Source: Oligoflexia bacterium (GTDB lineage Bacteria > Bdellovibrionota > Bdellovibrionia > Bdellovibrionales > Bdellovibrionaceae). Taken from it: a stretch of 64,000 nucleotides of DNA. The notes under the pieces are model-generated. The model did not search any database. It was not told where the DNA came from and worked only from the letters and a program-made list of their open reading frames with translations. Numbering within the stretch: the first letter of the stretch is position 1; each line of letters starts with the position of its first letter. This document shows positions 1-64,000 of this stretch, piece by piece. The stretch spans positions 146,177 to 210,176 of the forward strand of contig BOLD01000004.1 in assembly GCA_016861345.1 (NCBI GenBank), given 5' to 3'. Made by a program: the position numbers and the translations under genes.

Positions 1-2
1 GC

Positions 3-1172
3 TGGCTTGAGAAAAAAAGAGGGCTTTATCCGCGCCCAGAGCGGTCCTTTTATAAGATCAATCGCATCTTACAAGACCACCATATTTTTGTGAAAGGCCT
101 TCGCGACTTCATTCTAAAAGGAAATCAGGTGGTTTTTGTCATTGGGAACCACGACCTTGAACTTCATTTTACTGAGGTTCAGCAAGAAATTTTGCATAAC
201 CTCAGTTTGCCGACCAAGTATGTCTCGCAGGTGAGATTTGCAGATTGGTTTTACATATCAAATCAAGACACGCTCATTGAGCACGGCAATCAATACGACG
301 CCTATTGCACATGCGAAGATCCCATCAATCCATTTATTCAGGGATATAATCACAAGGCCATTCGACTTCCATTTGGAAATCTGGCGACAAGATACATTAT
401 GAATGGACTGGGGTTTTTTAATCCGCATGTTGACTCGAACTACATCATGTCTCTTTCAGAATATGTGCGATTCTTTTTGAAATACATGATCCAGGCACAA
501 CCCGAACTTATTCTTACATGGTTTGTTGGATCTCTATTAACCCTCTGGCGATCGGTTATTGATCGAATGGAGGTTCCCATTCGAGATCCTCTGAAAATCG
601 AAGATCGGGTTAATGCCATTGCTCAAAGATCAAATGCGACACCGAGAATGGTACGAGAATTAAAAGAATTATTTGTTGCGCCAGCAAGTAGTAATCCCCT
701 GCTCATTGCGCGGGAGCTGTGGCTAGATCGAACGTTCATGATTTTTATATCTTTCTTTCTCATTTTTCAGACCTTCTTGTGGATCAAGCAGGTTTTTGAT
801 GTTTCCTTTTTTTGGGCCTTTATTCCGCTCTTTTTACTTCTTCCATTTTTTATGTTTTACAGCAAGTCTGTGACCTCACTTGTTTCCAGCTACAAAGAGC
901 CCGATGAAAGAATTCTTTCAACGGCCGCAGCAATTACGAATGTGAATAGAATTGTCTTTGGTCACACACACAAGGCCCTTCACGAAATGATCGGCCCGGT
1001 TGAGCATTTGAATTCGGGGACTTGGTCCCCTGCTTTCTCTGATGTGGAGTGCACGAAAATGGCCGGACAAAAAACCTTTGTTTGGATTGAGCCTGGGAAT
1101 GAAAATCGAAAGGCGGCATTGATGTATTTTGATGGTTCCGGATCTGAAGAGTTTAAGCGTTCGAGTAGATAA
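3..1172 (+). CDS. Calcineurin-like metallophosphoesterase with an internal hydrophobic segment; 5' end cut by window edge
   Basis: The frame is open from base 3, with no stop upstream of the listed GTG at 90, so the N-terminus lies outside the window. It has the GNHDLE and GHTH phosphoesterase motifs. A long hydrophobic stretch (FMIFISFFLIF...IPLFLLLPFFMFY) lies between them. Confidence 0.7.
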   Translation, partial: WLEKKRGLYPRPERSFYKINRILQDHHIFVKGLRDFILKGNQVVFVIGNHDLELHFTEVQQEILHNLSLPTKYVSQVRFADWFYISNQDTLIEHGNQYDAYCTCEDPINPFIQGYNHKAIRLPFGNLATRYIMNGLGFFNPHVDSNYIMSLSEYVRFFLKYMIQAQPELILTWFVGSLLTLWRSVIDRMEVPIRDPLKIEDRVNAIAQRSNATPRMVRELKELFVAPASSNPLLIARELWLDRTFMIFISFFLIFQTFLWIKQVFDVSFFWAFIPLFLLLPFFMFYSKSVTSLVSSYKEPDERILSTAAAITNVNRIVFGHTHKALHEMIGPVEHLNSGTWSPAFSDVECTKMAGQKTFVWIEPGNENRKAALMYFDGSGSEEFKRSSR

Positions 1173-1259
1173 CAATAATGCGCCGCGTACCGCCAGGGTT
1201 AATTATATTGTATTTAAAGATTCGCTATGACAGGCTTTTTTTCATGGAGGATCAATAAA

Positions 1260-1454
1260 ATGGCAGAGGCACTCGTCGTTACTAGCAAAGTAAAAAAGTT
1301 TATTAAAGAAAAAGGCCAAATGAACACTTCAGCTGAGACTATCGATGTTTTAAGCAAAGCAATCGAACAGCTTTGTTTAAAGGGCATTGAGAATGCAAAG
1401 GCTGACGGTCGTAAGACAGTTATGGCTCGAGATATTAATATTGACCACCTGTAA
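1260..1454 (+). CDS. Bacterial histone-fold DNA-binding protein (Bd0055-like)
   Basis: GGAGG at 1246-1250 lies 9 nt before the ATG at 1260, so the listed 1227 start is probably too long. The 64-aa product MAEALVVTSKVKKFIKEKGQMNTSAETIDVLSKAIEQLCLKGIENAKADGRKTVMARDINIDHL matches, from memory, the histone-fold nucleoid protein of Bdellovibrio. A strong terminator follows. Confidence 0.8.
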   Translation: MAEALVVTSKVKKFIKEKGQMNTSAETIDVLSKAIEQLCLKGIENAKADGRKTVMARDINIDHL

Positions 1455-1488
1455 CGAAGTCATCGATTTATAATCGCAAAAAACACAA

Positions 1489-1525
1489 ACGCAAGTTTAC
1501 TCATCGAGAAACTTGCGTTTTTTTT
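1489..1525 (+). terminator. Rho-independent terminator after the histone-fold gene
   Basis: ACGCAAGTTT (1489-1498) pairs perfectly with AAACTTGCGT (1509-1518), followed by a T-run to 1525. Confidence 0.8.
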
Positions 1526-1549
1526 CGCCTAAAAAAGGATTTAATAGCA

Positions 1550-1960
1550 TTACAGTCCGAGAACTTGATTCAACATCTGATTGTGTGGGCTCTGGGGGCC
1601 GCCGCGAAGAGTTTCAGCTTCGATCACACTGCCATCCGAAAATTGGCAAAAAGTAACAGGCAGAAGATCTGCCGAGCCCTGAAGCGTTGAGCCGCCAGAG
1701 ATTTCGCAATCGGCCGAATTTTTATATGCACGCAAGGCTTCTGAAGTGCGGCCCTCTGTCTGAAACTCAAGAATTGAAAGTGAACCGACAAGAGCTTGTC
1801 CAAACTGGCAGAACGGCAATTTGTCAGATGCTGGTTGCTCAACTGAAATCTCAGTAAAAAGCCCGCTGTTAATTCTGCAAATGCGAATCAGTGGGTTTGA
1901 ATATGCGAAAACCTGAAGCGAGCAGAAAATTGAAATGCAAAAAATTGCGACTGATCTCAT
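1550..1960 (-). CDS. Small secreted protein with two DUF333-like (Cys..GG..FCQF) repeats
   Basis: N-terminal signal peptide MRSVAIFCISIFCSLQVFA. There is an internal duplication: ICRINSG...LPFCQFGQ and CEISGG...VTFCQFSDGS. This resembles the C-x-x-GG ... C-x-F-x-DGS pattern of DUF333 / putative hemolysin proteins, recalled from memory. Confidence 0.5.
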   Translation of the reverse strand: MRSVAIFCISIFCSLQVFAYSNPLIRICRINSGLFTEISVEQPASDKLPFCQFGQALVGSLSILEFQTEGRTSEALRAYKNSADCEISGGSTLQGSADLLPVTFCQFSDGSVIEAETLRGGPQSPHNQMLNQVLGL

Positions 1961-2051
1961 TGGTAAACTCCAAGGAAAAAGTTGTGTCCTTATACCGCCA
2001 GGGCTGGAAAAATGAAAGGCCCCCCAGAGAAAATGGGCTAGTCCGTTGAAT

Positions 2052-4127
<2,076 letters not shown>

Positions 4128-5792
4128 CTATTTTTGCCCCCATTGATCAGCAATCATTTCTGCAAGGGCAGCTATTGTTAGAGAGGGATTCGGTCCCAGT
4201 GAGGTTGGAATAATGCTTGCGTCAACAACGTAAAGGCCGGGATAGTGAAAGACCTCGCCGTGGGTGCTAACAAAACCCGTTTCGTTACTGTCGCCCATTG
4301 GGCAGCCGCCAATAGGATGAACTGCAATAACTTTTTCAAATTGAGAAAGTGGATTTTCAAGAAATTTTCCGCCAAGCCCCTCGGCAATTTTACTCATTTC
4401 ATTTCTCACGCGCTGATAATGCAGTTCGCTGGGGGCGAGATCCCACCGCACAACAGCTTTGTTTTCTCTATTGAGAACAACTTCGCCCGTTGAGCGATCG
4501 CGACCCATGCCCAAAAGGACCATGGCTCGGTTGACAAAGTCTCCGGCATCAATCGCCTGGGCAAAATAGTTTCCGATATTATCTTCTCCACGAGGGCGGC
4601 TTTTCCCAAAAATTTTAAGAATAAAATTTCGGACATAATGCCAACCCAGTGCGAGCTGATGAAGCAGACTTTTTGGTTGCGGCACCTTGCCAGATAAGTA
4701 CCAGGCCATGCCAATTGGAAATCCAGCATCTTGAATGTAACAAGTATGAGCAAATCCATCTGGATATGCAGAGTAGGGATAATGAATGGCTGAAGTAATC
4801 ACTGGGCCGTTCGTGGGATCAAGAAATTGATCTGAATCCAACACCGTGCCCTCAAGGTCGCCGTTGCCGCACCATTTTTTGCCCAACCAGCGATTGAGCT
4901 CAGGAAGATGCTTTGCCTTTTTCATTTTAAGTAAAAGCTCTGTTGAGCCCAGGGAGCCAGCAGATAGAACGACCCGCTTTGATCGCAGAGTTTTAACATC
5001 TGATGGGTTTCGCGGATCAAAATATTGAACCAAATATCCATCTTGATCTGGGCGAATCAATGCGACCTCGCTGTGGGTTTTTATTTCAAGAGGATGTTTC
5101 AGGTCTTTATTGTTTTGGGCACGGAAGAGATAATTTAAATCCAATGTGTTTTTTGCATGAATATTACATCCTAGGTCACACTCGCCACACTTTGTACATT
5201 TTGATTGGATTGCCCCATGTATGTTGGTTGTTTGATGACCTGGAAAATCTCCTTTAAAGCGAATGGCCAAGTTGGGACGTAAATACTCTGGTCGACCGGT
5301 GGCATCTGCAGCGGCATTGAGCTGATTGCCCAGTTTTTTAAAGGCCTGTGCCTTTGGCGTGTTGGAATAATATTCATCTTCGCTCAGTGGATAGGGCGAA
5401 GCTTCGAGCATTTTTAATACACGGTCGTAGTAGGGATCAAGTTTTTGTCGAGAAATACCGCCTGGCCAATCTTTAAAATTTTCCTCAGGCATGGGCATCA
5501 GAACATTTGCATAAATCAGGCTCCCGCCGCCAAGCCCACTTGCCGAGACCGTCATGACATCGCTGTCTTCATAGTCCCGCATTTCCATTAAGCCATATTT
5601 CTGATCTTCGGTATCCCAGAACATTTTCTCGCGAATTTCATGTATACGACGAGGAAACTCAAGCATGCCCCAGCGCTGGCCACGCTCAAGCAGACAAACG
5701 TGATAACCCTTCTCAACTAAGCGAAGGCTCATGACCGAGCCCCCGAATCCGGAGCCAACGACAATAACATCATAATCAAAATTGGTTTTCAT
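4128..5792 (-). CDS. GMC-family FAD-dependent oxidoreductase (cholesterol-oxidase-like)
   Basis: It has the DVIVVGSGFGGS dinucleotide-binding motif and the C-terminal GMC signature region (HPIGGCPMG ... GLYVVDASIIP). I chose the Met at 5792 because AAGGA lies 5 nt upstream and this start avoids overlap with the upstream stop at 5801. Confidence 0.9.
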   Translation of the reverse strand: MKTNFDYDVIVVGSGFGGSVMSLRLVEKGYHVCLLERGQRWGMLEFPRRIHEIREKMFWDTEDQKYGLMEMRDYEDSDVMTVSASGLGGGSLIYANVLMPMPEENFKDWPGGISRQKLDPYYDRVLKMLEASPYPLSEDEYYSNTPKAQAFKKLGNQLNAAADATGRPEYLRPNLAIRFKGDFPGHQTTNIHGAIQSKCTKCGECDLGCNIHAKNTLDLNYLFRAQNNKDLKHPLEIKTHSEVALIRPDQDGYLVQYFDPRNPSDVKTLRSKRVVLSAGSLGSTELLLKMKKAKHLPELNRWLGKKWCGNGDLEGTVLDSDQFLDPTNGPVITSAIHYPYSAYPDGFAHTCYIQDAGFPIGMAWYLSGKVPQPKSLLHQLALGWHYVRNFILKIFGKSRPRGEDNIGNYFAQAIDAGDFVNRAMVLLGMGRDRSTGEVVLNRENKAVVRWDLAPSELHYQRVRNEMSKIAEGLGGKFLENPLSQFEKVIAVHPIGGCPMGDSNETGFVSTHGEVFHYPGLYVVDASIIPTSLGPNPSLTIAALAEMIADQWGQK

Positions 5793-5800
5793 AATCATCC

Positions 5801-6895
5801 TTACGAGATGCAAAGTTTATATTGTGGTAAAATTTGGTGTACGATTTTAAAGCGATGAAAAATAAGAGCATCGTGTGAAAGCTTCCAGTGAGAACTTAAA
5901 AACTCGTCTGTGTAAGCGAGATCGGCAAAAGAAAAATCGCCATCATCGGTGATGCCAAAACATTCTCGAGTCCAGCAGGAGCTGCCATCACAAGAATAAG
6001 TCCAAGGATCTTTTCCAAACGAAAACCCGCCGCTCTGGATTGCTGATCGCCAAAGCTGAAGTCTCTCCAGACCGTCTACATGCTGGATTTCTCTCAGAAG
6101 AGTTTTAATTTTCTGTTTGTCTTCATCAGAAATCTTGGCAACAGGCAGCCCATGCTCCTGGCGAAGCTGAATCAAAAAACCGAGAATGTGCTCTGCGGCC
6201 TCAAAATATTCGCTTGGATTATCTCTGAAGATTACATTTCCTTGCCAGTCTTTATATCCCCAGCGCAAAAAGGCTTGGTCCGGATAACTGAGCACGGGCC
6301 CGTGGCCAATGGGATTTATTTCAGAGACACCTTGAGAAAGAAAATATGCAAAGATCTTATTCCACAGCTTTTTCCACCAGGGATTTTGCTCTTCAAAATA
6401 TTTTTTTCGATGTTTCATTTTCTCAGCATCAATATTTCCGACCTCATCATAGATCTCAATCGCGACGTTTCGATCAGACGTTGTTCCCGAAAACCCCTGA
6501 TGGGCCCATGTGTCTGCATAGGCATGAAGGGTAACTCCGAGCAAATAAAGACCGATGGGCTGGCGCAGGTAAGGGGTCATTTCTCGAAGCATATGTTGAG
6601 CAATTATGCTATTGGGCCGGCAGATGAGCGGAGAAGTGCTTTCTCCGCTGGGTAAAAAATGAAAGGGAATCCAAACTCGGTGATTCGCCAGCTCTTGAAA
6701 GTTTCTATAATCTAAATGCCTGTGAGCCGAGGCAATAAATTCGTAAAGGTAGTCATTATCAAAATACAGAACCCCACTGTGAACCGCATCATCAACAAAC
6801 TGGGAACTTCCGGCAATGATGTTTGCTTCACGAGAATCAAAGCCCGCCATTCGGCAAAGGATGTAGGTCACGCCAAGATGAAAATCTATTTGCAT
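5801..6895 (-). CDS. Conserved hypothetical His-rich protein (possible metal-dependent hydrolase fold)
   Basis: A 364-aa ORF overlapping the upstream gene by 10 nt. Conserved-looking His/Asp clusters are present (FHLGVTY, DDAVHSG, SAHRHLD, HAYADTWAHQGFSG). I cannot name a family. Confidence 0.7.
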   Translation of the reverse strand: MQIDFHLGVTYILCRMAGFDSREANIIAGSSQFVDDAVHSGVLYFDNDYLYEFIASAHRHLDYRNFQELANHRVWIPFHFLPSGESTSPLICRPNSIIAQHMLREMTPYLRQPIGLYLLGVTLHAYADTWAHQGFSGTTSDRNVAIEIYDEVGNIDAEKMKHRKKYFEEQNPWWKKLWNKIFAYFLSQGVSEINPIGHGPVLSYPDQAFLRWGYKDWQGNVIFRDNPSEYFEAAEHILGFLIQLRQEHGLPVAKISDEDKQKIKTLLREIQHVDGLERLQLWRSAIQSGGFSFGKDPWTYSCDGSSCWTRECFGITDDGDFSFADLAYTDEFLSSHWKLSHDALIFHRFKIVHQILPQYKLCIS

Positions 6896-8637
6896 AAGTG
6901 ATCACCTGTTTTTAGAAATCGAACAAGAGTTGGATAATAATCAAGATGGGCTCGTTTGCCCATAAAGACATCTTGATGTCCGTATCCCGGCAACTCAAAA
7001 TATTTAATTTTAGGCAAATGATCTTTCAAACGATGATAAGTTTCTTTGTTCGATCCAGGGAAAATTAAATTCTCAGCGCCGCTGGTGAGCAAAATGGCGA
7101 CATCTTTTTTGCTTTTCATTTCTTCAAAATAATCAACCTCTTTTGGGTTGTCCGAGTAGCTCACAGATTTTCCTCGGGAAATCATTTTGCGAATATGGCG
7201 ATAATAGTGAAAGCTTGTTCCCCCAAATAAATCATGCAGCCTTCGGTGAGTAGTGGTGTGCATGTTCTCGTGCTTGTAGGCAACTGGATATCCCCAGCCC
7301 CACATGATACTCAACATGTGGCAAGATGGCTCCCGGCACTCCCACCGAAAAATGCGGGAGATCCAATAAATCCATTTTCCAAACCGAAAGCCAGAGAAAT
7401 ACGGCATTTGTGGACTGATGTAGGGATATCCAAAGATATTTTGAAAAAGAAAGGGGCCAATAAGCAACTTCAGAAATGCAATTGTTCCCGTTTTTGGATT
7501 CAACGATACGCTGTTGGACACGATCTTTGAGACACCAGTTGTGTACCCCGCAGCTATTGAGCTCATCACAGAAACAGATCCCAAGCAGTGGCAAATAATA
7601 TTAATCTCAACCCGTTCGCCAAGTGTCTTGCGGATATAATTGACGGCAGCCGGAATATCATATTTTGCAACATGATCAAGAGTGAACTTGTGCGGAGCCA
7701 GATTATAAACAAATCTGGAGCTTCCTCTCCAGTCCAGTGACCAGACATCCGTAAAACCATTTTGGTGAAGATGATTTACTAAATTATTTATCTCTGGAAG
7801 TATAAAAATATCTGTTGAAACAGCCAAGCCATGAACAAGTAAGACAACCTTTTGTGAATCCAACGCCTTAAAGCGCTGCAAAGAAATGGTTAGATTGTCT
7901 TCTGTATCGATGGGAATCAGCTCCTTTGTTCCTTGTAAAACCCCAAGAGTTGTATTCACAGGATAGCGATGATCATTCCAGCGCTCTGCAGTCGTGCCAA
8001 AGAAAAAGGGAGCGTGCGCCTCCCAGAGGTTTTTCGAGAAAAATTTGATAAACGAAAGAAAGGCCTCGGATTCGAACAGATTTTCGTTGTCAGAGGCTTC
8101 GAACGAGGCGAGTTGTTTAAGGAAGTCAGCGACAGATATAAAAAGCATGCCGACGTGGGTCGGCCGAGAATTATTGAAGTCACTCTTCTGAAGATGACCA
8201 CGGAAAATATAAAAGTACAGGGTTGTGGTTTCCTGCCAAGACTCAAGAGCATCTTCTTTTTCGATATTTTTATACCCATAAAAAGTGTTTGGCTGACCAG
8301 CACTATCATTAAAATGAAGAAGGTAGTGCATTTCTTTAGCTGTATTGAGATCCTGACTTATAGAGGGGCGGACAAATAAATTAAAAACTCCGTCGGTGAT
8401 TTCACAAGAGCCTTTGAAAATATTAGACACAATGTTTCCGCTGGCTGTTGCTTGGCAGTTCGGATCAGCAATAAAGCTCTCGACGTCTTTTATGTCGATT
8501 GTGAGTGTGAACTCAAAGTCCTCTCGGTAGCCGTCTTCAACAAGATCTTGGAACTCTCTATTTTTTGTTGGAACTAAATTTTGGTCAAATCGGACGCAAT
8601 GTCCGGCCATACGTTCTGTAAATTTAAGTGTTGTCAA
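6886..8637 (-). CDS. Alpha/beta-hydrolase fold protein with an N-terminal unknown domain; nucleophile elbow reads CHCLGS
   Basis: VVLLVHGLAVSTDIF (oxyanion-type HG) is followed about 80 aa later by IICHCLGSV, with a late GYGHQD (His). Its start overlaps the kinase stop by 4 nt. Confidence 0.8.
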   Translation of the reverse strand: MTTLKFTERMAGHCVRFDQNLVPTKNREFQDLVEDGYREDFEFTLTIDIKDVESFIADPNCQATASGNIVSNIFKGSCEITDGVFNLFVRPSISQDLNTAKEMHYLLHFNDSAGQPNTFYGYKNIEKEDALESWQETTTLYFYIFRGHLQKSDFNNSRPTHVGMLFISVADFLKQLASFEASDNENLFESEAFLSFIKFFSKNLWEAHAPFFFGTTAERWNDHRYPVNTTLGVLQGTKELIPIDTEDNLTISLQRFKALDSQKVVLLVHGLAVSTDIFILPEINNLVNHLHQNGFTDVWSLDWRGSSRFVYNLAPHKFTLDHVAKYDIPAAVNYIRKTLGERVEINIICHCLGSVSVMSSIAAGYTTGVSKIVSNSVSLNPKTGTIAFLKLLIGPFLFQNIFGYPYISPQMPYFSGFRFGKWIYWISRIFRWECREPSCHMLSIMWGWGYPVAYKHENMHTTTHRRLHDLFGGTSFHYYRHIRKMISRGKSVSYSDNPKEVDYFEEMKSKKDVAILLTSGAENLIFPGSNKETYHRLKDHLPKIKYFELPGYGHQDVFMGKRAHLDYYPTLVRFLKTGDHLCK

Positions 8638-9929
8638 TATGTAGAATCCTCTTGTGGTGATATTGTTGTTGGAAAGCGAACCTCAACCTCAGTTCCAGAT
8701 TTTTGTTTGTCAAAATTCTGAGTTGTTGAATTGATTTTGACTTCGCCCCCCATTTTTTCAATAAACTCTTTCGCAAGTGGCATACCATAGCCAGTACCCT
8801 TTTCCCCATCAGTTCCCGGGCGGGATGTAGGATAGCAGATATCCCACACTTTCTCTAAAATTGACTCCGGGATGCCAACCCCATAGTCACGAATTCGAAT
8901 AACGACGTCTTTACCATCTTGTCGGTAGTCGACATCAATTGTGCTATTATGCGCTGAAAATTTCATGGCATTGGTCAGGAAATTTGCAAGTATGATATTG
9001 CAAAAGGCGACCTCATCCCCCTTTATCCAATGGCTTTTTTGATCTGTAGAAACATTAAAACGTATATTTTTTAACTCAGCCTTTGCTTCAAGAATGGATA
9101 GAAGCGAGTTGAGGCACGAGTTCACACTTATTGGTTCAAGATTGAGCTGAGCCTTTCCGTCGCGAACCGACTTAAAAACTCGAACTTGTTCAAGTATGCG
9201 CCCTATGGACTCCAATGAGCGGCGCAGCCTTCCGGCCGCAAGCCGCTGCTTCTCAGGTGATGCCGCTGTGTCACCGAGTTGCTGTAGACTTAGCGCAGAT
9301 ACGGAAATCGGGGTGGCGATGTCATGCATAACCACGCGAAGAAGATTTTCAATTTCATGTCCATACTTTCTGAGCTGCTCTCTGGACTTCTGCTCGCTAG
9401 AAATAAAGTATTGTACCGTTAAAATAATATACATTGAAAATGTCATTACGTTCACGGTTCGCTCTACACGGTAGGCCTCTTCTGTAAGATGTATTGCTCC
9501 ATTGATCCCTGACAGCTCAAGAATTTTATAAAGAATAAGAACGGCGACGAGATAAGCAGATCCGAAAACCCCACCCCATCGACCGAGAACGATTCCAAAA
9601 GTGATAGGAACTGCGAAGATCCAAAGAACGCCAGGGGCCTGTATCCCACCAGACTCAAAAAGCATGATACTGAGAATGATCGTTGGTAGCAAAACGCAGG
9701 GAAGAGCAATTTTGTAATAATCCTTTTGAATTTTACACCAAAATGGGATTGTGACAAAGGCGACAAATAGAGGATAAAGGACCAAATATGAATTCTGAAA
9801 GCCATATTGGATATTATTTTTTATAAAATAAAAGGGAATTATAATTACGCAGATATAGTAAAAAAGACGCAAATATTTAATTCGCGCAAGGGTTAGTTCT
9901 GAATTATGAGTCGTCTCAAAGTTAAACAT
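8634..9929 (-). CDS. Membrane sensor histidine kinase
   Basis: There are about six N-terminal hydrophobic helices. The kinase motifs are the H-box VMHDIATPIS, N-box NFLTNAMKFS, G1 RDYGVGIP and G2 GTGYGMPLA. Confidence 0.9.
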   Translation of the reverse strand: MFNFETTHNSELTLARIKYLRLFYYICVIIIPFYFIKNNIQYGFQNSYLVLYPLFVAFVTIPFWCKIQKDYYKIALPCVLLPTIILSIMLFESGGIQAPGVLWIFAVPITFGIVLGRWGGVFGSAYLVAVLILYKILELSGINGAIHLTEEAYRVERTVNVMTFSMYIILTVQYFISSEQKSREQLRKYGHEIENLLRVVMHDIATPISVSALSLQQLGDTAASPEKQRLAAGRLRRSLESIGRILEQVRVFKSVRDGKAQLNLEPISVNSCLNSLLSILEAKAELKNIRFNVSTDQKSHWIKGDEVAFCNIILANFLTNAMKFSAHNSTIDVDYRQDGKDVVIRIRDYGVGIPESILEKVWDICYPTSRPGTDGEKGTGYGMPLAKEFIEKMGGEVKINSTTQNFDKQKSGTEVEVRFPTTISPQEDSTY

Positions 9930-10121
9930 GAACCCATCCCGCTTTGCTTTATTCTTATGGACTTTTAATGCATTTGCAAGAAAGTGCCGAAATATTATTC
10001 AAGTAATACGCTTCAGAATGAGACTGGACCAAAGGATGTCTCAAAGCGAATATCGAGTCGAGTAATTGAATGTCTAACCTTGAAACGCTAAATTATTTGA
10101 GACAGTGTCGGGGAGCTCTCT

Positions 10122-10403
10122 ATGGTTGATTTAAAAACGATTCGAAAAATTGCGAAATTATCTATGATCGAAATGAGCGAAAATGAAGAGGCAGACTTTT
10201 CATCTCAGCTTTCAAAGGCAATCGAATATTTCAATCAAGTTTCTGAAGTGGACACGAAGAATGTTGATCCTATGACGACGCCAACGGAGATTGTACCGCA
10301 CTACAGAGAGGATGTTCCTGCTCAGGTGGTGTCTCCAGAGGAAATACTTGCGATCGCTCCAGAGCGGACGGGCAATTTGTACACTGTGCCGCCGGTGGTG
10401 TGA
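10122..10403 (+). CDS. gatC: Glu/Asp-tRNA amidotransferase subunit C
   Basis: 93 aa with GatC-like sequence (IAKLSMIEMSENEEADFSSQL ... PMTTP). It sits directly upstream of gatA and gatB. Confidence 0.93.
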   Translation: MVDLKTIRKIAKLSMIEMSENEEADFSSQLSKAIEYFNQVSEVDTKNVDPMTTPTEIVPHYREDVPAQVVSPEEILAIAPERTGNLYTVPPVV

Positions 10404-10404
10404 C

Positions 10405-11874
10405 ATGGATCTTCTGCGCGCTTCAATAGCGGACATTGGGCAACAGTTAAGAAAAAAGCAGATTTCTTCGCTTGAGATCACGCAATACTTTTTGCAAAGG
10501 ATAGCTGCGCATAACTCAAAAATAAATGCCTTTGTCACAAGTAATGATAACGCAGAGAGAGAGGCCTCTGACGTTGATCAAAAGCTCGCGCGGGGGGAAC
10601 TCCTTGGGCCGCTATCAGGAATTCCTGTTGGAATTAAAGACATGCTTTGCACAAAGGGAATTCGCACAACGGCCGCATCTCATATTTTAAAGAACTTCGT
10701 CCCGCCCTACGATGCGACGGTCGTCTCAAGATTAAAGCGTAGTGGCGCGGTCATCTTGGGAAAATTAAATCAAGATGAATTTGCGATGGGATCATCGAAC
10801 GAAAATTCAATTTTTGGAGCGACAAAAAATCCGTGGAATTTAGATTTTGTTCCTGGCGGATCAAGCGGAGGGTCTGCAGCTGCCCAAGCCTCGCGACTGT
10901 GTGCCGCGACGATTGGCACGGACACGGGAGGTTCTATTCGGCAGCCAGCAAGTTTTTGCAATGTGGTTGGTGTTAAGCCCACATATGGAAGAGTGAGCCG
11001 ATTTGGGGTCATCGCCTATGCCTCGTCACTTGATCAGGCCGGCCCGATTGCCAGCTGTGTTGAAGACGCGGCACTGATTCTTGAGGTCATTAGTGGATTT
11101 GATCAGTTTGATTCGACAACGTCTAATCAAAAGGTGCCCGAGTTTTCAAAAAATCTTAATAAAAACATTAAGGGTCTTCGTATTGGCCTAATGAAAGAGT
11201 ACATGATGGGGGGGCTTCACCCCGATGTGGAAAAGACAATTGCCTTAGCGGTTGAAGATCTAAAAAGAATGGGCTGTGAAATCGTTGAGGTATCAGTTCC
11301 CCTGACAGCTCAAGCCGTGCCGATGTATTATTTAATTGCGGCAAGTGAAGCTTCAAGCAATTTGTCGAGATACGATGGGGTTAAGTACGGTCATCGTGCA
11401 AGCTTTGAGAATTTATCTAAGACAAGTCTTGAAGAGTTCTACATGAGAACCAGGGGCCAGGGCTTTGGAGTCGAAGTCAAGAGGCGAATTATGCTAGGAA
11501 CATATTGCCTCTCAAGTGGTTACTATGATGCCTATTACAAAAAAGCCTGCCAGGTAAGACGATTGATGGCGGAGCAGTTTCAAAATTGTTTCAATTCTTG
11601 TGACCTTATTTTGGGACCGGTATCAACAGCGCCGGCGTTTAGGATTGGCGAGAAATTGAGCGATCCCTTATCAATGTATCTAAATGATGTTTTTACTGTC
11701 TCTGCCAATTTAGCAGGGGTTCCTGGATTAAGCATTCCGTACGGGATTTCCATAGATAACCTACCGATAGGAATACAGCTCATGGCAAATCACTTTGACG
11801 AGCAGAAAATGTTGAATGTTGGTTACGCACTTCAAGAAACATCTCCAATGACATGGAGGATTCCGAATGTATAG
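10405..11874 (+). CDS. gatA: Glu/Asp-tRNA amidotransferase subunit A
   Basis: Amidase signature GGSSGGSAAA and GTDTGGSIRQPA. The start is set at the ATG at 10405, 2 nt after the gatC stop. The listed 10291 start would overlap gatC with an implausible Cys/Arg/Trp-rich leader. Confidence 0.95.
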   Translation: MDLLRASIADIGQQLRKKQISSLEITQYFLQRIAAHNSKINAFVTSNDNAEREASDVDQKLARGELLGPLSGIPVGIKDMLCTKGIRTTAASHILKNFVPPYDATVVSRLKRSGAVILGKLNQDEFAMGSSNENSIFGATKNPWNLDFVPGGSSGGSAAAQASRLCAATIGTDTGGSIRQPASFCNVVGVKPTYGRVSRFGVIAYASSLDQAGPIASCVEDAALILEVISGFDQFDSTTSNQKVPEFSKNLNKNIKGLRIGLMKEYMMGGLHPDVEKTIALAVEDLKRMGCEIVEVSVPLTAQAVPMYYLIAASEASSNLSRYDGVKYGHRASFENLSKTSLEEFYMRTRGQGFGVEVKRRIMLGTYCLSSGYYDAYYKKACQVRRLMAEQFQNCFNSCDLILGPVSTAPAFRIGEKLSDPLSMYLNDVFTVSANLAGVPGLSIPYGISIDNLPIGIQLMANHFDEQKMLNVGYALQETSPMTWRIPNV

Positions 11875-13297
11875 AGGCTATGAGGCCGTCATTGGTCTTG
11901 AGATTCATGCTCAGCTCAGTACAAAGAGTAAGATTTTTTCTGAAGACGCAACGGCATTTGACGCCGGAGACAATGAAAACCTTTCTCTTGTTAGTGCTGG
12001 ACTGCCGGGGGCATTGCCCGTTTTAAACAGAAAGGTTGTGGAGTTTTCTATCCAAGCAGGCCTTGCGCTTGGGTGTGAAATTAGAAGGAAAAATACATTT
12101 GCTCGAAAGAACTATTTCTATCCAGATCTCCCCAAGGGATATCAAATCTCTCAATACGATGAGCCGATTTGTGAAAACGGAAGGGTTATTATCTTCGTTG
12201 GTGGTCAAGAAAAAACAATTCGAATCATCCGGGCTCATATGGAAGAAGATGCCGGAAAGTCTACACACTTTGGCGAATACACGCTTGTGAATTATAATCG
12301 CGCGGGAGTGCCCCTGCTTGAAATTGTTTCCGCTCCTGATTTGCGCACTCCAGAAGAGGCGGCTGAATATGCCAAAACGATACGTCAAATTCTGAAGTAT
12401 ATTGGCGTCTGCGATGGCAACCTTGAAGAAGGATCACTAAGATGCGATTGCAATGTGAGCGTTCGCCCCGTAGGCACCGCGGAGCTGGGGACGAAGGTAG
12501 AAATAAAAAACGTTAACTCCTTTAGATTTGTTGAAAAAGCGATTGAGTACGAGATTGAAAGACAAGTTGATGCTTTGGAGCGCAAAGAAAAAATTATTCA
12601 AGAAACTCGACTGTATGATTCTGATAAAAACAGAACAGTTCCCATGCGGACAAAAGAAGATGCGCAGGACTATCGATATTTTCCAGACCCTGATCTCTTG
12701 CCGGTCATCATTACAGACGAAATGATTAAGGAAATTCATTTGCATCTTCCAGAGCTGCCAAGTGCAAGAAAAAAAAGATTTATTGAGCATTACGGACTTC
12801 CTGAATATGACGCCATAATGCTAACTGCTGAAAAAGAATATGCAGACTACTTTGAAGCGACAACAAAGATTTCAAGTAATCCAAAATCCACAGCGAACTG
12901 GATGATGACAGAGCTGACAAGAGAGCTTAACCAGGCCAATATTGAAGTTGATAAATCGCCGGTTTCTCCTGCTGGTCTCGCGGGGCTTTTGAAGCTGATC
13001 GATCAGGGCATAATTTCTGGGAAAATAGCGAAGACAGTATTTAATGATATGTGGTCGACAGGAAAATCAGCAGAAGAAATTATAAAGGATAAAAACCTAA
13101 CGCAAATCAGTGATCGAGCAGCGATTGAGAAGATTGTTGACGAGATACTATCTCAAAATTCTAAATCTGTTTTAGAATATAAATCAGGGAGAACAAAATT
13201 GCTTGGTTTTTTTGTTGGAGCGGTCATGAAGGCCACCAAAGGCCAGGCTAGCCCCGACCTTGTGAATCAAATATTACTTGATAAGCTAAAGAGGTAA
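11867..13297 (+). CDS. gatB: Glu/Asp-tRNA amidotransferase subunit B
   Basis: 476 aa beginning YEAVIGLEIHAQL, with a C-terminal YqeY-like tail. It overlaps gatA by 8 nt. Confidence 0.96.
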   Translation: MYRGYEAVIGLEIHAQLSTKSKIFSEDATAFDAGDNENLSLVSAGLPGALPVLNRKVVEFSIQAGLALGCEIRRKNTFARKNYFYPDLPKGYQISQYDEPICENGRVIIFVGGQEKTIRIIRAHMEEDAGKSTHFGEYTLVNYNRAGVPLLEIVSAPDLRTPEEAAEYAKTIRQILKYIGVCDGNLEEGSLRCDCNVSVRPVGTAELGTKVEIKNVNSFRFVEKAIEYEIERQVDALERKEKIIQETRLYDSDKNRTVPMRTKEDAQDYRYFPDPDLLPVIITDEMIKEIHLHLPELPSARKKRFIEHYGLPEYDAIMLTAEKEYADYFEATTKISSNPKSTANWMMTELTRELNQANIEVDKSPVSPAGLAGLLKLIDQGIISGKIAKTVFNDMWSTGKSAEEIIKDKNLTQISDRAAIEKIVDEILSQNSKSVLEYKSGRTKLLGFFVGAVMKATKGQASPDLVNQILLDKLKR

Positions 13298-13298
13298 G

Positions 13299-14216
13299 AT
13301 GAAAGTTGCCGCACTTGATCTGGGATCAAATACATTTTTACTGTTAATTTGTGAAGTCAATAAGGATCGAATTGAAAAAATATATGAAGACCAGGTTCAG
13401 GTGGTCCGCCTTGGACAAGGTGTGAATAAAACAAAGAAATTTCACCCAGAGGCGCTTCAGCGGGCCGAGAGGTGTCTAAGTGAATTTTCAAAGACAATAG
13501 CGAAGCATCGCCCAGAAAAAATTTTGGCGATGGCAACATCCGCAGCTCGAGATGTTGTAAATGGACAGCGACTATTTGAACTTGGAGAGAAATACAAAAT
13601 ACCCATTCAAATTATTCCCGGAGAAAAAGAAGCGCAAATATCCTACGAGGGTGCTACGAGCGGAAATCCTGAATCCCCGTCTCGAAAGCTTGTGATAGAT
13701 ATTGGAGGTGGTTCGACGGAGCTAATTTTGGGTCAGGGACAAAACATTATATTTGCAGAAAGTATAGATGTCGGCTGCGTCAGACTTAAGGAGATGTGCA
13801 TTTCTCAATATCCTGTCCCAGCCACTGAGTTTCAAAATCTGAAATCTGAAATTGAGCATAGGGCGCGGGTGACGATTCAAAAAATTCAGGAAATTGGGGA
13901 AATCACAGAGCTGCTCGCCGTCGCGGGAACACCAACAGAGTTGGCGCGGGTTCAAATCGGCGGCGATTATGACCCGCAAAAGATTGATGGATATAAGCTT
14001 AGACTACAGGATTTGCAGAAATGGCAAGAGAGATTGAAAGATCACACAACAGCGGAGGTTGTGGAAAAGTATAACCTCAGCGCGGGTCGCGCCGATGTGA
14101 TTCTTATCGGAGTGATGATTTTAATTCACATTTGTGAGAAATTTAGATTGAATGAAATTGTTGTTTCAACACGAGGAGTTCGGCATGGTGTTGCACTTGA
14201 GATGGCACGGGCGTAG
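13299..14216 (+). CDS. Ppx/GppA-family phosphatase (short form)
   Basis: ASKHA-fold phosphate motifs AALDLGSNTFLLLI and IDIGGGSTEL in a 305-aa product. Confidence 0.85.
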   Translation: MKVAALDLGSNTFLLLICEVNKDRIEKIYEDQVQVVRLGQGVNKTKKFHPEALQRAERCLSEFSKTIAKHRPEKILAMATSAARDVVNGQRLFELGEKYKIPIQIIPGEKEAQISYEGATSGNPESPSRKLVIDIGGGSTELILGQGQNIIFAESIDVGCVRLKEMCISQYPVPATEFQNLKSEIEHRARVTIQKIQEIGEITELLAVAGTPTELARVQIGGDYDPQKIDGYKLRLQDLQKWQERLKDHTTAEVVEKYNLSAGRADVILIGVMILIHICEKFRLNEIVVSTRGVRHGVALEMARA

Positions 14217-14238
14217 GCGGTCAAATATCTATCCATTT

Positions 14239-14886
14239 ATGATTTGTCTGACAAGCGTGCTTATCGCTATGCCGGCAATTGGGCAAACGGGACGTGTTCT
14301 TAAAGCTAAGGGCAACAAAGCCATAGTCCAATTTGAAAAGGGAACAGAAATTTATCAGGGAGACCGTGTTTCCTTAAAAGAGTCCGATAAATATGATCTT
14401 AAAAAAGGTCGGCTAGGATTGTTTCAAAATAGAAATTATGCACTCACCTACTCTTGGATCTCTGCCCAAAGTAGTGGGGCAAGTTCAACAATGAGCCATG
14501 CAGGGCGCATATTTTTTGGATGGAATATGAGACAATTCGAAGTCGGACCAACATTTTCTGTATCGACGGTGGACGTTTCCTCAGTGAAATCGCAGTCAAT
14601 CGCGGTTGGGGCGCGCGCAAAATACAACTTCACTGAAAATACAAAGGATACTGAGTGGGTGCCAGCATTTTATGGTGAATTATCTTTTGCCAGTGCTACG
14701 ACAAGTACTTCGACAGCATCGTCCTCCTCTAGTAATTCATCCTATGGTGCTGGTTTTCAAATTGACTGGTTTCTGATTGGGAACAATGTTGCTCTTGGGG
14801 GCTATCTTGGACTTCAACAAGATAAAACAAGCGCCACAACAACAAACACGACAGCTCTTGGAACGAGCATAACGCTTTATTTTTAA
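14239..14886 (+). CDS. Secreted protein, possible outer-membrane beta-barrel
   Basis: A hydrophobic signal-like N-terminus (MICLTSVLIAMPAIGQ), alternating-polarity segments, a Ser/Thr-rich loop and a C-terminal ...ITLYF aromatic terminus. The start is uncertain; an upstream Met at 14185 would add an RRRSN n-region. Confidence 0.55.
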   Translation: MICLTSVLIAMPAIGQTGRVLKAKGNKAIVQFEKGTEIYQGDRVSLKESDKYDLKKGRLGLFQNRNYALTYSWISAQSSGASSTMSHAGRIFFGWNMRQFEVGPTFSVSTVDVSSVKSQSIAVGARAKYNFTENTKDTEWVPAFYGELSFASATTSTSTASSSSSNSSYGAGFQIDWFLIGNNVALGGYLGLQQDKTSATTTNTTALGTSITLYF

Positions 14887-15317
14887 TGGCAGCAAATTAC
14901 TTTTTTATCATTTTACTTTTGAGCATGAACTTGTTGGCGAAGACGACCTTCGGAACAAAAAAAATACTCATTAACAAAGTTCCAATAACAGTCGAGGTTG
15001 CGGAAACGAGTGAACAGCATGAGTTGGGTCTAATGTATCGACAAGCCTTGAAGGACGGCCAGGGAATGTTGTTTATATTCCAAAACGAGGAGATCAGAAC
15101 ATTTTGGATGAAAAACACTTTTGTTCCGTTGAGTATTGGCTTTTTGGATTCTCAAAAAATAATTATCGACATACAAGACATGAAGCCTGCAGAAAGTGAA
15201 ATGCAGAAAGAGCATCCTTTATATAAGAGTTCACGCCCAGCAAAGTACGCGATTGAAGTTCCTCAGGGTTGGTTTAAGAAGAACAACGTTAAGGTTGGTG
15301 ACAAGGTTCATTTTTAG
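14886..15317 (+). CDS. DUF192 (UPF0127) family protein
   Basis: ITVEVAETSEQHELGLMYR ... GMLFIF ... FWMKNTFVPLSIGFLD fits the DUF192 pattern. A signal peptide is present. Confidence 0.85.
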   Translation: MAANYFFIILLLSMNLLAKTTFGTKKILINKVPITVEVAETSEQHELGLMYRQALKDGQGMLFIFQNEEIRTFWMKNTFVPLSIGFLDSQKIIIDIQDMKPAESEMQKEHPLYKSSRPAKYAIEVPQGWFKKNNVKVGDKVHF

Positions 15318-15434
15318 TCATGACCAAGGTCTAGTCCTATTCACCTTAAAATATTTGCAACACACCGAAAGTATGATCTAATCTTATGAAAAGAACAGAA
15401 TGTTCTGACTTGGATTTATATCAAGGAAGAGGCT

Positions 15435-16622
15435 ATGAAAAAAATTATTGCACTGATCGCGTGTGTTTACCTGGTTGGTCACTTAACAGCTTGTACGTCC
15501 AAAAAAGCTGCCGATGATGGCGGAGAACTTGGCGCAGAAGATATTGCGGCAGAGACTTCTCCTGAGGCTGGATTGGCAGATGAAACGAATGCTGGCTTTG
15601 TTGATGAACAACTTCCCGAGGATACACTTGGGGCACAGGCTGAGCAAACACCTCCTCCTGCAGAAGATACTTCACAGGCTGAAGCACCACCACCACCCGT
15701 TGAAATGCCTCAAGAGCAGCCACCAGCTCCAGTTGCTCCAACAGAAGAAAAGCCTACAGATACTGTTGCGGCAGTTGATCCTGGCGCCGAGAAAAAAGAA
15801 GAGCCCCCAGCGCCTAAGCCAGTTGCGTCTTTAAAGAAAATCAAAGAGGTTCCATTTAGAGAGGGCGGACAGCTTTTAAACGCGGTTTATATTGCACGAC
15901 CTGGAGATGATTATAGCAGTATCAGCAAGATGATTTATGGAACTGAAGATAAAGCCAGCGATATCAAGAAGGCCAACTATGGAGCAAAGGTAAAACCAGG
16001 AAATAAGATTTACTACAACTCACCAAAGCGTCCTGATGATGAAACGAAGATGCTAACATACTATGAAGATATGGGCATGATGCCTGAAATCTATGTTGCA
16101 AAGGATGGAGACAACATTCGTGCAATTTCTAAAGATCTTTTAGGATATCCAGAGGCATGGAAAGAGGTTTGGGCCACGAACACAGTTGAGTCCAAAGGGG
16201 CCCTTCCCGGAGGGGCAGAGCTGAAATATTGGAAAAATGCACCAGCTCCACAAACAGAGGTTGCTGTAAGCACACCACCTCCGCCGACAGAGCCAGTAGC
16301 GCCACCGATGCCGTCAGAAATGCCAGCCCCCCCACCGCCTCCTGTAGAGGCTGCGGCGCCACCGCCTCCACCACCAGCAGATTTGCCACCGCCTCCACCA
16401 CCAGAGCCTGTTGCGCCACCGCCTCCACCGCCACCAGCTCCTGTGGCGAAGAAAGCGCCAAAGGTTGACGTTGTGGGACAAGAGTCTATGGATCAGGACA
16501 CAATGATGGCTCTTGCGGGAGCAGGAGTGATTGCTGCGGGTCTGGCCGCGATTATTGTCATCAGAAAGCGCCGAGCGCAAAAGCAATCTGCTCAAGCCTT
16601 TGATTCGCAAGTCGGAACGTAA
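15435..16622 (+). CDS. Proline-rich lipoprotein with two LysM-like modules and a C-terminal membrane anchor
   Basis: Lipobox LVGHLTAC. Two LysM-like segments are present (YIARPGDDYSSISKMIYG, YVAKDGDNIRAISKDLLG). There are poly-Pro tracts and a terminal hydrophobic helix followed by RKRR. Confidence 0.8.
   Translation: MKKIIALIACVYLVGHLTACTSKKAADDGGELGAEDIAAETSPEAGLADETNAGFVDEQLPEDTLGAQAEQTPPPAEDTSQAEAPPPPVEMPQEQPPAPVAPTEEKPTDTVAAVDPGAEKKEEPPAPKPVASLKKIKEVPFREGGQLLNAVYIARPGDDYSSISKMIYGTEDKASDIKKANYGAKVKPGNKIYYNSPKRPDDETKMLTYYEDMGMMPEIYVAKDGDNIRAISKDLLGYPEAWKEVWATNTVESKGALPGGAELKYWKNAPAPQTEVAVSTPPPPTEPVAPPMPSEMPAPPPPPVEAAAPPPPPPADLPPPPPPEPVAPPPPPPPAPVAKKAPKVDVVGQESMDQDTMMALAGAGVIAAGLAAIIVIRKRRAQKQSAQAFDSQVGT
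16358..16437 (+). repeat. In-frame tandem-like nucleotide repeat encoding (A)PPPPPP units
   Basis: The 20-mer GCCACCGCCTCCACCACCAG occurs identically at 16358-16377 and 16385-16404. A third copy with a 3-nt insertion lies at 16415-16437. Confidence 0.9.
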
Positions 16623-16648
16623 TAGACCATTATTAAATGAGAAGCTTT

Positions 16649-16681
16649 AGTCGCGTGAGAAATCACGCGACTTTATTTTTC
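16649..16681. terminator. Bidirectional terminator hairpin between convergent genes
   Basis: AGTCGCGTGA (16649-16658) pairs perfectly with TCACGCGACT (16663-16672) around a GAAA loop, followed by TTTATTTTT. Confidence 0.8.
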
Positions 16682-16696
16682 GGTCTCAGCGATTTG

Positions 16697-17086
16697 CTAA
16701 GCGACCTTGCTAAAGATTTTATTTAAAATTTCTTTTGAACCACTTCTTTTGGTTTCTACAAAGTAAATGAGATCATCTATGATCTGAATATCGCGGTTAT
16801 TTTGGTGGGAAAATTTTACGCCAGATCCGTATGAGTTTGACCAGATGACCGTCGCCTGAATTGTTCTTTCGCGACCGCCAACGACAAAATTAAGATGCAG
16901 CTTTTCGCCAGCCCGCAGGGGCTCACCCGCTTGGCTGAGAAAAGCGCCCGATAGGCTAATGTTCTTTAAAGAGCCATTTGACTCTTCACGAGCATAGCTC
17001 TTCCGAAAAACGACAGTAATATTAAGTGGGGTTCTCGGTGCTGGAGTAGTCATTGTTTCCACGTTTATCTCCTGATTAAAACTCAT
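16697..17086 (-). CDS. PilZ-domain protein
   Basis: 129 aa with the NISLSGAF (D/NxSxxG) motif preceded by an Arg-containing segment. The size is typical of a stand-alone PilZ. Confidence 0.6.
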   Translation of the reverse strand: MSFNQEINVETMTTPAPRTPLNITVVFRKSYAREESNGSLKNISLSGAFLSQAGEPLRAGEKLHLNFVVGGRERTIQATVIWSNSYGSGVKFSHQNNRDIQIIDDLIYFVETKRSGSKEILNKIFSKVA

Positions 17087-17406
17087 GTTTCATCCTTCCA
17101 TCGGAATGAATAAATAAAAACTAAAGGCTGAAATGAATTCCAGGCCTATAGTCTATACGAGTCCATCAGCAAACGTGCAGGTGCCATCAGATTAACAAAT
17201 GTTTTAAAAAATTCCATAAAATCCAATAAGTTGAATCAATTTGAATCACGACGTGTTTCAAAAAGAAACGGGTCAACCAGGGCCAGACGTACGTTAATAG
17301 TTGACAAAAGTTCAGCTTCTCCGCCATGATGAGGTTCAATTCACACTAAAGCCTAGTTTTCAAAATCAATTCAAATTCAAAATCGGATACATAAAAGGAG
17401 CATTGC

Positions 17407-19158
17407 TTGGCTGACCAAAAAGAAGATGGCGCAGATGTTGCCAAAAAGAAGCCTCGTCGGGTAGTTAATTTAAAATCAGAAGAACCAAAGGTTGCAGCCA
17501 AAGAAGAATCTGCTTCGGCGCCAGTGGCGGAGGTTCCGCCCGCAGCTCCCGCCCCAGTGGCGGAAACAGCTGTGGCTCAAGTGGCAGCAGAAAAACCAGT
17601 GTCTGAGGCCACGCAGGACAATTCTCAGCAAGAGCAACAGCGCAAGGATCGTCCGCGCTATTTTGATAAGAGAAATGGCGGTGGTGGTCGATTTCAAAAC
17701 AACAATCGACGAGACTTCAGAGGGGGGGATCGTGGAGACCGCGGAGACCGTTCTGATCGCGGAGATCGATATCAACACCAACGATCGTATCAGCAGGGGC
17801 GGCAGCAAGAGGGAGAGGGCGGAGCTCAATCTGGCTCAGGGATTGAAACTCCAGCAGATCTTGATTTGACAGATGTGGTTTTAACACCAGAAGAGCGAAG
17901 CTGGCTCAACTCAAAGGATCTTAAATCTCGAAACATCACCCAGCTCACTGAACTGGCTACAAAATTAAAAATTGAAAACGCTGCGGGAATGCGAAGACAA
18001 GATCTTGTGTTTGAAATTCTCAAAAGAGCGGCAAAGCTAGGCGAAGACATTTTTGGCTCAGGTGTTCTTGAAATCCTGCCCGATGGTTATGGATTTTTGC
18101 GATCTCCAGATTATAACTACCTTCCAGGTCCGGATGATATCTACGTTTCTCCATCACAAATGCGTAAGTTTGGACTTCGAACGGGAGATACAATTGCAGG
18201 AACAGTTCGTCCACCAAAAGAGGGCGAAAGATATTTCGCGCTTTTGAAGGTCGACAGCCTTAACTTTGAAAGTGGGGAGGCCGGAAAAGATAAAATCCTT
18301 TTCGATAACTTAACTCCGCTTTACCCGAATCAAAGATTAAAGCTCGAGCACAACCCCGGTGAATACACAACCCGAGTTGTTGATCTTATGTCGCCGATTG
18401 GCAAAGGTCAGCGCGCTCTGATTGTCGCGCCACCTCGTGCCGGTAAGACCGTTTTAATGCAAAATATTGCAAATGCCATCACAGTCAATCATCCGGAAGT
18501 TAAGCTGATCGTTCTCCTTATTGACGAGCGCCCAGAAGAGGTCACGGATATGATTCGCTCAGTAAAAGGCGAGGTCATCAGTTCGACATTCGACGAACCA
18601 CCAACTCGTCACGTGCAAGTTGCGGAGATGGTCATTGAGAAGGCCAAGCGTCTTGTTGAGCACAAGCACGACGTTGTGATTCTGCTGGACTCAATTACTC
18701 GTTTGGCGCGCGCTTACAATACAGTGGTTCCCCCTTCTGGAAAAATTCTTTCTGGCGGTGTGGACTCAAATGCCCTCCACAAGCCAAAGCGATTCTTTGG
18801 AGCAGCTCGAAACATTGAAGAGGGCGGCAGTTTAACAATTATTGCGACAGCGCTTGTTGATACGGGCTCTCGTATGGACGAGGTCATCTTCGAAGAGTTT
18901 AAAGGAACGGGCAATGCCGAAATCCACCTTGATCGAAAGCTCATGGAAAAGCGCATTTTCCCATGTATGGACATCAATAAATCAGGAACTCGTAAAGAGG
19001 ACCTGCTTGTTGAGAAAAACGATCTGAATCGACTCTGGATTTTGCGTAAGGTCCTCGCTCCAATGAACGTCGTTGATGCAATGGAATTCTTGCTTGATAA
19101 GATCCAATCCTCAAAAACAAATACGCAGTTTTTGCAGTCTATGGGCGGACAAGGCTAG
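17407..19158 (+). CDS. rho: Transcription termination factor Rho with a ~170-aa low-complexity N-terminal extension
   Basis: A TTG start lies 7 nt after AAGGAG. The C-terminal ~415 aa are canonical Rho: a Rho_N helix bundle ([28 protein letters not shown]), the RNA-binding domain, Walker A PPRAGKT, and the Q- and R-loop region. Confidence 0.95.
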
Positions 19159-19212
19159 TAAGTTATTGAAATTGCTATGATAATAACAATCTAGACGGGG
19201 GCAACAAAAAAC

Positions 19213-19241
19213 TCGACAGAGACAAGCCCCCTGTGTTAAAT
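19213..19241 (+). promoter_or_regulatory. Candidate sigma70-type promoter for rpmE
   Basis: TCGACA (19213-19218), an exact 17-nt spacer, then TTAAAT (19236-19241), about 35 nt upstream of the rpmE start. This is a pattern match only. Confidence 0.35.
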
Positions 19242-19276
19242 CCTGCATCTTGCAATTGATGAAAAAGGACAGTGGT

Positions 19277-19522
19277 ATGAAAAAAGATCTTCACCCAAAA
19301 ACGTATGATGTTGTTTATAAAGATGTTTCAAGTGATTTTGCATTTCTTGGCAAATCAACTCAAAACTCAAAAGAAACTATTAAATGGGAAGATGGAAACA
19401 CATATCCTCTTTTAAAAGTTGAGATTTCAAGCGCTTCTCATCCTTTCTACACTGGTAAGCAGCGTGTGATGGATACTGAAGGACGCATTGACCGTTTCAA
19501 AAAGAAATACGGAAAAAAGTAG
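19277..19522 (+). CDS. rpmE: 50S ribosomal protein L31 (type B, no CxxC)
   Basis: [10 protein letters not shown] ... HPFYTGKQR. No Cys pairs are present. The start was chosen at the Met with an AAAGGA SD upstream. Confidence 0.9.
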
Positions 19523-19548
19523 TTTTCAGTTCGAATCAATTTTGATGA

Positions 19549-19580
19549 AATGCGGTCATACCCTGACCGCATTTTTTTTA
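19549..19580 (+). terminator. Rho-independent terminator after rpmE
   Basis: ATGCGGTCA / TGACCGCAT stem with a 5-nt loop, followed by eight T. Confidence 0.85.
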
Positions 19581-19587
19581 GGCGATT

Positions 19588-20679
19588 ATGTTTACAAAAC
19601 TTGATGAAGTTGAATCACGATACGAAGAAGTTAATCTTCAGCTCCAGAGACCTGATATTGCCTCGAACCAAACGCAATATCGGGCGTTTATGAAAGAGCT
19701 TTCAGAGCTTGAAAAAGTAGTTGTCGTCTATCGTGAGTATAAGAAGAAAAAGAAAGAGCTCGAAGCAAATAAGGCACTCATTGCGACAGAAAATGACCCC
19801 GAACTGCGCGAAATGATCAAAGAAGAAATTAAAACTCTTGAGCCAGAGATCGCGCAGCTTGAAGAGCGCCTGAAGATCCTCTTAATCCCCAAAGATCCGA
19901 ATGATGATAAAAATATCATTCTTGAAATTCGAGCCGGAGCTGGTGGTGATGAGGCTTCGCTCTTCGCGGACGAGCTCTTTCGGGCATACACACACTATGC
20001 CAGCTCTCAGGGATGGAAGGTCAATATGATGTCCATGTCCGAAGGTAATGTTGGCGGCGTGAAAGAGGTCATTGCAAGCATTAGTGGGGACAGTGTTTAC
20101 AGCAAGCTCAAGCACGAATCTGGTGTTCATCGAGTTCAGCGCGTACCGAAAACGGAAACACAAGGCCGTATTCACACAAGCACAGTGACGGTCGCCGTTA
20201 TTCCCGAGCAAGAAGAGCAAGAAGTTAAGCTGAATATGAATGAGATTCGAATCGACGTGACAAGATCTCAGGGTTCAGGCGGACAATCGGTGAACACGAC
20301 AGATTCTGCCGTTCGAGCGACACATCTTCCGACGGGGATCATTGTTTTCTGTCAACAGGGCAAATCACAGCTCGGCAATAAGGAATTGGCGCTCAAGATT
20401 CTATATTCAAAGCTTGTGGCCATCGAAGAAGAAAAAAGAATGAAAGAGGCCTCTGATGCTCGCCTATCACAAATCGGAACAGGCGATCGTTCAGAGCGAA
20501 TTCGAACTTATAACTTTCCTCAAAGTCGAATCACGGATCACCGCATTGGTCTAACAACTCACGCGATTAACGATGTGATGAGTGGCCATCTTGAATATCT
20601 CATCGATCCACTTATTGCGCACTTTCAAGCCGAGGCCTTGAAAAATCAGAGTAAGAATGAAGCTCAAAGAGGTCCTTGA
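19588..20679 (+). CDS. prfA: Peptide chain release factor 1
   Basis: GGQ motif (SGGQSVNTT) and a PxT-type region. 363 aa. Confidence 0.96.
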
Positions 20680-21517
20680 TAAAACAATTAAGTTCTTTAA
20701 GGACAAGGGAATTGAGACTGCTCGTCTTGATGCTGAGTTGCTATTTGCAAAAGCATTGTCGCTTTCAAGAATCGATCTGTATTTAAAATACGATCAGCCC
20801 GTTTCAGAGAACGAACTGAATATTTGTCGGGACTATGTGAGAAGAAGAGCCCAGGGTGAGCCCGTTGCCTATATCACAAATTCGCGTGGTTTTTTTGGAT
20901 ATGATTTCTATGTTAATTCCTGCGTCTTAATCCCGCGACCAGAAACGGAGCTTTTGGTTGAGACGATACTTGAGTGGACAAAAAAGAATCCGAAAGAATC
21001 TGGGTATGATTTGATCGACCTTGGGACTGGATCGGGATGCATTGGGCTGACACTTGCCAAAAAACTTGCGAATTCGAGAGCAACTCTTGTTGATAGTTCC
21101 GCAGGTGCAATTGAGGTGGCCCAAAAAAATGCGGCTCAGTTGAAAGTAGAAGAGCATTGTGCCTTTGTAATTGAGTCAGTCGGCGCGTCAGTATTTAAGA
21201 ACAAAAAGTTTGATATCATTGTGTCAAACCCGCCCTATATTTCTGAGCTGGATGAAAGCATTCAGCAAAATGTGAAAAAGTATGAACCACATCAGGCCCT
21301 CTTTGCACCAGAGGCAGGACTGTCATTTCTTCGAGAATGGTCTAGTCTTGGAGCGAAGCATTTGTCTCGACCCGCTATTCTGGCGTTTGAAATGGGTTTT
21401 GATCAGGGAAAAGTTATGAAAGATCACTTCCAATCTCTTCAAATTTTTGATGAAGTATTTATTGTAAAAGACTTAGCCGGATTAGATCGGCATATTGTTG
21501 GAGTCGTTCATGGATAG
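20657..21517 (+). CDS. prmC: Release-factor glutamine N5-methyltransferase
   Basis: SAM motif [10 protein letters not shown] and the catalytic NPPY (IVSNPPYI). It overlaps the prfA end. Confidence 0.92.
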
Positions 21518-22763
21518 AATGGTCATTGAGGGTGGACATCAGCTAAACGGTCACGTGGATGTTGGTGGCGCAAAGAATTCGGCATTGAAACTACTTTTTG
21601 CATCTCTATTGGCAGAAGGGAAACACACATTTCACAACGTGCCCAATTTGGCGGATGTTGGTTCTGCGGCAGTTTTATTAAACTCGTTGGGATGTGAAAC
21701 GCATCGATCAGGAACGACGTTTACAGTGAACGTGAAAAAGCCTCAATCTTTCGAGGCCCACTATGATCTTGTTCGAAAAATGAGAGCGAGCATTCTTTGT
21801 TTGGGACCACTTCTTGCGAAATATGGAGAAGCCGTGGTTTCGTTACCAGGTGGATGCGCCATTGGAACCCGCCCCATTGATTTGCATTTAGAAGGTATGA
21901 AAGCTCTTGGCGCGACGATCACTCTTGAAGAGGGATATGTGAAAGCCCGTGCAAAAAAATTAAAGGGGGCCAATTTTCTATTTGAAACATCAACGGTTGG
22001 TGGAACAGAAAATGTGATGATGGCGGCAACTCTTGCCGAAGGGATAACGGTTCTTGAAAATGCAGCGAAAGAGCCAGAGATTGTCGATTTGGCTGAGTAC
22101 TTAAATAAAATGGGAGCAAAGATTAAGGGCCATGGGACAAGCGTGATCACCATTGAGGGTGTTGAGAAGCTCAAACCTGCGGAGCACACGGTGATGTCTG
22201 ATCGGATTGAGGCCGGCACCCTGCTCATTGCTGGAGCGATGACGGGTGGAGAGGTCACCGTTAACCGAATACACCCTGCGCACATCGAAGCCTTGATTGT
22301 TAAATTAAAAGAGGCAGGGTTTAAAATTTCGCAAACAGACCTGAGTGTCACTGTGCACAGGCAGATTGGGTGGCGGGCTGTTGATATAACAACGAATCCC
22401 TATCCTCTTTTTCCCACGGATATCCAAGCGCAATTTATGGCGCTGATGACAATCGCAGAGGGCACCAGCGTGATTACTGAAACGGTTTTTGAAAATCGCT
22501 TTATGCACGTCCAAGAGCTTTGCCGACTTGGTGCAGATATTACTCCGAAAACTCGAGTTGCAGTTGTGCGGGGAAAACCAGGGGGGCTAATCGCAGCACC
22601 TGTTATGGCCACAGATTTACGCGCCAGTGCGTCTCTTGTTCTGGCAGGATTGGTTGCCAAGGGAGCAACCGTTGTTAATCGGATCTATCATCTTGATCGA
22701 GGATACGAAAATCTTGAAGGAAAGCTGACTCAGCTTGGAGCAAAAATTAAACGAATAGAGTAA
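21510..22763 (+). CDS. murA: UDP-N-acetylglucosamine 1-carboxyvinyltransferase
   Basis: Active-site loop [15 protein letters not shown] and full-length similarity to the MurA pattern. The ATG at 21510 overlaps the prmC stop. Confidence 0.96.
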
Positions 22764-22770
22764 AAAAACA

Positions 22771-22804
22771 AAAGCCTCTTCCGGAGGGGGTTGGTCGAGG
22801 CTTT
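22771..22804. terminator. Hairpin 1 of a twin terminator pair (loop GGAGGGGGTT)
   Basis: AAAGCCTC ... GAGGCTTT stem enclosing CCGGAGGGGGTTGG. An A-run lies upstream and a T-rich stretch downstream, so a U-tract is available on either strand. Confidence 0.65.
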
Positions 22805-22822
22805 GTTAGGAATAAAAAAGAA

Positions 22823-22854
22823 AGTCTCAGCCCGGAGGGGGTTGGGCCGAGACT
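22823..22854. terminator. Hairpin 2 of the twin terminator pair (same loop)
   Basis: AGTCTCAGCCC / GGGCCGAGACT stem (10 of 11 pairs) enclosing GGAGGGGGTT. It is preceded by AATAAAAAAGAAAG, which gives a U-tract for the minus-strand gene. Confidence 0.65.
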
Positions 22855-22868
22855 CTACCGGCGTTTCC

Positions 22869-23267
22869 CTATTGAAGAGATTCGCTAATATCAAAAACTA
22901 TCAGCACAGGCGCGACGATCTTGTTTTCTACAACAACATCATTAAGGAGGGGGTCCAATGCTTGAAGTGTATAAACAGGTCCCACCTTGTGCTTCAATTC
23001 ATATCCAACGACTTGTACAAACTTTCCGTTGTAATCGCTAAGGTCAGCTTGTGACTCAAGCTGAAAATAGGTGTTGTCGTCAATAATCAGGAAAAACTGA
23101 TTATCAACGGTCATCGCGACTTCGCCAACGTAGGTACTTGTCTTGACCTGTCCACCATACTGAATGGGGTAGATGGTCTGAGCGGCTTTTACGGATGCAG
23201 AAAAACCAAGAACAATGAGTACGTAGATTGTAATCAGAATTGTTCGCATTTTTGTTGCCTTATTCAT
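22869..23267 (-). CDS. Small secreted hypothetical protein
   Basis: Signal peptide MRTILITIYVLIVLGFSASVKA. 132 aa, with a beta-rich composition. Confidence 0.65.
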   Translation of the reverse strand: MNKATKMRTILITIYVLIVLGFSASVKAAQTIYPIQYGGQVKTSTYVGEVAMTVDNQFFLIIDDNTYFQLESQADLSDYNGKFVQVVGYELKHKVGPVYTLQALDPLLNDVVVENKIVAPVLIVFDISESLQ

Positions 23268-23476
23268 ATCAACCTCTCGAGGAAGGCATATAGCAATCGA
23301 TGTGCCAAACTTTTTGACAGTCAGGGGGCGACTGGTTTGAATTGAGGACGCTTTTTCAAAATGGAGCCAGTTCCAGTCTGGGTGGGTGGTTCCAGGTTGG
23401 AACTTATCTAGCCTTTAGAAGAGTTCTCCGAAATACCCTGCATTAGAGCCTATAAAACCAGTATAATCAATAAGCT

Positions 23477-26377
23477 ATGTCGAAACAAGGAATGGGGCCC
23501 CGGCGCCCAAATCCCCCAACAGCACAAATCCAATGGATGATCCAAATTGAAGGCGGGCGTCAGGTCGGACCGTTGTCAACAGCCGACGTTCTTCGACGAA
23601 TATCGGAGGGGCTTGTTGGTGGTGAAGAAAAAATCAAAAAACTTCCTGATGGAAAATGGACTTTGATATCCAGGGAGCCTCAGTTTTATGACAGCCTACT
23701 GGCCGCGCTCGAAGAGTCTGCATATAAAGCGAAACCCCAATTCGGTCAGCAAGACAACGAAGAGACAGTGATTCGCCCCAAGAATGGCACAGTTCCCTTG
23801 CCGCAGAAGGAAGAGCTGTCTGCCAATCTTCCTGCAGCACAGATGCCGCCGTCCGAAGATGACGAAAAAACTGCGATAGATGTCTCTCTCACGATTACGG
23901 GAACCGATGAGCTTACAAGAGCGGCTGGTAACGTGCCCGCATATTCATTGGCGGTTCCAGGCAAACAGGAAAAACAATCAGAAATAGGTGAGCCGAAAGA
24001 GAAAGTGGGGAAAATAAATAAGAAAGTGATGATCGTTGCGGGGGCTGTGGTCGGATTTCTTATCCTTGGCCTGCTTTTACCCTCACAGGACGACATGACC
24101 GATCACCCACGGTTGATCATCCCGAAAACGACAACGACGACAAAGTTCAGCGCCGAAGAGCAAAGACAAAGATTGCAAAAAGCCTATGCGGTCTATTTTC
24201 AGGATAGCTTTGAGGGTTATATCGAGGCTCAAGAAAAGCTCGTATCTCTTATTGAGGGCGCACCTCAGTCCGTTGAGCCAAGAGGGCTACTGTGCCTAGT
24301 TTATAAAGAGCTCTGGCCCTTTGTGAAGCAAAACTCAAAGGATATTGAAGCCATCATGCTCTTAAACAAGGCAACGAAAAGTTTAGATCCTGTGGGTCTC
24401 AATGGTGTTTACTGTGAGGTCAGCTATTTGATGGCGCTAGGGAAATATACTGACGCCAGAGGTATTGTTGATAGCATTTTGAATGACCCCAACACGCCGG
24501 CATCAGCAATTCTATATTCACTAAGAGGCGAGCTTTTATACATAGAACGAGAGGCAAAAATGGCCTCTGCGTATATGGAAAAGGCTAGTGAAATTGTTCC
24601 TGATTGGGTAAAGCCGACATATTTAAATGGATTTTACTTGGCTGAGTCTGCCCAACCACAGCAGGCACTTAGCTATCTTGAGAAGGCTCTAAAGCTAAAT
24701 CCAAAGCATAAACTTGCGATGATTGAGCTTGGAAATGTTTTGTACTTCAAACTTGGCCAAGTTGATCCGGCAATTACTCTTTTAAGTGCGGCCGTATCGG
24801 GCAAAGGAAAAATGATCCGATCTCATGAGGCCAAAGCTCATTTTAGTTTGGCGACCATTTATTCAAAGCAGAATCAGATCAAAAAAGCACTTGAGCACGC
24901 GGAAAAGGCGTATCAACTCAATCCCGGCGACATGAGATCAAAAGATCTTCTCATGCAGCTTGGGGGATCTCCACAGCTGAGGGGTAAGGATACAAAAAAT
25001 AACGAGCTTGTCTTTTTGGGAGATCAATACTCAAGGGCAGGAGATTGTTTGTCCGCTCAAGCGGAGTACAAAGCGGCATTTGAACTTGATCCGAACAATG
25101 CCCTTGCGGCAACTAAAGCGGCGAAGTGCCTATGGCAGCTCAGTCAAGCACAAGAGGCCATTTTGTGGCTAAATAAGGCGATCAAAGCAGATCCCAAGCT
25201 TGCGATGGCTTACTACCAGCAGGCAGATTACTATTCTCAAAGATATAATTATCAAACAGCTATGGCCACACTGAATGCGGCGGCGCTAAAAATGCCGAAC
25301 AATCCAGAGATATTAAGAGGATTTGGACTTGTTGAATTTAGAAGAAATAACATTAAAGACGCGCTTGGCTTCCTTGAAAGAGCACACAAGAACTATGAGA
25401 ACGATATTGAAACCTTGATCTTGCTTGCACGAGCAAACGGGGCCGCCGGAGAATTTCAAAAGGCCCAAACCTATGCAATTAAAGCCGTGGAGTTAGATTC
25501 CACGAACAATGAAGCCCATATTGTTTATGCTAAAATATTGATGCAATTTAAAGGATTAAGTTCGGGCATTTATTATATCCAAGAGCTGATTAAGAGATTT
25601 TCATACACGATTGAATTTCGTTTAGCTCTTGCAGAAATGTATCGAGAAGCCGAGAGACACGCGCAGGCGAAAGAGGTTTATGAGCAAGTGCTGGTTGCGG
25701 ATCCAAAAAATAAAGTGGCGATGATTGGCTTAGGAGAAAGCCTGCAGTCTTTAGGTCAGTTTGACCTTGCACTGAAGAGTTATTTTCAAGCAGCAATATT
25801 AGACCCTTCTGACGCTGAGCCCTTATTCAAAGCAGGAATGGTCTACCTTGATTCGGGGAAATACAAAGAGGCTGCGACCCAGTTTGATCGTGCACTCAAA
25901 ATCAATCCACTATTCCCACGAGGCTCTTACTATATGGGAAAGGCTCACTTTTTAAACGGCGACTATGGAAACGCCATTCAATCAGCGATGGCAGAGCGCA
26001 AAGTCAATCCAAAGCTGGCGGATTCCTATATTTTAGCGGCGGAAGTCTATTTTGCGACTCGTGAATATACAAAATGTGCCAACGAATACCAGGCTGCTAT
26101 TACCCTTCGATCACAGGGGGCGGATCTTTATGTGAAGCTGGCGAGATGCCATCGATTGGCGGGCAATGTAGATGTGGCCGAGTCGATGCTCAGTATTGCC
26201 GCCAGCCAAGAGTCTGGTCTTGCTGAAATATACAAGGAGCAGGGAGCTATTTACGAACAAAGGGGTGATTTAAAATCGGCAGCCCACGCCTATAATAAGT
26301 ATCTATCGTTGTCACCAAATGCCCCTGATAAACGGGAAATTGAGTCGCGCATCAATAGACTCGAAGGTGGCAATTAG
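23477..26377 (+). CDS. GYF-like domain / single-pass membrane / multi-TPR repeat protein
   Basis: The N-terminal WMIQIEGGRQVGPLSTADVLRRISEGLV...KKLPDGKWTLI resembles the GYF_2 domain. A TM helix (VMIVAGAVVGFLILGLLL) follows, then many 34-aa TPR-type repeats (A..Y..AL.L.P....A). Confidence 0.85.
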   Translation: MSKQGMGPRRPNPPTAQIQWMIQIEGGRQVGPLSTADVLRRISEGLVGGEEKIKKLPDGKWTLISREPQFYDSLLAALEESAYKAKPQFGQQDNEETVIRPKNGTVPLPQKEELSANLPAAQMPPSEDDEKTAIDVSLTITGTDELTRAAGNVPAYSLAVPGKQEKQSEIGEPKEKVGKINKKVMIVAGAVVGFLILGLLLPSQDDMTDHPRLIIPKTTTTTKFSAEEQRQRLQKAYAVYFQDSFEGYIEAQEKLVSLIEGAPQSVEPRGLLCLVYKELWPFVKQNSKDIEAIMLLNKATKSLDPVGLNGVYCEVSYLMALGKYTDARGIVDSILNDPNTPASAILYSLRGELLYIEREAKMASAYMEKASEIVPDWVKPTYLNGFYLAESAQPQQALSYLEKALKLNPKHKLAMIELGNVLYFKLGQVDPAITLLSAAVSGKGKMIRSHEAKAHFSLATIYSKQNQIKKALEHAEKAYQLNPGDMRSKDLLMQLGGSPQLRGKDTKNNELVFLGDQYSRAGDCLSAQAEYKAAFELDPNNALAATKAAKCLWQLSQAQEAILWLNKAIKADPKLAMAYYQQADYYSQRYNYQTAMATLNAAALKMPNNPEILRGFGLVEFRRNNIKDALGFLERAHKNYENDIETLILLARANGAAGEFQKAQTYAIKAVELDSTNNEAHIVYAKILMQFKGLSSGIYYIQELIKRFSYTIEFRLALAEMYREAERHAQAKEVYEQVLVADPKNKVAMIGLGESLQSLGQFDLALKSYFQAAILDPSDAEPLFKAGMVYLDSGKYKEAATQFDRALKINPLFPRGSYYMGKAHFLNGDYGNAIQSAMAERKVNPKLADSYILAAEVYFATREYTKCANEYQAAITLRSQGADLYVKLARCHRLAGNVDVAESMLSIAASQESGLAEIYKEQGAIYEQRGDLKSAAHAYNKYLSLSPNAPDKREIESRINRLEGGN

Positions 26378-26419
26378 AAGAATTTAAGTGCTACACTGTA
26401 AAAGACATGGAGGATTGTG

Positions 26420-26728
26420 ATGGGAGTTACAGAAAAGCTAGGACAACTAGCGGGGAGTGTTCAGCAGGGGGTGAAAGACACGTCGACTTCACTTTTTTCT
26501 CTTGCGGTGAAAGTGTTAACAGGCTTATTGCTTGGTCTAACTTTTGCTATGATTGGCCAGGAAATTTTAGGGTATGGCTTGCTGTCCTTTCTATTCATGA
26601 TGATCGTCGTCACTGCAGTTATCGTTAAATTGCTCAGAAACTGGACGATCGGAGCAGTGCTTGTTTTTGATCTCATCTGTGTTTTAATTGCTATGCTTCT
26701 TCGAATGTACGTGCTTGTTGCGCCCTGA
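26420..26728 (+). CDS. Small integral membrane protein
   Basis: GGAGG lies 6 nt upstream of the ATG at 26420. Three hydrophobic helices are present. Confidence 0.6.
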
Positions 26729-26736
26729 GGTTTAAA

Positions 26737-28029
26737 ATGATTGATATTAAATTACTTGAAAAAAAAGCTGAAACTGAAACTTCTTATTTCGATGAGTACA
26801 AAAAAAGTCTTCAGAATCGTGGTGCAACGACCGAGGCGCTCGATCAGCTGATGGAGATGAATGCGCAGAGAAAAAAAGCAATCACTGAGGCCGAGCAGGT
26901 TAAGGCCCAGCAGAATAAATTATCTCAAACAGTTGGGCAGCTCAAACGAGAAGGAAAAGACACAAGCGAAATCATGCGCGAATCAACAGCCCTGGGTGAG
27001 CGCGTGCGGGAGCTTGAGCTTAAGGCTAGAGATCTTGATGAAAAAGTTTTTGCTATTTCTTTGACCCTACCGAATAAATGTCACTCAAGCGTTCCTGTTG
27101 GAACTTCTGCGAGCGAAAATAAAGAAATAAAAAAGATGGGAACTCCAACAAAGTTTTCATTTAAAGCAAAAGAACACTGGGAGCTTGGAGAAAAGCTAGG
27201 CATTATCGATTTTGAGCGTGCAGGCAAAGTTACGGGCACTCGCTTTACCTTTTTGAAAGGGAAGGCCGCCCAGCTTGAGCGAGGACTGATTCAGTTCTTT
27301 ATGGATTTGCATTCGCAAGAGCATGGATATCAAGAAATGATTCCACCCTACATCGTGAATTCAGCAAGCTATCAGGGGACAGGGCAATTTCCCAAATTTG
27401 TTGATGATGTTTTTCACCTGCAGGGCACAGATTACCATTTGATATCAACAGCCGAGGTTCCTGTTACAAACTATTATCGTGAAGAAATTCTGAAAGAGGA
27501 GGACCTTCCCCTTCAATTTTGTGCATATTCACCCTGCTTTCGGTCCGAAGCCGGAGCCAGCGGGCGAGACACAAAGGGACTGATTCGCCAGCATCAGTTT
27601 CATAAAGTAGAGCTTTTAATGTTTACTCATCCAAGCCAGTCTTATGAGTTGCACGAAAAACTGACATCTCATGCAGAGCGGGTGTTGGAACTTCTTGAGC
27701 TTCCGTATAAGCGAATGCTGCTTTGTACGGGCGATATGGGCTTTGGAGCTGCGAAGTGCTATGACTTAGAAGTATGGCTTCCTGGGCCGGGTGAGTACCG
27801 CGAAATTAGTTCTTGCTCAAATTTTGAGGACTTTCAGGCCCGACGGGCCAACATCAGATTTAAATCTGGTACAAATAAGCCACAATTCGTACATACATTG
27901 AACGGCAGTGGACTGGCTGTCGGTCGAACTCTCATTGCTATTCTAGAGAACTATCAGAGAGAAGATGGGTCTGTAGCGATTCCAAAAGTGCTTCAAAAAT
28001 ACATGGGCGGAGCATCTGAGATTCGATAA
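26737..28029 (+). CDS. serS: Seryl-tRNA synthetase
   Basis: An N-terminal coiled-coil arm and class II motifs ([37 protein letters not shown]). Confidence 0.96.
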
Positions 28030-28059
28030 TCAATCTTTGCGACGCATAAAACCAAAAAG

Positions 28060-29751
28060 TCATTGAATACCCACTCCAAAACCCATAAAACGGACGACGG
28101 AGCGATGGTAGAGTGGTTGAATACACCAGTCTTGAAAACTGGAAGGCTCGCAAGGGCCTCGCGAGTTCGAATCTCGCTCGCTCCGCCAATTCTGATTTTC
28201 CTTCCAACCGGACAAACGAGCAAACGGACTTTTCAATTGATATTGAAGAGTTAGCCCATCAAGAGTTGGGTTCGAACATACCTTTTTCAAGTATTCGAGC
28301 CGCTCTTCTCGGTTCATTGAAATGTAGAGTTCTTTCGCGTTGATAGCCAGTTCGAACACTTTTTTGACCGATACCATCGCCTCGTCACTGATCGACAGCG
28401 TGAGGCGTTCGATTTCTGATTCATAGTGTTTGCGATCCTCACGAATGCGGTCAATCTGGCGTCGGTATCCAATTTCATCTAACAAGCCACGTTTGAAATC
28501 GTCATACGCGATGTCTTCTTTGCCTTCGAGTCCGCGAAGCTCAACGCGAAAGCCTTCCATTTGTTTTTTGATCGCAGCCTTTTGTTTGTCGTGTGTTTCG
28601 TTGAGAGCACTAGTGATGTCCTGGGCGAACTCCTCAGAAATGGAAAGCGCCGCGACTGCTGGCTCAAGCTGCGCCCATAGCTTATCTTCTGAGACATAGA
28701 CTTTTTTATCATGAATCTTGCGGGAATTTGAACAACGATAGAGATGATACACTTTCACTTCGCCGGTCGATTTCAAGGTCTTTTCCTTTCTCTCATAAGT
28801 GATTTGTCTGCGACATTCTGGATGGTCGCAGACTAACCAACCACGAAATACGTCATCGCCGTTCATTATCGTTTTGCGCTGGATGGACACGTTGCCATCG
28901 TTGATTGCTTTGACGGCCTTGAGGACTTTCGCAGGGATAATTAACTCGTGCTTGCCTTTGTAGTTTTTCGGATCGCCCGTCAGCTTGAATGAGCCCCAGT
29001 AAAACGAGTTCTTGAGTCGTTTCTCAACGGAAGTGCGATTGTAGGTTTTGATTTGGGCGGTGGGTACGAGGTTGTCTTCAAGGTTTTTCTGTCTAATTAC
29101 ATCGTATGAATGGCCCTGAGCGCGTAGCTCAAACTCACGCTGAACGAGTCGCACGTTTGCTGGGTTTGGGTCCACGATAACAGTAGCTGTTCCTTTGATG
29201 GCGTACCCCGACCTATCGACTTCCTTGTGATGGACGTAACCAAGTGGCGTGTGACGATAGGGGAACCAACCTTGTTCTGCCTTGGTTCGGAATGCGTTTC
29301 TTACTCTGGTTCCATTTTCACGGCTGTAGTTTTCATTGATGACACCGGTAATACCGCGCAAAAGCAGATCAGCATCCGACGAGTGTTTCGAGTATGCCTT
29401 CCCGTCCGCAACGTGGTGAACAATGATTTTATCCTGTCGAATTAAGTCGGTGTTCGCTGATAGGTCCTTTGGATTTCGGGCCTCACGACTCGCGTTGTAA
29501 AATAAAATGTGTTTTGCACCCAGCTTCTTTGCCTGTGCCATTAGCGCGTTATACTTGCTTCGCTTCTCAGAGTCATAAGCGGTTTCGATAATCTCCGCGG
29601 GCGTAATCACAAGCTCAAGGCCATGATCTTCCGCATACCTCGTGATCGCCGCGATTTGCGTTTCAGCCGAAGTATTGTCCTTCTGTCCCGCAGAACTTCT
29701 GCGAACAATCGCTACACATTTTTTGATGGGGTCTTCTTTCCACTTTTCCAT
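28060..29751 (-). CDS. Large serine recombinase (integrase)
   Basis: The N-terminal resolvase catalytic domain (VAIVRRSSAGQKD, catalytic Ser) is followed by a recombinase domain, a zinc ribbon (CDHPECRRQ...YRCSN) and a coiled-coil region. AGGAG lies 7 nt before the ATG at 29751. The last ~43 codons overlap tRNA-Ser and its upstream spacer in antisense. Confidence 0.9.
   Translation of the reverse strand: MEKWKEDPIKKCVAIVRRSSAGQKDNTSAETQIAAITRYAEDHGLELVITPAEIIETAYDSEKRSKYNALMAQAKKLGAKHILFYNASREARNPKDLSANTDLIRQDKIIVHHVADGKAYSKHSSDADLLLRGITGVINENYSRENGTRVRNAFRTKAEQGWFPYRHTPLGYVHHKEVDRSGYAIKGTATVIVDPNPANVRLVQREFELRAQGHSYDVIRQKNLEDNLVPTAQIKTYNRTSVEKRLKNSFYWGSFKLTGDPKNYKGKHELIIPAKVLKAVKAINDGNVSIQRKTIMNGDDVFRGWLVCDHPECRRQITYERKEKTLKSTGEVKVYHLYRCSNSRKIHDKKVYVSEDKLWAQLEPAVAALSISEEFAQDITSALNETHDKQKAAIKKQMEGFRVELRGLEGKEDIAYDDFKRGLLDEIGYRRQIDRIREDRKHYESEIERLTLSISDEAMVSVKKVFELAINAKELYISMNREERLEYLKKVCSNPTLDGLTLQYQLKSPFARLSGWKENQNWRSERDSNSRGPCEPSSFQDWCIQPLYHRSVVRFMGFGVGIQ
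28099..28188 (+). tRNA. tRNA-Ser (anticodon UGA), CCA encoded
   Basis: The cloverleaf was read by hand. The acceptor stem is GGAGCGA/TCGCTCC. The anticodon stem is CCAGT/ACTGG with loop CTTGAAA. The long variable arm is GGCTC-GCAA-GGGCC. The T arm is GCGAG-TTCGAAT-CTCGC, followed by discriminator G and CCA. Confidence 0.93.
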
Positions 29752-29779
29752 TTCAATTCTCCTATTTTAGCAAAAATCC

Positions 29780-30301
29780 TTACTCTTTTCCATTTGTTCC
29801 GAGTTCGAACATGTCTACTTCTCCCTCTGGTTCTAATATCTCTTTCTCTGTTTGAGAGTTCGCGACGACGCTTTTTTCACTTTGCCGAAGCAGTAGCCGG
29901 AACAAATCGACTATTTCGTCAAACTCTCCGCGTGAAAGGCTCAGCACATCGCCGTTGGGGAGTTTATACGTTTTGAATATGGGGGGAGTTTCAGAATCGC
30001 CAGTGGGTTTAGTAATCACTTGTGGCGTGTTCCCTGAGCGAAATGCTGCCGAGTTTTGCGATGGTTCCACAAGTGACGACGGAACAGAATACAAAAAAGG
30101 ATCACCTTTTTTTCCAGAGCCACGGAATGCAATAGAGCCTTGCGCTCGAAGCATACGGATAACGTCGATCTTGTCTTTCCTGCGGCCACTAACAGCCGAA
30201 AGTATCGCTGATTCAGATTGAGGCTTGTTGTTCTGGGAAAGAAACTCGACAATTTTCTGTGCGATCTGATCTTGTCGAGAAGTTTCAGGACTTGAGTTCA
30301 T
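29780..30301 (-). CDS. Winged-helix-like protein upstream of the integrase (possible regulator / directionality factor)
   Basis: The segment KIVEFLSQ...ILSAVSGRRKDKIDVIRMLRAQGSIAFRGSGKKGDPFLYSV is paralogous to ORF 40984-41268. The start is uncertain (ATG 30301 or TTG 30331). Confidence 0.55.
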   Translation of the reverse strand: MNSSPETSRQDQIAQKIVEFLSQNNKPQSESAILSAVSGRRKDKIDVIRMLRAQGSIAFRGSGKKGDPFLYSVPSSLVEPSQNSAAFRSGNTPQVITKPTGDSETPPIFKTYKLPNGDVLSLSRGEFDEIVDLFRLLLRQSEKSVVANSQTEKEILEPEGEVDMFELGTNGKE

Positions 30302-30644
30302 CCTGACCGTCCATTCGAGAAACCAGCGCAATGCGCAGGCGGTTACTCAGTTGGAGTCGGGATGCAAATTTGTGGGGCTATCCTTACTCTGAATTCATGT
30401 CGATCCGTCCACAGCGGGGCTTCCAGGCAGTGGTGAAGCCAAGCACGGTCGATCACTTGCGTCTATTGTATCACAAGCCCAACGCAATCCAAAGTGAATC
30501 ATATTTGACTAATTTAGTTCGGGCTAAAGCCATTCCTGTCTTTGTGATATAGATGTACGGGTGATACGAAATCCATTCAGCGCATCGTCTGGCCGGACTT
30601 TAAGCGCATTCAATGATTCCGCACCCTCGAACATTTGATTGAAG

Positions 30645-30699
30645 CCTCCGCTCGTAGATGGGCGAGTGGCCCATCTACACTTGTCCCTATGAGCGGAGG
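30645..30699 (+). promoter_or_regulatory. Nested inverted repeat that would sequester the SD of ORF 30704
   Basis: The outer arms CCTCCGCTC (30645-30653) and GAGCGGAGG (30691-99) are perfectly complementary. So are the inner arms GTAGATGGGC (30654-63) and GCCCATCTAC (30669-78). The 3' outer arm contains the GGAGG SD 5 nt before the ATG at 30704. Confidence 0.6.
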
Positions 30700-30703
30700 T
30701 TTT

Positions 30704-31843
30704 ATGAAAGACATTAAAAATTATGAGCGTTGGATGACTGCGGCCTGCGAGTATTTAACGCCGACGGAATTCAAAGTGTGGGTCGCTTGGTATGGCGACG
30801 CTCCTGGTTTCAGCGCGGGGGCGACCAGAATTTGTGAAAGGGTCCCAGGCTTACGAACGAACCATGCTCGTGCTGCAATTCGCAATATTGCCAAAAAGAA
30901 ATTCATCAAGGATTCAGGGGCAAAGCGAAAAAATGAGCACGGCAGCCCCACGACGGTTTATGTGCTTGGAAGTTTGGACGAGGTAATCGCCCATAATAAG
31001 TCAGTACCCATTGAAAGCGGACAGCTTTCGGAAGATAGCGGACGAACCTCGATCACGAAGAGGCCGGATACTCCAATCAAAGAGGCCGATGATAAAGAGG
31101 ATAGCGGACGAGTGGCCGTCCTCGTACAGAGAAACAAAGAAGAAACAGGAGAAGAACAGTTAAGGCAAAACACTTCCCCCTCTTTTTCTGAATCTCCTCA
31201 AGCGCCGGAGGGGCTTAGCCAAAAGAAAGAAAAAATCTTCCATCCATTAGGTGATGAAGATGCCCACCTTCGACCCTTTGGCGATATTGGTCAAATGCAG
31301 CATGAATTAGATCAATCCTTTTTAAGGGACACAAACCATATTCGCCTTGGTTCTTTGAAAAAGGACGAACTTGAAAAGGTCGTTGCCGATTTGGAATCGA
31401 CCTTGAGCATGAGGCACTTATTTAATGAATGGGGCGATTCTTGTGGTGAACTTTATCCGAGTGAACAAGTCAAAAATTTAGTAATTCAAAAAATTTTGGA
31501 GAACAGATTTAGAGATAAGAGCGGAGTCTTTTCGATAGGCTCAGAGCTTTACTTCAAAGTAGAAGCTACGTTGAAATCTGCACTCTGGCAGCGGCAGTAT
31601 GTTTCCCACGCTCCTAAGCGTGCATGTTCGCCAGAAGTTTGGAAACGATTGACCCGACTCAGACCAATTTTAGATGCAAAGAATCAAATAGAGGTGGCTA
31701 AGACCGATGAATTTATTTCCGAGATTCTTACTGACGAAGAAAAGCAGTTGGCTGAAATAGAGCTAACAGATTCAGATACACAGTTACTTCGAGAATATGG
31801 CCATCTTATTGATCGGCCTTTTTTAGCGTCCCAAAACTCCTGA
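30704..31843 (+). CDS. Hypothetical protein with an N-terminal HTH/wHTH-like region, acidic linker and unknown C-terminal domain
   Basis: The start was chosen at the ATG with GGAGG upstream. The N-terminus YLTPTEFKVWVAWYG...RAAIRNIAKKKFI looks like the DNA-binding module of replication or regulatory proteins. This is an inference. Confidence 0.6.
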   Translation: MKDIKNYERWMTAACEYLTPTEFKVWVAWYGDAPGFSAGATRICERVPGLRTNHARAAIRNIAKKKFIKDSGAKRKNEHGSPTTVYVLGSLDEVIAHNKSVPIESGQLSEDSGRTSITKRPDTPIKEADDKEDSGRVAVLVQRNKEETGEEQLRQNTSPSFSESPQAPEGLSQKKEKIFHPLGDEDAHLRPFGDIGQMQHELDQSFLRDTNHIRLGSLKKDELEKVVADLESTLSMRHLFNEWGDSCGELYPSEQVKNLVIQKILENRFRDKSGVFSIGSELYFKVEATLKSALWQRQYVSHAPKRACSPEVWKRLTRLRPILDAKNQIEVAKTDEFISEILTDEEKQLAEIELTDSDTQLLREYGHLIDRPFLASQNS

Positions 31844-31989
31844 CAAAGTTTATGCTCTTTCAGGCATACGAATCCATAAGCTCTTTTCAAATCATCTTAT
31901 AGAGCCTCCAAGCGCGTTTCAATTTGATCCACTTGGCCGTGAATATCCGACTCATTTTATCCGATAAGTCCAAGTATCTGGAGGTTCGC

Positions 31990-32409
31990 ATGGCAACAGT
32001 AAATGGAAACGCACTGCTTGGCGGGGTTGGAATCGAAGTACCACAAGGATCACATGTCGAAATTATAGAACGAGTGGACGATGGCCTGGCATCTTTCAGA
32101 GTCACATGGCGTACCCCGAATGGACCCATCACGGGCACCATTACGACAAATCTCCTAGATTTTACAGCCGCCGAAATTGCCGAGCATGACCTTCCGACCG
32201 ATGCTAACGGTTTGCCGCTCTATCGAAACTTGCGGGTGAAATATACCGGCCAGTCAAATGTAGCGGTTACTAACGGTGACTTTCTGTTCGTTCAGGACCT
32301 TTGGTACAATGACGACGCGATGGAATGCCGATGCGTCCATCATGGCAATTCTCGTCCAAACACCGACGGTCGTGTTGTCATCCGTCGTGACTTACTGGAG
32401 CGAGCGTAA
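31990..32409 (+). CDS. Small hypothetical protein (two beta-rich, SH3-like halves)
   Basis: GGAGG lies 5 nt before the ATG at 31990. The product is 139 aa. It sits 23 nt upstream of the HEPN-motif gene. Confidence 0.55.
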   Translation: MATVNGNALLGGVGIEVPQGSHVEIIERVDDGLASFRVTWRTPNGPITGTITTNLLDFTAAEIAEHDLPTDANGLPLYRNLRVKYTGQSNVAVTNGDFLFVQDLWYNDDAMECRCVHHGNSRPNTDGRVVIRRDLLERA

Positions 32410-32432
32410 GTAAAATGTGCTCCTGAGGTATC

Positions 32433-33914
32433 ATGGGACACGAGGGAAACGGACTAGAACATTTAGAAGCAGATTGGCTGTATTATAGCCATGACATATC
32501 AAATTTGTCGGCGATTCCTGGTTCAGACATTATTCCCGCACAACTGACTGTGAAGCGAAACGCTAATTTGACCGTGTCCTTGGAAATATCGGGCACCGAC
32601 AAATACCTGTTTCAAAAAGAACAAGCAAAACAAGTGCGAGTTGGGACCGTAAGCGCTAGTGGCTCCATGTCCGGCGAGGTCAAACACGCAGGCTATAAAG
32701 TTGAACTGATCGGCGTAACAGCGGGACGGAAGACTTCCAATTTTTCCGGTGAGTACACCATCCATGCTTCAGCAAGTTCCGTTCGCATTACTCGAAACGA
32801 ATTGGAGCCAAAAAGTGCAATTATATACGCGGTCGGTTGTCCGAAACTTCTTTTTCATCGGGGGACCTGTCGTGACGTGGAGCCTGGTAAAGTCACACTC
32901 AGCCGAAGGCACGTTGGGGACGCCGATCTGGGGTCAGTTGGCGAAATGTCATTTGATTCTTATGGAGAAAGTCGAAGTTCGGCGACAGACTACCTTTTGA
33001 TTAAGAACAAATATGGAACCGTGATCTTCTCTAAAGGCGAACCGTCGTCAGAAACGGAAGAATATTCCCCATGCTATTTACAGTTCATTGATGGAAATGG
33101 AGTCATTGATCGTGATTTTCGCCGAAGATACTTGGAAGCAGTAAGTTTTGCGCTTGGTAAAAGACTGATTGAAATCGGACACTCGACTTTTTCTGAGGAT
33201 CATCAGCCGATTTGCCAAGAATCTCGCACTCCATACTCACTAAATATCAAAAAGGAAGCCGCGATTTATCCACTTCCACCGGCAGAGAATGTTCTGCATG
33301 GCCAATTCCCCAGCGAAGAAGTCTTTTCTCAAATTGTTGATGGCTTCTTAGACAATTATGAATCCTTGGATCTATCGAATGTCATTTGGCCGTTGTGGAT
33401 CGCTCGGCTCATGCCGCTTGGTACGGAGCTTGTTTCATACTCATCATCTTTGGAATCTCTCGTGACGATGTGGTTTAAGAATAAAGAGCCGCAAAAAAAT
33501 GAATATGTTGATAGTGATTTGTTCAAGAGTATCGTCGCGTCCACACATGAGCAGGTATCAAAAGCGTCGATGACGGACGAACTCAAGGCAACTTTGAGTC
33601 GAAAGATTGAATTGGCAAATCACCTCAGTATTGGGGATAAGAAAAAGCGATTTTTTGAATCATTAGGGTTAGGATTCGGAAAAATCGAGAAGAAAACCAT
33701 CGCTTCGAGGAACAAATACGCGCATGGCGGCTCAGTCAAGGACGCAGACACCCGTGATCTGGTCATCCTCGCCCGTTGCTACGAAGCTCTAATAAATCGG
33801 GCGTTACTTGCCGCAATCGGTTCAAAAGGTAATTACGTGGATTACTCTTCGTATGACTTTCCTGAAAGAAACATCTCGGTCGAGATGGCTGGCACCAACT
33901 TTGATAAAAATTGA
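32433..33914 (+). CDS. HEPN-motif protein (candidate abortive-infection/defence RNase; possibly ApeA-like)
   Basis: The C-terminal helical region contains SRNKYAHGG (R426-x4-H431, nt 33708-33725), which fits the RNxxxH HEPN consensus. About 60 further helical residues follow. The N-terminal ~400 aa are beta-rich and unassigned. Confidence 0.6.
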   Translation: MGHEGNGLEHLEADWLYYSHDISNLSAIPGSDIIPAQLTVKRNANLTVSLEISGTDKYLFQKEQAKQVRVGTVSASGSMSGEVKHAGYKVELIGVTAGRKTSNFSGEYTIHASASSVRITRNELEPKSAIIYAVGCPKLLFHRGTCRDVEPGKVTLSRRHVGDADLGSVGEMSFDSYGESRSSATDYLLIKNKYGTVIFSKGEPSSETEEYSPCYLQFIDGNGVIDRDFRRRYLEAVSFALGKRLIEIGHSTFSEDHQPICQESRTPYSLNIKKEAAIYPLPPAENVLHGQFPSEEVFSQIVDGFLDNYESLDLSNVIWPLWIARLMPLGTELVSYSSSLESLVTMWFKNKEPQKNEYVDSDLFKSIVASTHEQVSKASMTDELKATLSRKIELANHLSIGDKKKRFFESLGLGFGKIEKKTIASRNKYAHGGSVKDADTRDLVILARCYEALINRALLAAIGSKGNYVDYSSYDFPERNISVEMAGTNFDKN

Positions 33915-33918
33915 ATCC

Positions 33919-34434
33919 TCACACTGCTTTGTCTTGGCTTACGTCAATCATCTCGCTGCGAATCTCGCCAACTAACTCCGCCATGTGAATCAGAGTGGCG
34001 GCTATAAATTCCGGTTGGAATAGGTTAACGTCGCCAACGATTTCGAGTAGGAGCTTCACAGTGTTTCGGCTGGTAGGTTTGGGAACAATTCTGATCGGGG
34101 CGCGGTCATTGACGTGCAGATAGAATGCGATTCGGTAAAGTAATGCGCTCGCGTCCGTCTCGGTTGTTTCGCAAACCTCCGCCGCCACCCTAAAGATATT
34201 TGAGTACGTGCTATTGCTCGTCGAAGGGATGCAAATATCAATCGCGTGACTATCCCAAAGAAACGCATACCTGATACCTGTCGGATGAATGTGCTTGGCG
34301 GCTTCAAGGTCAAGCTGGAGATCGCCAAGTGTGTTATCAAGGACGGCTTCAAACGCGCATGGTTTACGTTTGTCCATATATATCAGCCTGTCATTCTTAA
34401 TATTGAGTGAATGTGTACTGACCATTGATGACAC
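33919..34434 (-). CDS. Hypothetical cytoplasmic protein, last gene of the minus-strand operon
   Basis: A 171-aa ORF with no signal peptide. The start is uncertain (34434 overlaps the upstream gene by 38 nt; an alternative Met is at 34377). Confidence 0.45.
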   Translation of the reverse strand: MSSMVSTHSLNIKNDRLIYMDKRKPCAFEAVLDNTLGDLQLDLEAAKHIHPTGIRYAFLWDSHAIDICIPSTSNSTYSNIFRVAAEVCETTETDASALLYRIAFYLHVNDRAPIRIVPKPTSRNTVKLLLEIVGDVNLFQPEFIAATLIHMAELVGEIRSEMIDVSQDKAV

Positions 34435-35470
34435 AAATTTCGCCGTAAACTTTGCCGGTTCCGCCTCCGACCAGGTTTATGTACTTCGATCCAGAATAAC
34501 ACACTGGGGGAAGTTGTGGCGCACTGGCTGCGTCCGGCATCGTAGGGTCAAGGCCCATGAGGTATCGCCGCCAGTTGTAATCGAAGAATTTTGAAGCATC
34601 GACGACGTGGTTAACAAAAAACTTCCAATCTCCCCCTTGTTGCAGCTCTTTTCCGTTTTTGTCATAGGACTGCCAGAGTTGCTCAAACTCAGACCTTGTA
34701 ATTTGACCGAAATTAAATTGCGTTCTTATCAGTTTCGCTTCTGTGGTAAGCGCCGCCATGACTGCTACATCGAGAACCGGATCAAAATAAATGTTCCCAT
34801 TTCGACGCTCAGTGCAAAATTCAAAAGGCGTAGTTCCTGTGGGACAGAATGAAAATCCCCAATCCGCCACGTCGTCATAGCGGGTTAGAAACCAGTTGCC
34901 GTTTCCATCGTTCGTGTAGCTGAAAATCTCGTTGGGCACGAAATCGGCGGAGCTTGCCGGAAAATTCGAGAAGTCTAAGAGAAGTTGTTTCCCGTAGTCT
35001 TGTGGATTGACGGGTTCCGTTTCGTGATCTTCACGGGCATAAAAGCATGAGACATCTCTTTGATAGACGACGTTGCTGTCTTTGTCTTCCCCTAGAGTAA
35101 TCCTGCGAAATTGTCCCGTGCTCGCATCAAAATCGAGATAATAACGATCATCACGATAAGAATAGTAGTTGCTCGATGCCTTAAGTGCCATGCTTGGAAA
35201 ATTTGGCTGTGGAACGCAGTTGACGTTATGCTTGCGGCGCTTTTCCGTTGAGGCTTCATAGTTGGTCAGCGCAATTTGATCCGTCAAGCACGCCTTGGAG
35301 CTTTCTAGCCAATACTGATTGAACTTCTTGAGATCGCCATAGGCATCGCGCTGATAATAAATGCCTTTACAGTCCGCCGCTGTTTGCGTAGCGCTTGATT
35401 CATTTTTTGATTCATCGTTGCACGAGCAAAGAAGAGTTGTGGCGATCAATAAAACGTACCGCCTGTCCAT
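34397..35470 (-). CDS. Putative lipoprotein (unknown function)
   Basis: MDRRYVLLIATTLLCSC lipobox. GAGG lies 5 nt upstream of the ATG at 35470. Multiple Cys residues and an aromatic-rich mature part are present. Confidence 0.65.
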   Translation of the reverse strand: MDRRYVLLIATTLLCSCNDESKNESSATQTAADCKGIYYQRDAYGDLKKFNQYWLESSKACLTDQIALTNYEASTEKRRKHNVNCVPQPNFPSMALKASSNYYSYRDDRYYLDFDASTGQFRRITLGEDKDSNVVYQRDVSCFYAREDHETEPVNPQDYGKQLLLDFSNFPASSADFVPNEIFSYTNDGNGNWFLTRYDDVADWGFSFCPTGTTPFEFCTERRNGNIYFDPVLDVAVMAALTTEAKLIRTQFNFGQITRSEFEQLWQSYDKNGKELQQGGDWKFFVNHVVDASKFFDYNWRRYLMGLDPTMPDAASAPQLPPVCYSGSKYINLVGGGTGKVYGEICVINGQYTFTQY

Positions 35471-35477
35471 ACACACC

Positions 35478-36188
35478 TCATTCCTTCCAAAGAGCTTCGA
35501 CCTCTTTCTTTTTCTTGCGTTTCTTGTCTAGCTCTTCTTTTTCTTTCTTTTGAGAAGCAAGTTGACGCTCTTTTTCTTTCAGCTCTTCAACTCGCTTTTT
35601 TTCTTCATGGGCCTTGTTTTCGGCGATGACTTCTTTTCGTTTTTGGTTCCACCACGTCTCGTATTTTGACGACCCTAGAAGACCTTTTTTTGAATAGATA
35701 ATCGCCGGAGCCATGAAGTCAGTGCGACTTCCATCGTAAAAGACCCAGCCGACTTCCATATTAGGAACCCCGTTAAATGATCCGGCCTTTTTGTCAACAT
35801 AGCCTTGCAGGTTAAGTCCGGTGACTTCCTCAAAACCGCCATCTGCACACTTTTTGCCGTTGGCGATCTTCATACGCCCCTCGGTTCCGACGCCGGTTGT
35901 GCGCAACGTGTAGCTGTTCAGATAAAAAGCTCCACAACCGGATCGTTCACGCACTGTGCCTTCGTCCAAGACAATATCGCCAAGACAGGCGACCGATTTC
36001 GGCCAAAGTGACTCTTGCTTGCGGTAGTCGCCGGTCGGCACCTGAGCCACTGCAAAGTCACAACGTCCGTCTTTTTCGACAACCGCCTTGAGTTTTCCCA
36101 GGTGCGAGTCCAAGTCGTCAGCGTTCGCCAACCCTCCACATAAAATAACAAAAATAAAAATGACGTTATTTCGCAAGATAGTCGTCAT
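35478..36188 (-). CDS. Secreted protein with a Lys/Glu-rich coiled-coil tail
   Basis: Signal peptide NNVIFIFVILCGGLANA. The C-terminus is ...EEKKRVEELKEKERQLASQKKEKEELDKKRKKKKEVE. Confidence 0.65.
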   Translation of the reverse strand: MTTILRNNVIFIFVILCGGLANADDLDSHLGKLKAVVEKDGRCDFAVAQVPTGDYRKQESLWPKSVACLGDIVLDEGTVRERSGCGAFYLNSYTLRTTGVGTEGRMKIANGKKCADGGFEEVTGLNLQGYVDKKAGSFNGVPNMEVGWVFYDGSRTDFMAPAIIYSKKGLLGSSKYETWWNQKRKEVIAENKAHEEKKRVEELKEKERQLASQKKEKEELDKKRKKKKEVEALWKE

Positions 36189-37158
36189 ATTTTTCTGCCT
36201 TTGCTAACTTCAAAACTTCGTTCATATCCACGGTGATCTTAAACAGAACCATGCCCTGATCGTTCTTTGGTTGAGGTTCAATTTTGGCGACATAAAGCAT
36301 GAGATAGCCCCAAACTTTCGCGCCTTCATTTTTATCAATGTGCGTGAGCCAGCGAGGTTTTTTTGATTGAATACTTTCGTCGTCGTTAGCTTCGCGTTGA
36401 GCTAGGTCCTCAAGTTCACCCGCTGAGTCCGGCGCGTTAGGTGTGGGCCGGATGTCGTAAGGTTCAATTTTTTTCCCGATAGCATCGTGCATTTTTGCGG
36501 CTAAGGCCGGAGACACATTCGGTCCCATTGTCTGAAAGAGGTTCAGGAGTTTTTCATTTGGCATCATGAGAAAAGTCGGAGCTTGAGCCGATTGATTGTT
36601 ACCAGTGAATCGAGCCGCTGAGATGCGATTAGTAGAAGTGTCAAGATGAACTGGGTTTCCTGATCGGGCCTGAATGCGGTCTAAGGTCGGAGCGTAAACA
36701 AACGCCGAATAAATTTTCCCAGAGTCTTCTTTGATTTCCGAAAAGAACCAGTCCGCAGGGGCGCGAAATTGTTTGTATGATGAACTTGCGTCGATATGAG
36801 CTTCGAGTAGGTTTGCATTATACTCTGGAACTTTCCATTTGACGGTTTTTTCTAACCGGCCTAACTCGCTGACCTCATCTGGCCTTGTCATGGAAAAGAG
36901 AACACCGAGACCGTTACTTAAACCGTTCAAGACAGAAAATTTTCTGATTTTTTCAGCTTCAACCTTCGGCTTGCCCTTTACGTCCGGCATACGAATGGAA
37001 ATCACATACTCGATAGGGCCGCTATTCCACTGAGTCGGAAATTGCTTGAACCTAACTTGTGGCTCAACGGGTTTCACTGGCTCCGGTATCGGCGGCTCCG
37101 AGGCGCAGCCCGACAATATGAAAGATGCGATTGCGAAAATACGAGTTAGGTTTTTCAT
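36166..37158 (-). CDS. Putative lipoprotein (unknown function)
   Basis: MKNLTRIFAIASFILSGC lipobox. Its start overlaps the stop of the upstream HTH gene (ATGA). Confidence 0.7.
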   Translation of the reverse strand: MKNLTRIFAIASFILSGCASEPPIPEPVKPVEPQVRFKQFPTQWNSGPIEYVISIRMPDVKGKPKVEAEKIRKFSVLNGLSNGLGVLFSMTRPDEVSELGRLEKTVKWKVPEYNANLLEAHIDASSSYKQFRAPADWFFSEIKEDSGKIYSAFVYAPTLDRIQARSGNPVHLDTSTNRISAARFTGNNQSAQAPTFLMMPNEKLLNLFQTMGPNVSPALAAKMHDAIGKKIEPYDIRPTPNAPDSAGELEDLAQREANDDESIQSKKPRWLTHIDKNEGAKVWGYLMLYVAKIEPQPKNDQGMVLFKITVDMNEVLKLAKAEKYDDYLAK

Positions 37159-37649
37159 TTGCTGCTTCCTTTCGGGTCGTCAGTGGTTTCGTCAGCGTCG
37201 GCAATGTCCTCTATCGTTAACTTCACCCACTTTGAAAAAAGTTTTTTTGTGGGGAGTTTGTCGAACTTGGTCGATTGCTGATACCCGAAGAGATAATCAA
37301 GACTCACGCCATAGTGCTTGGCGATTGCGAGCAAATGACCTGGGTCGATTTGTTTTTTGTCGGGCTTCAGATAGCCGGTAAAGGTTGATAAAGGAATCTG
37401 GCAGGCCTTCGCGGCGGATCTCGCAGATTCTCCGTTCTTTTCCATAAGTGATTTTAAGATCGAATGTAGTTTCATACCCGCTATGCTTCGGGTTTCATTA
37501 GAGTTTTCAGAAGGCGGGTTCACGAAGCCGCTCACTATGTCCGACATCTCGTCACGGACCAAACGATTGAGTTCCTCAGAAGCCTTTTCTGTGGCCGTGT
37601 TCGTCGCATTAGCATTTGGTCCCGATACAGGACGATTACGAGAAGTCAT
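37155..37649 (-). CDS. XRE-family HTH regulator with a disordered N-terminal tail
   Basis: LKSLMEKNGESARSAAKACQIPLSTFTGYLKPDKK...LLAIAKHYGVSLDYLFG is a Cro/C1-type HTH. Confidence 0.75.
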   Translation of the reverse strand: MTSRNRPVSGPNANATNTATEKASEELNRLVRDEMSDIVSGFVNPPSENSNETRSIAGMKLHSILKSLMEKNGESARSAAKACQIPLSTFTGYLKPDKKQIDPGHLLAIAKHYGVSLDYLFGYQQSTKFDKLPTKKLFSKWVKLTIEDIADADETTDDPKGSSK

Positions 37650-37813
37650 ACATTCATCTCCAACCGCGACCTAAACAAGAACCTACAGTCTGTCTCAAAC
37701 TGGACTTGCCCGTCGTGGTACAAAGTTCGGTCGCTATGTCTAGCTTTACGGTCGGAACAGTGGCGCTTTAACTGGTAAAGTGACATTTCCGCTGGGTTTG
37801 GTAGACTTTGAGG

Positions 37814-38617
37814 ATGCGACTGTTCCGTTTCAATCCAACAATCAGAGAGGCTAACAAGTATCTTTCCAAGACGGTCGATGACCTTTTGAAAAAACACGGC
37901 GGCGTCTCGAATGAAGACTTTGAACGCGATCTTGTCGCCGCGACCGGCATCGGATGGAAGCAGGTCAAGAATTACAAAAATCATCCAAAGCCAGGCGAAC
38001 GACTCAAAGATAACAGCGTAGTCATAAAGTATATTCGTGAATGTCGAGCGAAGGACACCACTCGGAAAGTGCGCTCTTATGCCTTGGCCATTGGAGGTAT
38101 CGCGGTCGTCTGCATTTTTCTGTATCGTTACGTGACCGCGCCAAGAACTATTGAATCGTTTGCGGTTCACGAAGTCGCTGAGCCGTTGCCGCCAAGCCAC
38201 GATAAAATTGAAACAAGATTGTTCCTTGAGGTTGGCGGTTGGATTTTGCGTCTTGGTCCAATCAAACATTCAAAAGTTCCTCTCGAAAAATTCGTTTGCT
38301 CAAAACTCTCCTCGGTCGGCCAGACAAATTGCTCATTTTCAGAAAGAAGGCCGAACGGCCTTTTTCAAGTCACGTTGCTCATGGACGGCGACTTCGTCAG
38401 GAAATACTCGGTCATGACATTGGACTCTGTTGAGATCGAATCTCTGCGAAAACAGCTTGCTAACCGAGTTGACAGGGAAATCGCATCTGTAGATCCAAAT
38501 CCCTTGTCACAGAAGCAATTCAAGGTTGGCGACGAATCACTTGAAATTCTATCGAACCCCGCAGGGCCAGGTTCACGGCCCATGCTGACCGTTTCAGTGT
38601 CCTTCGCGTCACTTTGA
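37814..38617 (+). CDS. Possible HTH / single-pass membrane protein (coding strand uncertain)
   Basis: The composition is balanced. An HTH-like segment (FERDLVAATGIGWKQVKNYKN) is followed by a basic stretch and then a TM helix (YALAIGGIAVVCIFLY). It is fully overlapped by two minus-strand ORFs that have coupling signals, so this call is tentative. Confidence 0.45.
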   Translation: MRLFRFNPTIREANKYLSKTVDDLLKKHGGVSNEDFERDLVAATGIGWKQVKNYKNHPKPGERLKDNSVVIKYIRECRAKDTTRKVRSYALAIGGIAVVCIFLYRYVTAPRTIESFAVHEVAEPLPPSHDKIETRLFLEVGGWILRLGPIKHSKVPLEKFVCSKLSSVGQTNCSFSERRPNGLFQVTLLMDGDFVRKYSVMTLDSVEIESLRKQLANRVDREIASVDPNPLSQKQFKVGDESLEILSNPAGPGSRPMLTVSVSFASL

Positions 38618-38720
38618 TTTGTCCCTTTTCCATCTGCTTTTGATGACACTGAAAGCGAATGCGCGGCCTCGGTGTTTTCAGGCACTTGCGAGGCTGATTT
38701 TTTCGACCGTTTGGAAGACA

Positions 38721-39347
38721 TTAGCGCCTCCCTTTCAAAATCCTCTCAACGCTCGTTTTCCCAATTTCGAGTGTCCGGCTGATTTCGCGGATACTCTTTC
38801 CGTTGGCCCTGAGGGTCTTCACTTGTTCAACGGTCTCATCTGGCAGGGGCTTACGACCGCATGACCAACCAGTGTCAGCGGCGGTCATCTTTTTTACAGC
38901 GAGCGCGGTTTTGATTCGTTCGCTGATTAGACTTTTTTCGAGTTCGGCGATAGCGCCCAGAATTTGAGTCACGGCACGGCCAACCGGAGTCCCCAAATCA
39001 ATCGACTCACGCAAGGAAATTAAAGTGACCCCGTATCCGTCTAATTCGTGCAGTAGATTGAGCAAGAAGCGGGTATCTCTCGCCAAACGATCCAGAGCAA
39101 AAATAATGACGACCTTGAACTTGCCCATACGAGCATCCTTGACGAGTTGGTCAAGGGCCTTCCGGCGATCCGCTGAGCCAGTGATCCGGTCAACGTACTC
39201 GCCGACGAGCTGAAATTCACGGTTGGTCGCTACGCCACGGATCGGAACCAGTTGATGCTCTGGCTCTTGTTTCAGAAGTGTTGAAACACGGGCATAGGCG
39301 ACTGCCTTCACCTGGTTCACGCTGCCTCCTTGATAAGAAGGCGGCAT
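38721..39347 (-). CDS. Small serine recombinase (resolvase/invertase family)
   Basis: AVAYARVSTLLKQE (catalytic Ser), VIIFALDRLARD, and the C-terminal HTH GKSIREISRTLEIGKTSVERIL. Confidence 0.9.
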   Translation of the reverse strand: MPPSYQGGSVNQVKAVAYARVSTLLKQEPEHQLVPIRGVATNREFQLVGEYVDRITGSADRRKALDQLVKDARMGKFKVVIIFALDRLARDTRFLLNLLHELDGYGVTLISLRESIDLGTPVGRAVTQILGAIAELEKSLISERIKTALAVKKMTAADTGWSCGRKPLPDETVEQVKTLRANGKSIREISRTLEIGKTSVERILKGRR

Positions 39348-39676
39348 GTGATCGTGGGTTTGGTCTGGTTCAGCACCTTTTCAACGTATTCTGCTGAACT
39401 AAGTTCCGCGCATACAGACTTCCACGAAACATTAGTGCGACAGACGCTTTTTAGCACAACGGAGTGAATGGAGTCGACATCTGCGCCATCTTGGATGCGA
39501 GCCATGATTGAGTTTTCAAGTTCAACCAGTTCGGCTTCAGCAAGCTCCAAGCGCTTTTTCTGAGCGTCATGGCTTCGACGCAAGCGCAGGACCTTTTCGA
39601 CCTCTTGGTTTGTTACGGTTGCCCCTTTAAGGGCTAAGCTTCCTTGGGTTCTCATAGGACCTCCGTTGGTTGACAT
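39317..39676 (-). CDS. Hypothetical protein upstream of and overlapping the resolvase
   Basis: A 119-aa ORF with a coiled-coil-like centre (KKRLELAEAELVELENSIMARI). It overlaps the resolvase start by 31 nt. Confidence 0.5.
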   Translation of the reverse strand: MSTNGGPMRTQGSLALKGATVTNQEVEKVLRLRRSHDAQKKRLELAEAELVELENSIMARIQDGADVDSIHSVVLKSVCRTNVSWKSVCAELSSAEYVEKVLNQTKPTITCRLLIKEAA

Positions 39677-39700
39677 TACAAATACAGCTTAACGCAATGC

Positions 39701-39738
39701 GTATTAATAATCAATACTAGGGTATTGAAAATCAATAT
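39701..39738. promoter_or_regulatory. Operator-like array of four alternating GTATTGA-type half-sites in a divergent intergenic region
   Basis: The half-sites are GTATTA (39701), CAATAC (39712), GTATTG (39722) and CAATAT (39733), at ~10-11-bp spacing. The central TCAATAC-TAGG-GTATTGA (39711-39728) has perfect 7-bp arms. Confidence 0.6.
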
Positions 39739-39759
39739 AACTGCCGATAACGTATAGGA

Positions 39760-39966
39760 ATGAGTCAGCCCAAGTTTCGACATCCAAAAGAGATGAGCAG
39801 TCGCAAGGATCGTGTGGCGCTTTCAACCCGCGTCCTAGATAAAACCAAGAGGCTTTTAGAGAAGGCGGCGGAAAAGCATAAAATTTCTCTCTCCGAACTC
39901 TGTTCAAACGTGTTGGACGAGTATGCGGAATGGCTCGAAAAAGAAGATGAGCAAAAGAAGAGGTAG
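39760..39966 (+). CDS. Ribbon-helix-helix (CopG/MetJ-like) protein
   Basis: 68 aa. RVALSTRVLDKTKRLLEKAAEKHKISLSELCSNVLDEY fits the strand-helix-helix layout. The tail is acidic. Confidence 0.65.
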   Translation: MSQPKFRHPKEMSSRKDRVALSTRVLDKTKRLLEKAAEKHKISLSELCSNVLDEYAEWLEKEDEQKKR

Positions 39967-39975
39967 GAAGGCGCG

Positions 39976-40815
39976 ATGTTCAACTTATTGATGTTCAACG
40001 TAGATTGGCCTTCGGGCAGAGTCAAAATCCCGATAGCACGGATGTTTGAGTACACTGAGTCCGAAATAGCCAATTCATTTCGGAACGGAAGCGACCTCTT
40101 GCTTGATCGTCTAATTTCTTTGCCTTGTCTTTTCTGTGTTGAGGGTGTGGCGGACGAAGTAGCTTATGTCGGCCAGATCAATCGAGCACGTGTCGTCGGT
40201 AAAGAAGTATCTCTAGAAGTCAGCTTTGACACTGACATACCGCCTCTCCATAACCGTATGATTCACGCAAATCGCACTGGATTAGACATGCCAGAAGAAT
40301 TCGAGTTTTCGCGGAATCATTGGGCCGTGAAGGACGTGGACCTTTACCGCTTCTTACTCCGAAATGTGCGTCCCCGCCGCCAACGCCCTGTCGTGTTCCA
40401 AATCTCCGAACACGAGAATATCGAACCGACTCTCGTATCAGCAATGATGCCGTTTGATGCGAGTTTCAACGAAGTTTATACGGCTATTCGTGAAGCTACT
40501 GAAAATGTAGGGCTGAAATGTAGAAGAGCCGATGATATTTGGGAAAACCCAGCGATCATCCAAGATGTCGTTTCTCTTATCGACCGCTCCCGTGTCATCG
40601 TTTGCGACTGCACTGGTCGCAATCCGAACGTGTTTTATGAGGCTGGCATTGCGCATACCCTTGGACGGGAAGTAATCCTAATTACTCAGAGTGAGCACGA
40701 CATCCCGTTTGATTTACGTCATCTTCGCTATGTCCGCTATCTCAACAATGGCGAAGGACGACGTGTGCTTGTTGCCGCCCTCCAAAGTAGGATGCAAACG
40801 ATCCTCGGACACTGA
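39976..40815 (+). CDS. Two-domain protein: unknown N-terminal domain plus a nucleoside-2-deoxyribosyltransferase/TIR-like Rossmannoid C-terminal domain
   Basis: AGGAAGG SD, with the start 9 nt after the RHH stop. The C-terminal half is VSAMMPFDASFNEVYTAIREA...RADDI...IIQDVVSLIDRSRVIVCDCTGRNPNVFYEAGIAHTLGREVILI. It shows the ...D-x-T/S-G...N-x-x-x-E-x-G-x-A-x-x-x-G-K/R-x-V pattern with Glu222 (nt 40639-40641). Confidence 0.6.
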   Translation: MFNLLMFNVDWPSGRVKIPIARMFEYTESEIANSFRNGSDLLLDRLISLPCLFCVEGVADEVAYVGQINRARVVGKEVSLEVSFDTDIPPLHNRMIHANRTGLDMPEEFEFSRNHWAVKDVDLYRFLLRNVRPRRQRPVVFQISEHENIEPTLVSAMMPFDASFNEVYTAIREATENVGLKCRRADDIWENPAIIQDVVSLIDRSRVIVCDCTGRNPNVFYEAGIAHTLGREVILITQSEHDIPFDLRHLRYVRYLNNGEGRRVLVAALQSRMQTILGH

Positions 40816-40983
40816 ATCCGGCTAAATAGCCGCCGCTCTGACACTTTAGGCTACCGGAGTTGGGAACCGGCAAATTCGGAACTGGCTGGGAACAACCTTA
40901 CACCCATACATGCACGCGATCAGCGCCACTCAAAAAACTGAATGAACATCGGGAACGACAATCTTCTAGTTAACGGAGGTTGT

Positions 40984-41268
40984 ATGAATCTGGTTAGTTT
41001 CTTTTCTGAGCACGGTGATAATGATCTTTTCTTTCTGGCCCGAAATGAGCGAAAGCCTCGATTGCGGGACATTGTTATTGAGGCCATGCGTTTGCTCGCC
41101 CGTGGGCCGCTGACAAAGCTGGAGCTTCAAAAGCTCGTCAAAATTCGCCGCAAGACATTCATTCGTTTGCTGGCCGGTTTGGTCCAAGCCGGTGTTGTAA
41201 TTCGCACGGGAACCGGCAAGCGCCGCGATCCGTTTCGCTATATGTTGGCTGACCACTATCGCGGCTAA
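40984..41268 (+). CDS. Small winged-helix protein (paralogue of ORF 29780-30301)
   Basis: GGAGG lies 4 nt before the ATG at 40984. LTKLELQKLVKIRRKTFIRLLAGLVQAGVVIRTGTGKRRDPFRYML shares the RRK...G-x-GK-x-x-DPF-x-Y signature with the other ORF. Confidence 0.6.
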   Translation: MNLVSFFSEHGDNDLFFLARNERKPRLRDIVIEAMRLLARGPLTKLELQKLVKIRRKTFIRLLAGLVQAGVVIRTGTGKRRDPFRYMLADHYRG

Positions 41269-41401
41269 TCCACTAACTGAAAACGGCTATCGGGGAAATA
41301 GCCCATATGGGTAGTAAACCCCCGTTGAGTTTTTCCGGTGAAGTCACTATGACCGACTCCCCAAAAATTTTTCTGGAAAAATTCTGGGAAAATAGAGGGT
41401 C

Positions 41402-41462
41402 GGGAACATGAATCGTAGGTTGGAATCAGAAAATGCTCCGATTCCAGCAACTGGGGCATTTT
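41402..41462 (+). repeat. Left copy of an imperfect direct repeat flanking the ImmA cassette
   Basis: It shares the exact 12-mer GGGAACATGAAT (41402-41413) with 43354-43365. Co-linear blocks follow: TGGAA, AGAAAAT, CTCCG, CCAGC, GCATTTT. Confidence 0.7.
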
Positions 41463-42555
41463 ACATCAAAGATAATTGCTCAGGGCTATTGGAGTCAGGA
41501 CTCAATATCAGAAGATCTTTAAGAGATTCAAAATCCTGTAGGTTAAGTCCTAAGTTTTCCGAACATTCTTTTCCAGACAATTCGTTCAAGCAGTTTTCTA
41601 TGATCTTAGGGGGATCGAAAGAAGGCTCTTCGGGCTCATTGCCTCTGTAAGCGTTAAGCAAAATGTTTGCGCGTCGATATGTCGGCTCAGACATGCAGTT
41701 AAGATCGAAAGCCCTTCGAATAAGTGCTGCTAAAGAAACTCCCCAACGTCGCTTCAGTCCGATGTAAGCATCCATGTTAAAGCGCCGAGGACATTCAGCC
41801 AGAAAAGCTTCTCTTGGTAACAGGAATGCGCTCGCAAATCTGTTTGCCTGTCTTTCTAATTCAAAGTCTCCCGCCGTAACATCATGGTGCATGAATAGGT
41901 GGCCAAGCTCGTGAGAGGCATCGAACTTAATTCTGGATGTTGAAGTCTTCGGAACCAGAAAAATTAAAGGTCTGCTTCCGTTCCAGACGGAAAAAGCGTC
42001 TACGCCCTTACAGTCCTCTGGAATGAATGAAACAAGGATGCCTTTGCTCTCCAAAACCTTCATCAGGTTTGGAATCGGACCGAGTCCCATATTCCACGAG
42101 CTTCTCACTCTGCCAGCTAGGCGCTCAATATCTTCATCGCTTCGCACCGTGGAAGGTTGAATAGAGCTAACTTGCTCCGCAGGTAAATCAAACTCTTCTT
42201 CAATCTGATTTATAAGCTCACATTGTATGGTGCCGAGAGCGAGAATTTTACGACGTTCTCTTTGGCTCGTACTTCTTAGACTTCTGAAATGACAAGCCTC
42301 TAAACGAATCACAGATGTCTGCAAAGGCTTACTGAAAAACGCCGGTTTAATACCCAAAGCAAGACTCATGTGCGCAATTGTCTTCGCATCAGGTCTGATG
42401 GTTTTATCTTCGAACTGAGTGATCGAACTGGGGGTCTTCCCAATTTTCTCCGCCAACTCAGCTTTAGTCATACCTCTCATCTCTCTCGCCAATGTTAAGC
42501 GAGTAGATACAAAGTTCTGCGAGATTAGAGATAAATCGAAATGGTTCATACTCAT
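41461..42555 (-). CDS. XRE-HTH / ImmA-IrrE (COG2856) zinc-metallopeptidase fusion protein
   Basis: The N-terminal HTH is LAREMRGMTKAELAEKIGKTPSSITQFEDKTIRP. The central HELGHLFMH is an HExxH motif in the context typical of ImmA/IrrE peptidases. Confidence 0.85.
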   Translation of the reverse strand: MSMNHFDLSLISQNFVSTRLTLAREMRGMTKAELAEKIGKTPSSITQFEDKTIRPDAKTIAHMSLALGIKPAFFSKPLQTSVIRLEACHFRSLRSTSQRERRKILALGTIQCELINQIEEEFDLPAEQVSSIQPSTVRSDEDIERLAGRVRSSWNMGLGPIPNLMKVLESKGILVSFIPEDCKGVDAFSVWNGSRPLIFLVPKTSTSRIKFDASHELGHLFMHHDVTAGDFELERQANRFASAFLLPREAFLAECPRRFNMDAYIGLKRRWGVSLAALIRRAFDLNCMSEPTYRRANILLNAYRGNEPEEPSFDPPKIIENCLNELSGKECSENLGLNLQDFESLKDLLILSPDSNSPEQLSLM

Positions 42556-43232
42556 AGAGTTTCAATCTTAGACTTGTCTTTCTTACGAGTCACCACAAAG
42601 TCAGGAACTTCAACTTCAGGATGCAGTTGTGCTGCTGTATCAGTGGCAAATCCGTCGGCCATAGTTTTCATATAAATCTGATGTGTGCGTTTCCATGATG
42701 AAATTCTACCGTTACTCACTTCGCCAGGAGCACACAGATACACGGCTTCAAGACCCGTTTCAGGATTTCCCAAATGAGCAATAACCCAATTCTTGATAAA
42801 TTCTTGCTCTTGATCTTCTGAATCGAAAATGGACTTACCAGTTTCAACATCTATCAGAAACGGTGTGTTGTTCTCTTCGGCCAACTTGGGAGCAGTGTTG
42901 GAATTGTGAGGGAAGCAACGTGAAATATCTTGAGACGCAAACTTGCCCACCCTGTAAGACGCGAATACGCGATTGTTGATGTGCATTCGAAATGTGAGAC
43001 CGTCGTAAATTTTTACGTCTTGATCCTCAACGTGCACGTTGTCTGCAAAAGACTCTTTATAGTTTTTCTTGGTGTAGAAATGGACGCCGTAACCGAAAAT
43101 GTTGGAGTTATCTCCGTCCTCTTCGTCGTATTTGCTTTGCGCTGTTAAATACGACTTTTGAAGTGCGGCAATAATAGCCGCTTGCTGATGTTCAGTGATA
43201 AGATCGTCCGGGACCTGATTGTTAGCAGACAC
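42552..43232 (-). CDS. Hypothetical protein translationally coupled to the HTH-ImmA gene
   Basis: A GTG start lies 4-5 nt after AGGAGG. The stop overlaps the downstream start (ATGA). The product is 226 aa with no motif I can name. Confidence 0.65.
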   Translation of the reverse strand: MSANNQVPDDLITEHQQAAIIAALQKSYLTAQSKYDEEDGDNSNIFGYGVHFYTKKNYKESFADNVHVEDQDVKIYDGLTFRMHINNRVFASYRVGKFASQDISRCFPHNSNTAPKLAEENNTPFLIDVETGKSIFDSEDQEQEFIKNWVIAHLGNPETGLEAVYLCAPGEVSNGRISSWKRTHQIYMKTMADGFATDTAAQLHPEVEVPDFVVTRKKDKSKIETL

Positions 43233-43353
43233 TTTCCCTCCTGCCGAAGTTATTATTTCATCGTTAATAATTAAGTGAAATTGTCATTCAATCAAGAATT
43301 TTTTAGTGAAATGATCGAAATAATTATTGATATTAAGCGTCATGGTGATGTTT

Positions 43354-43420
43354 GGGAACATGAATGACGAGCTGGAACTAGAAAATCTCCGGCAAAAGAC
43401 ACCAGCGGAACAAGCATTTT
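43354..43420 (+). repeat. Right copy of the imperfect direct repeat flanking the ImmA cassette
   Basis: See 41402-41462. It has the same 12-mer and the same order of shared blocks, with one 1-nt and one ~6-nt indel. Confidence 0.7.
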
Positions 43421-43580
43421 CAAAAAAAGGGGAACAAGAATAATTTTGAACAGATCCAGCAGCTTGACGTTCACGAAGCCCAAGAAATCGCTTCTGTTCT
43501 GAATTCGGCGACTTCTCTCCGCCACTTTGGGCTAAAGACCTTTCGTCGACTTTGCCTGAATTTTAAGCCACAATCTTTAA

Positions 43581-44972
43581 ATGGCAAAAACACGTACAGA
43601 ATCAGATACCTTTGGTGAAATCGCAGTTCCTTCTGAATATTATTGGGGCGCTCAAACGCAAAGATCCCTTATAAACTTTGCAGTTGGAACTGATTTGATG
43701 CCCCTTCCGCTTATTCGCGCCTTTGGGCATTTAAAAAAATCAGCGGCTATTGTGAATTGTGATTTAGGCCGATTGCCTCAAGATCTTTGTCAGCCAATTG
43801 TTCAGGCCTGTGATGAAATAATATCTGGAAAATTAGATCAGAACTTTCCTTTAGTTGTTTGGCAGACCGGCTCCGGAACGCAAACCAACATGAATGTGAA
43901 CGAGGTTATCTCAAATCGTGCGATCGAGATTTTGGGTGGAGTGATGGGATCAAAAAATCCAGTACATCCGAATGATCATGTGAACATGGGACAAAGCTCA
44001 AATGATTCATTTCCAACAGCCATGCATATTGCGGCTGTGATTGAAATCGAAGATTTACTCCTACCGGCCCTCAAGAGACTGCACACAGAATTAAAAAATA
44101 AAGAAAATGTGTTTTCAAAAATAATCAAAGTCGGTCGGACACATCTAATGGACGCAACGCCATTGACGTTGGGTCAGGAATTTTCTGGCTATCGAATGCA
44201 GGTTGAATTGGGAATTGAGAGAGTGGAGCAAACATTAGCCCGGCTAAAAAACCTTGCCCAAGGGGGAACTGCCGTTGGAACAGGACTTAACACACACCCT
44301 GAATTTGCGGATAGAGTGGCGAAAAAAATCAGCGAATTGACAGGAAAGAAATTTATTTCCGCTCCGAATAAATTTGAGGCCCTGGCTTCGCATGACGCGC
44401 TCGTTTTTGCTCACGGCGCTTTGAAAACTTTGGCTGCAAGTCTCATGAAGATCGCGAATGATATTCGCTGGCTGGGCAGTGGGCCGAGATGTGGGATTCA
44501 AGAGTTAATTCTTCCAGAAAATGAACCGGGCTCATCAATCATGCCTGGAAAGGTCAATCCAACTCAGAGCGAGTCGATGACAATGGTCTGTTGCCAAGTT
44601 TTTGGAAATGATGTTGCCATTAATATGGGTGGTGCAAACGGAAATTTTGAGCTGAATGTTTTTAAGCCGCTGATCATCTTTAATTTTTTACACTCAGTCA
44701 GATTGCTTACAGATAGTGTGAATGGCTTTGTTGACCACTGTCTTCTTGGCCTGAAAGCGAATGAAAAAAATATTGCGAAAAATTTAGATCAAACATTAAT
44801 GCTTGTCACTGCTTTAGCTCCGCATATCGGCTATGATAAGGCCGCAAAAATTGCAAAAAAAGCTCATGCTGACGGTACAAGCTTACTTGAAGCGGGGCTA
44901 CAGCTTGGCTTTGTCACAGAGACTCAGTTTAAGACTTGGGTTAAGCCAGAGGACATGCTTTCCCCATCTTAA
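43581..44972 (+). CDS. fumC: Class II fumarate hydratase
   Basis: Signature [13 protein letters not shown]. The 463 aa have fumarase/aspartase-family layout. Confidence 0.96.
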
Positions 44973-45256
44973 TGAACTTCGGACTCCCAATCTTGATCGT
45001 GCCCATGGAGCAAATCCTCTATATATTTTGCATCTGTAATTAATTTATCCAACGTTGCATTTACGTTTCCGCTTGGGTTGTAAAGCAGGTATCTCTGCAT
45101 TTCCCTAATCTTATTGTTGATGCTTTGATCATTCAGAGGGGCAAGCTCCTGTCGCAGGTGACTGAGATATCCATTTGCTTTGCGCATGAAATCTCCGTAA
45201 TCAAGTTCGAATGTTGTTGAAACGTCATGTACGAATTTTTCTGTATTTAAATTCAT
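44969..45256 (-). CDS. Small hypothetical protein
   Basis: A 95-aa ORF co-directional with rluD. Its end overlaps the fumC stop by 4 nt. Confidence 0.45.
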
Positions 45257-45351
45257 CTGGCACCTTGCCTTGTTGTCTTAATCGACAGAATCTTAGCATA
45301 ATTTTTCCTGTGTCCTGGCGCCGCAGAAGTTAATTGTCGACCAAGAAATGA

Positions 45352-46356
45352 TTAAATCAAACCAAGCTTTATTAAGAGGGGCTTAAGATCCTCTGGCCAA
45401 TCAACAACAAAGTGCATCCATGCTTTAGTTGTAGGATGCTCAAAACCCAGCTCCGCAGCGTGAAGCGCAAAGCGTGGAAACTGACCGATTAGTTCCTGAT
45501 GAATTTTATTTTTTATTGAACCTATTTTTTTACCTGCGCCATAGGTCGAATCAGCTATGATCGGACATCCCATCTCAGAAAGGTGAATTCGAATTTGGTG
45601 AGTCCGCCCCGTTTCAAGTTTTAACTGTAGGTAAGACAGGCCGCTGTCTGTTCTTTTGAGAAACTTGTAATTTGTGACAGACCATTTGCCAATATCAGTT
45701 TGATATTTAGAATCTCGAACAATTTTTTTTTGCCGATCCCGAAGAGAGGCATATCGTTTTCGGTCAGTAGGGTGCCTCGCCAAAAAGCTTTCAATTTTTC
45801 CATTTGGCATTAGCGGAACACCAATACAGGCAGCGTAATATAGGCGATGCGAGGTTCTGTTTTTAAATTGTTGGGCAAGGTGTTCATGTGCAAAATCATT
45901 TTTCGCGATCACAAGGACACCACTTGTATCTCGATCAAGGCGATGAACTATCCCGGGTCTATTTTCTCCAAATTTCATCGAGAGATCTTTGGCGTGATGA
46001 ATAAGGGCGTTCACTAGAGTGTCGTCACCGTGGCCAGCGGCGGGGTGCACAACAAGACCAGCTGGCTTGTTGATAACAATGATATCCTGGTCTTCATGTA
46101 AAATATCGAGATGTAATTCAAATGGAGCAAGTGTTGTCGGCTTCTCCGGAGGCAATTCAATCGAAATGACATCATTAATGCGAAGTTTGTAGGAACTTTT
46201 TGCGATTTTACCATTTATTGTGACCAGACTTGAATCAATGAGATATTCGGCTCTTGATCTTGACCCAATTTCTGACAATTGCCCAAGGGCTTTGTCAAGA
46301 CGAAGCCCTTCCAATTCCTGACTCGCTGTAATTCGAAGAGTGTTATTTTTGTCCAA
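45352..46356 (-). CDS. rluD: RluA-family 23S rRNA pseudouridine synthase (RluD-like) with an S4 domain
   Basis: An N-terminal S4-like segment and the catalytic HRLDRDTSGVLV motif. Confidence 0.88.
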   Translation of the reverse strand: MDKNNTLRITASQELEGLRLDKALGQLSEIGSRSRAEYLIDSSLVTINGKIAKSSYKLRINDVISIELPPEKPTTLAPFELHLDILHEDQDIIVINKPAGLVVHPAAGHGDDTLVNALIHHAKDLSMKFGENRPGIVHRLDRDTSGVLVIAKNDFAHEHLAQQFKNRTSHRLYYAACIGVPLMPNGKIESFLARHPTDRKRYASLRDRQKKIVRDSKYQTDIGKWSVTNYKFLKRTDSGLSYLQLKLETGRTHQIRIHLSEMGCPIIADSTYGAGKKIGSIKNKIHQELIGQFPRFALHAAELGFEHPTTKAWMHFVVDWPEDLKPLLIKLGLI

Positions 46357-46975
46357 GCTTTTCTTTAAAAATTTTCATATAAGAGTCGCAGACTTTTTTT
46401 TCATCTAAGCCAAGGACTTTGGAAATTTGAGAGACGTACCCTCTGACAAAGACTGGAGCTGGAAGGTTTGTGGGATCTACATTTTCAATGGCATTAATGT
46501 AGTACGAGCTAACTTTTGTAATTTCGCTGATCTTTTCGAGAGAAAATTTCTTATACTCACGAACTTTTTTCAATTGGGCGCCATCCCACGAGGCGATCTC
46601 TTTTAGCTCTTTTTCGAAATCAGCATCAACTTTATATTCAACCTTGGCCGAGGTGACTTTCTTTGGAGATTCATTAAAGACAACTTTACTCTCAGTCTGT
46701 AGAGCCTCAAAAGAGAGGTCAAATTTTTTACCCACCTGGCCCACTTTTTCATCATAGAGCGCTCGAAGTGTTTTATTTCCAAGAACAGAGTAGGCTTCTT
46801 CAACAAGCTTGAGAAGCTCGCGCGCTTCTGCTTCTGTAAACATTGTGTAGATTGCGGGATTTCCACCGGAGTATGTTTGTCGCATTCGTTCATAGGCAGT
46901 GGTGATTTCGTGCTGTGGGCAATGCGGACTAATCTCTAAAATTTCGTAATAACTAAATTGTGAACCTGTCTCCAT
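46343..46975 (-). CDS. J-like domain protein lacking HPD, with a C-terminal RodZ-type HTH
   Basis: YYEILEISPHCPQHEITTAYERMRQTYSGGNP places SGG where J domains have HPD. The C-terminal LKKVREYKKFSLEKISEITKVSSYYINAIE resembles the RodZ/HTH_25 module. Confidence 0.7.
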   Translation of the reverse strand: METGSQFSYYEILEISPHCPQHEITTAYERMRQTYSGGNPAIYTMFTEAEARELLKLVEEAYSVLGNKTLRALYDEKVGQVGKKFDLSFEALQTESKVVFNESPKKVTSAKVEYKVDADFEKELKEIASWDGAQLKKVREYKKFSLEKISEITKVSSYYINAIENVDPTNLPAPVFVRGYVSQISKVLGLDEKKVCDSYMKIFKEKLGQK

Positions 46976-46982
46976 AAGTGCA

Positions 46983-47924
46983 TTATACAGCTGTTCTGTA
47001 TAAATTTGTCAGCACTTCTGTTGGGGTCGAAAGCATTTTTGCTATAGTTAGATATTGGCCCGCCAGGGGCGTAAAGGGCTTTTCAATCAGGACGGGCTCG
47101 CGATTTCGTATGGACTGCCACACGGCGTTATCAAAGTCGATCGAGCCGATAAAGTCTACCGGGAAGTCATAATACTTTGTACAGACACTTTTAATTGAAA
47201 AACCAAGATCTTGGTCCTGACGACTTCTTGAGCAGTTGATTGCTAGTCGCACAGGTGTCTGCTTAAAGGACTCAAAATAATCAAAAGAAAATCCAGGGTG
47301 TGAGCTCAGATATTTTCGAAACGAGAAGTGTTCTGTCTTTTCCGCCGACCGATATCTCTTCATGTTCTTCAACAGAAAATCGTAGGCCTCCTTTGTGCTG
47401 CTTTCCCGAAGTTCATGACACATCAGGGCCTCTATAAATCGATATGTCTTTTCAATGCTCGTGGGCTCGGGTGTTGTCACCAGAATTTTTTCATCAGCAT
47501 TTCTAAACATATCTATGTGACAAGAGCTGGCGCCGGGTCCAAGATCGATCAAAACAAAATCATAATTTAATCGTCGAGCATCCTCTATGAGCTGCTTACA
47601 GTCCTTTTTCAGCAAGTCATGGGCCATCCATTCATTCCAAACCCCTTGTATATAGGAAAGCCTGGGTATTTTTGTGCCCTGGGCAAGTTTGTTCAGATTC
47701 GTTTTGCCCTCAAGATAGAGTGAAAGATTATTTTCATTCAGGGGCATTCCTAAAGATGTGTGAATATTTGCTCCGGCGAGATCAAAATCGATCAGAAGCA
47801 CTCGGAAGCCAAGCTTTGAAAGTGTAATACCAAGGCTTGAAGTAAAAAATGTCTTACCTACTCCGCCTTTACCAGCTCCGACGACCCATACTTTTGCAGC
47901 CATGATATCCTCAATTGAAAACAA
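46983..47924 (-). CDS. MinD/ParA-family P-loop ATPase
   Basis: Deviant Walker A GAGKGGVGKT and Walker B-like LIDFD / LIDLGPG. Confidence 0.85.
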   Translation of the reverse strand: MFSIEDIMAAKVWVVGAGKGGVGKTFFTSSLGITLSKLGFRVLLIDFDLAGANIHTSLGMPLNENNLSLYLEGKTNLNKLAQGTKIPRLSYIQGVWNEWMAHDLLKKDCKQLIEDARRLNYDFVLIDLGPGASSCHIDMFRNADEKILVTTPEPTSIEKTYRFIEALMCHELRESSTKEAYDFLLKNMKRYRSAEKTEHFSFRKYLSSHPGFSFDYFESFKQTPVRLAINCSRSRQDQDLGFSIKSVCTKYYDFPVDFIGSIDFDNAVWQSIRNREPVLIEKPFTPLAGQYLTIAKMLSTPTEVLTNLYRTAV

Positions 47925-48608
47925 TTATTTTTTCAAATTCTCTTCGGCTGCAGATGCGCGAATATAAAGGGGTAAAACTGATTTCCAGTCCTTGGTCGTG
48001 GCAATATTTTTCTTTTCATAGACGGCCCGGGCCAGAAGTGAGGCCAAAGGATAGTCAGAAAGCTCCGAAGCTCTGTGCAAGGTCCTTCTTAAAGAGGCCG
48101 AAAAGGTATTCTCGTAAGCAAGATAGCCATCTCCTATGGTCAGGATGGGATTGGTCGGTCCATAACAAAGTGCTTGGAGGCGGGCCTCAAGAGCAACGGC
48201 TTCGATGGCCGAAGTCGATCCGACAAGGACTCCATTCTTAAATTCGGCAAAGTAAATCATGTTCTTATAAGCATTAATAATCGCAATACAGTCTTCAGTT
48301 GTTTGGCTGGCTAAAATTTCTAACGAAGTCATATCCGCAATTGGCTTTGAAAATGAATACGAAAGAGCCTTTGCAGCATTGAGCGCGACCCGAATTCCCG
48401 TGAAGCTTCCAGGGCCGATTCCAACGGCGAAGATGTCAATGTCAGATATGGCACAATTGTTTTTTGAGAGAACAGACTCGATTGATTGGTTGAGAAATTC
48501 GCTGTGTGTGCGTTGATTCTCAGAACGCTCCTCTGAGAGGAGTTTGCCAGCACTCAGAAGGGCGACGGAACCAATCATCGTACTGGCATCAAGAGCAAGG
48601 ATTTTCAC
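47925..48608 (-). CDS. tsaB: tRNA t6A biosynthesis protein TsaB
   Basis: MKILALDASTMIGSVALL ... VGIGPGSFTGIRVALNAAKAL. Confidence 0.9.
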   Translation of the reverse strand: MKILALDASTMIGSVALLSAGKLLSEERSENQRTHSEFLNQSIESVLSKNNCAISDIDIFAVGIGPGSFTGIRVALNAAKALSYSFSKPIADMTSLEILASQTTEDCIAIINAYKNMIYFAEFKNGVLVGSTSAIEAVALEARLQALCYGPTNPILTIGDGYLAYENTFSASLRRTLHRASELSDYPLASLLARAVYEKKNIATTKDWKSVLPLYIRASAAEENLKK

Positions 48609-50261
48609 CTAAAAACCAAATAGCCTGCTGAAGTCGTTAAAAAGAGATAAAACCATCAGACTGATTAAAATGAAAAGTCCTACCTGCTGAGCAATCTCCA
48701 TTTTTCTCATACTCAAGGGTGCTCCCCGAAGAGCTTCGATTGAATAGAAGAGCAAGTGTCCCCCGTCCAAAACGGGTATTGGCAGAAGATTAAGGATGAA
48801 AAGGTTCACCGAAATAACGGCCATGAGCTGAAGAAAATGCGCGATGCCCACCTTATAGGTTTCGCTTGCCGCTTGTCCGATAGACAGGACGCCACCAATA
48901 TTTTTGTGAGAAATCTTATTTTGAATAAGTCGCATGAAGCTGACGACGGTCATGACGGTGATTTCATTCGTCCGCGTGACTCCTCTTATGAGAGCTTCAA
49001 TCGGATTTGATGTTTTCATCTTTAAAGTGACCGGAGGGGCCGAGTAGACATGAGGAACAATTCCGATGGTGTATCGTTTTTCCTCGCCGCCCTGAGAGTT
49101 CATGTGCTCCGTCATTTGAGGAGTAACTTGAAAATCATGTGTTTCATTATTGCGGGCAACAGAGATACGAATAGGTCCTGTGCCGGAATAGGATTTGATT
49201 GAGTTAAGAACGTGCTCCCAGCGTTGAGGTTTAAAATTGTCGATGGAAATAATCTTATCCCCCTCGCGAATTCCAGCTGTATACGCAGGGCTTTGCTCCA
49301 TAACCTTTGAGAGGTAGAGCTCAGAGGATTCTATTCCAAGCACGGCAAGCGATGAAAACTTACCGAGCTGTCCATTGAGCGTTATATTTTGAGCCTGTTT
49401 GCCGTCAAAGCGCTCAACAACAATATTAACCGCCTGTTCTTGAAAGGCCATAAAGACATTTTCAAGGTCGCGAAAATATGAAATCTGTTGAGCGTTAACA
49501 CTAACAATGCGGTCGCCAGTCTTTAGGCCAATATCTGACATCAGAGTTTTCGGGACGATGCCAACAACTGCAGCGCGAGAAGAGTAGGAAAGCCCCTCAA
49601 TATCACCCACATAGTCATCAAGACTGAGCACATTTTGATTTGGTTTGAGCTGAGCAGCTGCGTGCAATTGAATTGGGTGTTCACTGCCGTCTCGCTTAAC
49701 TTCAAAGGAAATATCCTTACTTGCATTTCTTGTCAGTTGCTCCTGAATTTCATCCCAAGTGCCGATCTTATCGGAATTAACCTTCAAAATAAGATCGCCG
49801 GAGCGGAAGCCTGCAGAGAAAGCAGAAGTGTCGGTGTGAACATCACCCACTCGAGGAGCCCGGACCTCTTCGCCCATAAAGGCAACAAGCATAAGTATAA
49901 AAATGGAGAAGAAAAAATTCATCAATGGTCCAGCAAGTACCACAGCTATCCGTTGCCACACACTTTTGTGAGTAAAGGAATATTTTCGGTCTTCCTCAGA
50001 AATTTGAGCGCCAACTTCGTCGCCAAACATCTTGACGTATCCACCAAGTGGCACAAGAGAGAGACAATAATTCGTATCGCCCCGCTTGTATTGCAAGATT
50101 TTTTTTCCGAAGCCAAGACTGAAAACTTCGACACGGACACCACACCATTTAGCGACAAGGAAATGTCCAAGCTCGTGGACAAAAATGAGCAGTCCTAAAA
50201 GGATAACAAAAGGAATTACAACAGAGAGACCTTGATTTAAATAATTGTAGATTAGATCCAT
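48609..50261 (-). CDS. rseP: RIP site-2 metalloprotease RseP (extra PDZ content)
   Basis: HELGHFLVAK (HExxH) in TM1, PDZ-like repeats, and the C-terminal NLLPIPVLDGGH motif. Confidence 0.93.
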   Translation of the reverse strand: MDLIYNYLNQGLSVVIPFVILLGLLIFVHELGHFLVAKWCGVRVEVFSLGFGKKILQYKRGDTNYCLSLVPLGGYVKMFGDEVGAQISEEDRKYSFTHKSVWQRIAVVLAGPLMNFFFSIFILMLVAFMGEEVRAPRVGDVHTDTSAFSAGFRSGDLILKVNSDKIGTWDEIQEQLTRNASKDISFEVKRDGSEHPIQLHAAAQLKPNQNVLSLDDYVGDIEGLSYSSRAAVVGIVPKTLMSDIGLKTGDRIVSVNAQQISYFRDLENVFMAFQEQAVNIVVERFDGKQAQNITLNGQLGKFSSLAVLGIESSELYLSKVMEQSPAYTAGIREGDKIISIDNFKPQRWEHVLNSIKSYSGTGPIRISVARNNETHDFQVTPQMTEHMNSQGGEEKRYTIGIVPHVYSAPPVTLKMKTSNPIEALIRGVTRTNEITVMTVVSFMRLIQNKISHKNIGGVLSIGQAASETYKVGIAHFLQLMAVISVNLFILNLLPIPVLDGGHLLFYSIEALRGAPLSMRKMEIAQQVGLFILISLMVLSLFNDFSRLFGF

Positions 50262-50305
50262 TAATAAAGTGTATTCGAGTTTATTGAAAAAGAAAGGTCC
50301 AGTTA

Positions 50306-51124
50306 TTAAAATAACCCCTCAAGAAACAGGGCGAAAATATAAACGACTGGTGCTCCAAATAAAATGCCATCAATTCGATCAAGCACTCCGCCATGCCCAG
50401 GCATTAATGATCCAGAATCCTTTTTGTCTGCAATTCGCTTTAAGAGTGATTCAAAAAAGTCTCCAAATTGACCAGACGCCCCAGTTAACAAGGCGAGAAA
50501 AATCATTGAAGTCACTGTGCTATTCGGCAGATAGCTAGAGGCTACGAGCGCTGCCAGGCAAGATCCGAACAGTCCCCCCATAGATCCGACTACAGTTTTC
50601 TTTGGTGAGACCGCAGGCATGATTTTCCTTTTTCCCCAGAGAAGTCCGAAAATATAGGCAAAAGTATCACCACTAAGAACAACGCCAAGTAGGGTTAAAA
50701 ACCAAATGACTCCGTTGGGGAAATCCAGCAGTTTGCAGGCAAAACCTGGCAACAGGCCCAAGTAAAAAAAGCCCAGGATACTTTTGAATAGAAAAACAGA
50801 GAGGGTTTGAAGGTCTTCAAATTTTTTTTGTAAGATAAGCCCAAGACTAAAAAAAACAATAACAGAAATTGAGAAAAAAAGGCCGCTATGCTGAGGCATT
50901 TTGACAGTTGAGATAAAGATAAAAACCATCAAAAAATAAAAAAGAGCCTTAATGGTTAAGGAATCTTCTGGATTAAAAAGAATCCGAATAAGTTCTCGCG
51001 TTCCAAGAATGACTGCGAGCAGACACAAAAAGCGAAGCCCATTGATTTCGAAAAAATAAACCAGGCAGAAAAGAGTGGCTATCGCAACAGCAGCGGAAAG
51101 AACTCTAGTTAATAAGCTGTTCAT
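50306..51124 (-). CDS. cdsA: Phosphatidate cytidylyltransferase
   Basis: A polytopic membrane protein with the signature SLLKRIADKKDSGSLMPGHGGVLDRIDG. Confidence 0.92.
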   Translation of the reverse strand: MNSLLTRVLSAAVAIATLFCLVYFFEINGLRFLCLLAVILGTRELIRILFNPEDSLTIKALFYFLMVFIFISTVKMPQHSGLFFSISVIVFFSLGLILQKKFEDLQTLSVFLFKSILGFFYLGLLPGFACKLLDFPNGVIWFLTLLGVVLSGDTFAYIFGLLWGKRKIMPAVSPKKTVVGSMGGLFGSCLAALVASSYLPNSTVTSMIFLALLTGASGQFGDFFESLLKRIADKKDSGSLMPGHGGVLDRIDGILFGAPVVYIFALFLEGLF

Positions 51125-51839
51125 TTGCTATTTGAGGCGATGTTTTACCAAAACGCCTTTCGCGAGAGTTAAAGTCAGTAATAATAGCAATCAGCTCTTC
51201 TTTTGAAAAATCTGGCCACAGGGTATCTGTGAAACAGAATTCACTATATGCCGATTGCCAAAGTAAAAAGTTCGAAAGGCGCTGCTCACCACTTGTTCTG
51301 ATAATCAGATCTGGATCGCAGGCGGGATATGTTTCCATATGTTGGGAAACAAGGGTCTCACTTATTTGCTCCACTGTGAGCAGATTTTTTTGAACCTTAC
51401 TTGCAATTTTTTGAACTGCGTGAACAATTTCCTGCCTTGAACCATAGCTGATCGCAAATGTCAGTTTCAGGCCAGTGCAGTGTTGTGTGGCTTGGGTGAC
51501 TTCACGAATGGCATTGACGAGATCTGCAGGAAGTCTTTCCACTTCACCGATGGCACGAAACTGAATGTTTTCTTTGACTAAATTCTCAGATTCACGCTTC
51601 AGGTAGCGGCGCAAAAGATGCATCAGAAAATTGACCTCGGCCTGTGGGCGGAGCCAGTTTTCTGTGCTAAAAGCGTAGAGAGTTAGGTTTTCAATTCCCA
51701 TTTGTGAACAGGCTGTGATGATCTTTTTTGCTGTGCGCGCACCCTTGATGTGACCAAAAGTACGAGGCTTTCGGCGAAGCTGTGCCCACCGCCCATTTCC
51801 ATCCATAATCATACCGATATGTCGTACTTTATTCATCAC
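51105..51839 (-). CDS. uppS: Undecaprenyl-diphosphate synthase (cis-prenyltransferase)
   Basis: HIGMIMDGNGRWA, and the RTSGEQRLSNFLLWQSAYSE motif. Confidence 0.95.
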   Translation of the reverse strand: MMNKVRHIGMIMDGNGRWAQLRRKPRTFGHIKGARTAKKIITACSQMGIENLTLYAFSTENWLRPQAEVNFLMHLLRRYLKRESENLVKENIQFRAIGEVERLPADLVNAIREVTQATQHCTGLKLTFAISYGSRQEIVHAVQKIASKVQKNLLTVEQISETLVSQHMETYPACDPDLIIRTSGEQRLSNFLLWQSAYSEFCFTDTLWPDFSKEELIAIITDFNSRERRFGKTSPQIANEQLIN

Positions 51840-51852
51840 AGACCAGTCGCAG

Positions 51853-52410
51853 TTAAATTGTCATGATGCTTTTTTCTTTTTCATCAGCGATTTGGTCGAC
51901 CTTTTTAATATAGTCGTCAGTAAGCTTCTGAGTTTCTGTCTCTGACTTCTTTGATTCATCTTCACTGATGGCCTTGTCTTTAAGGGCCTTTTTGACTTCT
52001 TCGTTGGAATCACGCCGAGCCATGCGAATTGCCACACGAGCGTCCTCAACGATTTTCTTTGTTTGTTTGACGAGATCTTTGCGTCGCTCTTCTGAGAGAT
52101 CAGGAACCTTTAGACGGATGACTTTTCCATCGTTGATCGGAGCCATGCCGATATCACTTTTCACAATCGCCTGCTCAATTTCTTTGAGGATCGAGGGTTC
52201 CCAAGGAGCAATGAGAAATGACTTTGCGTCTGGGCAAGAAATCGCAGCAACTTGATTAAGTGGGCTCAACTGGCCGTAATAGTTCACCCGGATGTTGTCG
52301 AGCATAGAAACTTGGGCTCGACCAGTGCGGATTTTCTTCAGTTCAGCTTGAAGAGCCTGAAGAGTTTTCTCCATTTTATCCTGAGTGCGTTTTTTTAAAT
52401 CAGCGAGCAT
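51853..52410 (-). CDS. frr: Ribosome recycling factor
   Basis: 185 aa with the typical RRF sequence (GRAQVSMLDNIRVNYYG ... RRD). Confidence 0.95.
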   Translation of the reverse strand: MLADLKKRTQDKMEKTLQALQAELKKIRTGRAQVSMLDNIRVNYYGQLSPLNQVAAISCPDAKSFLIAPWEPSILKEIEQAIVKSDIGMAPINDGKVIRLKVPDLSEERRKDLVKQTKKIVEDARVAIRMARRDSNEEVKKALKDKAISEDESKKSETETQKLTDDYIKKVDQIADEKEKSIMTI

Positions 52411-52435
52411 AATTTCCTCCTGACAATGATCAGAA

Positions 52436-53149
52436 TTAGTGAACTATTGTTCCAATATTTTCGCCAAGAACAGCGCGAAGGATATTTCCCTGCTTGTTCA
52501 AATCAAAATTCATAATGGGCAGTTTATTATCCATACACAAACTAACGGCGGTTAAATCCATTACTTTTAGGCCCTTGTTGAGAACGTCGATGTAAGAGAT
52601 TTTATCAAACTTCACGGCATCGCTATGCTTCACGGGGTCCTTGTCGTAAATTCCATCAACCTTAGTGGCCTTCATGAGAATTTGGGCGTTAATTTCCATT
52701 GCTCTGAGCGCAGCTGCCGTGTCTGTTGTGAAATAGGGATTTCCTGTGCCGGCTCCGAAAATAACAACACGGCCTTTTTCAAGATGTCGAATGGCTCTAC
52801 GGCGAATATATGGCTCTGCTATTTCAGCCATTTCAATTGCGGTTTGAACTCGTGTTGGAACTCCAGCTTTTTCAAGGGCGTCCTGAAGGGCTAATGAGTT
52901 AATAACCGTTGCAAGCATTCCCATGTAGTCAGCGCTTGCCCGATCCATCCCTTCAGCAGAGGCAGCAATACCGCGAAAGATATTGCCACCACCGATAACA
53001 ATGCCCATTTGAACCCCAACCTTATGGGCTTCTGCCACATCTTTTGCAAATTGTTGAATTGTTCCCGTGTTAATCCCATGGCCCTGTTGGCCGCCAAGAG
53101 CTTCGCCACTGAGTTTCAACAAAATTCGCTTATAGACAGGAGTTTTCAA
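52436..53149 (-). CDS. pyrH: UMP kinase
   Basis: [13 protein letters not shown] ... [10 protein letters not shown] ... [21 protein letters not shown]. Confidence 0.96.
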
Positions 53150-53164
53150 ATGAGCCTCTTTTAA

Positions 53165-54079
53165 CTAGTGAGTTTTTGACTGCGCAGCCACTTCTTCAGC
53201 AAAGTTATTTACTTTCTTTTGAAGACCCTCGCCAAGCTCAAATCGAACGTAGCGCTTGATCGCAAAAGCTTCGCCGATTTTCTTTCCAGTCTCTGCCATG
53301 TAGTCCTTTACCTTAAGGTCAGGATTTTTAACAAAGGCCTGCTCAAGTAAGCAGCTTTCAGACAAGAATTTGCGGATCTGTCCTTCAACGATTTTTTCAA
53401 TCATTTCAGGTTTCTTGCCCTGCTCAAGGTTCTTCGCCTTCATGATTTCTTTTTCTTTAGCAACAATGTCGGCAGGAACTTGATCAGAAGACAAGGCAAG
53501 TGGGTTCATGGCAGCAATGTGCAGGCATACATCAGATGCAAATGTTTTTGCAGCTTCGTCAGTCTTAGCTGTAGTAAGCTCCACCATAACACCGATTTTT
53601 CCATCACCGTGAATGTATGAGCTTAAGACTCCGGCAGAATCAAACCGAGTGAATCGTCGGATAACAAGGTTTTCTCCGATTTTTGCAATAGCCTCTTTAA
53701 GAGCTTCGCCAACTTTCTGGCCGCCCTTCCAGGTTTGCTCAAGAAGAGCTGTCGCATCCACAGGAAGCTGAGCCGTTGTTGCTAAGTGTTGAGCAACTTC
53801 GGCAACGAAAGCCTTAAAGAAGTCATTCTTCGCAACGAAGTCTGTTTCAGAGTTCACTTCCAAAAGAACGCCTGTTTTTCCGTTATTAAAAGAAACGACA
53901 AGTCCCTCAGAAGCTAAACGGTCAGATTTTTTCGAAGCAGAGGCTAAACCTTTTTTGCGAAGCCACTCAACAGCAGCATCAAAATCACCCTTAGTTTCTT
54001 CAAGGGCCTTTTTACAATCCATCATTCCAGCGCTGGTCTTTTCGCGAAGGTCACGAACCATAGTTGCAGAAATTGACAT
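53165..54079 (-). CDS. tsf: Elongation factor Ts
   Basis: The N-terminal UBA-like VRDLREKTSAGMMDCKKAL, with a total of 304 aa. Confidence 0.96.
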   Translation of the reverse strand: MSISATMVRDLREKTSAGMMDCKKALEETKGDFDAAVEWLRKKGLASASKKSDRLASEGLVVSFNNGKTGVLLEVNSETDFVAKNDFFKAFVAEVAQHLATTAQLPVDATALLEQTWKGGQKVGEALKEAIAKIGENLVIRRFTRFDSAGVLSSYIHGDGKIGVMVELTTAKTDEAAKTFASDVCLHIAAMNPLALSSDQVPADIVAKEKEIMKAKNLEQGKKPEMIEKIVEGQIRKFLSESCLLEQAFVKNPDLKVKDYMAETGKKIGEAFAIKRYVRFELGEGLQKKVNNFAEEVAAQSKTH

Positions 54080-54134
54080 AATTACTCCTTAAAATTTTGA
54101 GAAATTAAATTATGAAGCAAGGGCCAGCTGAGAA

Positions 54135-55070
54135 TTAATTCTCAGTTGAGTCCTCTTTCTTCTCTTGCTCGATTTCAGCTTCGATCTCAATTTTCTCTGC
54201 CAATCCAGCAGCAACAAGTTTGCGAGTTTTGCTGGCCTTAACAACAGCTGGGCCTTCTGCCTTCTTCTCTTTTTCAGGAGCGCCCCTAGCTGGGCCACGG
54301 CCACGCTTTTTCTCTGGAGCAGCCTCAACTTGCTCTTCTTTAGCAAGGTCTGAAGCCTTATCAGTTTGAGTGCGAAGTTTTGACTCATACTCTTTTGCAC
54401 CCTCAAGGTAAGCATCAGCGACAAGGTTGGCGAAAAGCTTGATGGAGCGAATAGCATCATCGTTTCCGGGAATTGGGTAATCAACCATTTCTGGATCAGA
54501 GTTTGTATCTGCGATCGCAACAACTGGGATGCCTAAACGTTTTGCTTCAGCAACAGCGATATGTTCTTTGGGAAGATCAACAACGAACATAACAGAGGGA
54601 GAATCCTTCATTTCGCGAATACCATTCAGGTACTCAGAAAGTCGAAGATACTCTTTTTCCATTTTTGAGCGCTCTTTCTTTGTGAAGAACTCGAATTCGC
54701 CCTTTTCTTTCATTTGATCGATTTTTCGAAGACGATTGATTGAAGCTTTAATCGTTTCAAAGTTTGTCAACATTCCGCCAAGCCATCGCTTCGTAACGTG
54801 GTACTGACCACATTTTTGGGCAGCTTCGAGAACAGGCTCAACAGCTTGTTTCTTTGTACCAACAAAAATCATTTTCCCGCCGCTAGCAGCGATGTTCTTA
54901 ACGAAATCAGCTGCCTTGTTTGCGCGAACTACGGTTTTTTGTAGGTCGATGATGTGAATGCCCCCACGTGCAGTGTATACATAGGGCTTCATTTTTGGGT
55001 TCCAACGCTGTGTTTGGTGTCCGAAATGGACGCCAGCGTCCAACATTTCCTTCATTGTCACTTGTGCCAT
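54135..55070 (-). CDS. rpsB: 30S ribosomal protein S2 with a Lys/Glu/Ala-rich C-terminal tail
   Basis: [22 protein letters not shown]. The AAAGGAA SD precedes the ATG at 55070. About 60 extra low-complexity residues sit at the C-terminus. Confidence 0.95.
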
Positions 55071-55367
55071 GACAGTTTCCTTTCTGGTTATGCCTCCTCC
55101 GGGACAGGGACCCATTCAAGGGTGAGACCCGCTTCATAAAATTTATTTTCTATAAAGTGGGACCAGTGGATTATCCACGGAGTGCGTATTTAAGTCTGTC
55201 CGGAGTATCACGTCGCACCAGAGTATGTCCAACATTATTCTGCGCATTAGGACTCTGACGCGATATCAGGAGCAAAGTGATCCCAACCGAGATGGCATTC
55301 AACTTGTAATATCCTGAGCAAGGCTCAGGAAGTAGAGCCACATTGTGACCACAATCAGGGAGGGGAT

Positions 55368-55958
55368 ATGTTACAAAACATCAATAAAATCGCTATATTA
55401 ATGGGAATGATCGGGCTGGCTGCAATACAAGCCGAGGCCCTTCCCTTAGTGGATGTCGGTGAAGCGCAGGTCAGAGGAACGGCTTGTCGCCTACAGGGAA
55501 ATGAGCTTGGGGCCATTACTCTTGAAGAAGGGATTATGCGCATTCCAACAGCGATTGCTCTGAAAAAAACGACTGAAGAAGCTTCGCTCAAACGGGGATC
55601 TTGCCAGTTCACGATTCCAATGAAAGTGGCAGATGGGTACAAGCTTCTCCTGACGGACTTAAGAGCTTTCGGAAGAATGAATTTGAGCAGGGAAACAAGC
55701 AACAAGCTATCACTTGAGATCTTTCAGGCGGGCCAACAGGGCACAAAGATTCTTGCTGAAGATCAGGCCGATAGCGAATCGAGATTGCGAAAAGCCTATG
55801 ATGTCGGAGTTGAAGGAGTTGTGCTTGAAACTGAGTGTGGCGCCGCTCTTAACCTAAGAGGCAACGCAAACATCATTCTCTCTGGCGGCACCGCCCGCTC
55901 CACTGCAAGCTTAGATTTCGTTGCCGCTAAGGCCGAGATTGTGAGTTGTGGGGAGTAA
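55368..55958 (+). CDS. Secreted hypothetical protein
   Basis: Signal peptide IAILMGMIGLAAIQAEA. 196 aa, followed by a hairpin. Confidence 0.6.
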   Translation: MLQNINKIAILMGMIGLAAIQAEALPLVDVGEAQVRGTACRLQGNELGAITLEEGIMRIPTAIALKKTTEEASLKRGSCQFTIPMKVADGYKLLLTDLRAFGRMNLSRETSNKLSLEIFQAGQQGTKILAEDQADSESRLRKAYDVGVEGVVLETECGAALNLRGNANIILSGGTARSTASLDFVAAKAEIVSCGE

Positions 55959-55966
55959 GAAGCAAG

Positions 55967-55990
55967 AAAACCCGCTTCTCGCGGGTTTTC
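55967..55990 (+). terminator. Terminator-like hairpin
   Basis: AAAACCCGC-TTCTC-GCGGGTTTT, with a short T-tract. Confidence 0.55.
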
Positions 55991-56151
55991 CCAGACAATC
56001 TCCTTACTCAACTAAGGAGGAAGCTGATCTGGCGGCGAGGCGTTTCAGTTCCGCGAGCATTTGTGATCATTCAATTCAGCTTAAGTGCTGATCGGCACAG
56101 TCCTTGAATAAGACCTCTGGCGGTGCCATTTTGTGCCCATGTGGGAGTATT

Positions 56152-59100
56152 ATGAAAAAGATGGTTTTTTCGGTGTTGTTGTTGGTTGGCGCTCTTGCTC
56201 AAGCTATTAATTTACCGAGCAGTTCTTATGACGACTATGATCGGGAACGGTACGAAGAAATCCTTCGGCGGACTGATGATGAAATGGCTCGGGCGGGTAA
56301 CGAATTACGTCAGTCTGAAGAAAATCTTCGACAGGCTGCGGACCGGGAAAATCGTCTTCGTTATGAATATGATCGAACAGCCAGGGACCTGCAGGACTCA
56401 AGACAGCGAGAAGTGGAAATTATCGAAGCTCAGCGCCAGAATGCCCAGCGAATCCAAGAAATTGCAAAAAGAATAGAAGAAGATAACCGTCGAATTACTG
56501 AACTTGAAAAGCAAGTTCAGGATGAAAAAACAAGCGTTGATCGTTTGAAATCAATTGCTGATGGATTAAAGGGACCTATGGATGCGGCACAAGCCGAGGT
56601 CGTAGCTCAGCAACAAAAGGTTCAAAAGCTGCAGCAAGATTTAGCGGCAGCGCAGCCTCCACAAAAGCCAGCAATTCAAGAAGAGCTGAATCGAGCTAAT
56701 GCTGAACTGGCAACGCTCACTCAGCGCCGAGATCAAGCAAAGCAAAGATTTGATGGAGCGGTTCAGGAGCAAAAGCGAGCCGAGGACCGATTGCGTACGG
56801 CTCAGCAAAATTTGGCCGCTCAAAAGACAGAGCTCGAAAAGCGACGTCAGAGTTTAGCTCAAGCTCAACAGCGAGAAAGAGAGCTGGCTCAAAATCTTCA
56901 AAATAATCGCCAGCGCATGAATGATTTAAATAATCTGCTCGGTCGCCTAGATCGAGATTTAAGATATGCAATTTCAGAGACTCGACAAAGAACATACGAA
57001 CGAGATCAGTCTTTAAGTTACTTTGAGCGTCGGCGCGCAGATCGAGATCAGGCTAAAAATCGATTGGATCAAGTGGATTATAATATTGATCTGGCTAGAC
57101 GAGAGCTCGAGGCCATGGCCACTGCAAATGCCTCTTCTGATGGTGACCGAGAAGGTCGCGAAATCGGGCGCGAGCGGGGCTTGCGAGATGGGCAACGAAA
57201 TGGTCAGACAGATGGAAATGCGGCAGGAACAAATGCAGGTAAAGATCGCGATTATGACCGTGGAATGATGAAGGGCCTATCGGATGCCCAGGCCGAAGCC
57301 GCTAATCCGAAATTCTTTGATGTTCCAGCAGAGGGCAGAGCTTACGATCGTGGAGCCAAAGATGGATTTGCCTTTGGTTATCAAACAGGAACAAACAAGG
57401 CAAAATATCAAGAGGGCCGAAAAGAGGGAGAAGCCAATGGTTTAGCCCAGGCAAGACAAGATGCTTTACCTCAAGATGGTTTGGGATATCAAAACCGTGA
57501 GAATTTTTATTTAAACCAACCGCTAAAACAAGTTTCTCTGGGCGAGGCCCAGCCTTTGGCAAAAGGATTTAACGGAGTTCAAGGTAAAAATTCAACGTCT
57601 GGCGATGATCGATATTACAACCCTCGCCCAGGTTCATTGCCACACCCAAGACTAACCGCGTTTTACAATCAAAAATATGACTCTGTTTACCGTGATCAGT
57701 TAGAGGCCATCTATAAGACAACGTATGACATTGTTTATAAAGAGACTTACGCAGCAAACTATAAATCTGCCTATGACCAAGCTTATGCACAGAATTATCA
57801 ACAGTCTTATGATTTGGGATACAAAAAAGCTTACCGCGGGTTTACAGATGGAAACGCAGCTGGAAGCCGCAAAAAAGGCTATGACGAAGGTTTCAAGTTT
57901 GCCTACGACACAAATATTGAGAACGAGAAAAAACTCGCTTACCAGCGTGGAGTGAGCCGAGCTGATGAGCTTTACACAAAGAATGCTGTCATCAAAGTTG
58001 TGGGCATGGATATTCGTGAAATGAATCGGGATGGAATTTATCGCCCAGGTGAAACAGTTCAGGTTGTTTATCTGATCAAAAATTTTGGTTTAGTTGGAAA
58101 GTCTGATCTGACTTCAGTTGTTTCTTCTGTGAATAATACCGGCACAGTTGTCGAGGCTCGGGCACAAGTTCCAGCCCTGCCTCCGCAGTCAGAGGCCACA
58201 ATCACAGGTCGCCAACAGGTTCAAATCATTGGCGCGGCGGAAGAGGGCGACACTCTTCAGGTTCAATTTAAGCTAGAGGACTCAAAACAACTTGTGGCTC
58301 AAAAGGGCTTTGAAAAAACAGTTCAAATGCCAACAGTCATTCAGCTTGTGGATTTTGACGGCGTGGTGATTCCGCAGGAAAAAACAATCGTGAAAGTGAA
58401 AGCGACAAATCGATCGCAGTCAGTTCAAAATTTAACTGTGGATATGATTGTGGATCCAACAAAGATCTCTTTGCCCGCAACAAGACAGCAAGTTGTTGCG
58501 CTGAATGCGGGTGAGTCCCGAACTTTGAGCTTTGAAATGAGTGGTCAGGCAGAGGCTAGATTTCAAGAAAGTGAGATCTCTGTCCGTGCAGATCAGGGTG
58601 CAGACCAGTATGGAAAGCTTAAGCAAAAAGTCACCATCATTTCTCGTCACAAGCCAACTCCAGATGGCCGAGGCCTAATCTTAAGTGCGAACTTAGCTCG
58701 TGGCGGTGGAAAGTCCCTTTATGCCTTTGGCAAATTTGACACGTGGGATTTGCGCGTTGATGGCGTTATCTCAGCAGAAAAGCTTAACGTCTATAAGGGA
58801 AAAATTGTTCACGTCATGGCTGATGCTTCGGCCGCAATTGATGCGGCCTCTGCACAAAGCCTAAGTGCTTTTGTGCAATCAGGTGGGCAAGTGATCATTT
58901 GGGGATCTGAGCTTCAAGATTCAAGTTTGTTTGCAAGCTTGCAGTCAATGTCTCAGGTTAAAGCTCAAAGAAGTGGGAACGTGAATACTGATCTGAATGG
59001 CCAATTGCAATTAGCGGGATTAAAGATCAGCGTGAAGACAGCCGCGACGCTTGAGCTTCTGGGTCGAAAATCAAAAGCCGTTTTGACAAGCCAGTTCGGA

Positions 59101-59604
59101 ACGACAGGGGCTTCGTCATACATGAGTGGATTAGCGGATCGAGTTGGTCGCGTGTACACAGTGGCGGCAAATACCTCTGACCTAACAATGCAATCACTGC
59201 AGCAGCTGGAAACGCTAGTGAATGACATGGGTCGATCTTATGATGAAAAACTAGAGATGGCTAAATCAGATACAAAATATTTAAAGCTTGTGATGATGGA
59301 AATGCAGGAGGAAATTTTAACTGCAGAGCTTGAAAGCTCAAACCATTATGACAACAACCGAAAATCAAATAAGATCACAAAGGCAGTTCTCAAATTCATT
59401 AAGGATGCGGGTCGCAAATCTGAAATCGCAAAGCAATTTGCGAAGACATATCCAGGGATGATGGATTATATTGAGTCCATGAAAAAGGTTTGGAGTTCGG
59501 CAACACGGGCCTCGGATTACACTTCTGGATTTATGCCGTCGTGGAAAAATATGTTCTGCGAACAAGAGTCCTTCCATCAGCGCTGCCAAAATATGGGAGG
59601 CTAA
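56152..59604 (+). CDS. Large secreted coiled-coil / Tyr-repeat protein (unknown function)
   Basis: GGGAG SD and the signal peptide MKKMVFSVLLLVGALAQA. About 330 aa of Gln/Arg/Glu-rich heptad-like sequence come next. A Y-x3-Y repeat zone follows (YKTTYDIVYKETYAANYKSAYDQAYAQNYQQSYDLGYKKAY), then a beta-rich C-terminal half. Confidence 0.75.
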   Translation: MKKMVFSVLLLVGALAQAINLPSSSYDDYDRERYEEILRRTDDEMARAGNELRQSEENLRQAADRENRLRYEYDRTARDLQDSRQREVEIIEAQRQNAQRIQEIAKRIEEDNRRITELEKQVQDEKTSVDRLKSIADGLKGPMDAAQAEVVAQQQKVQKLQQDLAAAQPPQKPAIQEELNRANAELATLTQRRDQAKQRFDGAVQEQKRAEDRLRTAQQNLAAQKTELEKRRQSLAQAQQRERELAQNLQNNRQRMNDLNNLLGRLDRDLRYAISETRQRTYERDQSLSYFERRRADRDQAKNRLDQVDYNIDLARRELEAMATANASSDGDREGREIGRERGLRDGQRNGQTDGNAAGTNAGKDRDYDRGMMKGLSDAQAEAANPKFFDVPAEGRAYDRGAKDGFAFGYQTGTNKAKYQEGRKEGEANGLAQARQDALPQDGLGYQNRENFYLNQPLKQVSLGEAQPLAKGFNGVQGKNSTSGDDRYYNPRPGSLPHPRLTAFYNQKYDSVYRDQLEAIYKTTYDIVYKETYAANYKSAYDQAYAQNYQQSYDLGYKKAYRGFTDGNAAGSRKKGYDEGFKFAYDTNIENEKKLAYQRGVSRADELYTKNAVIKVVGMDIREMNRDGIYRPGETVQVVYLIKNFGLVGKSDLTSVVSSVNNTGTVVEARAQVPALPPQSEATITGRQQVQIIGAAEEGDTLQVQFKLEDSKQLVAQKGFEKTVQMPTVIQLVDFDGVVIPQEKTIVKVKATNRSQSVQNLTVDMIVDPTKISLPATRQQVVALNAGESRTLSFEMSGQAEARFQESEISVRADQGADQYGKLKQKVTIISRHKPTPDGRGLILSANLARGGGKSLYAFGKFDTWDLRVDGVISAEKLNVYKGKIVHVMADASAAIDAASAQSLSAFVQSGGQVIIWGSELQDSSLFASLQSMSQVKAQRSGNVNTDLNGQLQLAGLKISVKTAATLELLGRKSKAVLTSQFGTTGASSYMSGLADRVGRVYTVAANTSDLTMQSLQQLETLVNDMGRSYDEKLEMAKSDTKYLKLVMMEMQEEILTAELESSNHYDNNRKSNKITKAVLKFIKDAGRKSEIAKQFAKTYPGMMDYIESMKKVWSSATRASDYTSGFMPSWKNMFCEQESFHQRCQNMGG

Positions 59605-59606
59605 TT

Positions 59607-60263
59607 GTGATCTTTCGACAAGTGCAACTGATCGCCCTGTTCGTGATGTTTACGGCAGGGCCTGCACTTGCCAAATCGCCCATAGTCATCGGGGTTCTCG
59701 ATACGGGCCCCGGTAGTTCTCACGAAAAAGAAGTCACACAAGAAATTCGCAAAGCTTGGGCGACCTGTAAGACCTGTCAAATTAAAACATTTCCCATCTA
59801 TAAACCGGACGGAATGCTCTATGAAGAGCAAATGCTAAAATCCTTAGATCAAGCAGCAAAAGAGTCCACATTCTTGCATTTAAGTTGGAACACAGAATAC
59901 ACGGCTGCGTACTCGAGAATTGTTTCAAAATTAAATCAGATTGCAGAATCTGGAAAACTCATTGTTGCTTCAGTTGGCGCCCCCGAGGGAAATAAAATCA
60001 GAGGCCAAATTCAAAACACAGTCATGGGCAAAGTAAAACTCGCGATTCTCATTGGCGAGCTCAATGAGAAAAATGTCTTGGCTTTTAACACCTATGAGGG
60101 CCCAGAGATGTACAAAGCCCTTCATCCCCCCAGGGGAAAGCGGGGGAGTAGCTTCTCAGCCGCTGTTTTCTCAGGGCGGTTGGCACTCTTGCTTGAGCAG
60201 AATCCAAAAAAGAAGCCTGTGGAATTGCTTTCGCAAGTTAGAGACGAATCTCCCCCCAACTGA
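59607..60263 (+). CDS. Small S8 (subtilisin)-like peptidase homologue
   Basis: A GTG start lies 6 nt after GGGAGG and 2 nt after the upstream stop. A signal peptide is present. It has IVIGVLDTG (Asp motif) and GSSFSAAVFSGRLALLL (Ser motif), but the product is only 218 aa. Confidence 0.5.
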   Translation: MIFRQVQLIALFVMFTAGPALAKSPIVIGVLDTGPGSSHEKEVTQEIRKAWATCKTCQIKTFPIYKPDGMLYEEQMLKSLDQAAKESTFLHLSWNTEYTAAYSRIVSKLNQIAESGKLIVASVGAPEGNKIRGQIQNTVMGKVKLAILIGELNEKNVLAFNTYEGPEMYKALHPPRGKRGSSFSAAVFSGRLALLLEQNPKKKPVELLSQVRDESPPN

Positions 60264-60323
60264 TTAAATCAGATCTGATGTCCGAATCCGGTCGGTGTCG
60301 ATTTAAACGGCCAGTGTTGGGTC

Positions 60324-61493
60324 TTAAGCCTGGGTCTCAGACTCTGACTCTGATGCCATCTGCCCTGTGTCCACTTGTACGCCAAGTGGGTTACAGCCCA
60401 GAGCACTCGTGATCATCTCTGCCTGTAAAAGTGCGCCGAGAAGATTTTTTTGCGTGTGCATTTGCGACGATCCCACCCACAAGTTTGGATAAGCTGGTAA
60501 AGATTGGTTTGCGCTCAGTTTGATGTCACCGTTGCCGCCAAAAGATGGAACAACAAGAATTCTCTCTGATTTGATGTTATCAAGAGCATTTGGATAAGCG
60601 CGCTTGATTTGACGTTTCATTTTTTTCAGCAGGTGGCCAACATTTTCTGTGTCCTCTGCGTCTTCGTCGTTAACAAAAGAAATCCATTGGGAATACTGAA
60701 GAGCTTGGTCGTTGACCTCTACAGACGGAAGAAACTTTCCCGCACAGGGGCCGATCTCATCTTGAGTTGTTCCGTTCAGAACGTGAACAGCTTCCGAATC
60801 AGTCACTTTGCCTTGGTGAAGGATATCCAAGCAGACAGCTGTCCAATATTCTGATTTCGACATTTTTTGTCTTGCCCGATAGGAAAGCCCGTCTTCTGGT
60901 AAGAGGAGGTGAAGACTTTTCACCGGCCCACAATAAATGAAATTCAGAGCATTGATTTGCTTCTGACCGTTAATGGTCGTGGATTTAATAACTCCATCAG
61001 CCCCGTGGAATTTTGTCACATAAGAGCGTGGAGAAAAATCTCCGCTGTAGTGATTAAAGAGCAGTTGGGTCCACTCGTGTGGTTCAATGTGGAACTTGAG
61101 CTGCTTGGGCGAAAAGAAATAAGAAAGTTCATCATAAAATGCAGGTGGATTTTCACCAAAACCAACAAAAGGTTTCAGCGCACCGCTGTCGAAAGTGACC
61201 GGCGGGCAATCAATCTCTTGGGGTTGAACATTTGTCATCATCAGCATTTCTAAAAACGCGATAGCTTTATGAGAAAGCTCAGTGCTGGGCATTGTGCGAA
61301 TGCCGTTATTTACCGGTCCAAATGGAGTCATTAGGCTTCGGTTATGACCGCCAAAGGTGTCTGCGCTATCAACGAGAAGAATGTTTGAAGTCTCTTTGTT
61401 GAGAGCCGCTGCAATTGCGAGGCCTGATAGACCGCTGCCAATGATAACGTAGTCGTAAACGTGCTGTGATGATCTTTTAACTTGGTTTTGCAT
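60324..61493 (-). CDS. FAD/NAD(P)-binding oxidoreductase (amine-oxidase/desaturase-like)
   Basis: YDYVIIGSGLSGLAIAAAL dinucleotide-binding motif near the chosen Met at 61493. Confidence 0.75.
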   Translation of the reverse strand: MQNQVKRSSQHVYDYVIIGSGLSGLAIAAALNKETSNILLVDSADTFGGHNRSLMTPFGPVNNGIRTMPSTELSHKAIAFLEMLMMTNVQPQEIDCPPVTFDSGALKPFVGFGENPPAFYDELSYFFSPKQLKFHIEPHEWTQLLFNHYSGDFSPRSYVTKFHGADGVIKSTTINGQKQINALNFIYCGPVKSLHLLLPEDGLSYRARQKMSKSEYWTAVCLDILHQGKVTDSEAVHVLNGTTQDEIGPCAGKFLPSVEVNDQALQYSQWISFVNDEDAEDTENVGHLLKKMKRQIKRAYPNALDNIKSERILVVPSFGGNGDIKLSANQSLPAYPNLWVGSSQMHTQKNLLGALLQAEMITSALGCNPLGVQVDTGQMASESESETQA

Positions 61494-61539
61494 GGAAAAA
61501 GAATCACGAGACCTGGGTTTAATTGCAAGATCAAAGAAG

Positions 61540-62382
61540 CTATTGACGAAGAGCGCGATCAATAAATAGGCGTAATGCTGTTCTGATTGGTGCTTTTAAA
61601 AAGGGCAGACGATCCATCAGTGCTGCAATTGGTGGTGAAAATCGATAATAGAGTTTGACAAAAAGACATCCCATTGGGGTTTTTTCAAGAGTTCGATCTC
61701 TCCAATCCTGGAGAATAAGGACTTCTTGTGCAAAGGGGTTGTCAAAGGCTGCGGTCGCGATAAAGCATCGCCCCTTACTGTCAGAGGCCATTTTTAAAAA
61801 CTGTTTAAAGACAGCCGGATTTCGTGCCGACTTTGAAAAGGATTCTGCTTTACGTAAAATGTCTGGGTAAATTGGGGTGAATCTTAAAAACTGAGTCAAT
61901 TTCTTTGCCGCTAGTGCCTGACGCTCTCCATATTTTTCGCTAGTATCATAGATGCGAAGCAGATCCCAGTACACGCTGGCCACAACAGTCAGCTCTTGAG
62001 TGCGTGCAGAGTCTTTGAACATTTCTGGAGACAGTTCGCCAGGCTTGGCTTCAAAGACCATTTCTAAAACTTTGATGTATTTTTCGTATTGAACGGCAGC
62101 ATCTGAAAAGGCCTTCTCAGTCATACACTGACGGGCCTTTTTGATAAGATTCACGCGGCTTTTCCAGAGCATTAATTTTTTTTGCTCTTTTGCTTTTTCT
62201 TTCGCAAGAAGTATGGAGCCTCGCCCGATTGATCCTGCGAGCTGGGTAAAGCAGCTCATGCACACCTGTGGCGGTACACTTTGAGCAATGCCAGACTCTG
62301 CAATTTTTGCCGCAAGTGCAGAATCTATTGCCTGAAGCTCTTCAACTTTTTTCCCACAATTGGGACACTGTAATTCACCCAC
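61540..62382 (-). CDS. Hypothetical protein with an N-terminal zinc ribbon and a C-terminal CFIATAAF module
   Basis: CPNCGKK ... CMSC pairs form the ribbon. The C-terminus is GRCFIATAAFDNPFAQEVLILQDWRDRTL followed by hydrophobic segments. Confidence 0.6.
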   Translation of the reverse strand: MGELQCPNCGKKVEELQAIDSALAAKIAESGIAQSVPPQVCMSCFTQLAGSIGRGSILLAKEKAKEQKKLMLWKSRVNLIKKARQCMTEKAFSDAAVQYEKYIKVLEMVFEAKPGELSPEMFKDSARTQELTVVASVYWDLLRIYDTSEKYGERQALAAKKLTQFLRFTPIYPDILRKAESFSKSARNPAVFKQFLKMASDSKGRCFIATAAFDNPFAQEVLILQDWRDRTLEKTPMGCLFVKLYYRFSPPIAALMDRLPFLKAPIRTALRLFIDRALRQ

Positions 62383-62395
62383 TTTTTATATCTTC

Positions 62396-64000
62396 TTAAA
62401 GAAGATGGATGGGGTCAACATCGGCACTTAATCTTATACCAGACGGGACCCAGGACTCATCACCAAAAAGCTGGCGACAGAACTGGTTGATGATACGAGA
62501 CTCTAGACCTTTGAGCAGGATGTGGTAGCGATGCTGCCCTCTAAGTTTACTTAAGGGGGCCTCTGCAGGCCCGAGCACCTCAATATTTTCATAAACATTG
62601 TACTGTCGGACAAGTTGTTGGCCTCGCTGGGAGCAGAGGCGAGAGGTCTCTTGAACCTTCGAAAGAGAGGTTCCTTGGATGCGAATAGAGATTAATTTGC
62701 CAATGGGGGGGTAGTTCAAAACCTGGCGATGTTCGAGCTCCATTGAAGCAAATCCGCGAAAATCAGCATGCTGGGCAAACAATAAACTCGGATGGTCGGG
62801 ATTATACGTTTGGACGATCACCTGTCCTGGGCGCTCCCCAACTTTTATATGTCGACCGGCACGGCCACTGACTTGGGTGATGAGCTGAAAGCTGCGCTCA
62901 GTGGCACGAAAGTCAGGAAGATTAAATCCCACATCGACAAGAATCAAACCAACAAGAGTTAAGTGAGGAAAATCGAGTCCTTTGGCAATCATCTGAGTGC
63001 CGATGAGGATATCGATTTCTTTTGTCTCCATTTGCTCAATGAGCTCTTCAAGATCTGCTCGATTTGTGATTTCATCGCGATCAGCACGGGCAATTTTAGC
63101 CTCAGGAAAAAGCCTTTGAATTTCTGTTTCTAGCTGTTCTGTTCCCAGGCCAACAGAGGACAGGTGCCCCTCTTTACAGTCGGGGCAATGATCTTTCATC
63201 GTTTCATGATAATCACAATAGTGGCAGACAAGATGGTTTTTTCCATGAAGAGTGAGGCTGATGTCACAGTTTGGGCACTCGTGAACAAAGCCGCAATCTT
63301 GACAAATCACCAGCGGAGCCATGCCCCGACGATTGAGAAAAAGCGCCACTTGCTCTTTGCGCTCAAGCGTTTCTTGAATTTGATCAGCCAGCTCTTGGCT
63401 GAGCCAGTGAGGCAATGATTTATTTTTATTTTCATTCGCCTTCAGGTCGATAATTCGAACCTCTGGCAAGGACCGATCCTCCACACGCTTTTTCATTTCG
63501 TGCAGATGAAATCGTCCCTCAAGCGCATTTCGCCAGGATTCAAGACTGGGGGTTGCAGAGCCCAGAATAATGGGACAACCCACAAGCTTTGCCAGCATAA
63601 TGGCAGCGTCTCGGCCATGATATTTTAATTTTTCATCTTGTTTGTACGAAGGCTCATGCTCTTCATCGACAATAATGAGTCCCAGATTTTGAACAGGGCA
63701 AAAAAGTGCTGAGCGCGCGCCAATGAGAATATCTTTTCTTCCTTCGACAATATCCCACCACTGATTGGTGCGCTCGCGGTCTGTGAGCTGAGAGTGTAAA
63801 ACGGCAATGCGATTTCCAAATCGAGCCGCGAATCTTTGTATGAGCTGAGGAGTGAGTGAGATTTCAGGCACAAGCACAAGTCCTCGCTTGCCCTCATTCA
63901 AAGTTTTATCAAGAAGTTGAAGGTAGACTTCAGTTTTTCCTGAGCCCGTGACTCCAAAAAGAAGATGCGTCGAGAAGCCTTTTTGCTCACTTATTTTGTT
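62396..64000 (-). CDS. priA: Primosomal protein N' (PriA helicase), N-terminus beyond window edge
   Basis: The frame stays open upstream of the listed TTG at 63901 and encodes Walker A GVTGSGKT at 63935-63955. It also has DEEH, the Cys-rich insertion (CQDCG..CPNCD..CHYC..CPDC) and the helicase C domain. Confidence 0.93.
   Translation of the reverse strand, partial: NKISEQKGFSTHLLFGVTGSGKTEVYLQLLDKTLNEGKRGLVLVPEISLTPQLIQRFAARFGNRIAVLHSQLTDRERTNQWWDIVEGRKDILIGARSALFCPVQNLGLIIVDEEHEPSYKQDEKLKYHGRDAAIMLAKLVGCPIILGSATPSLESWRNALEGRFHLHEMKKRVEDRSLPEVRIIDLKANENKNKSLPHWLSQELADQIQETLERKEQVALFLNRRGMAPLVICQDCGFVHECPNCDISLTLHGKNHLVCHYCDYHETMKDHCPDCKEGHLSSVGLGTEQLETEIQRLFPEAKIARADRDEITNRADLEELIEQMETKEIDILIGTQMIAKGLDFPHLTLVGLILVDVGFNLPDFRATERSFQLITQVSGRAGRHIKVGERPGQVIVQTYNPDHPSLLFAQHADFRGFASMELEHRQVLNYPPIGKLISIRIQGTSLSKVQETSRLCSQRGQQLVRQYNVYENIEVLGPAEAPLSKLRGQHRYHILLKGLESRIINQFCRQLFGDESWVPSGIRLSADVDPIHLL

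Follow-up and report, generated by a model that had tools for sequence, protein, structure and literature searches.

What lies between serS with its tRNA-Ser gene and fumC in this Oligoflexia bacterium, where does it begin and end, and what brought it there? The original prediction, made from the window (the whole stretch of 64,000 nt that was analysed), was of an integrative island of about 15 kb inserted at the tRNA-Ser gene, carrying about 20 ORFs between the core genes with none of them housekeeping. We find that the block is indeed such an island, and that its integrase gene has an unusual relationship to its own attachment site. The features of the locus and the evidence for each are collected in Table 1.

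Boundaries and empty site of the island

The most direct evidence comes from an empty allele of the serS-tRNA-fumC site, the very observation that had been proposed as a check. Contigs from two runs, one of 15,888 nt from activated sludge (X4) and one of 559 nt from a bioreactor sampled in another study (X5), join position 28180 to 43517, so that fumC adjoins tRNA-Ser and exactly 15,336 bases are skipped. Neither study is the probable source of the window, and the data are assembled contigs rather than reads. The X5 contig shows 0–1 differences from the window, and the 15.9-kb contig carries strain-specific differences of its own. At both ends of the gap stands the 8-bp direct repeat CTCCGCCA, whose letters fit either side of the joint; by the positions of joint and repeats, the island spans 28189–43524. 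The right-hand copy, which had been singled out earlier as a tRNA-like 8-mer, is the true right att core and fixes the boundary on that side. The joint also falls on the att core that comparison with relatives had independently predicted. The crossover falls within the last 8 nt of the tRNA gene, which are the same in both repeats, and the tRNA-Ser sequence is unaltered by the insertion.

The island is present in two further runs as well, X2 and X3; these come from the probable source study and are thus not independent. Among 40 reference relatives no empty site was found; all are of other genera, in which serS and fumC lie far apart, so that the pairing of these genes as a core context is valid at the strain level only. 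At that level, this is a real mobile island at the end of tRNA-Ser, missing from near-identical strains.

Composition points the same way. The tetranucleotide usage of the island is clearly foreign, its distance to the flanks being 0.212 as against at most 0.080 for every other segment of like length. G+C is shifted upwards as had been expected, though only modestly: the earlier spot estimate of about 45–50% against about 38% gives way to computed values of 0.469 for the island and 0.444 for the flanks, with other 15.3-kb segments at 0.435–0.452.

Table 1. Features of the island and its flanks (positions counted in the window)
Feature	Position	Strand	Evidence or remark
serS, left chromosomal flank	26737..28029	+	430-aa ORF; 64–72% DNA identity to serS of 40 relatives
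Large serine recombinase (LSR), integrated form, 563 aa	28060..29751	-	PF00239 1.2e-15, PF07508 1.6e-5; PHROG 95 integrase 6.6e-47
tRNA-Ser(TGA), integration target	28099..28188	+	ARAGORN; Rfam tRNA 62.3 bits
attL core CTCCGCCA	28181..28188	+	3' end of tRNA-Ser(TGA); its 8 letters can be placed on either side of the joint
Winged-helix protein, 183 aa	29780..30331	-	weak winged-helix signal; directly upstream of LSR
Winged-helix protein, 379 aa	30704..31843	+	HTH_36 clusters in the protein atlas, feature score 0.96
161-aa protein, then 493-aa protein with C-terminal Apea-like HEPN	31924..33914	+	HEPN_Apea PF18739 2.2e-5 (25.3 bits; cut-off 24.4)
Lipoprotein operon	33919..37649	-	regulator, two lipoproteins, one secreted protein, 171-aa protein
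Two lipoproteins and one secreted protein	34397–37158	-	signal/lipobox N-termini in translations
XRE-type HTH regulator	37155–37649	-	PHROG 8 transcriptional regulator 6e-10
Small serine recombinase with 119-aa upstream partner	38721..39676	-	pair also in related element L049
Small serine recombinase (resolvase/invertase), 208 aa	38721–39347	-	PF00239 4.9e-34, HTH_7; PHROG 125 DNA invertase 1.2e-39
68-aa possible RHH protein and 279-aa protein with C-terminal TIR-like domain	39760..40815	+	profile matches
Winged-helix protein, 108 aa	40942..41268	+	sub-threshold Pfam wHTH matches
RosmerTA-type pair	41461..43232	-	genes overlap by 4 nt
RmrA antitoxin (HTH + M78 peptidase)	41461–42555	-	PADLOC RmrA 1.7e-88; Peptidase_M78 6e-21; HTH_3
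Candidate toxin, 226 aa	42552–43232	-	upstream of rmrA, 4-nt overlap
GGAAC cluster, four repeats (43355, 43374, 43407, 43431)	43347..43440	+	four repeats within 80 nt; expectation 0.12 per 110 nt
P arm: detached integrase tail and core	43471..43524	-	conserved, 7 loci in 6 genomes
attR core CTCCGCCA	43517..43524	+	right-hand copy of the 8-letter repeat at the 28180→43517 joint
fumC, right chromosomal flank	43581..44972	+	Lyase_1 1.6e-111 and FumaraseC_C

A clade of serine integrases at tRNA 3' ends

The large serine recombinase that abuts the tRNA, as had been read from the sequence, has a gene overlapping attL; it bears both the catalytic and the recombinase domain, and its ORF is intact. Across 31 homologues the catalytic Ser19 with Arg17, Arg89 and Arg92, and likewise Cys308, Cys313 and Cys340, are invariant. 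A PDB search with a single sequence gave no match; a profile of the clade matched the A118/LI integrase (4KIS, 1.3e-9) and SPbeta SprA (9DXH, 2e-9), aligning to residues 73–317 of the LI integrase. An AlphaFold model of the homologue P0036 (pLDDT 85.3) finds its best matches in the integrases of SPbeta, Bxb1, phiC31 and LI (9DXD, 9IU2, 9RAH and 4KIS), at 15–18% identity in the fold alignments. In it a long helical hairpin lies between a beta-ribbon and a closing beta-hairpin, as expected of a zinc ribbon into which a coiled coil is inserted. The clade thus has the domain plan of the phage-type LSRs, including the coiled coil within the zinc ribbon, but is remote from them in sequence and differs in its clade-wide preference for the CCA ends of tRNAs. 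In the literature consulted, serine integrases are described at protein-coding genes or intergenic sites, tRNA sites being the province of tyrosine integrases (PMC5357655, PMC8092301).

This preference bears out the view of the locus as a genomic island made of recombinase, tRNA and cargo: the LSR clade is almost always found at tRNA 3' ends, with 35 of 44 complete homologous genes ending antisense inside a tRNA gene, whether for Glu, Ser, Arg, Leu, Asp, Met, Asn or Pro. The target clusters on the LSR tree, which requires 18 changes of target against a mean of 29.1 after shuffling (none of 200 shuffles was as low). Within the order the distribution is patchy (64 of 384 genomes, 42 of 121 genera). 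The homologue P0002 has an LSR 87% identical to that of the island. Several genomes have the P arm without any LSR, so that decay is common; other relatives retain C-terminal LSR fragments beside tRNAs, or integrase-less segments. In G030, tRNA-Ser and the P arm are separated by three ORFs, which were considered as a tyrosine-recombinase trio and rejected: one encodes a CTP-transferase/CoaE protein, one an MFS transporter and one a protein without assignment, beside a TetR regulator and an IstB fragment.

The 183-aa winged-helix protein encoded directly upstream recurs in 16 related loci (tblastn), just upstream of the integrase gene in those checked, and is a candidate regulator or directionality factor. 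Together with the LSR it constitutes the conserved module of these elements, the remainder being variable cargo. The element was most likely inserted by its own LSR, recombining within the 8-bp core, a sequence that attB at the tRNA end has in common with attP on the element. The segment of identity is 8 bp long; a dyad scan for the crossover dinucleotide located none, no centre having more than 10 of 24 matches.

An attachment site inside the integrase gene

The integrated LSR gene does not end in sequence of its own. Its native residues stop at the Trp read from the antisense of CCA (28186–28188), and the 41 residues that follow are encoded by the antisense strand of the tRNA gene and of the spacer between it and serS. 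At the other end of the island, the 50 nt to the left of the right-hand repeat extend the same frame, which runs from 28189 through the core into 43516–43471 and encodes a conserved 16-residue tail. Since the frame continues across the core, attP lies inside the integrase gene, and integration exchanges the 16-residue tail for 41 tRNA-encoded residues. In a circular or tandem form the enzyme would end, past the CCA-encoded Trp, in the conserved tail; in the integrated form the tail codons stay behind at the right end of the island, 15 kb from the rest of the gene. The island, then, is very probably an LSR-driven integrative element at the CCA end of tRNA-Ser(TGA) whose attP sits within its integrase gene.

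The detached tail is conserved in the manner of coding sequence. Pairwise differences among the P arms (7 loci, 6 genomes) number 40, 36 and 114 at the first, second and third codon positions; the stop is at a fixed codon, with TAA in place of TGA in one copy; and divergence is 21% inside the tail as against 61% immediately beyond it. A tail of identical type ends the homologues P0014 and P0036 and the gene of L046/L055, and analogous tails are found in sub-clades with other targets (L065, L062, P0039), a common peptide motif, xFR[T/N]..., being present in sub-clades for different tRNAs. In two contigs (G005:C315 and G263:C14) the core links the right-end arm with the 3' end of an integrase gene; these were considered as excised attP forms and rejected, as they are joints of tandem arrays in chromosomal contigs, the G263 integrase gene being without its first ~35 codons in frame. 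The P arm is neither a tRNA fragment nor a known RNA: it agrees with the tRNA arm at just 7 of 30 positions, and Rfam gave nothing at the right end.

Next to the P arm is the densest GGAAC cluster of the window, which in the circular form would fall just past the integrase stop. Six related loci have equivalent repeats next to the conserved arm, and L046 has them downstream of the integrase stop; a second copy of the cluster, 74% identical, is at 41395–41475.

Could the arm be conserved as DNA only, as an integrase half-site, with a peptide that has no role and an overlap that serves compactness? LSR half-sites are sequence-specific and of about 20–25 bp (LI, Bxb1, phiC31), and in some sub-clades the tail seems to be very short; the candidate right end of G054, for instance, has one of 4 residues. 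The tail, moreover, is modelled in P0036 as a helix at a pLDDT of only ~41, with no confident placement or structural hint of a role. However, conservation reaches ~50 nt from the core, in excess of a half-site, and ends exactly at the stop codon; nor does such a reading sit easily with the surplus of third-position changes, the synonymous exchange of the stop or a peptide motif held in common although the target tRNAs differ. We hold this explanation to be possible, if doubtful.

Returning to the tail as a protein element, its exchange may change the activity, direction or stability of the LSR. We tentatively suggest that this clade of Bdellovibrio-like bacteria, dedicated to tRNA CCA ends, might record the state of integration in its own protein: the tail, attached only while the element is circular or in tandem, would switch the direction of the enzyme, its binding of partners or its stability. 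Several of the tails end in small residues such as -AA, -AS or -SA, reminiscent of degradation tags.

Attachment sites within integrase genes have counterparts among tyrosine recombinases. The integration target of SSV1-type archaeal integrases is a tRNA gene. Their att site lies inside the int gene, which is changed by integration (PMC5861418), although here a short tail is exchanged, whereas the SSV1-type gene is split into two large parts. The closest precedent is the tyrosine integrase of myxophage Mx8 (IntP/IntX). According to a review, attP is within the int coding sequence, integration creates a new 3' end (PMC6070905), and this end reportedly alters the properties of the enzyme rather than inactivating it (PMC6070905, citing Tojo 1996, Magrini 1999). 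The likeness is in gene layout only: Mx8 Int is unrelated in fold and mechanism, and the island LSR, to judge from its serine rather than tyrosine chemistry, is not a member of the Mx8 type. From the phage-type LSRs the island differs in having its attP core inside the integrase's own coding sequence. For a serine integrase, a recombination site reportedly within the gene has been mentioned in passing for a single streptococcal element, IME_Spy2096_SNF2 (PMC5357655); its target is snf2, a conjugation gene of an ICE, rather than a tRNA, and its description includes no conserved detached tail. Our literature search found no description of such a tail swap, with attP inside the gene, for serine integrases at tRNAs.

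Cargo and mobility of the element

The cargo consists mainly of conflict-type genes (RosmerTA, TIR-like and HEPN) and a lipoprotein operon. The three candidate conflict modules that had been proposed each gain some support. The RosmerTA-type pair resembles known systems in its HTH + M78 peptidase protein and overlapping upstream gene; unlike them, its 226-aa upstream protein matches no RmrT model in PADLOC nor any family, and has only two homologues among 5.8 billion proteins. The defence role of the pair is putative. The 279-aa protein matches a PADLOC TIR effector (9.4e-9) and PHROG 3634 (1.8e-18), its 68-aa neighbour being a weak ribbon-helix-helix candidate (NikA-like, 0.006). The 161-aa/493-aa HEPN pair has no PADLOC match. 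The predicted operon of lipoproteins and a secreted protein is evident from the signal and lipobox sequences in the translations; its members other than the XRE-type regulator gave no family matches. Of the at least six HTH, wHTH or RHH proteins once counted, four HTH-type domains find support in family searches, two of them above the Pfam threshold, and the other wHTH and RHH calls are weak. The N-terminal winged helix of the 379-aa protein, which has no Pfam, PHROG or NCBIfam match, offers a lead, no firmer than that, to HTH_36 or replication-initiator-like proteins; the 108-aa protein shows kinship with the 183-aa partner in the N-terminal part of the latter, and both match the same stretches in L071, L023 and L024. 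Twelve of the ~20 ORFs have no family in PADLOC, PHROGs, NCBIfam or Pfam, and none of the ~20 received a housekeeping assignment.

Whether the element is still mobile bears on a further reading, that it is a grounded remnant of one insertion, its tail-swapped integrase dead and the polymorphism an outcome of old lineage sorting. No circular (attP) junction was seen among the assembled contigs searched, Pfam and PHROG found no capsid, terminase, type IV secretion or relaxase genes, nor any transfer, packaging or clear replication genes, among the island ORFs, and relatives are often decayed, as the orphan P arms, LSR fragments and integrase-less segments attest. Against these stand the intact LSR with its invariant catalytic residues, the base-exact boundaries and the 559-nt empty-site contig of X5, whose identity or near-identity points to a recent event. 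We consider a dead remnant unlikely, and infer that this LSR catalysed the insertion and that the element can still excise.

That the small resolvase/invertase, the second recombinase that had been noticed, is the mover is highly improbable: it too is intact, but it lacks the recombinase and zinc-ribbon domains used by serine integrases, lies mid-island and occurs in few related elements, as against the LSR clade's regular place at the tRNA junction. An empty site arising from misassembly or spontaneous microhomology deletion is scarcely credible, as, although the data are contigs with an 8-bp repeat at both ends, 8 bases are far below the 31-letter words that index the runs, and the joint recurs in two runs of two studies, once within a long contig with its own strain-specific differences, at the core predicted from relatives.

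For DNA insertion that is irreversible and needs no cofactor, serine integrases are the tools of choice, and control of their direction is an active question. A clade directed to the near-universal CCA end of tRNAs offers new site specificities, and a protein that differs between its free and integrated forms offers a testable, built-in sensor of state. If the tail does act as a switch, control of serine-integrase directionality would extend beyond the separate RDFs of the characterised enzymes. For the bacteria themselves, the island shows how predatory lineages swap defence-type cargo at tRNA sites.

Boundaries of the island and its empty site

Some 20 ORFs separate serS and tRNA-Ser(TGA), the sole tRNA gene of the 64-kb window, from fumC, as the original prediction held. 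The 563-aa ORF that it placed at the tRNA indeed combines Resolvase and Recombinase domains, and its second, small recombinase proved to be a resolvase/invertase with an HTH_7 domain (see the table). The compositional shift that it proposed stands in part: tetranucleotide usage of the island is clearly deviant (distance 0.212 vs at most 0.080 in every other window), but the G+C contrast was overstated (0.469 in the island, 0.444 in the flanks and 0.435-0.452 in other 15.3-kb windows).

The same genus is not represented among the 40 nearest reference genomes, in which serS and fumC are widely separated. The empty serS-tRNA-fumC site, proposed as a check, was therefore sought elsewhere, by comparing contigs of public sequencing runs that contain window DNA against window positions 26000-45900, and it is present in two of these runs. 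In X4, an activated-sludge run, a contig of 15,888 nt spans 26000-28180 and resumes at 43517-45900; in X5, a bioreactor run belonging to a third study, one of 559 nt has the same 28180/43517 joint with 0-1 differences. Each omits 15,336 bases, with eight letters compatible with both sides of the joint. These letters, CTCCGCCA, are the last 8 nt of tRNA-Ser (28181-28188) and recur at 43517-43524, the 8-mer flagged in the original prediction, which is thus the right-hand core. The repeat at both ends and the gap in X4 and X5 together establish the exact limits of the island as 28189-43524, equivalently 28181-43516. The tRNA-Ser sequence is unaltered by the insertion, and the island is present in two runs (X2, X3) from the probable source study. 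As a genomic island, the serS-fumC element is ordinary.

Two further observations concern the attachment site. The empty-site strain of X4 differs from the window at 6 of 2,181 letters on the serS side and at 95 of 2,384 on the fumC side; divergence changes abruptly at the site, a pattern that an exchange of flanking DNA at this point could leave. Further, the window contains four copies of the 9-mer TCTCCGCCA, at 15526 (minus strand), 17318, 42447 and 43516, against ~0.5 expected under equal base frequencies; the attachment site includes only the copy at 43516.

Cargo and the partner of the integrase

Features of the island, its flanks and a related tandem array
Feature	Position	Strand	Evidence or remark
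Window
serS	26737-28029		left of tRNA-Ser(TGA)
Integrase, 563 aa	28060-29751	-	Resolvase + Recombinase domains
tRNA-Ser(TGA)	28099-28188	+	Rfam, 62.3 bits
183-aa winged-helix ORF	29780-30331
HTH_36-like protein	30704-31843		replication-initiator-like resemblance
Apea-like HEPN domain protein	32433-33914		marginally over Pfam threshold
XRE-regulated operon	33919-37649		lipoproteins + secreted protein
Small resolvase/invertase	38721-39347	-	HTH_7
Protein with TIR-like C-terminal domain	39976-40815		9.4e-9
Winged-helix paralogue of 183-aa partner	40942-41268
RmrA match (RosmerTA)	41461-42555		1.7e-88
fumC	43581-44972		Lyase_1, 1.6e-111; 15.4 kb beyond tRNA-Ser
13.9-kb tandem array, G263:C14 (L046/L055)
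P arm and core	132
Element with nearly full integrase	to 9786		native tail at end
Last, 4-kb decayed element			integrase fragment fused into tRNA-Ser(CGA) at 13762-13852

A search of the island ORFs for capsid, terminase, relaxase and secretion genes found none, and in the related loci no cargo recurs beyond the 183-aa ORF, its paralogue and the small-resolvase pair. The 183-aa ORF is found in 16 related loci, directly upstream of the integrase in those checked. Its product stands out as the leading candidate regulator or directionality factor. The resemblance of the 30704-31843 product to HTH_36 replication-initiator-like proteins offers a lead only. The RmrA gene shares an overlap with an orphan 226-aa gene, the candidate toxin of a RosmerTA-type pair. 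Copies of a GGAAC-repeat region at 41395-41475 and 43347-43440 form 74% identical direct repeats on both sides of this pair, which suggests that the pair was acquired as a cassette or can be lost as one. The window has its densest GGAAC cluster at 43355-43435, with four repeats, and relatives retain equivalents.

Two long ORFs overlapping on opposite strands, 37646-38269 (minus) and 37808-38617 (plus), lack family matches. A 1,649-nt contig of X5 aligns with part of the lipoprotein operon, at 35857-37108, in a 1,252-nt match containing 120 differences; since the strain of that sample is itself island-free, relatives of this operon evidently circulate separately.

A clade of tRNA-directed large serine recombinases

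The 563-aa integrase is a large serine recombinase. The profile of its clade hits the A118/LI integrase of Listeria in the C-terminal domains (4KIS, 1.3e-9) and the SPbeta integrase over nearly its full length (9DXH, 2e-9). An AlphaFold model of the homologue P0036 (pLDDT 85.3) displays a catalytic domain, a recombinase domain and a zinc ribbon with coiled coil, its top fold matches being the SPbeta, Bxb1, phiC31 and LI integrases; 31 homologues share without exception Ser19, Arg17, Arg89, Arg92 and three cysteines of the ribbon. We strongly infer that this enzyme carried out the insertion.

About 95 homologues (36-87% identity) were recovered, mostly from Bdellovibrio-like metagenome contigs. 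Within the order, the integrase is present in 64 of 384 genomes (42 of 121 genera), a patchiness as expected for a mobile gene. The fetched loci hold 49 distinct full-length genes, 44 with a complete 3' end, and 35 of these 44 terminate within a tRNA gene lying antisense (13 Glu, 10 Ser, four each of Arg and Leu, and single cases of Asp, Met, Asn and Pro); among the remainder, several tails still appear tRNA-derived. Every tRNA-ending integrase has a conserved Trp, whose codon TGG is the antisense of CCA. The target tRNA clusters on the integrase tree, with 18 changes vs a mean of 29.1 after shuffling (none of 200 shuffles gave so low a count), and the window integrase falls in a well-supported clade of 11, four at tRNA-Ser and one at tRNA-Asp. 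At one locus (G054:C1, ~1,524,476-1,535,200 of a 3,988,594-bp genome; L036/L047), a homologous integrase ends in tRNA-Glu(TTC), with a 9-nt copy of the core 10,640 bp away. Integrase relatives of 37-40% identity also occur on four contigs of 31-47 kb predicted to be viral (IMG/VR; L119-L122). One of these is integrated at tRNA-Val(GAC), and three integrases end in a different, tRNA-free tail.

In two publications, tRNA sites are associated with tyrosine integrases, and serine integrases with the disruption of protein-coding genes (PMC8092301, PMC5357655). The word 'tRNA' is absent from the accessible portion of a large survey of serine recombinases (PMC10083194).

The attachment site within the integrase gene

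The integrase ORF of the window crosses the island edge and the whole tRNA, with its stop codon in the serS-tRNA spacer. At the other end, the ~50 nt left of the right core (43471-43516; with the core, the P arm, 43471-43524) are ~80% conserved at seven places in six other genomes, and in all seven TCTCCGCCA comes next, with unrelated sequence beyond it. In the integrase frame, on the minus strand, this arm encodes Trp, then RREVAEFRTEAISWAS, then a stop. Pairwise differences among the seven copies number 40, 36 and 114 at codon positions 1, 2 and 3; the stop keeps its position in all of them, with TAA replacing TGA once, and divergence is 21% inside the tail vs 61% immediately past the stop.

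The same tail ends the homologues P0014 and P0036, and P0019 attains it beyond a tRNA-like read-through. In G005:C315 an integrase 3' fragment is joined via the core to the right-end arm, and in G263:C14 the tail closes a nearly full-length integrase gene, which lacks an in-frame start; beyond it stand the same GGAAC/GTTCC repeats as are found ahead of the window's arm. G263:C14 was considered as a circular form and this was ruled out: it is a tandem array terminating at tRNA-Ser(CGA). From the arm conserved in the integrase frame, and the homologues and junctions ending in the tail, it follows at the level of sequence that the free or tandem form would bear the conserved 16-residue tail, which integration would swap for 41 residues of tRNA antisense.

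Sub-clades with other targets (L065, L062, P0039) have analogous tails with a common xFR(T/N) motif, and the candidate right end in G054 encodes a four-residue tail only. AlphaFold renders the conserved 16-residue tail as a helix, at a pLDDT of only ~41. At a further locus (L013, G030:C97, 4380-9921), a ~150-bp sequence after tRNA-Ser(TGA) is repeated past a conserved P arm 5.3 kb off; the segment between carries TetR, CTP-transferase/CoaE, an MFS transporter and an IstB fragment, and no integrase, and a repeat of such length is at odds with a simple serine-integrase product.

An attachment site inside the integrase gene places the island integrase alongside the SSV-type archaeal integrases (PMC5861418), the serine integrase of one streptococcal element, which receives a brief mention in PMC5357655, and myxophage Mx8, whose tyrosine integrase reportedly acquires a different 3' end and changed properties upon integration (PMC6070905). 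Unlike the Mx8 enzyme, that of the island is a serine recombinase.

Follow-up and report, generated by a model that had tools for sequence, protein, structure and literature searches.

A predicted stand-alone HEPN ribonuclease gene of a large unnamed family, carried as single-gene cargo on a bacterial integrative island

ApeA was reportedly described as an anti-phage system by Gao et al. in 2020. HepT, DARNA/PD-T7-3 and PrrC/RloC are further HEPN systems with roles in genetic conflict, which share R-x4-6-H RNase chemistry and for which dimerisation is presumed necessary. ApeA is a single HEPN protein in which a ligand-sensing pocket leads to cleavage of tRNA anticodon loops or phage RNA (doi 10.64898/2026.01.26.701840; doi 10.64898/2026.03.20.713152), and defence by Ec1ApeA is lost with the R521A substitution in its RNKITH motif (doi 10.64898/2026.03.20.713152). 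A related layout, ApeA-NTD1 + HEPN(Apea), consists of a poorly conserved, mostly beta-strand N-terminal domain of ~300 aa fused to HEPN (Anantharaman et al. 2013, PMC3710099).

The window analysed here, a stretch of 64,000 nucleotides from an Oligoflexia bacterium, includes a 493-aa HEPN gene within an integrative element (Table 1). The reading we prefer, with a probability of roughly 0.6, is that the gene encodes a single-polypeptide HEPN RNase from a large unnamed family, carried as swappable island cargo, with a probable role in defence suggested by analogy and by context. Related loci used for comparison are given below by their L numbers.

Table 1. Coordinates of the features of the island and of the HEPN gene within the window
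Feature	Position	Strand	Basis
Large serine recombinase, island integrase	28060..29751	-	Pfam Resolvase + Recombinase
tRNA-Ser(TGA), left island edge, likely integration site	28099..28188	+	ARAGORN
Integrative element, ~15 kb, approximate extent	28189..43580		Pfam annotation, synteny with L005 and L006
p139, 139-aa ORF, island backbone gene	31990..32409	+	Homologues in L005, L006 and L007
Spacer, 23 nt, backbone/cassette recombination junction	32410..32432		DNA homology breakpoints
HEPN ribonuclease gene, stand-alone, 493 aa	32433..33914	+	ORF call, ATG start
Beta-rich, most variable N-terminal region, aa 1-225	32433..33107	+	AF2 strands and identity drop
Conserved alpha/beta linker and pre-HEPN helices, aa 226-335	33108..33437	+	Conservation and secondary structure
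ApeA-type HEPN domain, aa 336-463	33438..33821	+	PF18739 match and AF2 helices
Catalytic motif E419-x6-R426-N427-x3-H431 (R-x4-H)	33687..33725	+	Conservation in 127 homologues
C-terminal beta-hairpin extension, aa 464-493, then stop codon	33822..33914	+	Near-invariant columns, AF2 strands
171-aa ORF convergent with HEPN gene, backbone or variable-slot gene	33919..34434	-	Copy in L004

The preliminary description had placed a 493-aa reading frame on the forward strand, with an R-x4-H motif at the usual distance of ~60 aa from its C-terminus, and both observations were borne out. The ORF call returned the same frame from an ATG start, the segment SRNKYAHGG occupied aa 425-433 with the codons of R426 at 33708-33710 and of H431 at 33723-33725, and the measured distance to the C-terminus was 62 aa. 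The motif was not a chance occurrence, as the region scored above the gathering threshold of the Pfam family HEPN_Apea and the catalytic R and H were near-invariant across 127 diverse homologues (E419 in 125, R426 in 125, N or H at position 427 in 126 and H431 in 126). The Pfam match to the C-terminal third (HEPN_Apea, PF18739) was marginal for the window protein itself at 25.3 bits (E = 2.2e-5) against a threshold of 24.4 bits, and covered positions 3-131 of the 136 in the profile. The family consensus matched the same profile at 37.5 bits (E = 4e-9) with runner-up matches that were also HEPN families (HEPN_RiboL-PSP, E = 0.003, followed by Csx1_HEPN), and 22 of 72 members matched HEPN_Apea singly at E <= 0.01.

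A single-sequence AF2 model was discarded (pLDDT 30.8) and only the model built from the family alignment was used (pLDDT 92.2, pTM 0.92). The chain was helical from ~aa 295 in this model, and the helices of the HEPN region spanned residues 332-350, 361-377, 417-430, which holds R426, and 437-461. The C-terminal domain of this confident model is helical, but whole-chain Foldseek searches against the PDB and BFVD yielded nothing significant and no HEPN structure among the top matches. A HEPN fold is therefore predicted from sequence profiles and from secondary structure. Sequence and profile searches of the PDB with the protein matched no solved structure, and the full-length protein had no match in NCBIfam, PHROGs or PADLOC. 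These data identify the C-terminal third as a predicted ApeA-type HEPN domain with a conserved catalytic arginine and histidine.

The remainder of the protein had been described as a beta-rich part of ~400 aa without assignment. It was indeed beta-rich and without a domain match, although the beta-rich extent was ~aa 1-270. Identity of diverse homologues to the window protein was 15-17% over aa 1-225 compared with 23-35% downstream, and hhalign comparisons of sub-regions of the N-terminal region were negative for an internal duplication. Positions kept in the alignment included R230, F239, G242, G249, P283, W322 and P328 of the linker (aa 226-335), and Y468, D470 and P477 of the C-terminal extension, where AF2 placed strands at 467-469 and 478-480. 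We infer that aa 1-225 form a candidate sensor or regulatory domain. Foldseek returned weak Hcp, tail-tube, Dit and PCNA-like matches to the AF2 model, with a TM-score to the target of 0.44 or lower, which are taken as a lead only.

A more ambitious reading of the N-terminal region is that it would be a new beta-rich infection sensor, unrelated to the helical one of ApeA and possibly Hcp-like or phage-tail-tube-like, and that the window protein would be the first example of a distinct family of HEPN nucleases that is widespread and provides immunity with a single protein; this we put forward tentatively, with the odds somewhat against it. It is rather doubtful that the protein is instead a divergent member of the ApeA_NTD1 + HEPN_Apea combination catalogued computationally in 2013, in which case nothing about it would be new. 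The layout of that combination (PF18862 + PF18739) is the layout of the window protein and fits its AF2 model, a likeness between a published description and modelled secondary structure, whereas the PF18862 profile itself gave no signal. None of the 72 members matched ApeA_NTD1 at E <= 0.01, and there was no match at E <= 10 in 10 diverse members, in the isolated N-terminal 300 aa or in a 291-aa N-terminal consensus; the isolated 300 aa and the consensus likewise matched no Pfam model of any kind at E <= 10. The ApeA type suggested earlier held for the C-terminal HEPN_Apea domain, and the window protein is not a canonical ApeA.

The island begins at a tRNA-Ser gene, into the antisense strand of which the serine recombinase ORF runs, and the related island L006 is homologous to the window from 28160 onwards, a point within the 3' part of the tRNA. 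The recombinase was 75% identical to that of L006. By Pfam annotation the island encodes HTH regulators and an ImmA/IrrE-type protease in addition to two serine recombinases. Its right end was placed just before the first housekeeping gene, a fumarase at 43581, and is approximate because a tRNA-derived direct repeat (attR) was looked for and not found. The proposal that the gene lies in an island beside other conflict genes was correct for the mobile island and weakly so for the conflict genes, since one other defence-type match was present, an ORF at 39976-40815 located 6 kb away and matching the PADLOC TIR-effector model (E = 9.4e-9); the HEPN protein itself was unmatched by PADLOC. A convergent 171-aa ORF adjoins the HEPN gene on its downstream side. 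An 83% identical copy lies downstream of the 94% identical HEPN homologue in L004, and the ORF was absent from L001 and from 71 genome loci and had no domain matches. By these comparisons it is not a general partner of the HEPN gene.

The family to which the protein belongs is unnamed, ~490 aa in length and represented by 694 cluster representatives in an exhaustive phmmer search, or ~700 clusters at 50% identity. A word-indexed homologue search had returned only two relatives, and the same two when the family alignment was the query. Members were spread patchily over many bacterial phyla and archaea, with near-identical copies in Burkholderia and Acetobacter, a distribution that indicates horizontal transfer. 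The Burkholderia members were 476-477 aa; Bp1ApeA (WP_076938731.1), which is reported to be untransformable, presumably through toxicity, is 467 aa. A back-translated motif pattern was used to find family members in genomes, and the reference-genome set comprised 71 loci, 70 of them verified as family members. No members were found in a search of phage genomes, and only three distinct plasmid types carried the family.

Relatives had been expected in mobile and defence settings, and copies were located in ICEs, on plasmids and beside defence genes. The copies in L001 and L014 were ICE cargo adjoining TrbC/TraG, and this slot directly upstream of the transfer genes is shared in two ICEs by members whose identity to the window protein is only 33%. 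One copy adjoins AbiGi, and at another locus a Dsr1-type SIR2 and a NotI restriction-modification system lie by the family copy. Families recurring among the 148 nearest neighbours were integrases, SIR2_2, AAA_15/21, PIN, HSDR_N and AbiEii; these are raw counts in which the commonest Pfam family occurred in at most 3 of the 148, and many neighbours were housekeeping genes. The MNT/nucleotidyltransferase antitoxin family was not among the 25 most frequent neighbour families listed, and some contexts were ordinary, such as the Methanoregula locus. By analogy with known systems the family probably serves in defence against phages or other mobile elements.

These data would fit equally well if the gene served the maintenance of its element or competition between elements instead of defence against phages. 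The protein would then be a toxin for addiction, exclusion or competition with other elements, to the benefit of the ICE or island that hosts it, as could be suggested by the same cargo slot upstream of TrbC/TraG in two ICEs, by the carriage on islands (here and in L004) and plasmids, and by the S-AdoMet-lyase-like gene adjoining the L004 copy, which is of a type associated with anti-restriction. True anti-phage systems, too, are usually found in the cargo hotspots of mobile elements, so genomic context does not separate the selfish from the immune reading. A conserved cognate antitoxin or immunity gene was not present, however, and many copies are chromosomal and beside housekeeping genes, and we regard a selfish role as improbable.

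The preliminary description had also proposed a two-gene unit, in which a 139-aa product with two SH3-like halves would act as sensor or antitoxin with the HEPN effector. The upstream ORF (p139) was confirmed with its ATG start, a GGAGG at 31980-31984 and a gap of 23 nt to the HEPN start, its longest form beginning at a TTG at 31924. The SH3-like halves found no support, as p139 had no match in Pfam or the other domain libraries, its halves were dissimilar and no PDB profile matched. Both genes lie on the same strand, 23 nt apart, and both have a plausible ribosome-binding site, so co-transcription may occur in the window; scans for promoters and terminators gave signal at or below chance. Small ORFs also lie upstream of other family members (95 aa in L013 and 111 aa in L016), but these are unrelated to p139 and to one another.

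Comparison of related loci separated the two genes. The genes upstream of the three closest homologues are unrelated to one another: p139 precedes the copy in the window, an S-AdoMet-lyase-like gene precedes that of L004 and a sigma-54 response regulator precedes that of L001. The 94% and 87% identical HEPN homologues lack p139. Downstream of the p139 homologues lies either a 172-aa gene, a 262-aa gene or, in L006, no gene on that strand, and never a HEPN gene. At the DNA level, homology of the p139 region to L005 and L006 stops at 32408/32409 and homology of the HEPN gene to L001 and L004 begins at 32433, the match to L001 being exactly 32433-33915, so that the breakpoint falls inside the spacer and homology is confined to the HEPN ORF from start codon to stop codon. 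A p139 homologue was found at none of the 71 reference-genome loci bearing family members (0/71), no neighbour gene was conserved across them, and flanking genes were mutually unrelated in the nine contexts compared. Linkage of the two genes, checked by co-occurrence, was therefore not seen, and the two-gene model is largely refuted by these comparative data and very improbable. The suggestion that p139 is a conserved adaptor with swappable effectors was likewise unsupported, as no recognisable domain occurs in the genes that follow its homologues, and in L006 no gene follows on that strand. The layout had been thought unlike single-gene ApeA, and a single-gene layout is what the comparisons indicate: the HEPN gene would be the whole functional unit, a single-gene cassette, and p139 a backbone gene that is not required.

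That the protein lies outside genetic conflict, as a HEPN with a housekeeping or RNA-processing task or as a nucleotide-binding protein that is not catalytic, is scarcely credible despite the family loci amid ordinary metabolic genes, given the patchy and horizontally transferred distribution, the cassette behaviour in mobile elements, the ~6 of 70 genome copies that are split or frameshifted and the strictly conserved catalytic residues.

For the preferred reading, a single-polypeptide HEPN RNase in defence, a course of action may be proposed by analogy with ApeA and with further proteins that have a single HEPN. By dimerising, two HEPN domains would form a composite active site, and the N-terminal region would hold the enzyme off until an infection cue is sensed. 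Once activated, the enzyme would cleave RNA, either tRNA anticodon loops or RNA of the invader, and by analogy this cleavage would stop propagation of the phage or foreign element.

If the reading is correct, the ~700 sequence clusters across bacterial phyla and archaea would amount to an unannotated single-gene immune system; the family was absent from PADLOC-DB v2.0.0 (2023), the one library of defence systems that was searched. Under the more ambitious reading of the N-terminal region, ApeA-type HEPN effectors would have been joined to no fewer than two sensor modules of unrelated structure. A compact gene, a catalytic motif that is simple to mutate and close variants in three genetic contexts should make the family easy to test. 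For annotation, the locus should be treated as a one-gene cassette and p139 should not be annotated as a partner.

The known HEPN systems differ from the window family in partner or domain order. HepT of HepT/MntA needs an MNT antitoxin whereas the window family has no conserved partner, and PrrC/RloC are fused to ABC ATPases. In DARNA/PD-T7-3 the HEPN domain is N-terminal and is followed by an all-helical, Pds5-like C-terminal ssDNA sensor, while the HEPN domain of the window protein is C-terminal, and this identity was rejected because the domain order is opposite. None of HepT, DARNA/PD-T7-3 or PrrC/RloC was matched in PADLOC, and PADLOC and NCBIfam, including any ApeA model held there, gave no match to the window protein. 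The family HMM scored below 0 bits against Ec1ApeA and Ec5ApeA and detected neither, and an hhalign of the family to Ec1 and Ec5 ApeA aligned ~62 columns near the active site at a marginal level (probability 2%, E = 0.024), setting RNKYAH opposite the RNKITH of Ec1ApeA. ApeA is ~580-600 aa and mostly alpha-helical, its N-terminal domain resembling catenin and its Mid domain PafA, whereas the window protein, at 493 aa, is beta-rich over the first ~270 aa of the AF2 model. Like the window protein, ApeA is encoded by a single gene without a conserved partner, has one C-terminal HEPN domain of the HEPN_Apea type with an R-N-K-x-x-H motif, and combines it with a large non-catalytic N-terminal region. 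Both are carried on mobile elements, the Ec1ApeA gene adjoining a MobQ relaxase gene and Ec5ApeA lying within a P2-like prophage. If the reading holds, the two would pair the same catalytic module with completely different sensors, a comparison that bears on how HEPN effectors are silenced and triggered.

The 493-aa ORF and the SRNKYAHGG motif noted in the preliminary description were both present, with H431 located 62 residues before the C-terminus. Its only Pfam match was HEPN_Apea (PF18739; E = 2.2e-5, 25.3 bits, cut-off 24.4), covering aa 336-463 and profile positions 3-131 of 136, while PADLOC, NCBIfam and PHROGs gave no match. The majority-consensus sequence of its ~490-aa homologue family matched HEPN_Apea at 37.5 bits (E = 4e-9) followed by HEPN_RiboL-PSP and Csx1_HEPN, both HEPN families too, and 22 of 72 members matched HEPN_Apea singly. 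R426 and H431 were near-invariant both in a 129-member and in a 72-member alignment, H431 without exception in the latter. Among 127 homologues, counted after the two close relatives were taken out, E419 and R426 were each conserved in 125, and N/H427 and H431 each in 126. The earlier HEPN reading thus appears right on the PF18739 match and the conserved E419, R426, N427 and H431, the predicted domain being assigned from profile matches, the conserved motif and the predicted secondary structure and not from a 3D fold match.

Coordinates of the HEPN gene, its upstream ORF and island features in the window
Feature	Position	Strand	Remarks
Island	tRNA-Ser (28099-28188) to just before fumarase gene at 43581		
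Large serine recombinase	28060-29751	-	Runs across tRNA-Ser antisense strand
tRNA-Ser	28099-28188	+	
p139	31990-32409	+	ATG start, 139 aa; GGAGG at 31980-31984
HEPN gene	32433-33914	+	ATG start, 493 aa
SRNKYAHGG	aa 425-433 of HEPN protein		R426 codon 33708-33710; H431 codon 33723-33725
279-aa ORF	39976-40815	+	PADLOC PDLC00733 ('Effector / TIR'), E = 9.4e-9, aa 186-259
HTH + Peptidase_M78 (ImmA/IrrE-type) fusion	41461-42555	-	Island right end
226-aa protein	42552-43232	-	After HTH + Peptidase_M78 fusion, island right end

A word-indexed search returned two relatives (94% and 87% identity), and exhaustive phmmer returned 694 cluster representatives (E <= 1e-3), of which 494 passed E <= 1e-10; most were of 480-505 aa and many aligned full-length. 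The AlphaFold2 model built with the 129-sequence alignment was confident (pLDDT 92.2, pTM 0.92): its beta strands end at about aa 265, helices begin at aa 295, and R426 falls towards the end of the 417-430 helix. Structural statements use this alignment-based model, the single-sequence model being uninformative. Foldseek of the whole-chain model against PDB and BFVD gave no significant match: those of Hcp/tail-tube, Dit and PCNA-like type were weak and confined to the beta-rich part. PDB sequence and profile searches returned nothing. Beyond the weak HEPN match the family was recognised by no library searched here.

The beta-rich part, previously put at ~400 aa, spans only about aa 1-270 in the model, and aa 1-225 were the most variable portion (15-17% identity to the window protein vs 23-35% elsewhere). 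The 2013 HEPN survey describes ApeA-NTD1 as a poorly conserved domain of ~300 aa, made mainly of beta strands and joined to the Apea HEPN, by description the same layout as here (PMC3710099). Despite this shared layout the Pfam ApeA_NTD1 profile was matched by none of 72 members at E <= 0.01, and a threshold relaxed to E <= 10 brought no match for 10 diverse members, for the first 300 aa on their own or for a 291-aa N-terminal consensus. No internal duplication was detectable in the region. Novelty depends mainly on whether this beta-rich domain equals the 2013 ApeA-NTD1.

A two-gene unit with the upstream p139 had been proposed, and this ORF, its GGAGG and the 23-nt gap to the HEPN gene were as described, with a longer form possible from a TTG at 31924. 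The p139 sequence is 100% identical to BroJett040_10100, so the window probably derives from an Oligoflexia MAG. The 'two SH3-like halves' of p139 were not borne out, there being no Pfam match, no PDB profile match and no similarity between the halves. Pairing was contradicted by the upstream genes, which differ between close homologues: the 87% homologue (L001) lies in an ICE, starting 16 nt after a sigma-54 response regulator and shortly before the TrbC/TraG genes, and the 94% homologue (L004) follows an S-AdoMet-lyase-like gene. None of the p139 homologues (50-80% identical) was followed by a HEPN gene, the next gene being a 172-aa gene, a 262-aa gene or none on that strand. By tblastn, L006 represents the same island family without the HEPN gene (integrase 75%, p139 75%, p359 60% identical), and L004 shares the HEPN gene, p171 (the convergent 171-aa ORF) and p359 with the window but not p139. 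Homology also breaks at the ORF edges: DNA homology to L001 is exactly 32433-33915, that to L004 begins at 32433, and that of p139 to L005 and L006 stops at 32408/32409. Flanking genes across nine contexts were mutually unrelated (all E > 0.3). Scanning 185,579 species genomes with a back-translated motif gave 71 loci, 70 with a verified family member, and homologues of p139, p171 or p402 occurred at none of the 71; the largest neighbour cluster comprised five loci, whose family members are near-identical copies in Burkholderia, Paraburkholderia and Acetobacter. Judged from these comparisons the HEPN gene is an autonomous cassette and p139 island backbone; the two-gene reading is wrong, and the single-gene ApeA-like layout, offered earlier as the alternative, is the correct one.

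In L007 (3355-7268) a p139 homologue (55%) is flanked by the gene of an 872-aa AAA_13/AAA_21 ATPase, which ends 27 nt before it, and by a 262-aa gene that overlaps it; elsewhere p139-type proteins may themselves be part of conflict-type clusters.

In related ICEs, two members (L001 10001-11482 and L014 3977-5449; 87% and 33% identity to the window protein) are found at the same place, immediately before a small-ORFs/TrbC/TraG transfer block, behind the sigma-54 response regulator in L001 vs a sigma-70 region-4 protein in L014; this position looks like a cargo hotspot. The family was also found on plasmids of Cupriavidus, Leptospira and Komagataeibacter, beside an AbiGi gene, and at an ordinary-looking archaeal locus, but in no phage genomes. 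In L015 (111-2653) the start of a member (32% identity) shares 4 nt with the gene before it, which encodes a 357-aa SIR2 protein with a Dsr1 N-terminal domain match (PADLOC E = 8.6e-36). The two adjoin an HTH_17/D12-methyltransferase/NotI restriction-modification system and may represent a lineage-specific SIR2 + HEPN two-gene variant. When the 148 nearest neighbours were assigned to Pfam families none predominated, and integrases, SIR2_2, AAA_15/21, PIN, HSDR_N and AbiEii recurred amid housekeeping genes, which as an uncontrolled count is suggestive of a mobile or conflict context. About six of 70 reference-genome copies (L019, L058, L064, L065, L069, L082) were split into two ORFs, frameshifted or truncated away from contig ends and are apparent pseudogenes, a common fate of accessory genes that are costly or toxic. 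Members in Burkholderia arboris, B. dolosa, two Paraburkholderia species and Acetobacter sacchari (L071, L073, L033, L081, L036) had almost identical N-termini, lengths of 476-477 aa and a small upstream ORF in common, which indicates that the gene was recently transferred horizontally between Beta- and Alphaproteobacteria. The gene 12 nt upstream of the 94% homologue (L004 524-1057) encodes a 177-aa S-AdoMet-lyase-family protein (PF23780, E = 4.5e-10), a type known from phage anti-restriction, so that an anti-defence and a defence-like gene are adjacent in the same island family. A defence function of the HEPN gene is likely.

The island includes a large serine recombinase, a second resolvase, HTH regulators, an HTH + ImmA/IrrE protease and a 279-aa protein matching a PADLOC TIR-effector model. 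The latter, which had no Pfam match, is possibly another cargo gene of the defence type. In L041 (Rhizobiaceae) a weak homologue of it (29% over 119 aa, E = 2e-4) occurs ~1.9 kb from a HEPN-family member. The HTH/Peptidase_M78 and 226-aa pair forms a derepression module typical of mobile elements or prophages and is flanked by a 40-nt imperfect direct repeat (73% identical; 41395-41434 and 43347-43386). The last ~40 codons of the large recombinase ORF are tRNA-Ser antisense, and integration beside or within the 3' end of the tRNA may have created or extended this end of the ORF. At the other island end no direct repeat derived from the tRNA was found.

Among known systems, DARNA/PD-T7-3 was rejected as its domain order is opposite. 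ApeA is a single ~600-aa, predominantly alpha-helical protein forming doughnut-shaped oligomers, which cuts tRNA anticodon loops once deoxydinucleotides are bound in its pocket (doi 10.64898/2026.01.26.701840). ApeA is able to cut the genomes of RNA phages as well, and its motif is RNKITH, with defence abolished by R521A (doi 10.64898/2026.03.20.713152). Full-length Ec1ApeA and Ec5ApeA were taken from E. coli genomes via the 5' gene fragments in Table S5 of that study (doi 10.64898/2026.03.20.713152). Ec5ApeA, an experimentally active homologue, is labelled merely 'hypothetical protein' in RefSeq (L089 2501-4252), and its gene lies in a P2-like prophage between baseplate and tail genes, a known defence hotspot. 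Profile-profile comparison of the family with these two aligned only 62 columns around the active site (probability 2%, E = 0.024), a weak alignment placing RNKYAH opposite RNKITH, and the family HMM detected neither. Membership of the characterised ApeA family was therefore rejected, and the protein is ApeA-like in layout. Bp1ApeA of a Burkholderia species, a distant homologue of 467 aa called 'minimal', found by phmmer only and untransformable (doi 10.64898/2026.03.20.713152), may be a member of the present family, whose Burkholderia members found here were 476-477 aa. The likeness to ApeA is that of a single gene with a putative sensor followed by an ApeA-type HEPN, whereas ApeA is ~600 aa and mainly alpha-helical and the window protein is 493 aa with a beta-rich N-terminal part. 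Relative to known systems, the predicted ApeA-type HEPN effector with a beta-rich N-terminal domain lacking a Pfam match would constitute a new variant.

Follow-up and report, generated by a model that had tools for sequence, protein, structure and literature searches.

In the window (the 64,000-nucleotide stretch of Oligoflexia bacterium DNA analyzed here), a gene for a 68-amino-acid (aa) ribbon–helix–helix (RHH)-like protein is followed by a gene for a 279-aa protein with two domains. This second protein is probably a self-contained, single-chain sensor-effector of the abortive-infection type, and the RHH-like protein is very probably not its antitoxin. The features discussed below are the following.

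28060–29751, minus strand: large serine recombinase, adjoining tRNA-Ser(UGA) (28099–28188)
38721–39347, minus strand: small serine resolvase/invertase of 208 aa, backbone gene, divergent from the RHH gene (Pfam Resolvase, 4.9e-34, and HTH_7)
39317–39676, minus strand: 119-aa protein, backbone gene, upstream of the resolvase (homologs beside RHH)
39686–39759, no strand: conserved noncoding block upstream of the RHH gene (repeats, conservation in eight loci)
39760–39966, plus strand: 68-aa RHH-like protein (ORF list, sub-threshold RHH matches)
39976–40815, plus strand: 279-aa two-domain protein (ORF list, sequence)
39976–40380, plus strand: its N-terminal domain, aa 1–135, alpha+beta (structure model, alignment)
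40423–40815, plus strand: its C-terminal NDT/DNPH1-like (TIR-related) domain, aa ~150–279 and the stop codon (Foldseek, Pfam, conservation)
40942–41268, plus strand: 108-aa winged-helix-like protein, backbone gene, bounding the cargo slot opposite the RHH gene (weak wHTH matches)
41461–43232, minus strand: RosmerTA-like pair, a neighbor given for context only (PADLOC, Pfam)

The two genes and the 279-aa family

Both open reading frames are real genes. The ORF list and the sequence confirm the spacing of 9 nt (39967–39975) given in the original prediction, and the peptides quoted there are present. A Shine–Dalgarno-like AGGAAGG run lies ahead of the second ATG (39976), and both start codons (39760 and 39976) can be trusted because the homologs begin likewise, with MSQPKF in every RHH relative and, in the homolog alignment, with MFNLL in every relative of the 279-aa protein. 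The product of 39976–40815 is 100% identical to "hypothetical protein BroJett040_10210" of Oligoflexia bacterium, and the named members of the family are all annotated as "hypothetical protein." Literature searches found no paper describing the family. The window protein falls below threshold against all Pfam and NCBIfam models; with PADLOC, its sole match is partial (model "Effector, TIR," 74 residues, 9.4e-9).

The family is large and patchy in its occurrence, with 5096 homolog matches at E ≤ 1e-3 and more than 5000 clusters at 90% identity, found in 566 of 185,579 species genomes. It is under strong purifying selection: dN/dS amounts to ~0.05–0.07 against the closest relatives (dS is saturated against all others), and 76%–86% of the residues are identical across phyla at saturated dS.

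The C-terminal domain

The AlphaFold2 model of the 279-aa protein, made with a 58-sequence alignment, has a mean pLDDT of 95.2. With this model, the best Foldseek match in the PDB is a nucleoside 2-deoxyribosyltransferase (NDT; 8qc0, E 6.6e-5, TM 0.65 on the target), and DNPH1 is matched with TM 0.65–0.72; an earlier structure model gave the same outcome. The TIR structures all rank below NDT and DNPH1 (SPARTA TIR-APAZ at 1e-3, MAL TIR at 1.1e-3, SARM1 at 1.2e-3, and RUN1 at 1.7e-3). The best viral structural matches are to CMP/hmCMP hydrolase (3.7e-8) and to the CAP12/Pycsar TIR (8e-6). As modeled, the C-terminal domain is closest to NDT/DNPH1 and next closest to TIR, and it matches the three-layer α/β flavodoxin-like fold of the solved NDT and DNPH1 structures. 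Foldseek and Pfam bear out the earlier assignment of this half of the protein to the Rossmannoid domains of the NDT/TIR assemblage. At E ≤ 0.05, PF05014 matches 38 of the 58 diverse full-length relatives (best 1.3e-5); the window protein has no match to it at E ≤ 0.1. Two relatives of the C-terminal domain with other architectures, P0250 (35.6 bits) and P0197 (30.7 bits), pass the PF05014 gathering cut-off of 28.8 bits. The HMMs of TIR_2, SEFIR, ThsB_TIR, and DUF4062 have no match among the 58 family members, and that of CAP12-PCTIR_TIR has one (0.017).

Residue Glu222 (codon 222, GAG, at 40639–40641, within NVFYEAGIAHTLGREVILI) is the predicted nucleophile, as judged from alignment and conservation. 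In a profile-to-PDB search, YE222AG aligns on the GYELG motif of Rcl/DNPH1. The glutamate of the NDT superfamily is a nucleophile according to Porter et al. (1995), as that work is cited in PMC3710099. After clustering of the relatives at 50% identity, 139 of 140 representatives have E222, in agreement with the conserved glutamate noted originally, and all 142 have D211; D211, N216, N218, V219, and Y221 are the near-invariant residues of the domain.

Elsewhere, the C-terminal domain is fused to AbiJ_NTD5, PP2C/SpoIIE, CHAT, REC, EAD7, or PMT_2. AbiJ_NTD5 occurs only in paralogs, where it takes the place of the N-terminal domain of the window type; one such paralog adjoins a homolog of the 279-aa gene. 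Relatives of the C-terminal domain are present in temperate phages of Staphylococcus and Streptococcus.

The N-terminal domain

We propose that the N-terminal domain is a sensor or regulatory module. Residues R22, E56, and W116 are invariant, and P50 and H115 nearly so. The domain could not be named in the original prediction, and it matches no named family: the window protein has no match over this region in Pfam, NCBIfam, PADLOC, or the PDB sequences (in Pfam, the same holds for 58 relatives), and PHROG 4962, a family without assigned function, is matched weakly. Two apparent relatives are chance matches, PdxS (E 1.4, profile search of PDB sequences) and Taf14 (E 1.3, single-sequence PDB search). 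The Foldseek lists for the full-length model are filled by matches to the C-terminal domain. The mean pairwise identity is 30% in the N-terminal domain versus 48% in the C-terminal domain, so that the former evolves faster.

The N-terminal domain occurs alone and also fused to SEFIR/TIR_2, TIR_2, CAP12-TIR, FRG, or Abi_C (HEPN) domains. In the SEFIR fusion, the C-terminal part matches the PADLOC model bSEFIR (7e-62), and the FRG fusion matches the PADLOC candidate PDC-S15 (3e-100). Among these SEFIR and FRG cases are a 298-aa protein of Escherichia coli F plasmids and a protein of Paraburkholderia pBPHY02. When the N-terminal domains of the SEFIR and FRG proteins served as queries, the sequences found were at most 236 aa long, many of them truncated proteins; the search is usable for the diversity of partners, not for counts.

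Mobility of the 279-aa gene

The family has spread horizontally. Copies that are 100% identical occur in different genera, the GC content of the gene is often well below that of its locus, and homologs are found on plasmids and, in Pseudomonas aeruginosa, on a P4-like element. The neighbors of the homologs include integrases, tRNA-adjacent sites, restriction-modification genes, AbiE, ThsB-TIR/SLATT, and SIR2; some copies (L097–L102) lie among housekeeping genes and some others beside plasmid par/rep modules. The mobile contexts expected in the original prediction are thus clearly there, and the linkage to RHH genes expected with them is the part that did not hold.

The 279-aa gene is inherited and exchanged as a single-gene unit. 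Nucleotide homology between copies ends at the borders of the ORF. With four genes inspected on either side, no cluster of neighbors occurs in more than nine of the 80 species loci, the largest clusters being integrases and ThsB_TIR. Transport as an integron cassette or in a MITE-like manner was considered and rejected, since homology stops at the ends of the ORF and the copies share no flanking repeat. Adjacency to tRNA-Ser was likewise rejected as a general rule (two of 79 species loci, besides the P. aeruginosa and P0082 contexts).

The RHH-like gene, its upstream block, and the cargo slot

The 68-aa protein has weak matches to several RHH families: a NikA-like family (0.006), DUF6290, TacA1, RelB of NCBIfam (0.005), an Arc-like repressor of PHROG (0.0019), and CopG in the PDB (0.39). 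The NikA-like match recurs in six of nine members of the RHH family (best 0.0013). The RHH label is plausible rather than proven, because all of these matches are sub-threshold. The protein is probably a transcription regulator. Its family has 10 members, and the homologs adjoin a serine resolvase in Bdellovibrionota-like elements, with a conserved DNA block upstream.

In the window, this block (39686–39759) contains two 16-nt repeats (39701–39716 and 39722–39737; 21 nt from start to start). GTATTGAAAATCAAT is identical in eight RHH loci, in which GATAA-GTA is nearly invariant. The block is a candidate operator and/or promoter, to go by its repeats and conservation; the consensus promoter scan flagged no promoter within it, and the sites found in promoter and terminator scans were no more numerous than chance.

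The RHH gene is a backbone gene of a local mobile element and leads its cargo slot. The resolvase is conserved with RHH in loci L085, L087, L089, and L091. The 119-aa protein, for which searches that included Pfam and PHROG gave no family match, has homologs in L087 (73%) and L091; L084 contains a fragment of it. On the other side of the slot, an 87%-identical copy of the 108-aa winged-helix-like protein occurs in L090, downstream from RHH and two unrelated small genes. What follows RHH varies. In the eight RHH loci (window included), the 279-aa gene is directly downstream in two and comes after two inserted genes in one, and the other five have an unrelated gene or no same-strand gene; the unrelated genes that follow RHH homologs encode proteins of 208 aa, 423 aa, or 72 aa or a 385-aa protein and SIR2. 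Since RHH is tied to the resolvase and the upstream block while the following gene varies, the 279-aa gene is to be seen as cargo between RHH and the winged-helix gene. In this Bdellovibrionota resolvase element, the interval from RHH to wHTH acts like a hotspot for cargo, which could be mined for candidate defense genes, such as the 385-aa and SIR2 pair or the 208-aa and 423-aa proteins.

The large serine recombinase and the tRNA-Ser are likely the left end of an island of ~15 kb that extends to ~43.3 kb, before a fumarase gene at 43581; a search for an att repeat, with exact 14-mers taken from the tRNA-Ser region, found no second copy in the window. The defense-like setting proposed originally is upheld by this mobile island and its defense-type genes, among them the RosmerTA-like pair: RmrA (HTH and M78 peptidase, 41461–42555; PADLOC 1.7e-88; Pfam Peptidase_M78 and HTH_3) and, upstream of it, a candidate toxin of 226 aa (42552–43232). 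PADLOC recognizes nothing in nine other island genes and the resolvase.

Proposed function and alternatives

The defense role of the 279-aa protein is inferred. In the proposed mechanism, the N-terminal domain would serve as an exchangeable module for recognition or regulation that holds the NDT/DNPH1-like domain inactive until a cue, most likely a component of a phage or another mobile element, is sensed. The released C-terminal domain would then, via Glu222, break the N-glycosidic bond in a nucleotide, with NAD+ as the leading candidate substrate and a (d)NMP or NTP as alternative, and depletion of the essential metabolite would stop the growth of the phage or the host cell. The RHH-like protein would probably bind the repeat block ahead of its own gene and thereby control whichever cargo gene follows.

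The pairing put forward originally, in which RHH is the antitoxin or the dedicated regulator of an NDT/TIR-like toxin in a type II toxin–antitoxin or two-gene defense system, now appears highly improbable and is, in the comparison of loci, largely refuted. Both genes are on the same strand and close together, the RHH-like protein is weakly similar to RelB, TacA, DUF6290, and Arc/CopG, the same gene pair is kept in the closest relative (L084), and in L085 a different RHH-like gene (64 aa) occupies the same position. Against this, tblastn finds RHH near the 279-aa gene in none of 80 species loci, no small upstream gene of any kind recurs on inspection of these loci, and the annotated plasmid copies of the gene are solitary. 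The short upstream ORFs in the 80 loci are mostly spurious high-GC frames or parts of unrelated toxin–antitoxin genes (examples are a YoeB-like ORF in L031 and an XRE HTH in L024 and L025). The 10 RHH members also compare with more than 5000 for the enzyme, unrelated genes follow the RHH homologs, and the ~9 residues after the predicted second helix of RHH would leave no obvious toxin-binding tail. Here, close linkage to a small DNA-binding gene was no sign of a toxin–antitoxin pair. In a second alternative, the protein would serve housekeeping or salvage and not conflict, as an N-hydrolase or transferase of nucleotides akin to DNPH1 or NDT that removes aberrant nucleotides under the control of its N-terminal domain. 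This alternative would fit the purifying selection and high conservation, the rank of NDT and DNPH1 among the structural matches, and the copies among housekeeping genes, adjoining serS and tRNA-Ser. It is made very unlikely by the patchy distribution, by the identical copies across genera and the low GC content of the gene, by the many copies in integrase, plasmid, or satellite contexts, and by the partners of each domain (SEFIR/TIR, FRG, and Abi_C behind the N-terminal domain; AbiJ_NTD5, CHAT, and EAD7 ahead of the C-terminal one).

Enzymes of the TIR/NDT fold can make or break ADPR-derived signals. Thoeris is a case of such signaling (PMC11204291). The 279-aa protein could act in trans in this manner, as a ThsB-like producer of a second messenger or as an anti-defense enzyme by which a mobile element destroys immune signaling nucleotides. 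The carriage of the gene on plasmids and integrative elements is consistent with this, as are the SLATT and ThsB_TIR-like genes that immediately precede the gene, in the same orientation, in four or more diverged contexts. We hold it nevertheless to be unlikely: the family as a whole has no conserved partner, no signal-receptor domain (SLOG, SAVED, CARF, or Macro) is consistently linked, and the N-terminal domain is joined elsewhere to domains of the terminal effector type (SEFIR, FRG, and HEPN).

For the single-chain sensor-effector that we favor, the conservation of the sequence across phyla is a counterpoint, being unusually high for an immune sensor; such strong constraint may point to a nonstandard cue. 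Because the protein is so conserved (with dS saturated), a conserved cue is proposed in a wider reading, which we regard as rather unlikely: the family would be an unrecognized and widespread single-gene immune system with a new kind of sensor that SEFIR, TIR, FRG, and HEPN effectors share, a conserved cue, and a substrate other than NAD+. In this reading, the cue would be, for example, a signal from the host or a nucleotide signal rather than a phage protein that evolves fast, and the substrate would be, for example, dNMPs, dNTPs, or the bases within nucleic acid.

Comparison with known systems

Swarozyc combines a TIR-like NADase of the DUF4062 type with an auxiliary domain, is activated by a phage portal, and provides a validated model of NAD+ depletion and abortive infection (bioRxiv 10.64898/2026.05.01.722283). 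Like the 279-aa protein, it is encoded by a single gene and joins an auxiliary domain to one of the TIR/NDT superfamily with a catalytic glutamate (predicted here); defense islands are a setting of both. On the other hand, DUF4062 is found in none of the 58 members examined here, and the auxiliary domain is unrelated and N-terminal, so that the order is reversed.

In Retron-Eco1 (Ec86), an NDT-like effector is described as defending by NAD+ hydrolysis in PMC12405507, which cites Carabias 2024 for it; the type II-A of retrons is given in the classification of PMC7736814. The likeness lies in the NDT-like effector domain, and the anti-phage use is the feature of Retron-Eco1. There is, however, no reverse transcriptase or msr/msd near the 279-aa gene, and the one PADLOC match of its product is not to a retron NDT effector. 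In the retron effector, the DNA-binding domain is C-terminal and RT-msDNA exerts the restraint, whereas the 279-aa protein has a fused N-terminal protein domain.

With NDT, DNPH1 (Rcl), and the CMP hydrolases (MilB and BcmB), which are the best structural matches, the protein shares a glutamate in the same Y-E-x-G motif. It differs from them in its low identity (12%–17%) and its score below the PF05014 threshold, in its extra N-terminal domain, and in its mobile or conflict contexts, which are not those of metabolism.

The Abi N-terminal domains (AbiJ-NTD1–5), fused in single chains to HEPN, TIR, REase, kinase, or NDT domains, have been predicted, on computational grounds only, to act as sensors joined to toxins (Anantharaman et al. 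2013; PMC3710099). The 279-aa protein shares this layout, with a noncatalytic N-terminal domain swapped among C-terminal domains of the toxin type. In Pfam, however, the N-terminal domain of the window protein and of 58 relatives has no match to AbiJ_NTD1–5; standing outside these, it would add a further N-terminal domain, not described before.

If the favored reading is true, a large unannotated family becomes a further single-gene system in the bacterial defense repertoire and a second stand-alone effector of the NDT/TIR superfamily, beside Swarozyc and the retron effectors. bSEFIR, said to go back to Millman and coworkers in 2022, is reportedly a single-gene SEFIR defense. Some SEFIR and FRG proteins (bSEFIR and PDC-S15) bear the same N-terminal domain as the 279-aa protein, but they carry other effector domains, and the PADLOC models cover their C-terminal parts only and not the shared domain. 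This would be a new N-terminal domain common to at least five types of effectors, and for that reason the finding of one trigger would inform on several candidate systems, the bSEFIR-like and PDC-S15-like proteins among them.

Two genes within a genomic island

The ribbon-helix-helix (RHH)-like ORF and the ORF of the two-domain protein are 9 nt apart, with a ribosome-binding-like run, AGGAAGG, 5′ of the second start. Both lie inside an island of ~15 kb (28060–43400), from tRNA-Ser(UGA) to just before fumarase at 43581.

Features of the island (window positions)
28060–29751, − strand: large serine recombinase, adjoining tRNA-Ser(UGA)
28099–28188: tRNA-Ser(UGA), likely left end of the island, which also adjoins serS
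32433–33914: Apea-like HEPN protein
39760–39966, + strand: RHH-like ORF, 68 aa, ATG start
39976–40815, + strand: two-domain protein ORF, 279 aa, ATG start
41461–43232, − strand: RosmerTA-like pair (RmrA, PADLOC 1.7e-88)

The peptides quoted in the original prediction are found in these ORFs, and each of the two is a real gene. A "hypothetical protein" of Oligoflexia bacterium (BroJett040) has the very sequence of the 279-aa protein, for which there are 5,096 database matches at E ≤ 1e-3, with the MFNLL start kept in all relatives. The dN/dS against the closest relatives is ~0.05–0.07; against the remaining ones, synonymous sites are saturated. Close relatives of the 68-aa protein number nine and share its start, and the protein's matches to RHH folds are all sub-threshold and mutually consistent.

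Most genes of the island are without a family match. RmrA combines an HTH with an M78 peptidase, and the 226-aa gene 5′ of it (4-nt overlap with RmrA) has no family match and is possibly a new RmrT toxin variant. The remaining island genes gave no match to PADLOC, and no att repeat for the island was found in the window.

The RHH gene and its cargo slot

The RHH gene had been proposed to form a toxin–antitoxin or other two-gene system with the 279-aa enzyme. Searched with one genome per species, 566 genomes have a relative of the 279-aa protein. Among the 80 species loci examined (Alpha-, Beta-, and Gammaproteobacteria, Chlorobi, Verrucomicrobia, Acidobacteria, Mycobacterium, and others), none has the RHH gene, nor any recurrent small upstream gene of whatever family. 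The biggest neighbor clusters are integrases (nine loci) and a ThsB_TIR-like gene (eight loci). The annotated plasmid copies are solitary genes, and nucleotide homology between loci stops at the ORF borders, except in near-identical elements common to different genera. The RHH family itself has 10 members among 5.8 billion proteins searched. Judged by gene neighborhood, RHH is not the partner of the 279-aa protein.

On the RHH contigs (L084 and L086–L091 besides the window), a small serine resolvase gene and a gene of ~110 aa run divergently from RHH. The gene 3′ of RHH differs from locus to locus.

Genes following RHH
Window and L084: 279-aa gene directly after RHH
L086 (cargo 223–3597): 385-aa gene and SIR2 gene, then 279-aa gene
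L087 (4001–4839) and L088: 208-aa protein
L091 (4001–5482): 423-aa protein
L090 (2570–3682): two small genes
L089: no same-strand gene

The 108-aa wHTH gene 3′ of the 279-aa gene in the window has an 87%-identical copy in L090, after a different insert. A noncoding block 5′ of RHH (39686–39759) is conserved in all eight loci, with ~15 nt, GTATTGAAAATCAAT, invariant; it holds two 16-nt repeats spaced by 21 nt (39701–39737) and is a candidate operator for RHH or site for the resolvase. The block is more conserved than the adjoining coding sequence. A promoter scan of the DNA 5′ of RHH supported no promoter. The simplest reading is that RHH and the upstream block are part of an element backbone and lead a variable cargo slot, RHH presumably being a regulator acting on the 16-nt repeats. 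The slot 3′ of RHH is a possible hotspot of uncharacterized defense candidates in Bdellovibrionota elements.

The C-terminal domain

An AlphaFold2 model of the 279-aa protein (alignment from 58 diverse relatives; mean pLDDT 95.2) finds among PDB structures, with Foldseek, nucleoside 2′-deoxyribosyltransferases (NDT) at the top (8qc0, E 6.6e-5, TM 0.65 on target), then human and rat DNPH1/Rcl (TM up to 0.72), and then TIR domains of SPARTA, SARM1, MAL, and RUN1. A weaker model built earlier ranked these folds alike. The best matches to viral models are CMP/hmCMP hydrolase (3.7e-8) and CAP12/Pycsar TIR (8e-6). The window protein matches no Pfam or NCBIfam model; PF05014 matches 38 of 58 full-length relatives, and two C-terminal-domain relatives with other architectures pass its curated cut-off. 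Against PDB sequences, the family profile aligns YE222AG to GYELG of Rcl/DNPH1, with an E-value of only 0.14. The Glu of NVFYEAGIAHTLG is codon 222 (40639–40641). From a set of 150 representatives (50% identity clustering), 139 of the 140 aligned sequences retain E222 and 142 of 142 retain D211, and N216, N218, V219, and Y221 are near-invariant. Because of these Foldseek, PF05014, profile, and conservation results, the NDT/TIR-type fold and the conserved Glu of the original prediction both stand; the nearest branch is NDT/DNPH1, with TIR next.

In other proteins the C-terminal domain follows AbiJ_NTD5, PP2C/SpoIIE, CHAT, REC, EAD7, or PMT_2. Relatives annotated as hypothetical proteins are also present in temperate Staphylococcus and Streptococcus phages (records H31–H45; 31%–38% identity over ~90 residues; phrog_3634 at 1.8e-18), those in Streptococcus prophages lying 3.5–5 kb from one record end.

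The N-terminal domain

In the model, residues 1–135 form an α+β domain of six strands and several helices, with R22, E56, and W116 invariant. That this domain resembles nothing named is borne out in Pfam, NCBIfam, PADLOC, and PDB sequences, all without a match; the sole match, to PHROG 4962 (unknown function), is weak. The domain is linked to SEFIR/TIR_2 in a 298-aa protein of E. coli F-type plasmids (C-terminal part, PADLOC bSEFIR 7e-62) and to FRG in a Paraburkholderia protein (PADLOC PDC-S15 3e-100). It also precedes CAP12-type TIR, TIR_2, or Abi_C (HEPN) domains, and occurs free-standing in proteins of 137–140 aa. The N-terminal domain diverges faster than the C-terminal one (mean pairwise identity in a diverse set, 30% vs. 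48%).

AbiJ N-terminal domains fused to HEPN, TIR, REase, or NDT domains have been interpreted as sensor plus toxin (Anantharaman et al., PMC3710099). The domain-swapping pattern is common to both, with the C-terminal domain of the 279-aa family equally mobile, but the N-terminal domain here is none of their five AbiJ NTDs. In a Sphingorhabdus plasmid (NZ_CP022549; L002, 3062–7621), a full-length homolog comes directly after a Dcm methylase, Vsr, and a type II restriction enzyme, and is itself followed by a paralog with AbiJ_NTD5 replacing the N-terminal domain before the same C-terminal domain.

A predicted sensor–effector and its rivals

The family is modular and inherited stand-alone, and its wide, solitary distribution argues that the 279-aa protein is not constitutively toxic, in keeping with control built into the protein and not exerted by an antitoxin. 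We consider it probable that the protein is a single-chain sensor–effector. The N-terminal domain would keep the NDT-like domain inactive and respond to an infection cue; once released, the NDT-like domain would cleave a nucleotide N-glycosidic bond via Glu222, and nucleotide depletion would lead to growth arrest or abortive infection. NAD+ would be the leading substrate, by the precedents of the NDT-like effector of Retron-Eco1, reported to hydrolyze NAD+ (PMC12405507), and of Swarozyc, a TIR-like DUF4062 NADase activated by a phage portal (bioRxiv 10.64898/2026.05.01.722283); hydrolysis of (d)NMP or NTP remains an alternative since DNPH1 and the CMP hydrolases are closer structurally. Defense role, autoinhibition, substrate, and trigger are what we infer here, and the conservation of the protein, unusually strong for an immune sensor, speaks against such a reading.

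A toxin–antitoxin pair with RHH is very improbable, given the absence of RHH from the 80 loci and the varying genes downstream from it. That the protein is a housekeeping nucleotide hydrolase is improbable too. An enzyme making or degrading a signal with other genes, including in an anti-defense role, is unlikely, its sole lead being the recurrent SLATT/ThsB_TIR neighbors in at least four diverged contexts. The sensor–effector type is already known (predicted in 2013, with validated analogs in other families). The 279-aa family and its N-terminal domain are unnamed and absent from Pfam and NCBIfam; a literature search found no paper describing either, and PADLOC matches the family only partially, with a model labeled TIR.

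Genomic contexts of the homologs

A homolog starts 34–38 nt after tRNA-Ser(UGA) in P. aeruginosa, in Rhodocyclaceae, and in a lineage from metagenomes (L092, 5873–6843; L097, 5877–6840; L009; L010), the distance being 38 nt in P. aeruginosa and Rhodocyclaceae. The P. aeruginosa copy lies at one edge of a P4-like element (DUF3987, DUF5681, HTH_17). In L097–L102, the gene stands alone, inserted between housekeeping genes. Homologs also adjoin restriction-modification genes, AbiE, SLATT/ThsB_TIR, and plasmid par/rep/recombinase modules.

Across genera, the gene together with its flanks can have 100% or 99.9% identity: this holds for Agrobacterium, Bosea, and a Hyphomicrobiales MAG (L028–L030; 100% among these elements) and for a Caulobacteraceae MAG and Maritimibacter (L004, L005); identity is 91.6% between a Rhodocyclaceae MAG and P. 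aeruginosa (L010, L092). The GC content of the gene is well under that of the locus in several cases (0.50 vs. 0.68 in L012). This cross-genus near-identity and the lower GC point to recent horizontal transfer.

Directly upstream of the homolog (~1–2 kb; L004–L006, L028–L030, L066, L037, L047), the same strand carries SLATT (SLATT_3+SLATT_1) and/or a ThsB_TIR-like gene of 164 aa. At least four diverged versions of this arrangement occur; the association could be a functional linkage or just a shared island. Downstream, five loci have a TIR-TGT fusion (467 aa) together with an Ogg-HhH glycosylase (235 aa). A 27-kb Arsenophonus plasmid (NZ_CP123503; L104) has two copies of the homolog, with one protein accession for both and an HU gene close to each, which suggests a duplicated segment.

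Follow-up and report, generated by a model that had tools for sequence, protein, structure and literature searches.

RosmerTA systems were named in 2022 by Millman et al. (bioRxiv 10.1101/2022.05.11.491447) and their description has since been extended (PMC10440598, PMC12795458). RosmerTA protects against phage, and a delta-rmrA mutant was unobtainable (bioRxiv 10.1101/2022.05.11.491447). Its RmrA component is an ImmA-protease antitoxin that is paired with diverse toxins, with the toxin coming first in 58% of cases (PMC10440598). One such pair, RmrT(D5)/RmrA(D25) of Gordonia phage Kita, was validated both as a toxin-antitoxin (TA) system and as a narrow-spectrum phage defence (PMC10440598). 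Another Rosmer TA, RipAB (Spr1630/Spr1629) of Streptococcus pneumoniae, has an antitoxin of the HTH-ImmA type and a toxin that targets the DnaN sliding clamp, where RipA occupies a hydrophobic pocket (PMC12795458). [quoted passage not shown]

The combination of an XRE HTH with an M78/COG2856 peptidase is shared by ImmR/ImmA (ICEBs1), IrrE/DdrO (Deinococcus) and CapH/CapP (CBASS). In these systems stress-triggered proteolysis lifts repression.

Here we describe a gene pair from a Bdellovibrio-like lineage, which we consider very probably to be a RosmerTA-type TA/abortive-infection module, arranged toxin first and carried in a genomic island. RosmerTA is an already described kind of system and the locus is an ordinary accessory defence/TA module; what is new is a divergent member whose toxin lies outside the standard models. 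As in RosmerTA, the two genes form an apparent co-directional, overlapping operon in a defence/mobile island, with a toxin of unassigned function upstream of an XRE-HTH and M78 antitoxin of about 360 aa, and the match of the antitoxin is full length. Unlike RosmerTA as modelled so far, the toxin is too divergent to be detected by any of the PADLOC RmrT models. The resemblance extends to RipAB, which is likewise toxin-first, with an XRE HTH plus ImmA-like peptidase as antitoxin and a soluble toxin without a known domain.

The pair lies in a 64,000-nt stretch of DNA (the window) on contig BOLD01000004.1 of an Oligoflexia bacterium of the Bdellovibrionaceae (assembly GCA_016861345.1). The source sample is a bioreactor metagenome. 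The features of the locus are collected in Table 1.

Table 1. Features of the rmrT-like/rmrA locus, in positions of the window
Feature	Position	Strand	Remarks
rmrT-like gene	42552..43232	minus	226-aa ORF, GTG start; soluble acidic putative toxin
rmrA gene	41461..42555	minus	364-aa ORF; XRE-HTH and M78 (ImmA/IrrE) Zn-peptidase, putative antitoxin/repressor
ATGA start/stop overlap	42552..42555	minus	Read from the sequence; suggests translational coupling
Shine-Dalgarno AGGAGG	43237..43242	minus	4 nt before the rmrT-like GTG
Candidate sigma-70 promoter	43268..43295	minus	TTGATT (43295-43290), 16-nt spacer, TAATTA (43273-43268)
Three phased CT(T/A)AA sites, candidate RmrA operators	43270..43337	minus	CTTAAT 43337-43332; CTAAAA 43306-43301; CTTAAT 43275-43270
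RmrT loop motif PFLIDVE	42843..42863	minus	Residues 124-130; aligns with family Q-L-x-[LF]-(P/D)-(G)-[LF]-E
HTH DNA-binding domain of RmrA	42334..42513	minus	Residues about 15-74; Pfam HTH_3, HTH_19, HTH_31
HELGH zinc-binding/catalytic motif of M78 peptidase	41899..41913	minus	H215-H219
Terminator-like hairpin	41285..41303	minus	About 160 nt 3' of rmrA; possible operon end; from a consensus scan only, in which the number of terminator-like sites was not above that in shuffled sequence

A reading of this DNA made from the sequence alone had reported a 226-aa ORF with an AGGAGG-GTG start and an ATGA overlap with a 364-aa ORF, and all of these elements could be read back. The rmrT-like GTG (43232-43230) is the earliest in-frame start past a stop, and the rmrA ATG (42555-42553) shares letters with the rmrT-like TGA (42554-42552) to give the ATGA. 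This start position is kept in two relatives, as ATG at locus L003 and as GTG at L002, and so is the Shine-Dalgarno sequence, which is AGGAGG in L003 and a G-run in L002. The toxin gene and rmrA overlap, or lie no more than 3 nt apart, at L001, L003, L006, L007, L009, L012, L016 and L017. From this arrangement we infer that the two genes form one operon behind the candidate promoter.

The 364-aa protein had been read as a Cro/C1 HTH fused to a COG2856-type peptidase with a HELGH motif, and Pfam agrees: HTH_3 matches residues 23-74 (7.9e-09) and Peptidase_M78 residues 169-282 (6e-21), with the HExxH intact. HELGH, together with E234, Q236 and A237, is invariant in all seven aligned RmrA partners (43-92% identity). 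When scanned with PADLOC the protein matches 14 RmrA models, the best being PDLC03955 at 1.7e-88, where residues 10-310 align with profile positions 15-315 of 371. The NCBIfam model of the spr1629-family repressor/antitoxin is matched at 2.6e-46 over residues 15-309, under its curated cut-off; since the score of 158 bits falls under the equivalog cut-off of 335, the window RmrA is not an Spr1629 orthologue, and in this it differs from the antitoxin of RipAB. The capP and capH models match one half of the protein each, at 4.5e-19 and 3.6e-07, which is far weaker than the RmrA models. The best PDB sequence match is the CapP structure 7t5t, and the HTH has a weak sequence match to 434 repressor structures. 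We also considered a CapH/CapP regulator of CBASS and rejected it, as these matches are partial and so much weaker than those to RmrA, and no CBASS genes were found among the neighbours scanned.

The 226-aa partner had been described as having no recognisable motif, and our searches gave the same picture. It has no direct match in Pfam, PADLOC, NCBIfam or PHROGs (the sole line from the family scans, P53 at E 0.075, was taken as noise), and a Foldseek search of its predicted structure against PDB and BFVD (viral) returned nothing at E <= 0.001. Word-indexed homology searches recovered only two close relatives with the single protein and only 21 with an 89-sequence profile. A profile search revealed a family of 215 representative clusters, mostly with full-length matches, of about 205-250 aa. 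Pfam and NCBIfam scans of all 89 aligned members found no family, and a look-up of the family clusters gave only 'hypothetical protein' labels, from metagenomes. The nearest named relative of the window toxin is in a Pseudobdellovibrio MAG, the only one returned by a contig profile scan. Searching with tblastn gave no match for the window toxin in plasmids and phages, nor for two other family members in plasmids.

It is through the wider family that the 226-aa protein can be connected to a known toxin. The PADLOC RmrT model PDLC03941 is matched by 59 of the 89 aligned members (best 2.9e-11), and one of them, P0008, aligns nearly end to end (residues 16-191 against profile positions 20-200 of 234). 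A profile built from 85 distant family members, without the window protein and its close relatives, in turn matches the window protein at 184 bits (E 1e-58). Since no PADLOC RmrT model is matched at E < 0.1 by the window toxin or by P0003 and P0004, the relatives closest to it, the assignment of the window protein to RmrT is transitive. Sequence profiles thus place the 226-aa protein in the recognised RmrT toxin family, only by way of this bridge, and the RmrT matches of so many family members strengthen the earlier suggestion that it is the effector or toxin of a TA-like defence module.

The locus exposes a blind spot, a complete Rosmer-type module that is probably invisible to HMM-based defence finders. 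It is probably missed because its toxin has drifted so far that no PADLOC RmrT model reaches its threshold; under PADLOC-style rules, in which RmrT and RmrA are both required, the window RmrA would probably be left an orphan. Complete systems may therefore lie behind "orphan RmrA" calls in environmental genomes, Bdellovibrio-like ones included, and the 89-sequence alignment would recover them.

The 226-aa family co-occurs with HTH-COG2856 fusions, as the sequence-only reading would have it: nine of the ten family members sampled have an RmrA gene that overlaps the toxin gene or comes directly after it. The exception, P0167 (locus L018), has no RmrA downstream, and its upstream side ends at the contig edge. 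PDLC03955 is the best PADLOC match of seven of eight partner RmrA proteins, and toxin and antitoxin diverge in step (88/92, 46/65 and about 24/44% identity). The sampled loci have unrelated contexts that are defence-rich or mobile, with neighbours including TIR-STAND, helicase plus MZB, SMEK_N, a methylase, an AAA+/HNH pair, integrases and recombinases. Toxin and RmrA travel as one unit between unrelated contexts. A role of the pair in phage defence is suggested by these surroundings, rich in defence genes and mobile elements. The strong RmrA match, the bridge to the RmrT family and the conserved pairing together support the proposal that the HTH-ImmA/IrrE protein is the regulator or antitoxin of a TA-like defence module.

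The window module occupies the far end of an integrative island of roughly 15 kb, at 28.1-43.3 kb of the window, which starts at a tRNA-Ser and contains a large serine recombinase beside the tRNA-Ser, a HEPN_Apea protein, a TIR-like protein and a resolvase. The right boundary of the island is set by a GC shift only. No att-like direct repeats reaching 13 bp were found between the tRNA-Ser end and the rmrT side, an absence that fits a serine recombinase. This setting is also what would be expected if the HTH-M78 protein were an island immunity regulator (a fused ImmR/ImmA-like or phage repressor/antirepressor) controlling excision or transfer, and the 226-aa protein not a toxin but an accessory factor of the element, acting for instance in exclusion or as an anti-repressor. 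ImmA/ImmR and IrrE/DdrO founded this peptidase/HTH pairing (PMC10440598, PMC12828697), the window RmrA matches the phage 'transcriptional regulator' family phrog_2439 at 8.6e-82, and the 88%-identical copy sits in another mobile element with recombinases and family-A polymerases. We nevertheless regard such a role as unlikely. The module does not adjoin the recombinase but lies about 13 kb from it, and the same two-gene unit is found at L006, L009, L012 and L016 beside non-mobile or purely defence-type neighbours, with no called integrase or recombinase. In addition, the RmrA models match end to end at a significance far beyond that of the stand-alone protease capP, and the partner family matches an RmrT toxin model. 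The presence of HTH and protease in one ORF, with the distance from the recombinase and the recurrence in loci where no recombinase was called, led us to reject an ImmR/ImmA-type module. In ImmR/ImmA, IrrE/DdrO and CapH/CapP the HTH and the protease are separate proteins and control an operon that lies downstream (integrase, repair genes or CBASS), whereas they are fused in the window RmrA, whose only conserved partner is the upstream 226-aa gene, with no conserved CBASS, repair or excision neighbours.

The region upstream of the RosmerTA-like pair gave indications of how it may be regulated. The hexamers of the candidate promoter and their spacing are kept in L003 (TTGATC/TAATAA) and L002 (TTGTTT/TAATAT); a consensus scan chose an overlapping alternative, TTCACT-16-AATAAT at 43279-43252. 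Two copies of AGTGAAAT in this region (43274-43281 and 43305-43312) had been suggested to be operators. Their positions and 31-bp spacing stand, and they cover the proximal and middle members of a series of three CT(T/A)AA sites that are exactly 31 bp apart (C at 43337, 43306 and 43275). The 8-mer itself did not hold up: AGTGAAAT is not enriched in the window (5 copies vs 4.5 expected), and 14-29% of regions simulated at the same composition contain some exact 8-mer repeated directly within 40 nt, which is chance level. As only its CACT/CT(T/A)AA part is kept in relatives, we rejected the exact 8-mer as the operator unit.

The AGTGAAAT pair, and with it the suggestion of operators, gains support from the recurrence of the phased CT(T/A)AA sites upstream of homologous operons. 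CTTAAT was found in eight of nine such upstream regions (P about 0.005), and phasing of 31 +/- 1 bp at six of the nine loci, with 9 pairs against 0.15 expected and none of 3000 simulations reaching this number; the CT(T/A)AA motif was defined after the data had been viewed, while the 31-bp spacing was a prior observation of the sequence-only reading. The phasing is repeated at four divergent loci. The proximal site falls within TTAATTATTAA (43274-43264), a palindrome overlapping the -10 hexamer. It is possible that RmrA autoregulates via an unusual array of direct repeats that serve as operators and are phased by three helical turns. The usual targets of XRE HTH proteins are inverted repeats; the conserved CT(T/A)AA sites are direct ones, which counts against their reading as operators.

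A further reading takes the pair as a decaying or non-functional remnant and the repeats as due to chance. The 8-mer pair, taken alone, is within chance; the toxins of the window clade, furthermore, have no Q in the loop motif of the family (see below). We see hardly any likelihood of this, as both ORFs and the catalytic residues are intact, the ribosome binding site, start position and gene overlap are kept in relatives, the phased sites recur at divergent loci, and near-identical or related copies exist in several independent metagenomes.

We propose that the RosmerTA-type module would work as follows. A single promoter would transcribe both genes, with translational coupling fixing their ratio. 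RmrA dimers or oligomers would bind the phased sites through the HTH, and with the proximal site overlapping the -10 hexamer the operon would be autorepressed. RmrA would also keep RmrT, presumably soluble and cytoplasmic, inactive. Upon phage infection or other stress RmrA would be inactivated or titrated, possibly by its own peptidase or, given that the pneumococcal RipAB system needs ClpX, by a host AAA+ protease, and the freed RmrT would arrest the cell.

To what extent can the activity of RmrT be predicted? An AF2 model of the 226-aa protein reached a pLDDT of 87.5 with the 89-sequence alignment, as opposed to 42 with 3 sequences, so that a confident model was obtained only with the larger alignment. 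The predicted fold is a soluble alpha/beta domain with a conserved basic tail. The best Foldseek match was EcoRV (E 0.028, TM 0.27, rmsd 13), and a profile search against PDB sequences gave noise only (GNAT, E 0.8). We rejected a PD-(D/E)xK nuclease, the class suggested by the top matches (EcoRV, HincII, Hjc and a Pithovirus exonuclease), because TM does not exceed 0.27 and conserved acidic residues are missing: in the structured core of the family, conservation of acidic residues stays below 55% at every position. The conserved polar residues are Y28, N42, R82, R/K94, N110, H153, N156 and C167, and the invariant ones are mostly G, F, P and W, that is, structural. The RmrT family thereby gains a confident structural model, and mutation targets in Y28, R82, R/K94, N110, H153, N156, C167 and W180.

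The window toxin (pI 5.2) has no transmembrane segment and therefore is not expected to be a membrane toxin. Its Kyte-Doolittle hydropathy peaks at 0.74 (19-residue window), and a value above 1.6 is reached in only 1 of 159 family members. The module resembles the Kita pair in combining an ImmA-protease antitoxin with a toxin that has no detectable homologues (PMC10440598). It is unlike Kita in that the toxin of Kita resides in the membrane, which it depolarises (PMC10440598), whereas hydrophobic segments are absent from the window toxin and its family.

Catalytic residues could not be recognised in the family either, and the fold search gave no match to a known toxin. Together with the structural character of its invariant residues, this would suit a protein that is a sensor, an adaptor or a protease substrate modulating RmrA, with any harmful activity residing in the peptidase; in some COG2856/Xre pairs that have been described the metalloprotease is the 'toxin', and for a Brucella ZnMP/HTH-Xre pair the protease has been discussed in that role (PMC10538038). 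We think this assignment of roles decidedly improbable, since the Rosmer systems characterised so far have their toxin in the other gene, with the HTH-peptidase as the essential or antitoxin partner (bioRxiv 10.1101/2022.05.11.491447; PMC10440598; PMC12795458), and a non-enzymatic toxin that blocks a hub needs no catalytic residues, as in RipA and SocB.

If RmrT is indeed the toxin, our preferred guess for its target, unproven and based on a short motif, is the beta sliding clamp. A loop of the family is rich in exact look-alikes of clamp-binding motifs (QL[SD]LF or QLxLxL types), such as QLSLF in P0047, QLSLPF in P0005, QLDLF and QLTLGL. The loop columns hold Q in 80%, L in 61% and L/F in 91% of sequences, and QLx[LF] is present in 43 of the 89 aligned members; loop composition was also tabulated for 159 members. 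In the AF2 model the loop has a pLDDT of 71-73, lower than that of its flanks. We tentatively suggest, while holding it doubtful, that RmrT proteins of the PDLC03941 type are non-enzymatic toxins that plug the hydrophobic cleft of the beta clamp via a conserved, flexible QLxL(x)[LF] loop. Were this the case, clamp targeting would be a recurrent strategy of Rosmer toxins, shared with pneumococcal RipA and convergent with SocB. Any analogy to SocAB would be functional, through the short clamp motif only, as there is no SocB match in any search and SocA is a ClpXP adaptor, not an HTH-peptidase. Clamp binding by the QLxL loop and autoregulation via 31-bp-phased CT(T/A)AA sites are two testable hypotheses that this locus yields.

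Most of the window toxin's family carries the clamp-binding-like QLxL(x)[LF] motif, which would be in keeping with a target shared with RipA. The window toxin itself has a degenerate loop, PFLIDVE, in which the Q is missing, and the Q is lost in the window clade. The loop variants of the Bdellovibrio-like clade are PFLIDVE, SLDLF and NLELF, which, if the clamp is the target, would represent a variant motif tuned to the clamp of these bacteria.

The 364-aa protein (RmrA) fuses a Cro/C1-type HTH to an IrrE-like Peptidase_M78 domain carrying HELGH, as the sequence-only reading had claimed. In a PADLOC-DB scan, which that reading had also proposed, 14 models of RmrA, the antitoxin of the toxin-antitoxin and anti-phage module RosmerTA, matched this protein (top PDLC03955, 1.7e-88, residues 10-310), and the 226-aa protein encoded ahead of it had no direct match. 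The stand-alone capP and capH models match only its halves, far more weakly than RmrA, and a CapH/CapP identity was rejected, as no CBASS genes were found at the locus. Further matches were to PHROGs phrog_2439 'transcriptional regulator' (8.6e-82) and to the NCBIfam 'spr1629 family repressor/antitoxin' (2.6e-46; 158 bits, below the equivalog cut-off of 335); the only solved structures retrievable with this sequence were CapP and the 434 repressor HTH. In an alignment of seven partner proteins from homologous loci (43-92% identity), HELGH, E234, Q236 and A237 are invariant, which argues that the RmrA peptidase is very probably active; it might act on RmrA itself, on the toxin tail or on a phage protein.

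Re-reading both ORFs in the sequence confirmed their earlier coordinates and features. The GTG of the 226-aa ORF is the earliest possible start after an in-frame stop, and its position is kept in two related loci, as ATG in L003 and GTG in L002. Just 3' of the rmrA stop and separated from it by 1 nt, a 64-aa ORF (41265-41459, minus) precedes a terminator-like hairpin (41303-41285); this ORF may be there by chance, or the operon may have a small third gene.

Features of the rmrTA locus, its island and homologous loci (window positions unless a locus or residues are named)
Feature	Position	Strand	Details
tRNA-Ser(TGA)	28099-28188		directly after seryl-tRNA synthetase
Large serine recombinase, 563 aa	28060-29751	minus	Resolvase + Recombinase domains; 3' end overlaps tRNA-Ser
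HEPN_Apea protein, 493 aa	32433-33914	plus	C-terminal Apea-like HEPN, Pfam 2.2e-05, barely above cut-off
Three consecutive ORFs, 359/236/330 aa	34397-37158	minus	hydrophobic signal-peptide-like or lipoprotein-like N-termini
XRE HTH protein	37155-37649		
Small serine recombinase, 208 aa	38721-39347	minus	Resolvase + HTH_7; 2 kb from rmrTA
TIR-like protein, 279 aa	39976-40815	plus	C-terminal 100 residues: PADLOC TIR 'Effector' 9.4e-09, phrog_3634 1.8e-18
rmrA, 364 aa	ATG 42555 to 41461	minus	
RmrA HTH	residues 23-74		Pfam HTH_3, 7.9e-09
RmrA Peptidase_M78 / IrrE-like domain	residues 169-282		Pfam, 6e-21
RmrA HELGH	residues 215-219		within peptidase domain
ATGA common to both genes	42555-42552	minus	start/stop overlap
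rmrT-like gene, 226 aa	GTG 43232 to TGA 42552	minus	
Shine-Dalgarno AGGAGG	43242-43237	minus	4 nt ahead of GTG
Candidate promoter	43295-43290 / 43273-43268	minus	conserved in L003, L002
AGTGAAAT, two copies	43274-43281, 43305-43312		
Three phased sites	C at 43337, 43306, 43275	minus	31 bp apart
RmrT long N-terminal helices	residues 14-34, 43-63		AlphaFold2 model
RmrT three-stranded sheet segment	residues 73-96		AlphaFold2 model
RmrT two helices	residues 113-122, 139-145		AlphaFold2 model; lower-confidence loop between, variable in length in family
RmrT three further strands	residues 148-188		AlphaFold2 model
RmrT C-terminal tail	residues ~203-222; 42567-42626		after variable linker; P-x-E-x(3-5)-V-x-(R/K)-K, then charged residues
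L006 neighbours	L006 1-5277, 11352-12735		DEAD/ResIII helicase, YjiV_N protein, Helicase_C+MZB protein; TIR_2-AAA_22-DUF7779 (TIR-STAND) protein
L009 neighbours	L009 3947-8656		Ser/Thr kinase-WD40 protein; giant TIR/nSTAND3 protein
L012 neighbour			SMEK_N
L016 neighbours			AAA+/DUF4276 pair, HNH protein
L001 neighbour			DNA methylase
L007 neighbour			integrase
L003/L004	L003 1-13477		88%-identical rmrTA copy; element differs from window's

The 226-aa protein (putative toxin RmrT) had no match when scanned directly against Pfam, PADLOC, NCBIfam and PHROGs, and a word-indexed search of 5.8 billion proteins returned only two close relatives, one 88% identical and the other, from a Pseudobdellovibrio MAG, 46%. 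With a profile built from the window protein and these two relatives, an exhaustive search of 1.84 billion cluster representatives retrieved 215 proteins at E <= 0.001, of which 99 reached E <= 1e-10. These are mostly 205-250 aa and align over almost their whole length, which argues that the protein belongs to a real, diverse and unnamed family. When 89 aligned members were scanned singly, the PADLOC RmrT model PDLC03941 matched 59 (best 2.9e-11), PDLC03935 two and PDLC03929 one, at times nearly end to end (residues 16-191 of one member, P0008, against positions 20-200 of 234 in PDLC03941); no Pfam or NCBIfam family covers the RmrT family in these scans. Neither the window protein nor its nearest relatives, P0003 and P0004, reach the PADLOC RmrT model. 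The window protein does reach 184 bits (E 1e-58, residues 10-222) against an HMM of 85 distant members only, which argues that it is a divergent member of a recognised Rosmer toxin family, by transitive rather than direct assignment. Every sequence-level hallmark of RosmerTA that was tested was found, toxin membership coming solely through this profile bridge.

For ten distinct family members, 22-100% identical to the window protein, we inspected the surrounding contigs. In nine of them (the window, also represented by L019; L001/L002; L003/L004; L006; L007/L008; L009-L011; L012-L015; L016, read by eye at a contig end; and L017) a gene for a 355-377-aa HTH_3 + Peptidase_M78 protein overlaps the toxin gene or starts at most 3 nt past its stop. 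In the tenth, L018, no RmrA gene follows the toxin gene, and the contig end truncates the upstream side. PDLC03955 is the best RmrA model for 7 of 8 partner proteins, and toxin and antitoxin identities drop in parallel (88/92, 46/65 and about 24/44%), as a co-inherited pair would show. The co-occurrence survey proposed in the sequence-only reading thus came out in its favour, and together with the RmrA models and the RmrT family bridge it supports that reading's interpretation of an HTH-peptidase regulator or antitoxin with an upstream toxin. The anticipated system already has a name, RosmerTA, and the window pair is a new, divergent member. RmrA is described as a hub, an antitoxin of the ImmA-protease kind that combines with many unrelated toxins, and 58% of the systems are toxin-first (PMC10440598). 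The value of the locus lies in the detection gap, in the family alignment and model, and in two testable ideas, that the toxin targets the clamp and that phased direct repeats serve as operators.

The neighbours of rmrTA vary from locus to locus and are of defence-island or mobile-element type; such surroundings point to two genes that move as an autonomous module and not to a regulator bound to one element. Besides serine recombinases and an HTH protein, the element of L003/L004 encodes two DNA polymerases of family A, one of 545 aa and one of 846 aa; the larger has a weak match to a 3'-5' exonuclease domain. This copy is evidence for rmrTA moving between mobile elements. An ImmR/ImmA element-immunity module does not fit, because HTH and protease are fused in one protein, the pair lies far from the integrase, and it recurs in loci without a called recombinase.

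The window copy is the final unit of an integrative island of ~15 kb (28060-43330), ahead of the housekeeping fumarase gene fumC (43581-44972); GC is 0.46-0.52 within the island vs 0.41-0.44 beyond fumC. Serine integrases need no long repeats, so the failure to find an att repeat of at least 13 bp is no argument against the island. Past the large recombinase follow ~15 kb of genes mostly without known function. The HEPN_Apea protein, which has no PADLOC match and is preceded just 5' by a 161-aa ORF (31924-32409), may be a further defence or abortive-infection RNase. The three consecutive ORFs, without family match, have N-termini such as ...ILSGCASE and ...LLCSCNDE, and the middle one a highly charged, K/E-rich tail. 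The 279-aa protein has no Pfam family and may be a single-gene defence protein, TIR-like or nucleotide-processing; its neighbours are the small serine recombinase on one side and a 108-aa winged-helix-like ORF (40942-41268) on the other. Small serine recombinases are proposed as defence-cargo markers in a 2025-26 preprint (10.1101/2025.10.07.681051). The source of the sequence is a metagenome from a bioreactor, and wastewater and freshwater runs contain related copies.

Upstream of the operon, the window, L003 and L002 align and share hexamers TTGATT/TTGATC/TTGTTT and TAATTA/TAATAA/TAATAT around a 16-nt spacer; a generic promoter scan chose an overlapping alternative, TTCACT-16-AATAAT. The two AGTGAAAT copies had been suggested as operators. 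Their positions are right, their core is conserved, and the 31-bp spacing pointed out in the window recurs in four divergent loci (L006, L007, L009, L012); the 8-mer pair alone is within chance, and L003 and L002 lack the exact 8-mer. Of nine regions upstream of family operons, eight contain CTTAAT; a best-shared 6-mer that common arose in 0.5% of simulations. CT[TAG]AA sites, a motif chosen after seeing the data, lie 31 +/- 1 bp apart in six of nine loci, window and L003 not being independent (9 pairs vs 0.15 expected; 0 of 3000 simulations); the other spacing bins show no enrichment in the nine loci. Among the three phased sites of the window, the middle one lies just 5' of the -35 hexamer, in a register equal to that of distant loci, and the proximal one lies within a palindrome, TTAATTATTAA, that overlaps the -10 hexamer. 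Three helical turns apart on one DNA face, such sites would suit cooperative RmrA binding and autorepression.

Gene overlap, domains, intact catalytic motif, strict pairing in varied contexts and conserved promoter/site architecture are read directly in the DNA; for repression, neutralisation and growth arrest by rmrTA we infer a scheme from characterised relatives. The RmrA HTH would repress the operon and RmrA would keep RmrT harmless until infection or stress abolished RmrA function, whereupon RmrT would halt growth, giving abortive infection or addiction. For RosmerTA, a delta-rmrA mutant was unobtainable and the system protects against phages (bioRxiv 10.1101/2022.05.11.491447); neutralisation of the toxin RipA by RipB requires the presence of ClpX (PMC12795458).

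RmrT was modelled confidently by AlphaFold2 from the 89-sequence alignment (mean pLDDT 87.5, pTM 0.79). A fold search, also proposed earlier for the 226-aa protein, was run with Foldseek and gave nothing significant in PDB or BFVD (top EcoRV, E 0.028, TM 0.27, rmsd 13 A). A PD-(D/E)xK nuclease, to which a weak cluster in the top rows pointed, was rejected, the core having no conserved acidic residue; polar positions conserved in the family are Y28, N42, R82, R/K94, N110, H153, N156 and C167, with structural G, F, P and W. The window protein is acidic (pI 5.2) and without a hydrophobic segment, as are 158 of 159 family members, and the family is therefore unlike the RmrT of Gordonia phage Kita, which depolarises the membrane (PMC10440598).

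The start of the variable loop follows the pattern Q (80%), L (61%), x, L/F (91%), P/D, an often-absent G, a hydrophobic residue and E/D, with QLx[LF] in 43 of 89 sequences. Many loops are exact look-alikes of bacterial clamp-binding motifs (QLSLF, QLDLF, QLTLF, QLCLF, QLSLPF, QLTLPL, QLSLGL, QLTLGL, QLKLDL), and a large subgroup has the non-canonical QLWLPG followed by a hydrophobic residue. The beta-clamp ligand consensus is QL(S/D)LF, with considerable variation tolerated (PMC9690074). Among Rosmer toxins a target is known only for pneumococcal RipA (Spr1630), which binds the DnaN hydrophobic pocket, where suppressors map (PMC12795458); this pocket is also where Caulobacter SocB acts (PMC12795458, PMC9690074). 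With these precedents the look-alikes make clamp binding an attractive, if thinly supported, hypothesis for the RmrT family; the motif is degenerate in the window protein (PFLIDVE; SLDLF and NLELF in its relatives, all without Q). Motifs of this sort are short, and this one might just pack against its own domain; we consider clamp binding rather unlikely. The C-terminal tail has a fairly high pLDDT (~83) though no secondary structure, and it might serve as a docking segment, a degron or a contact for RmrA.
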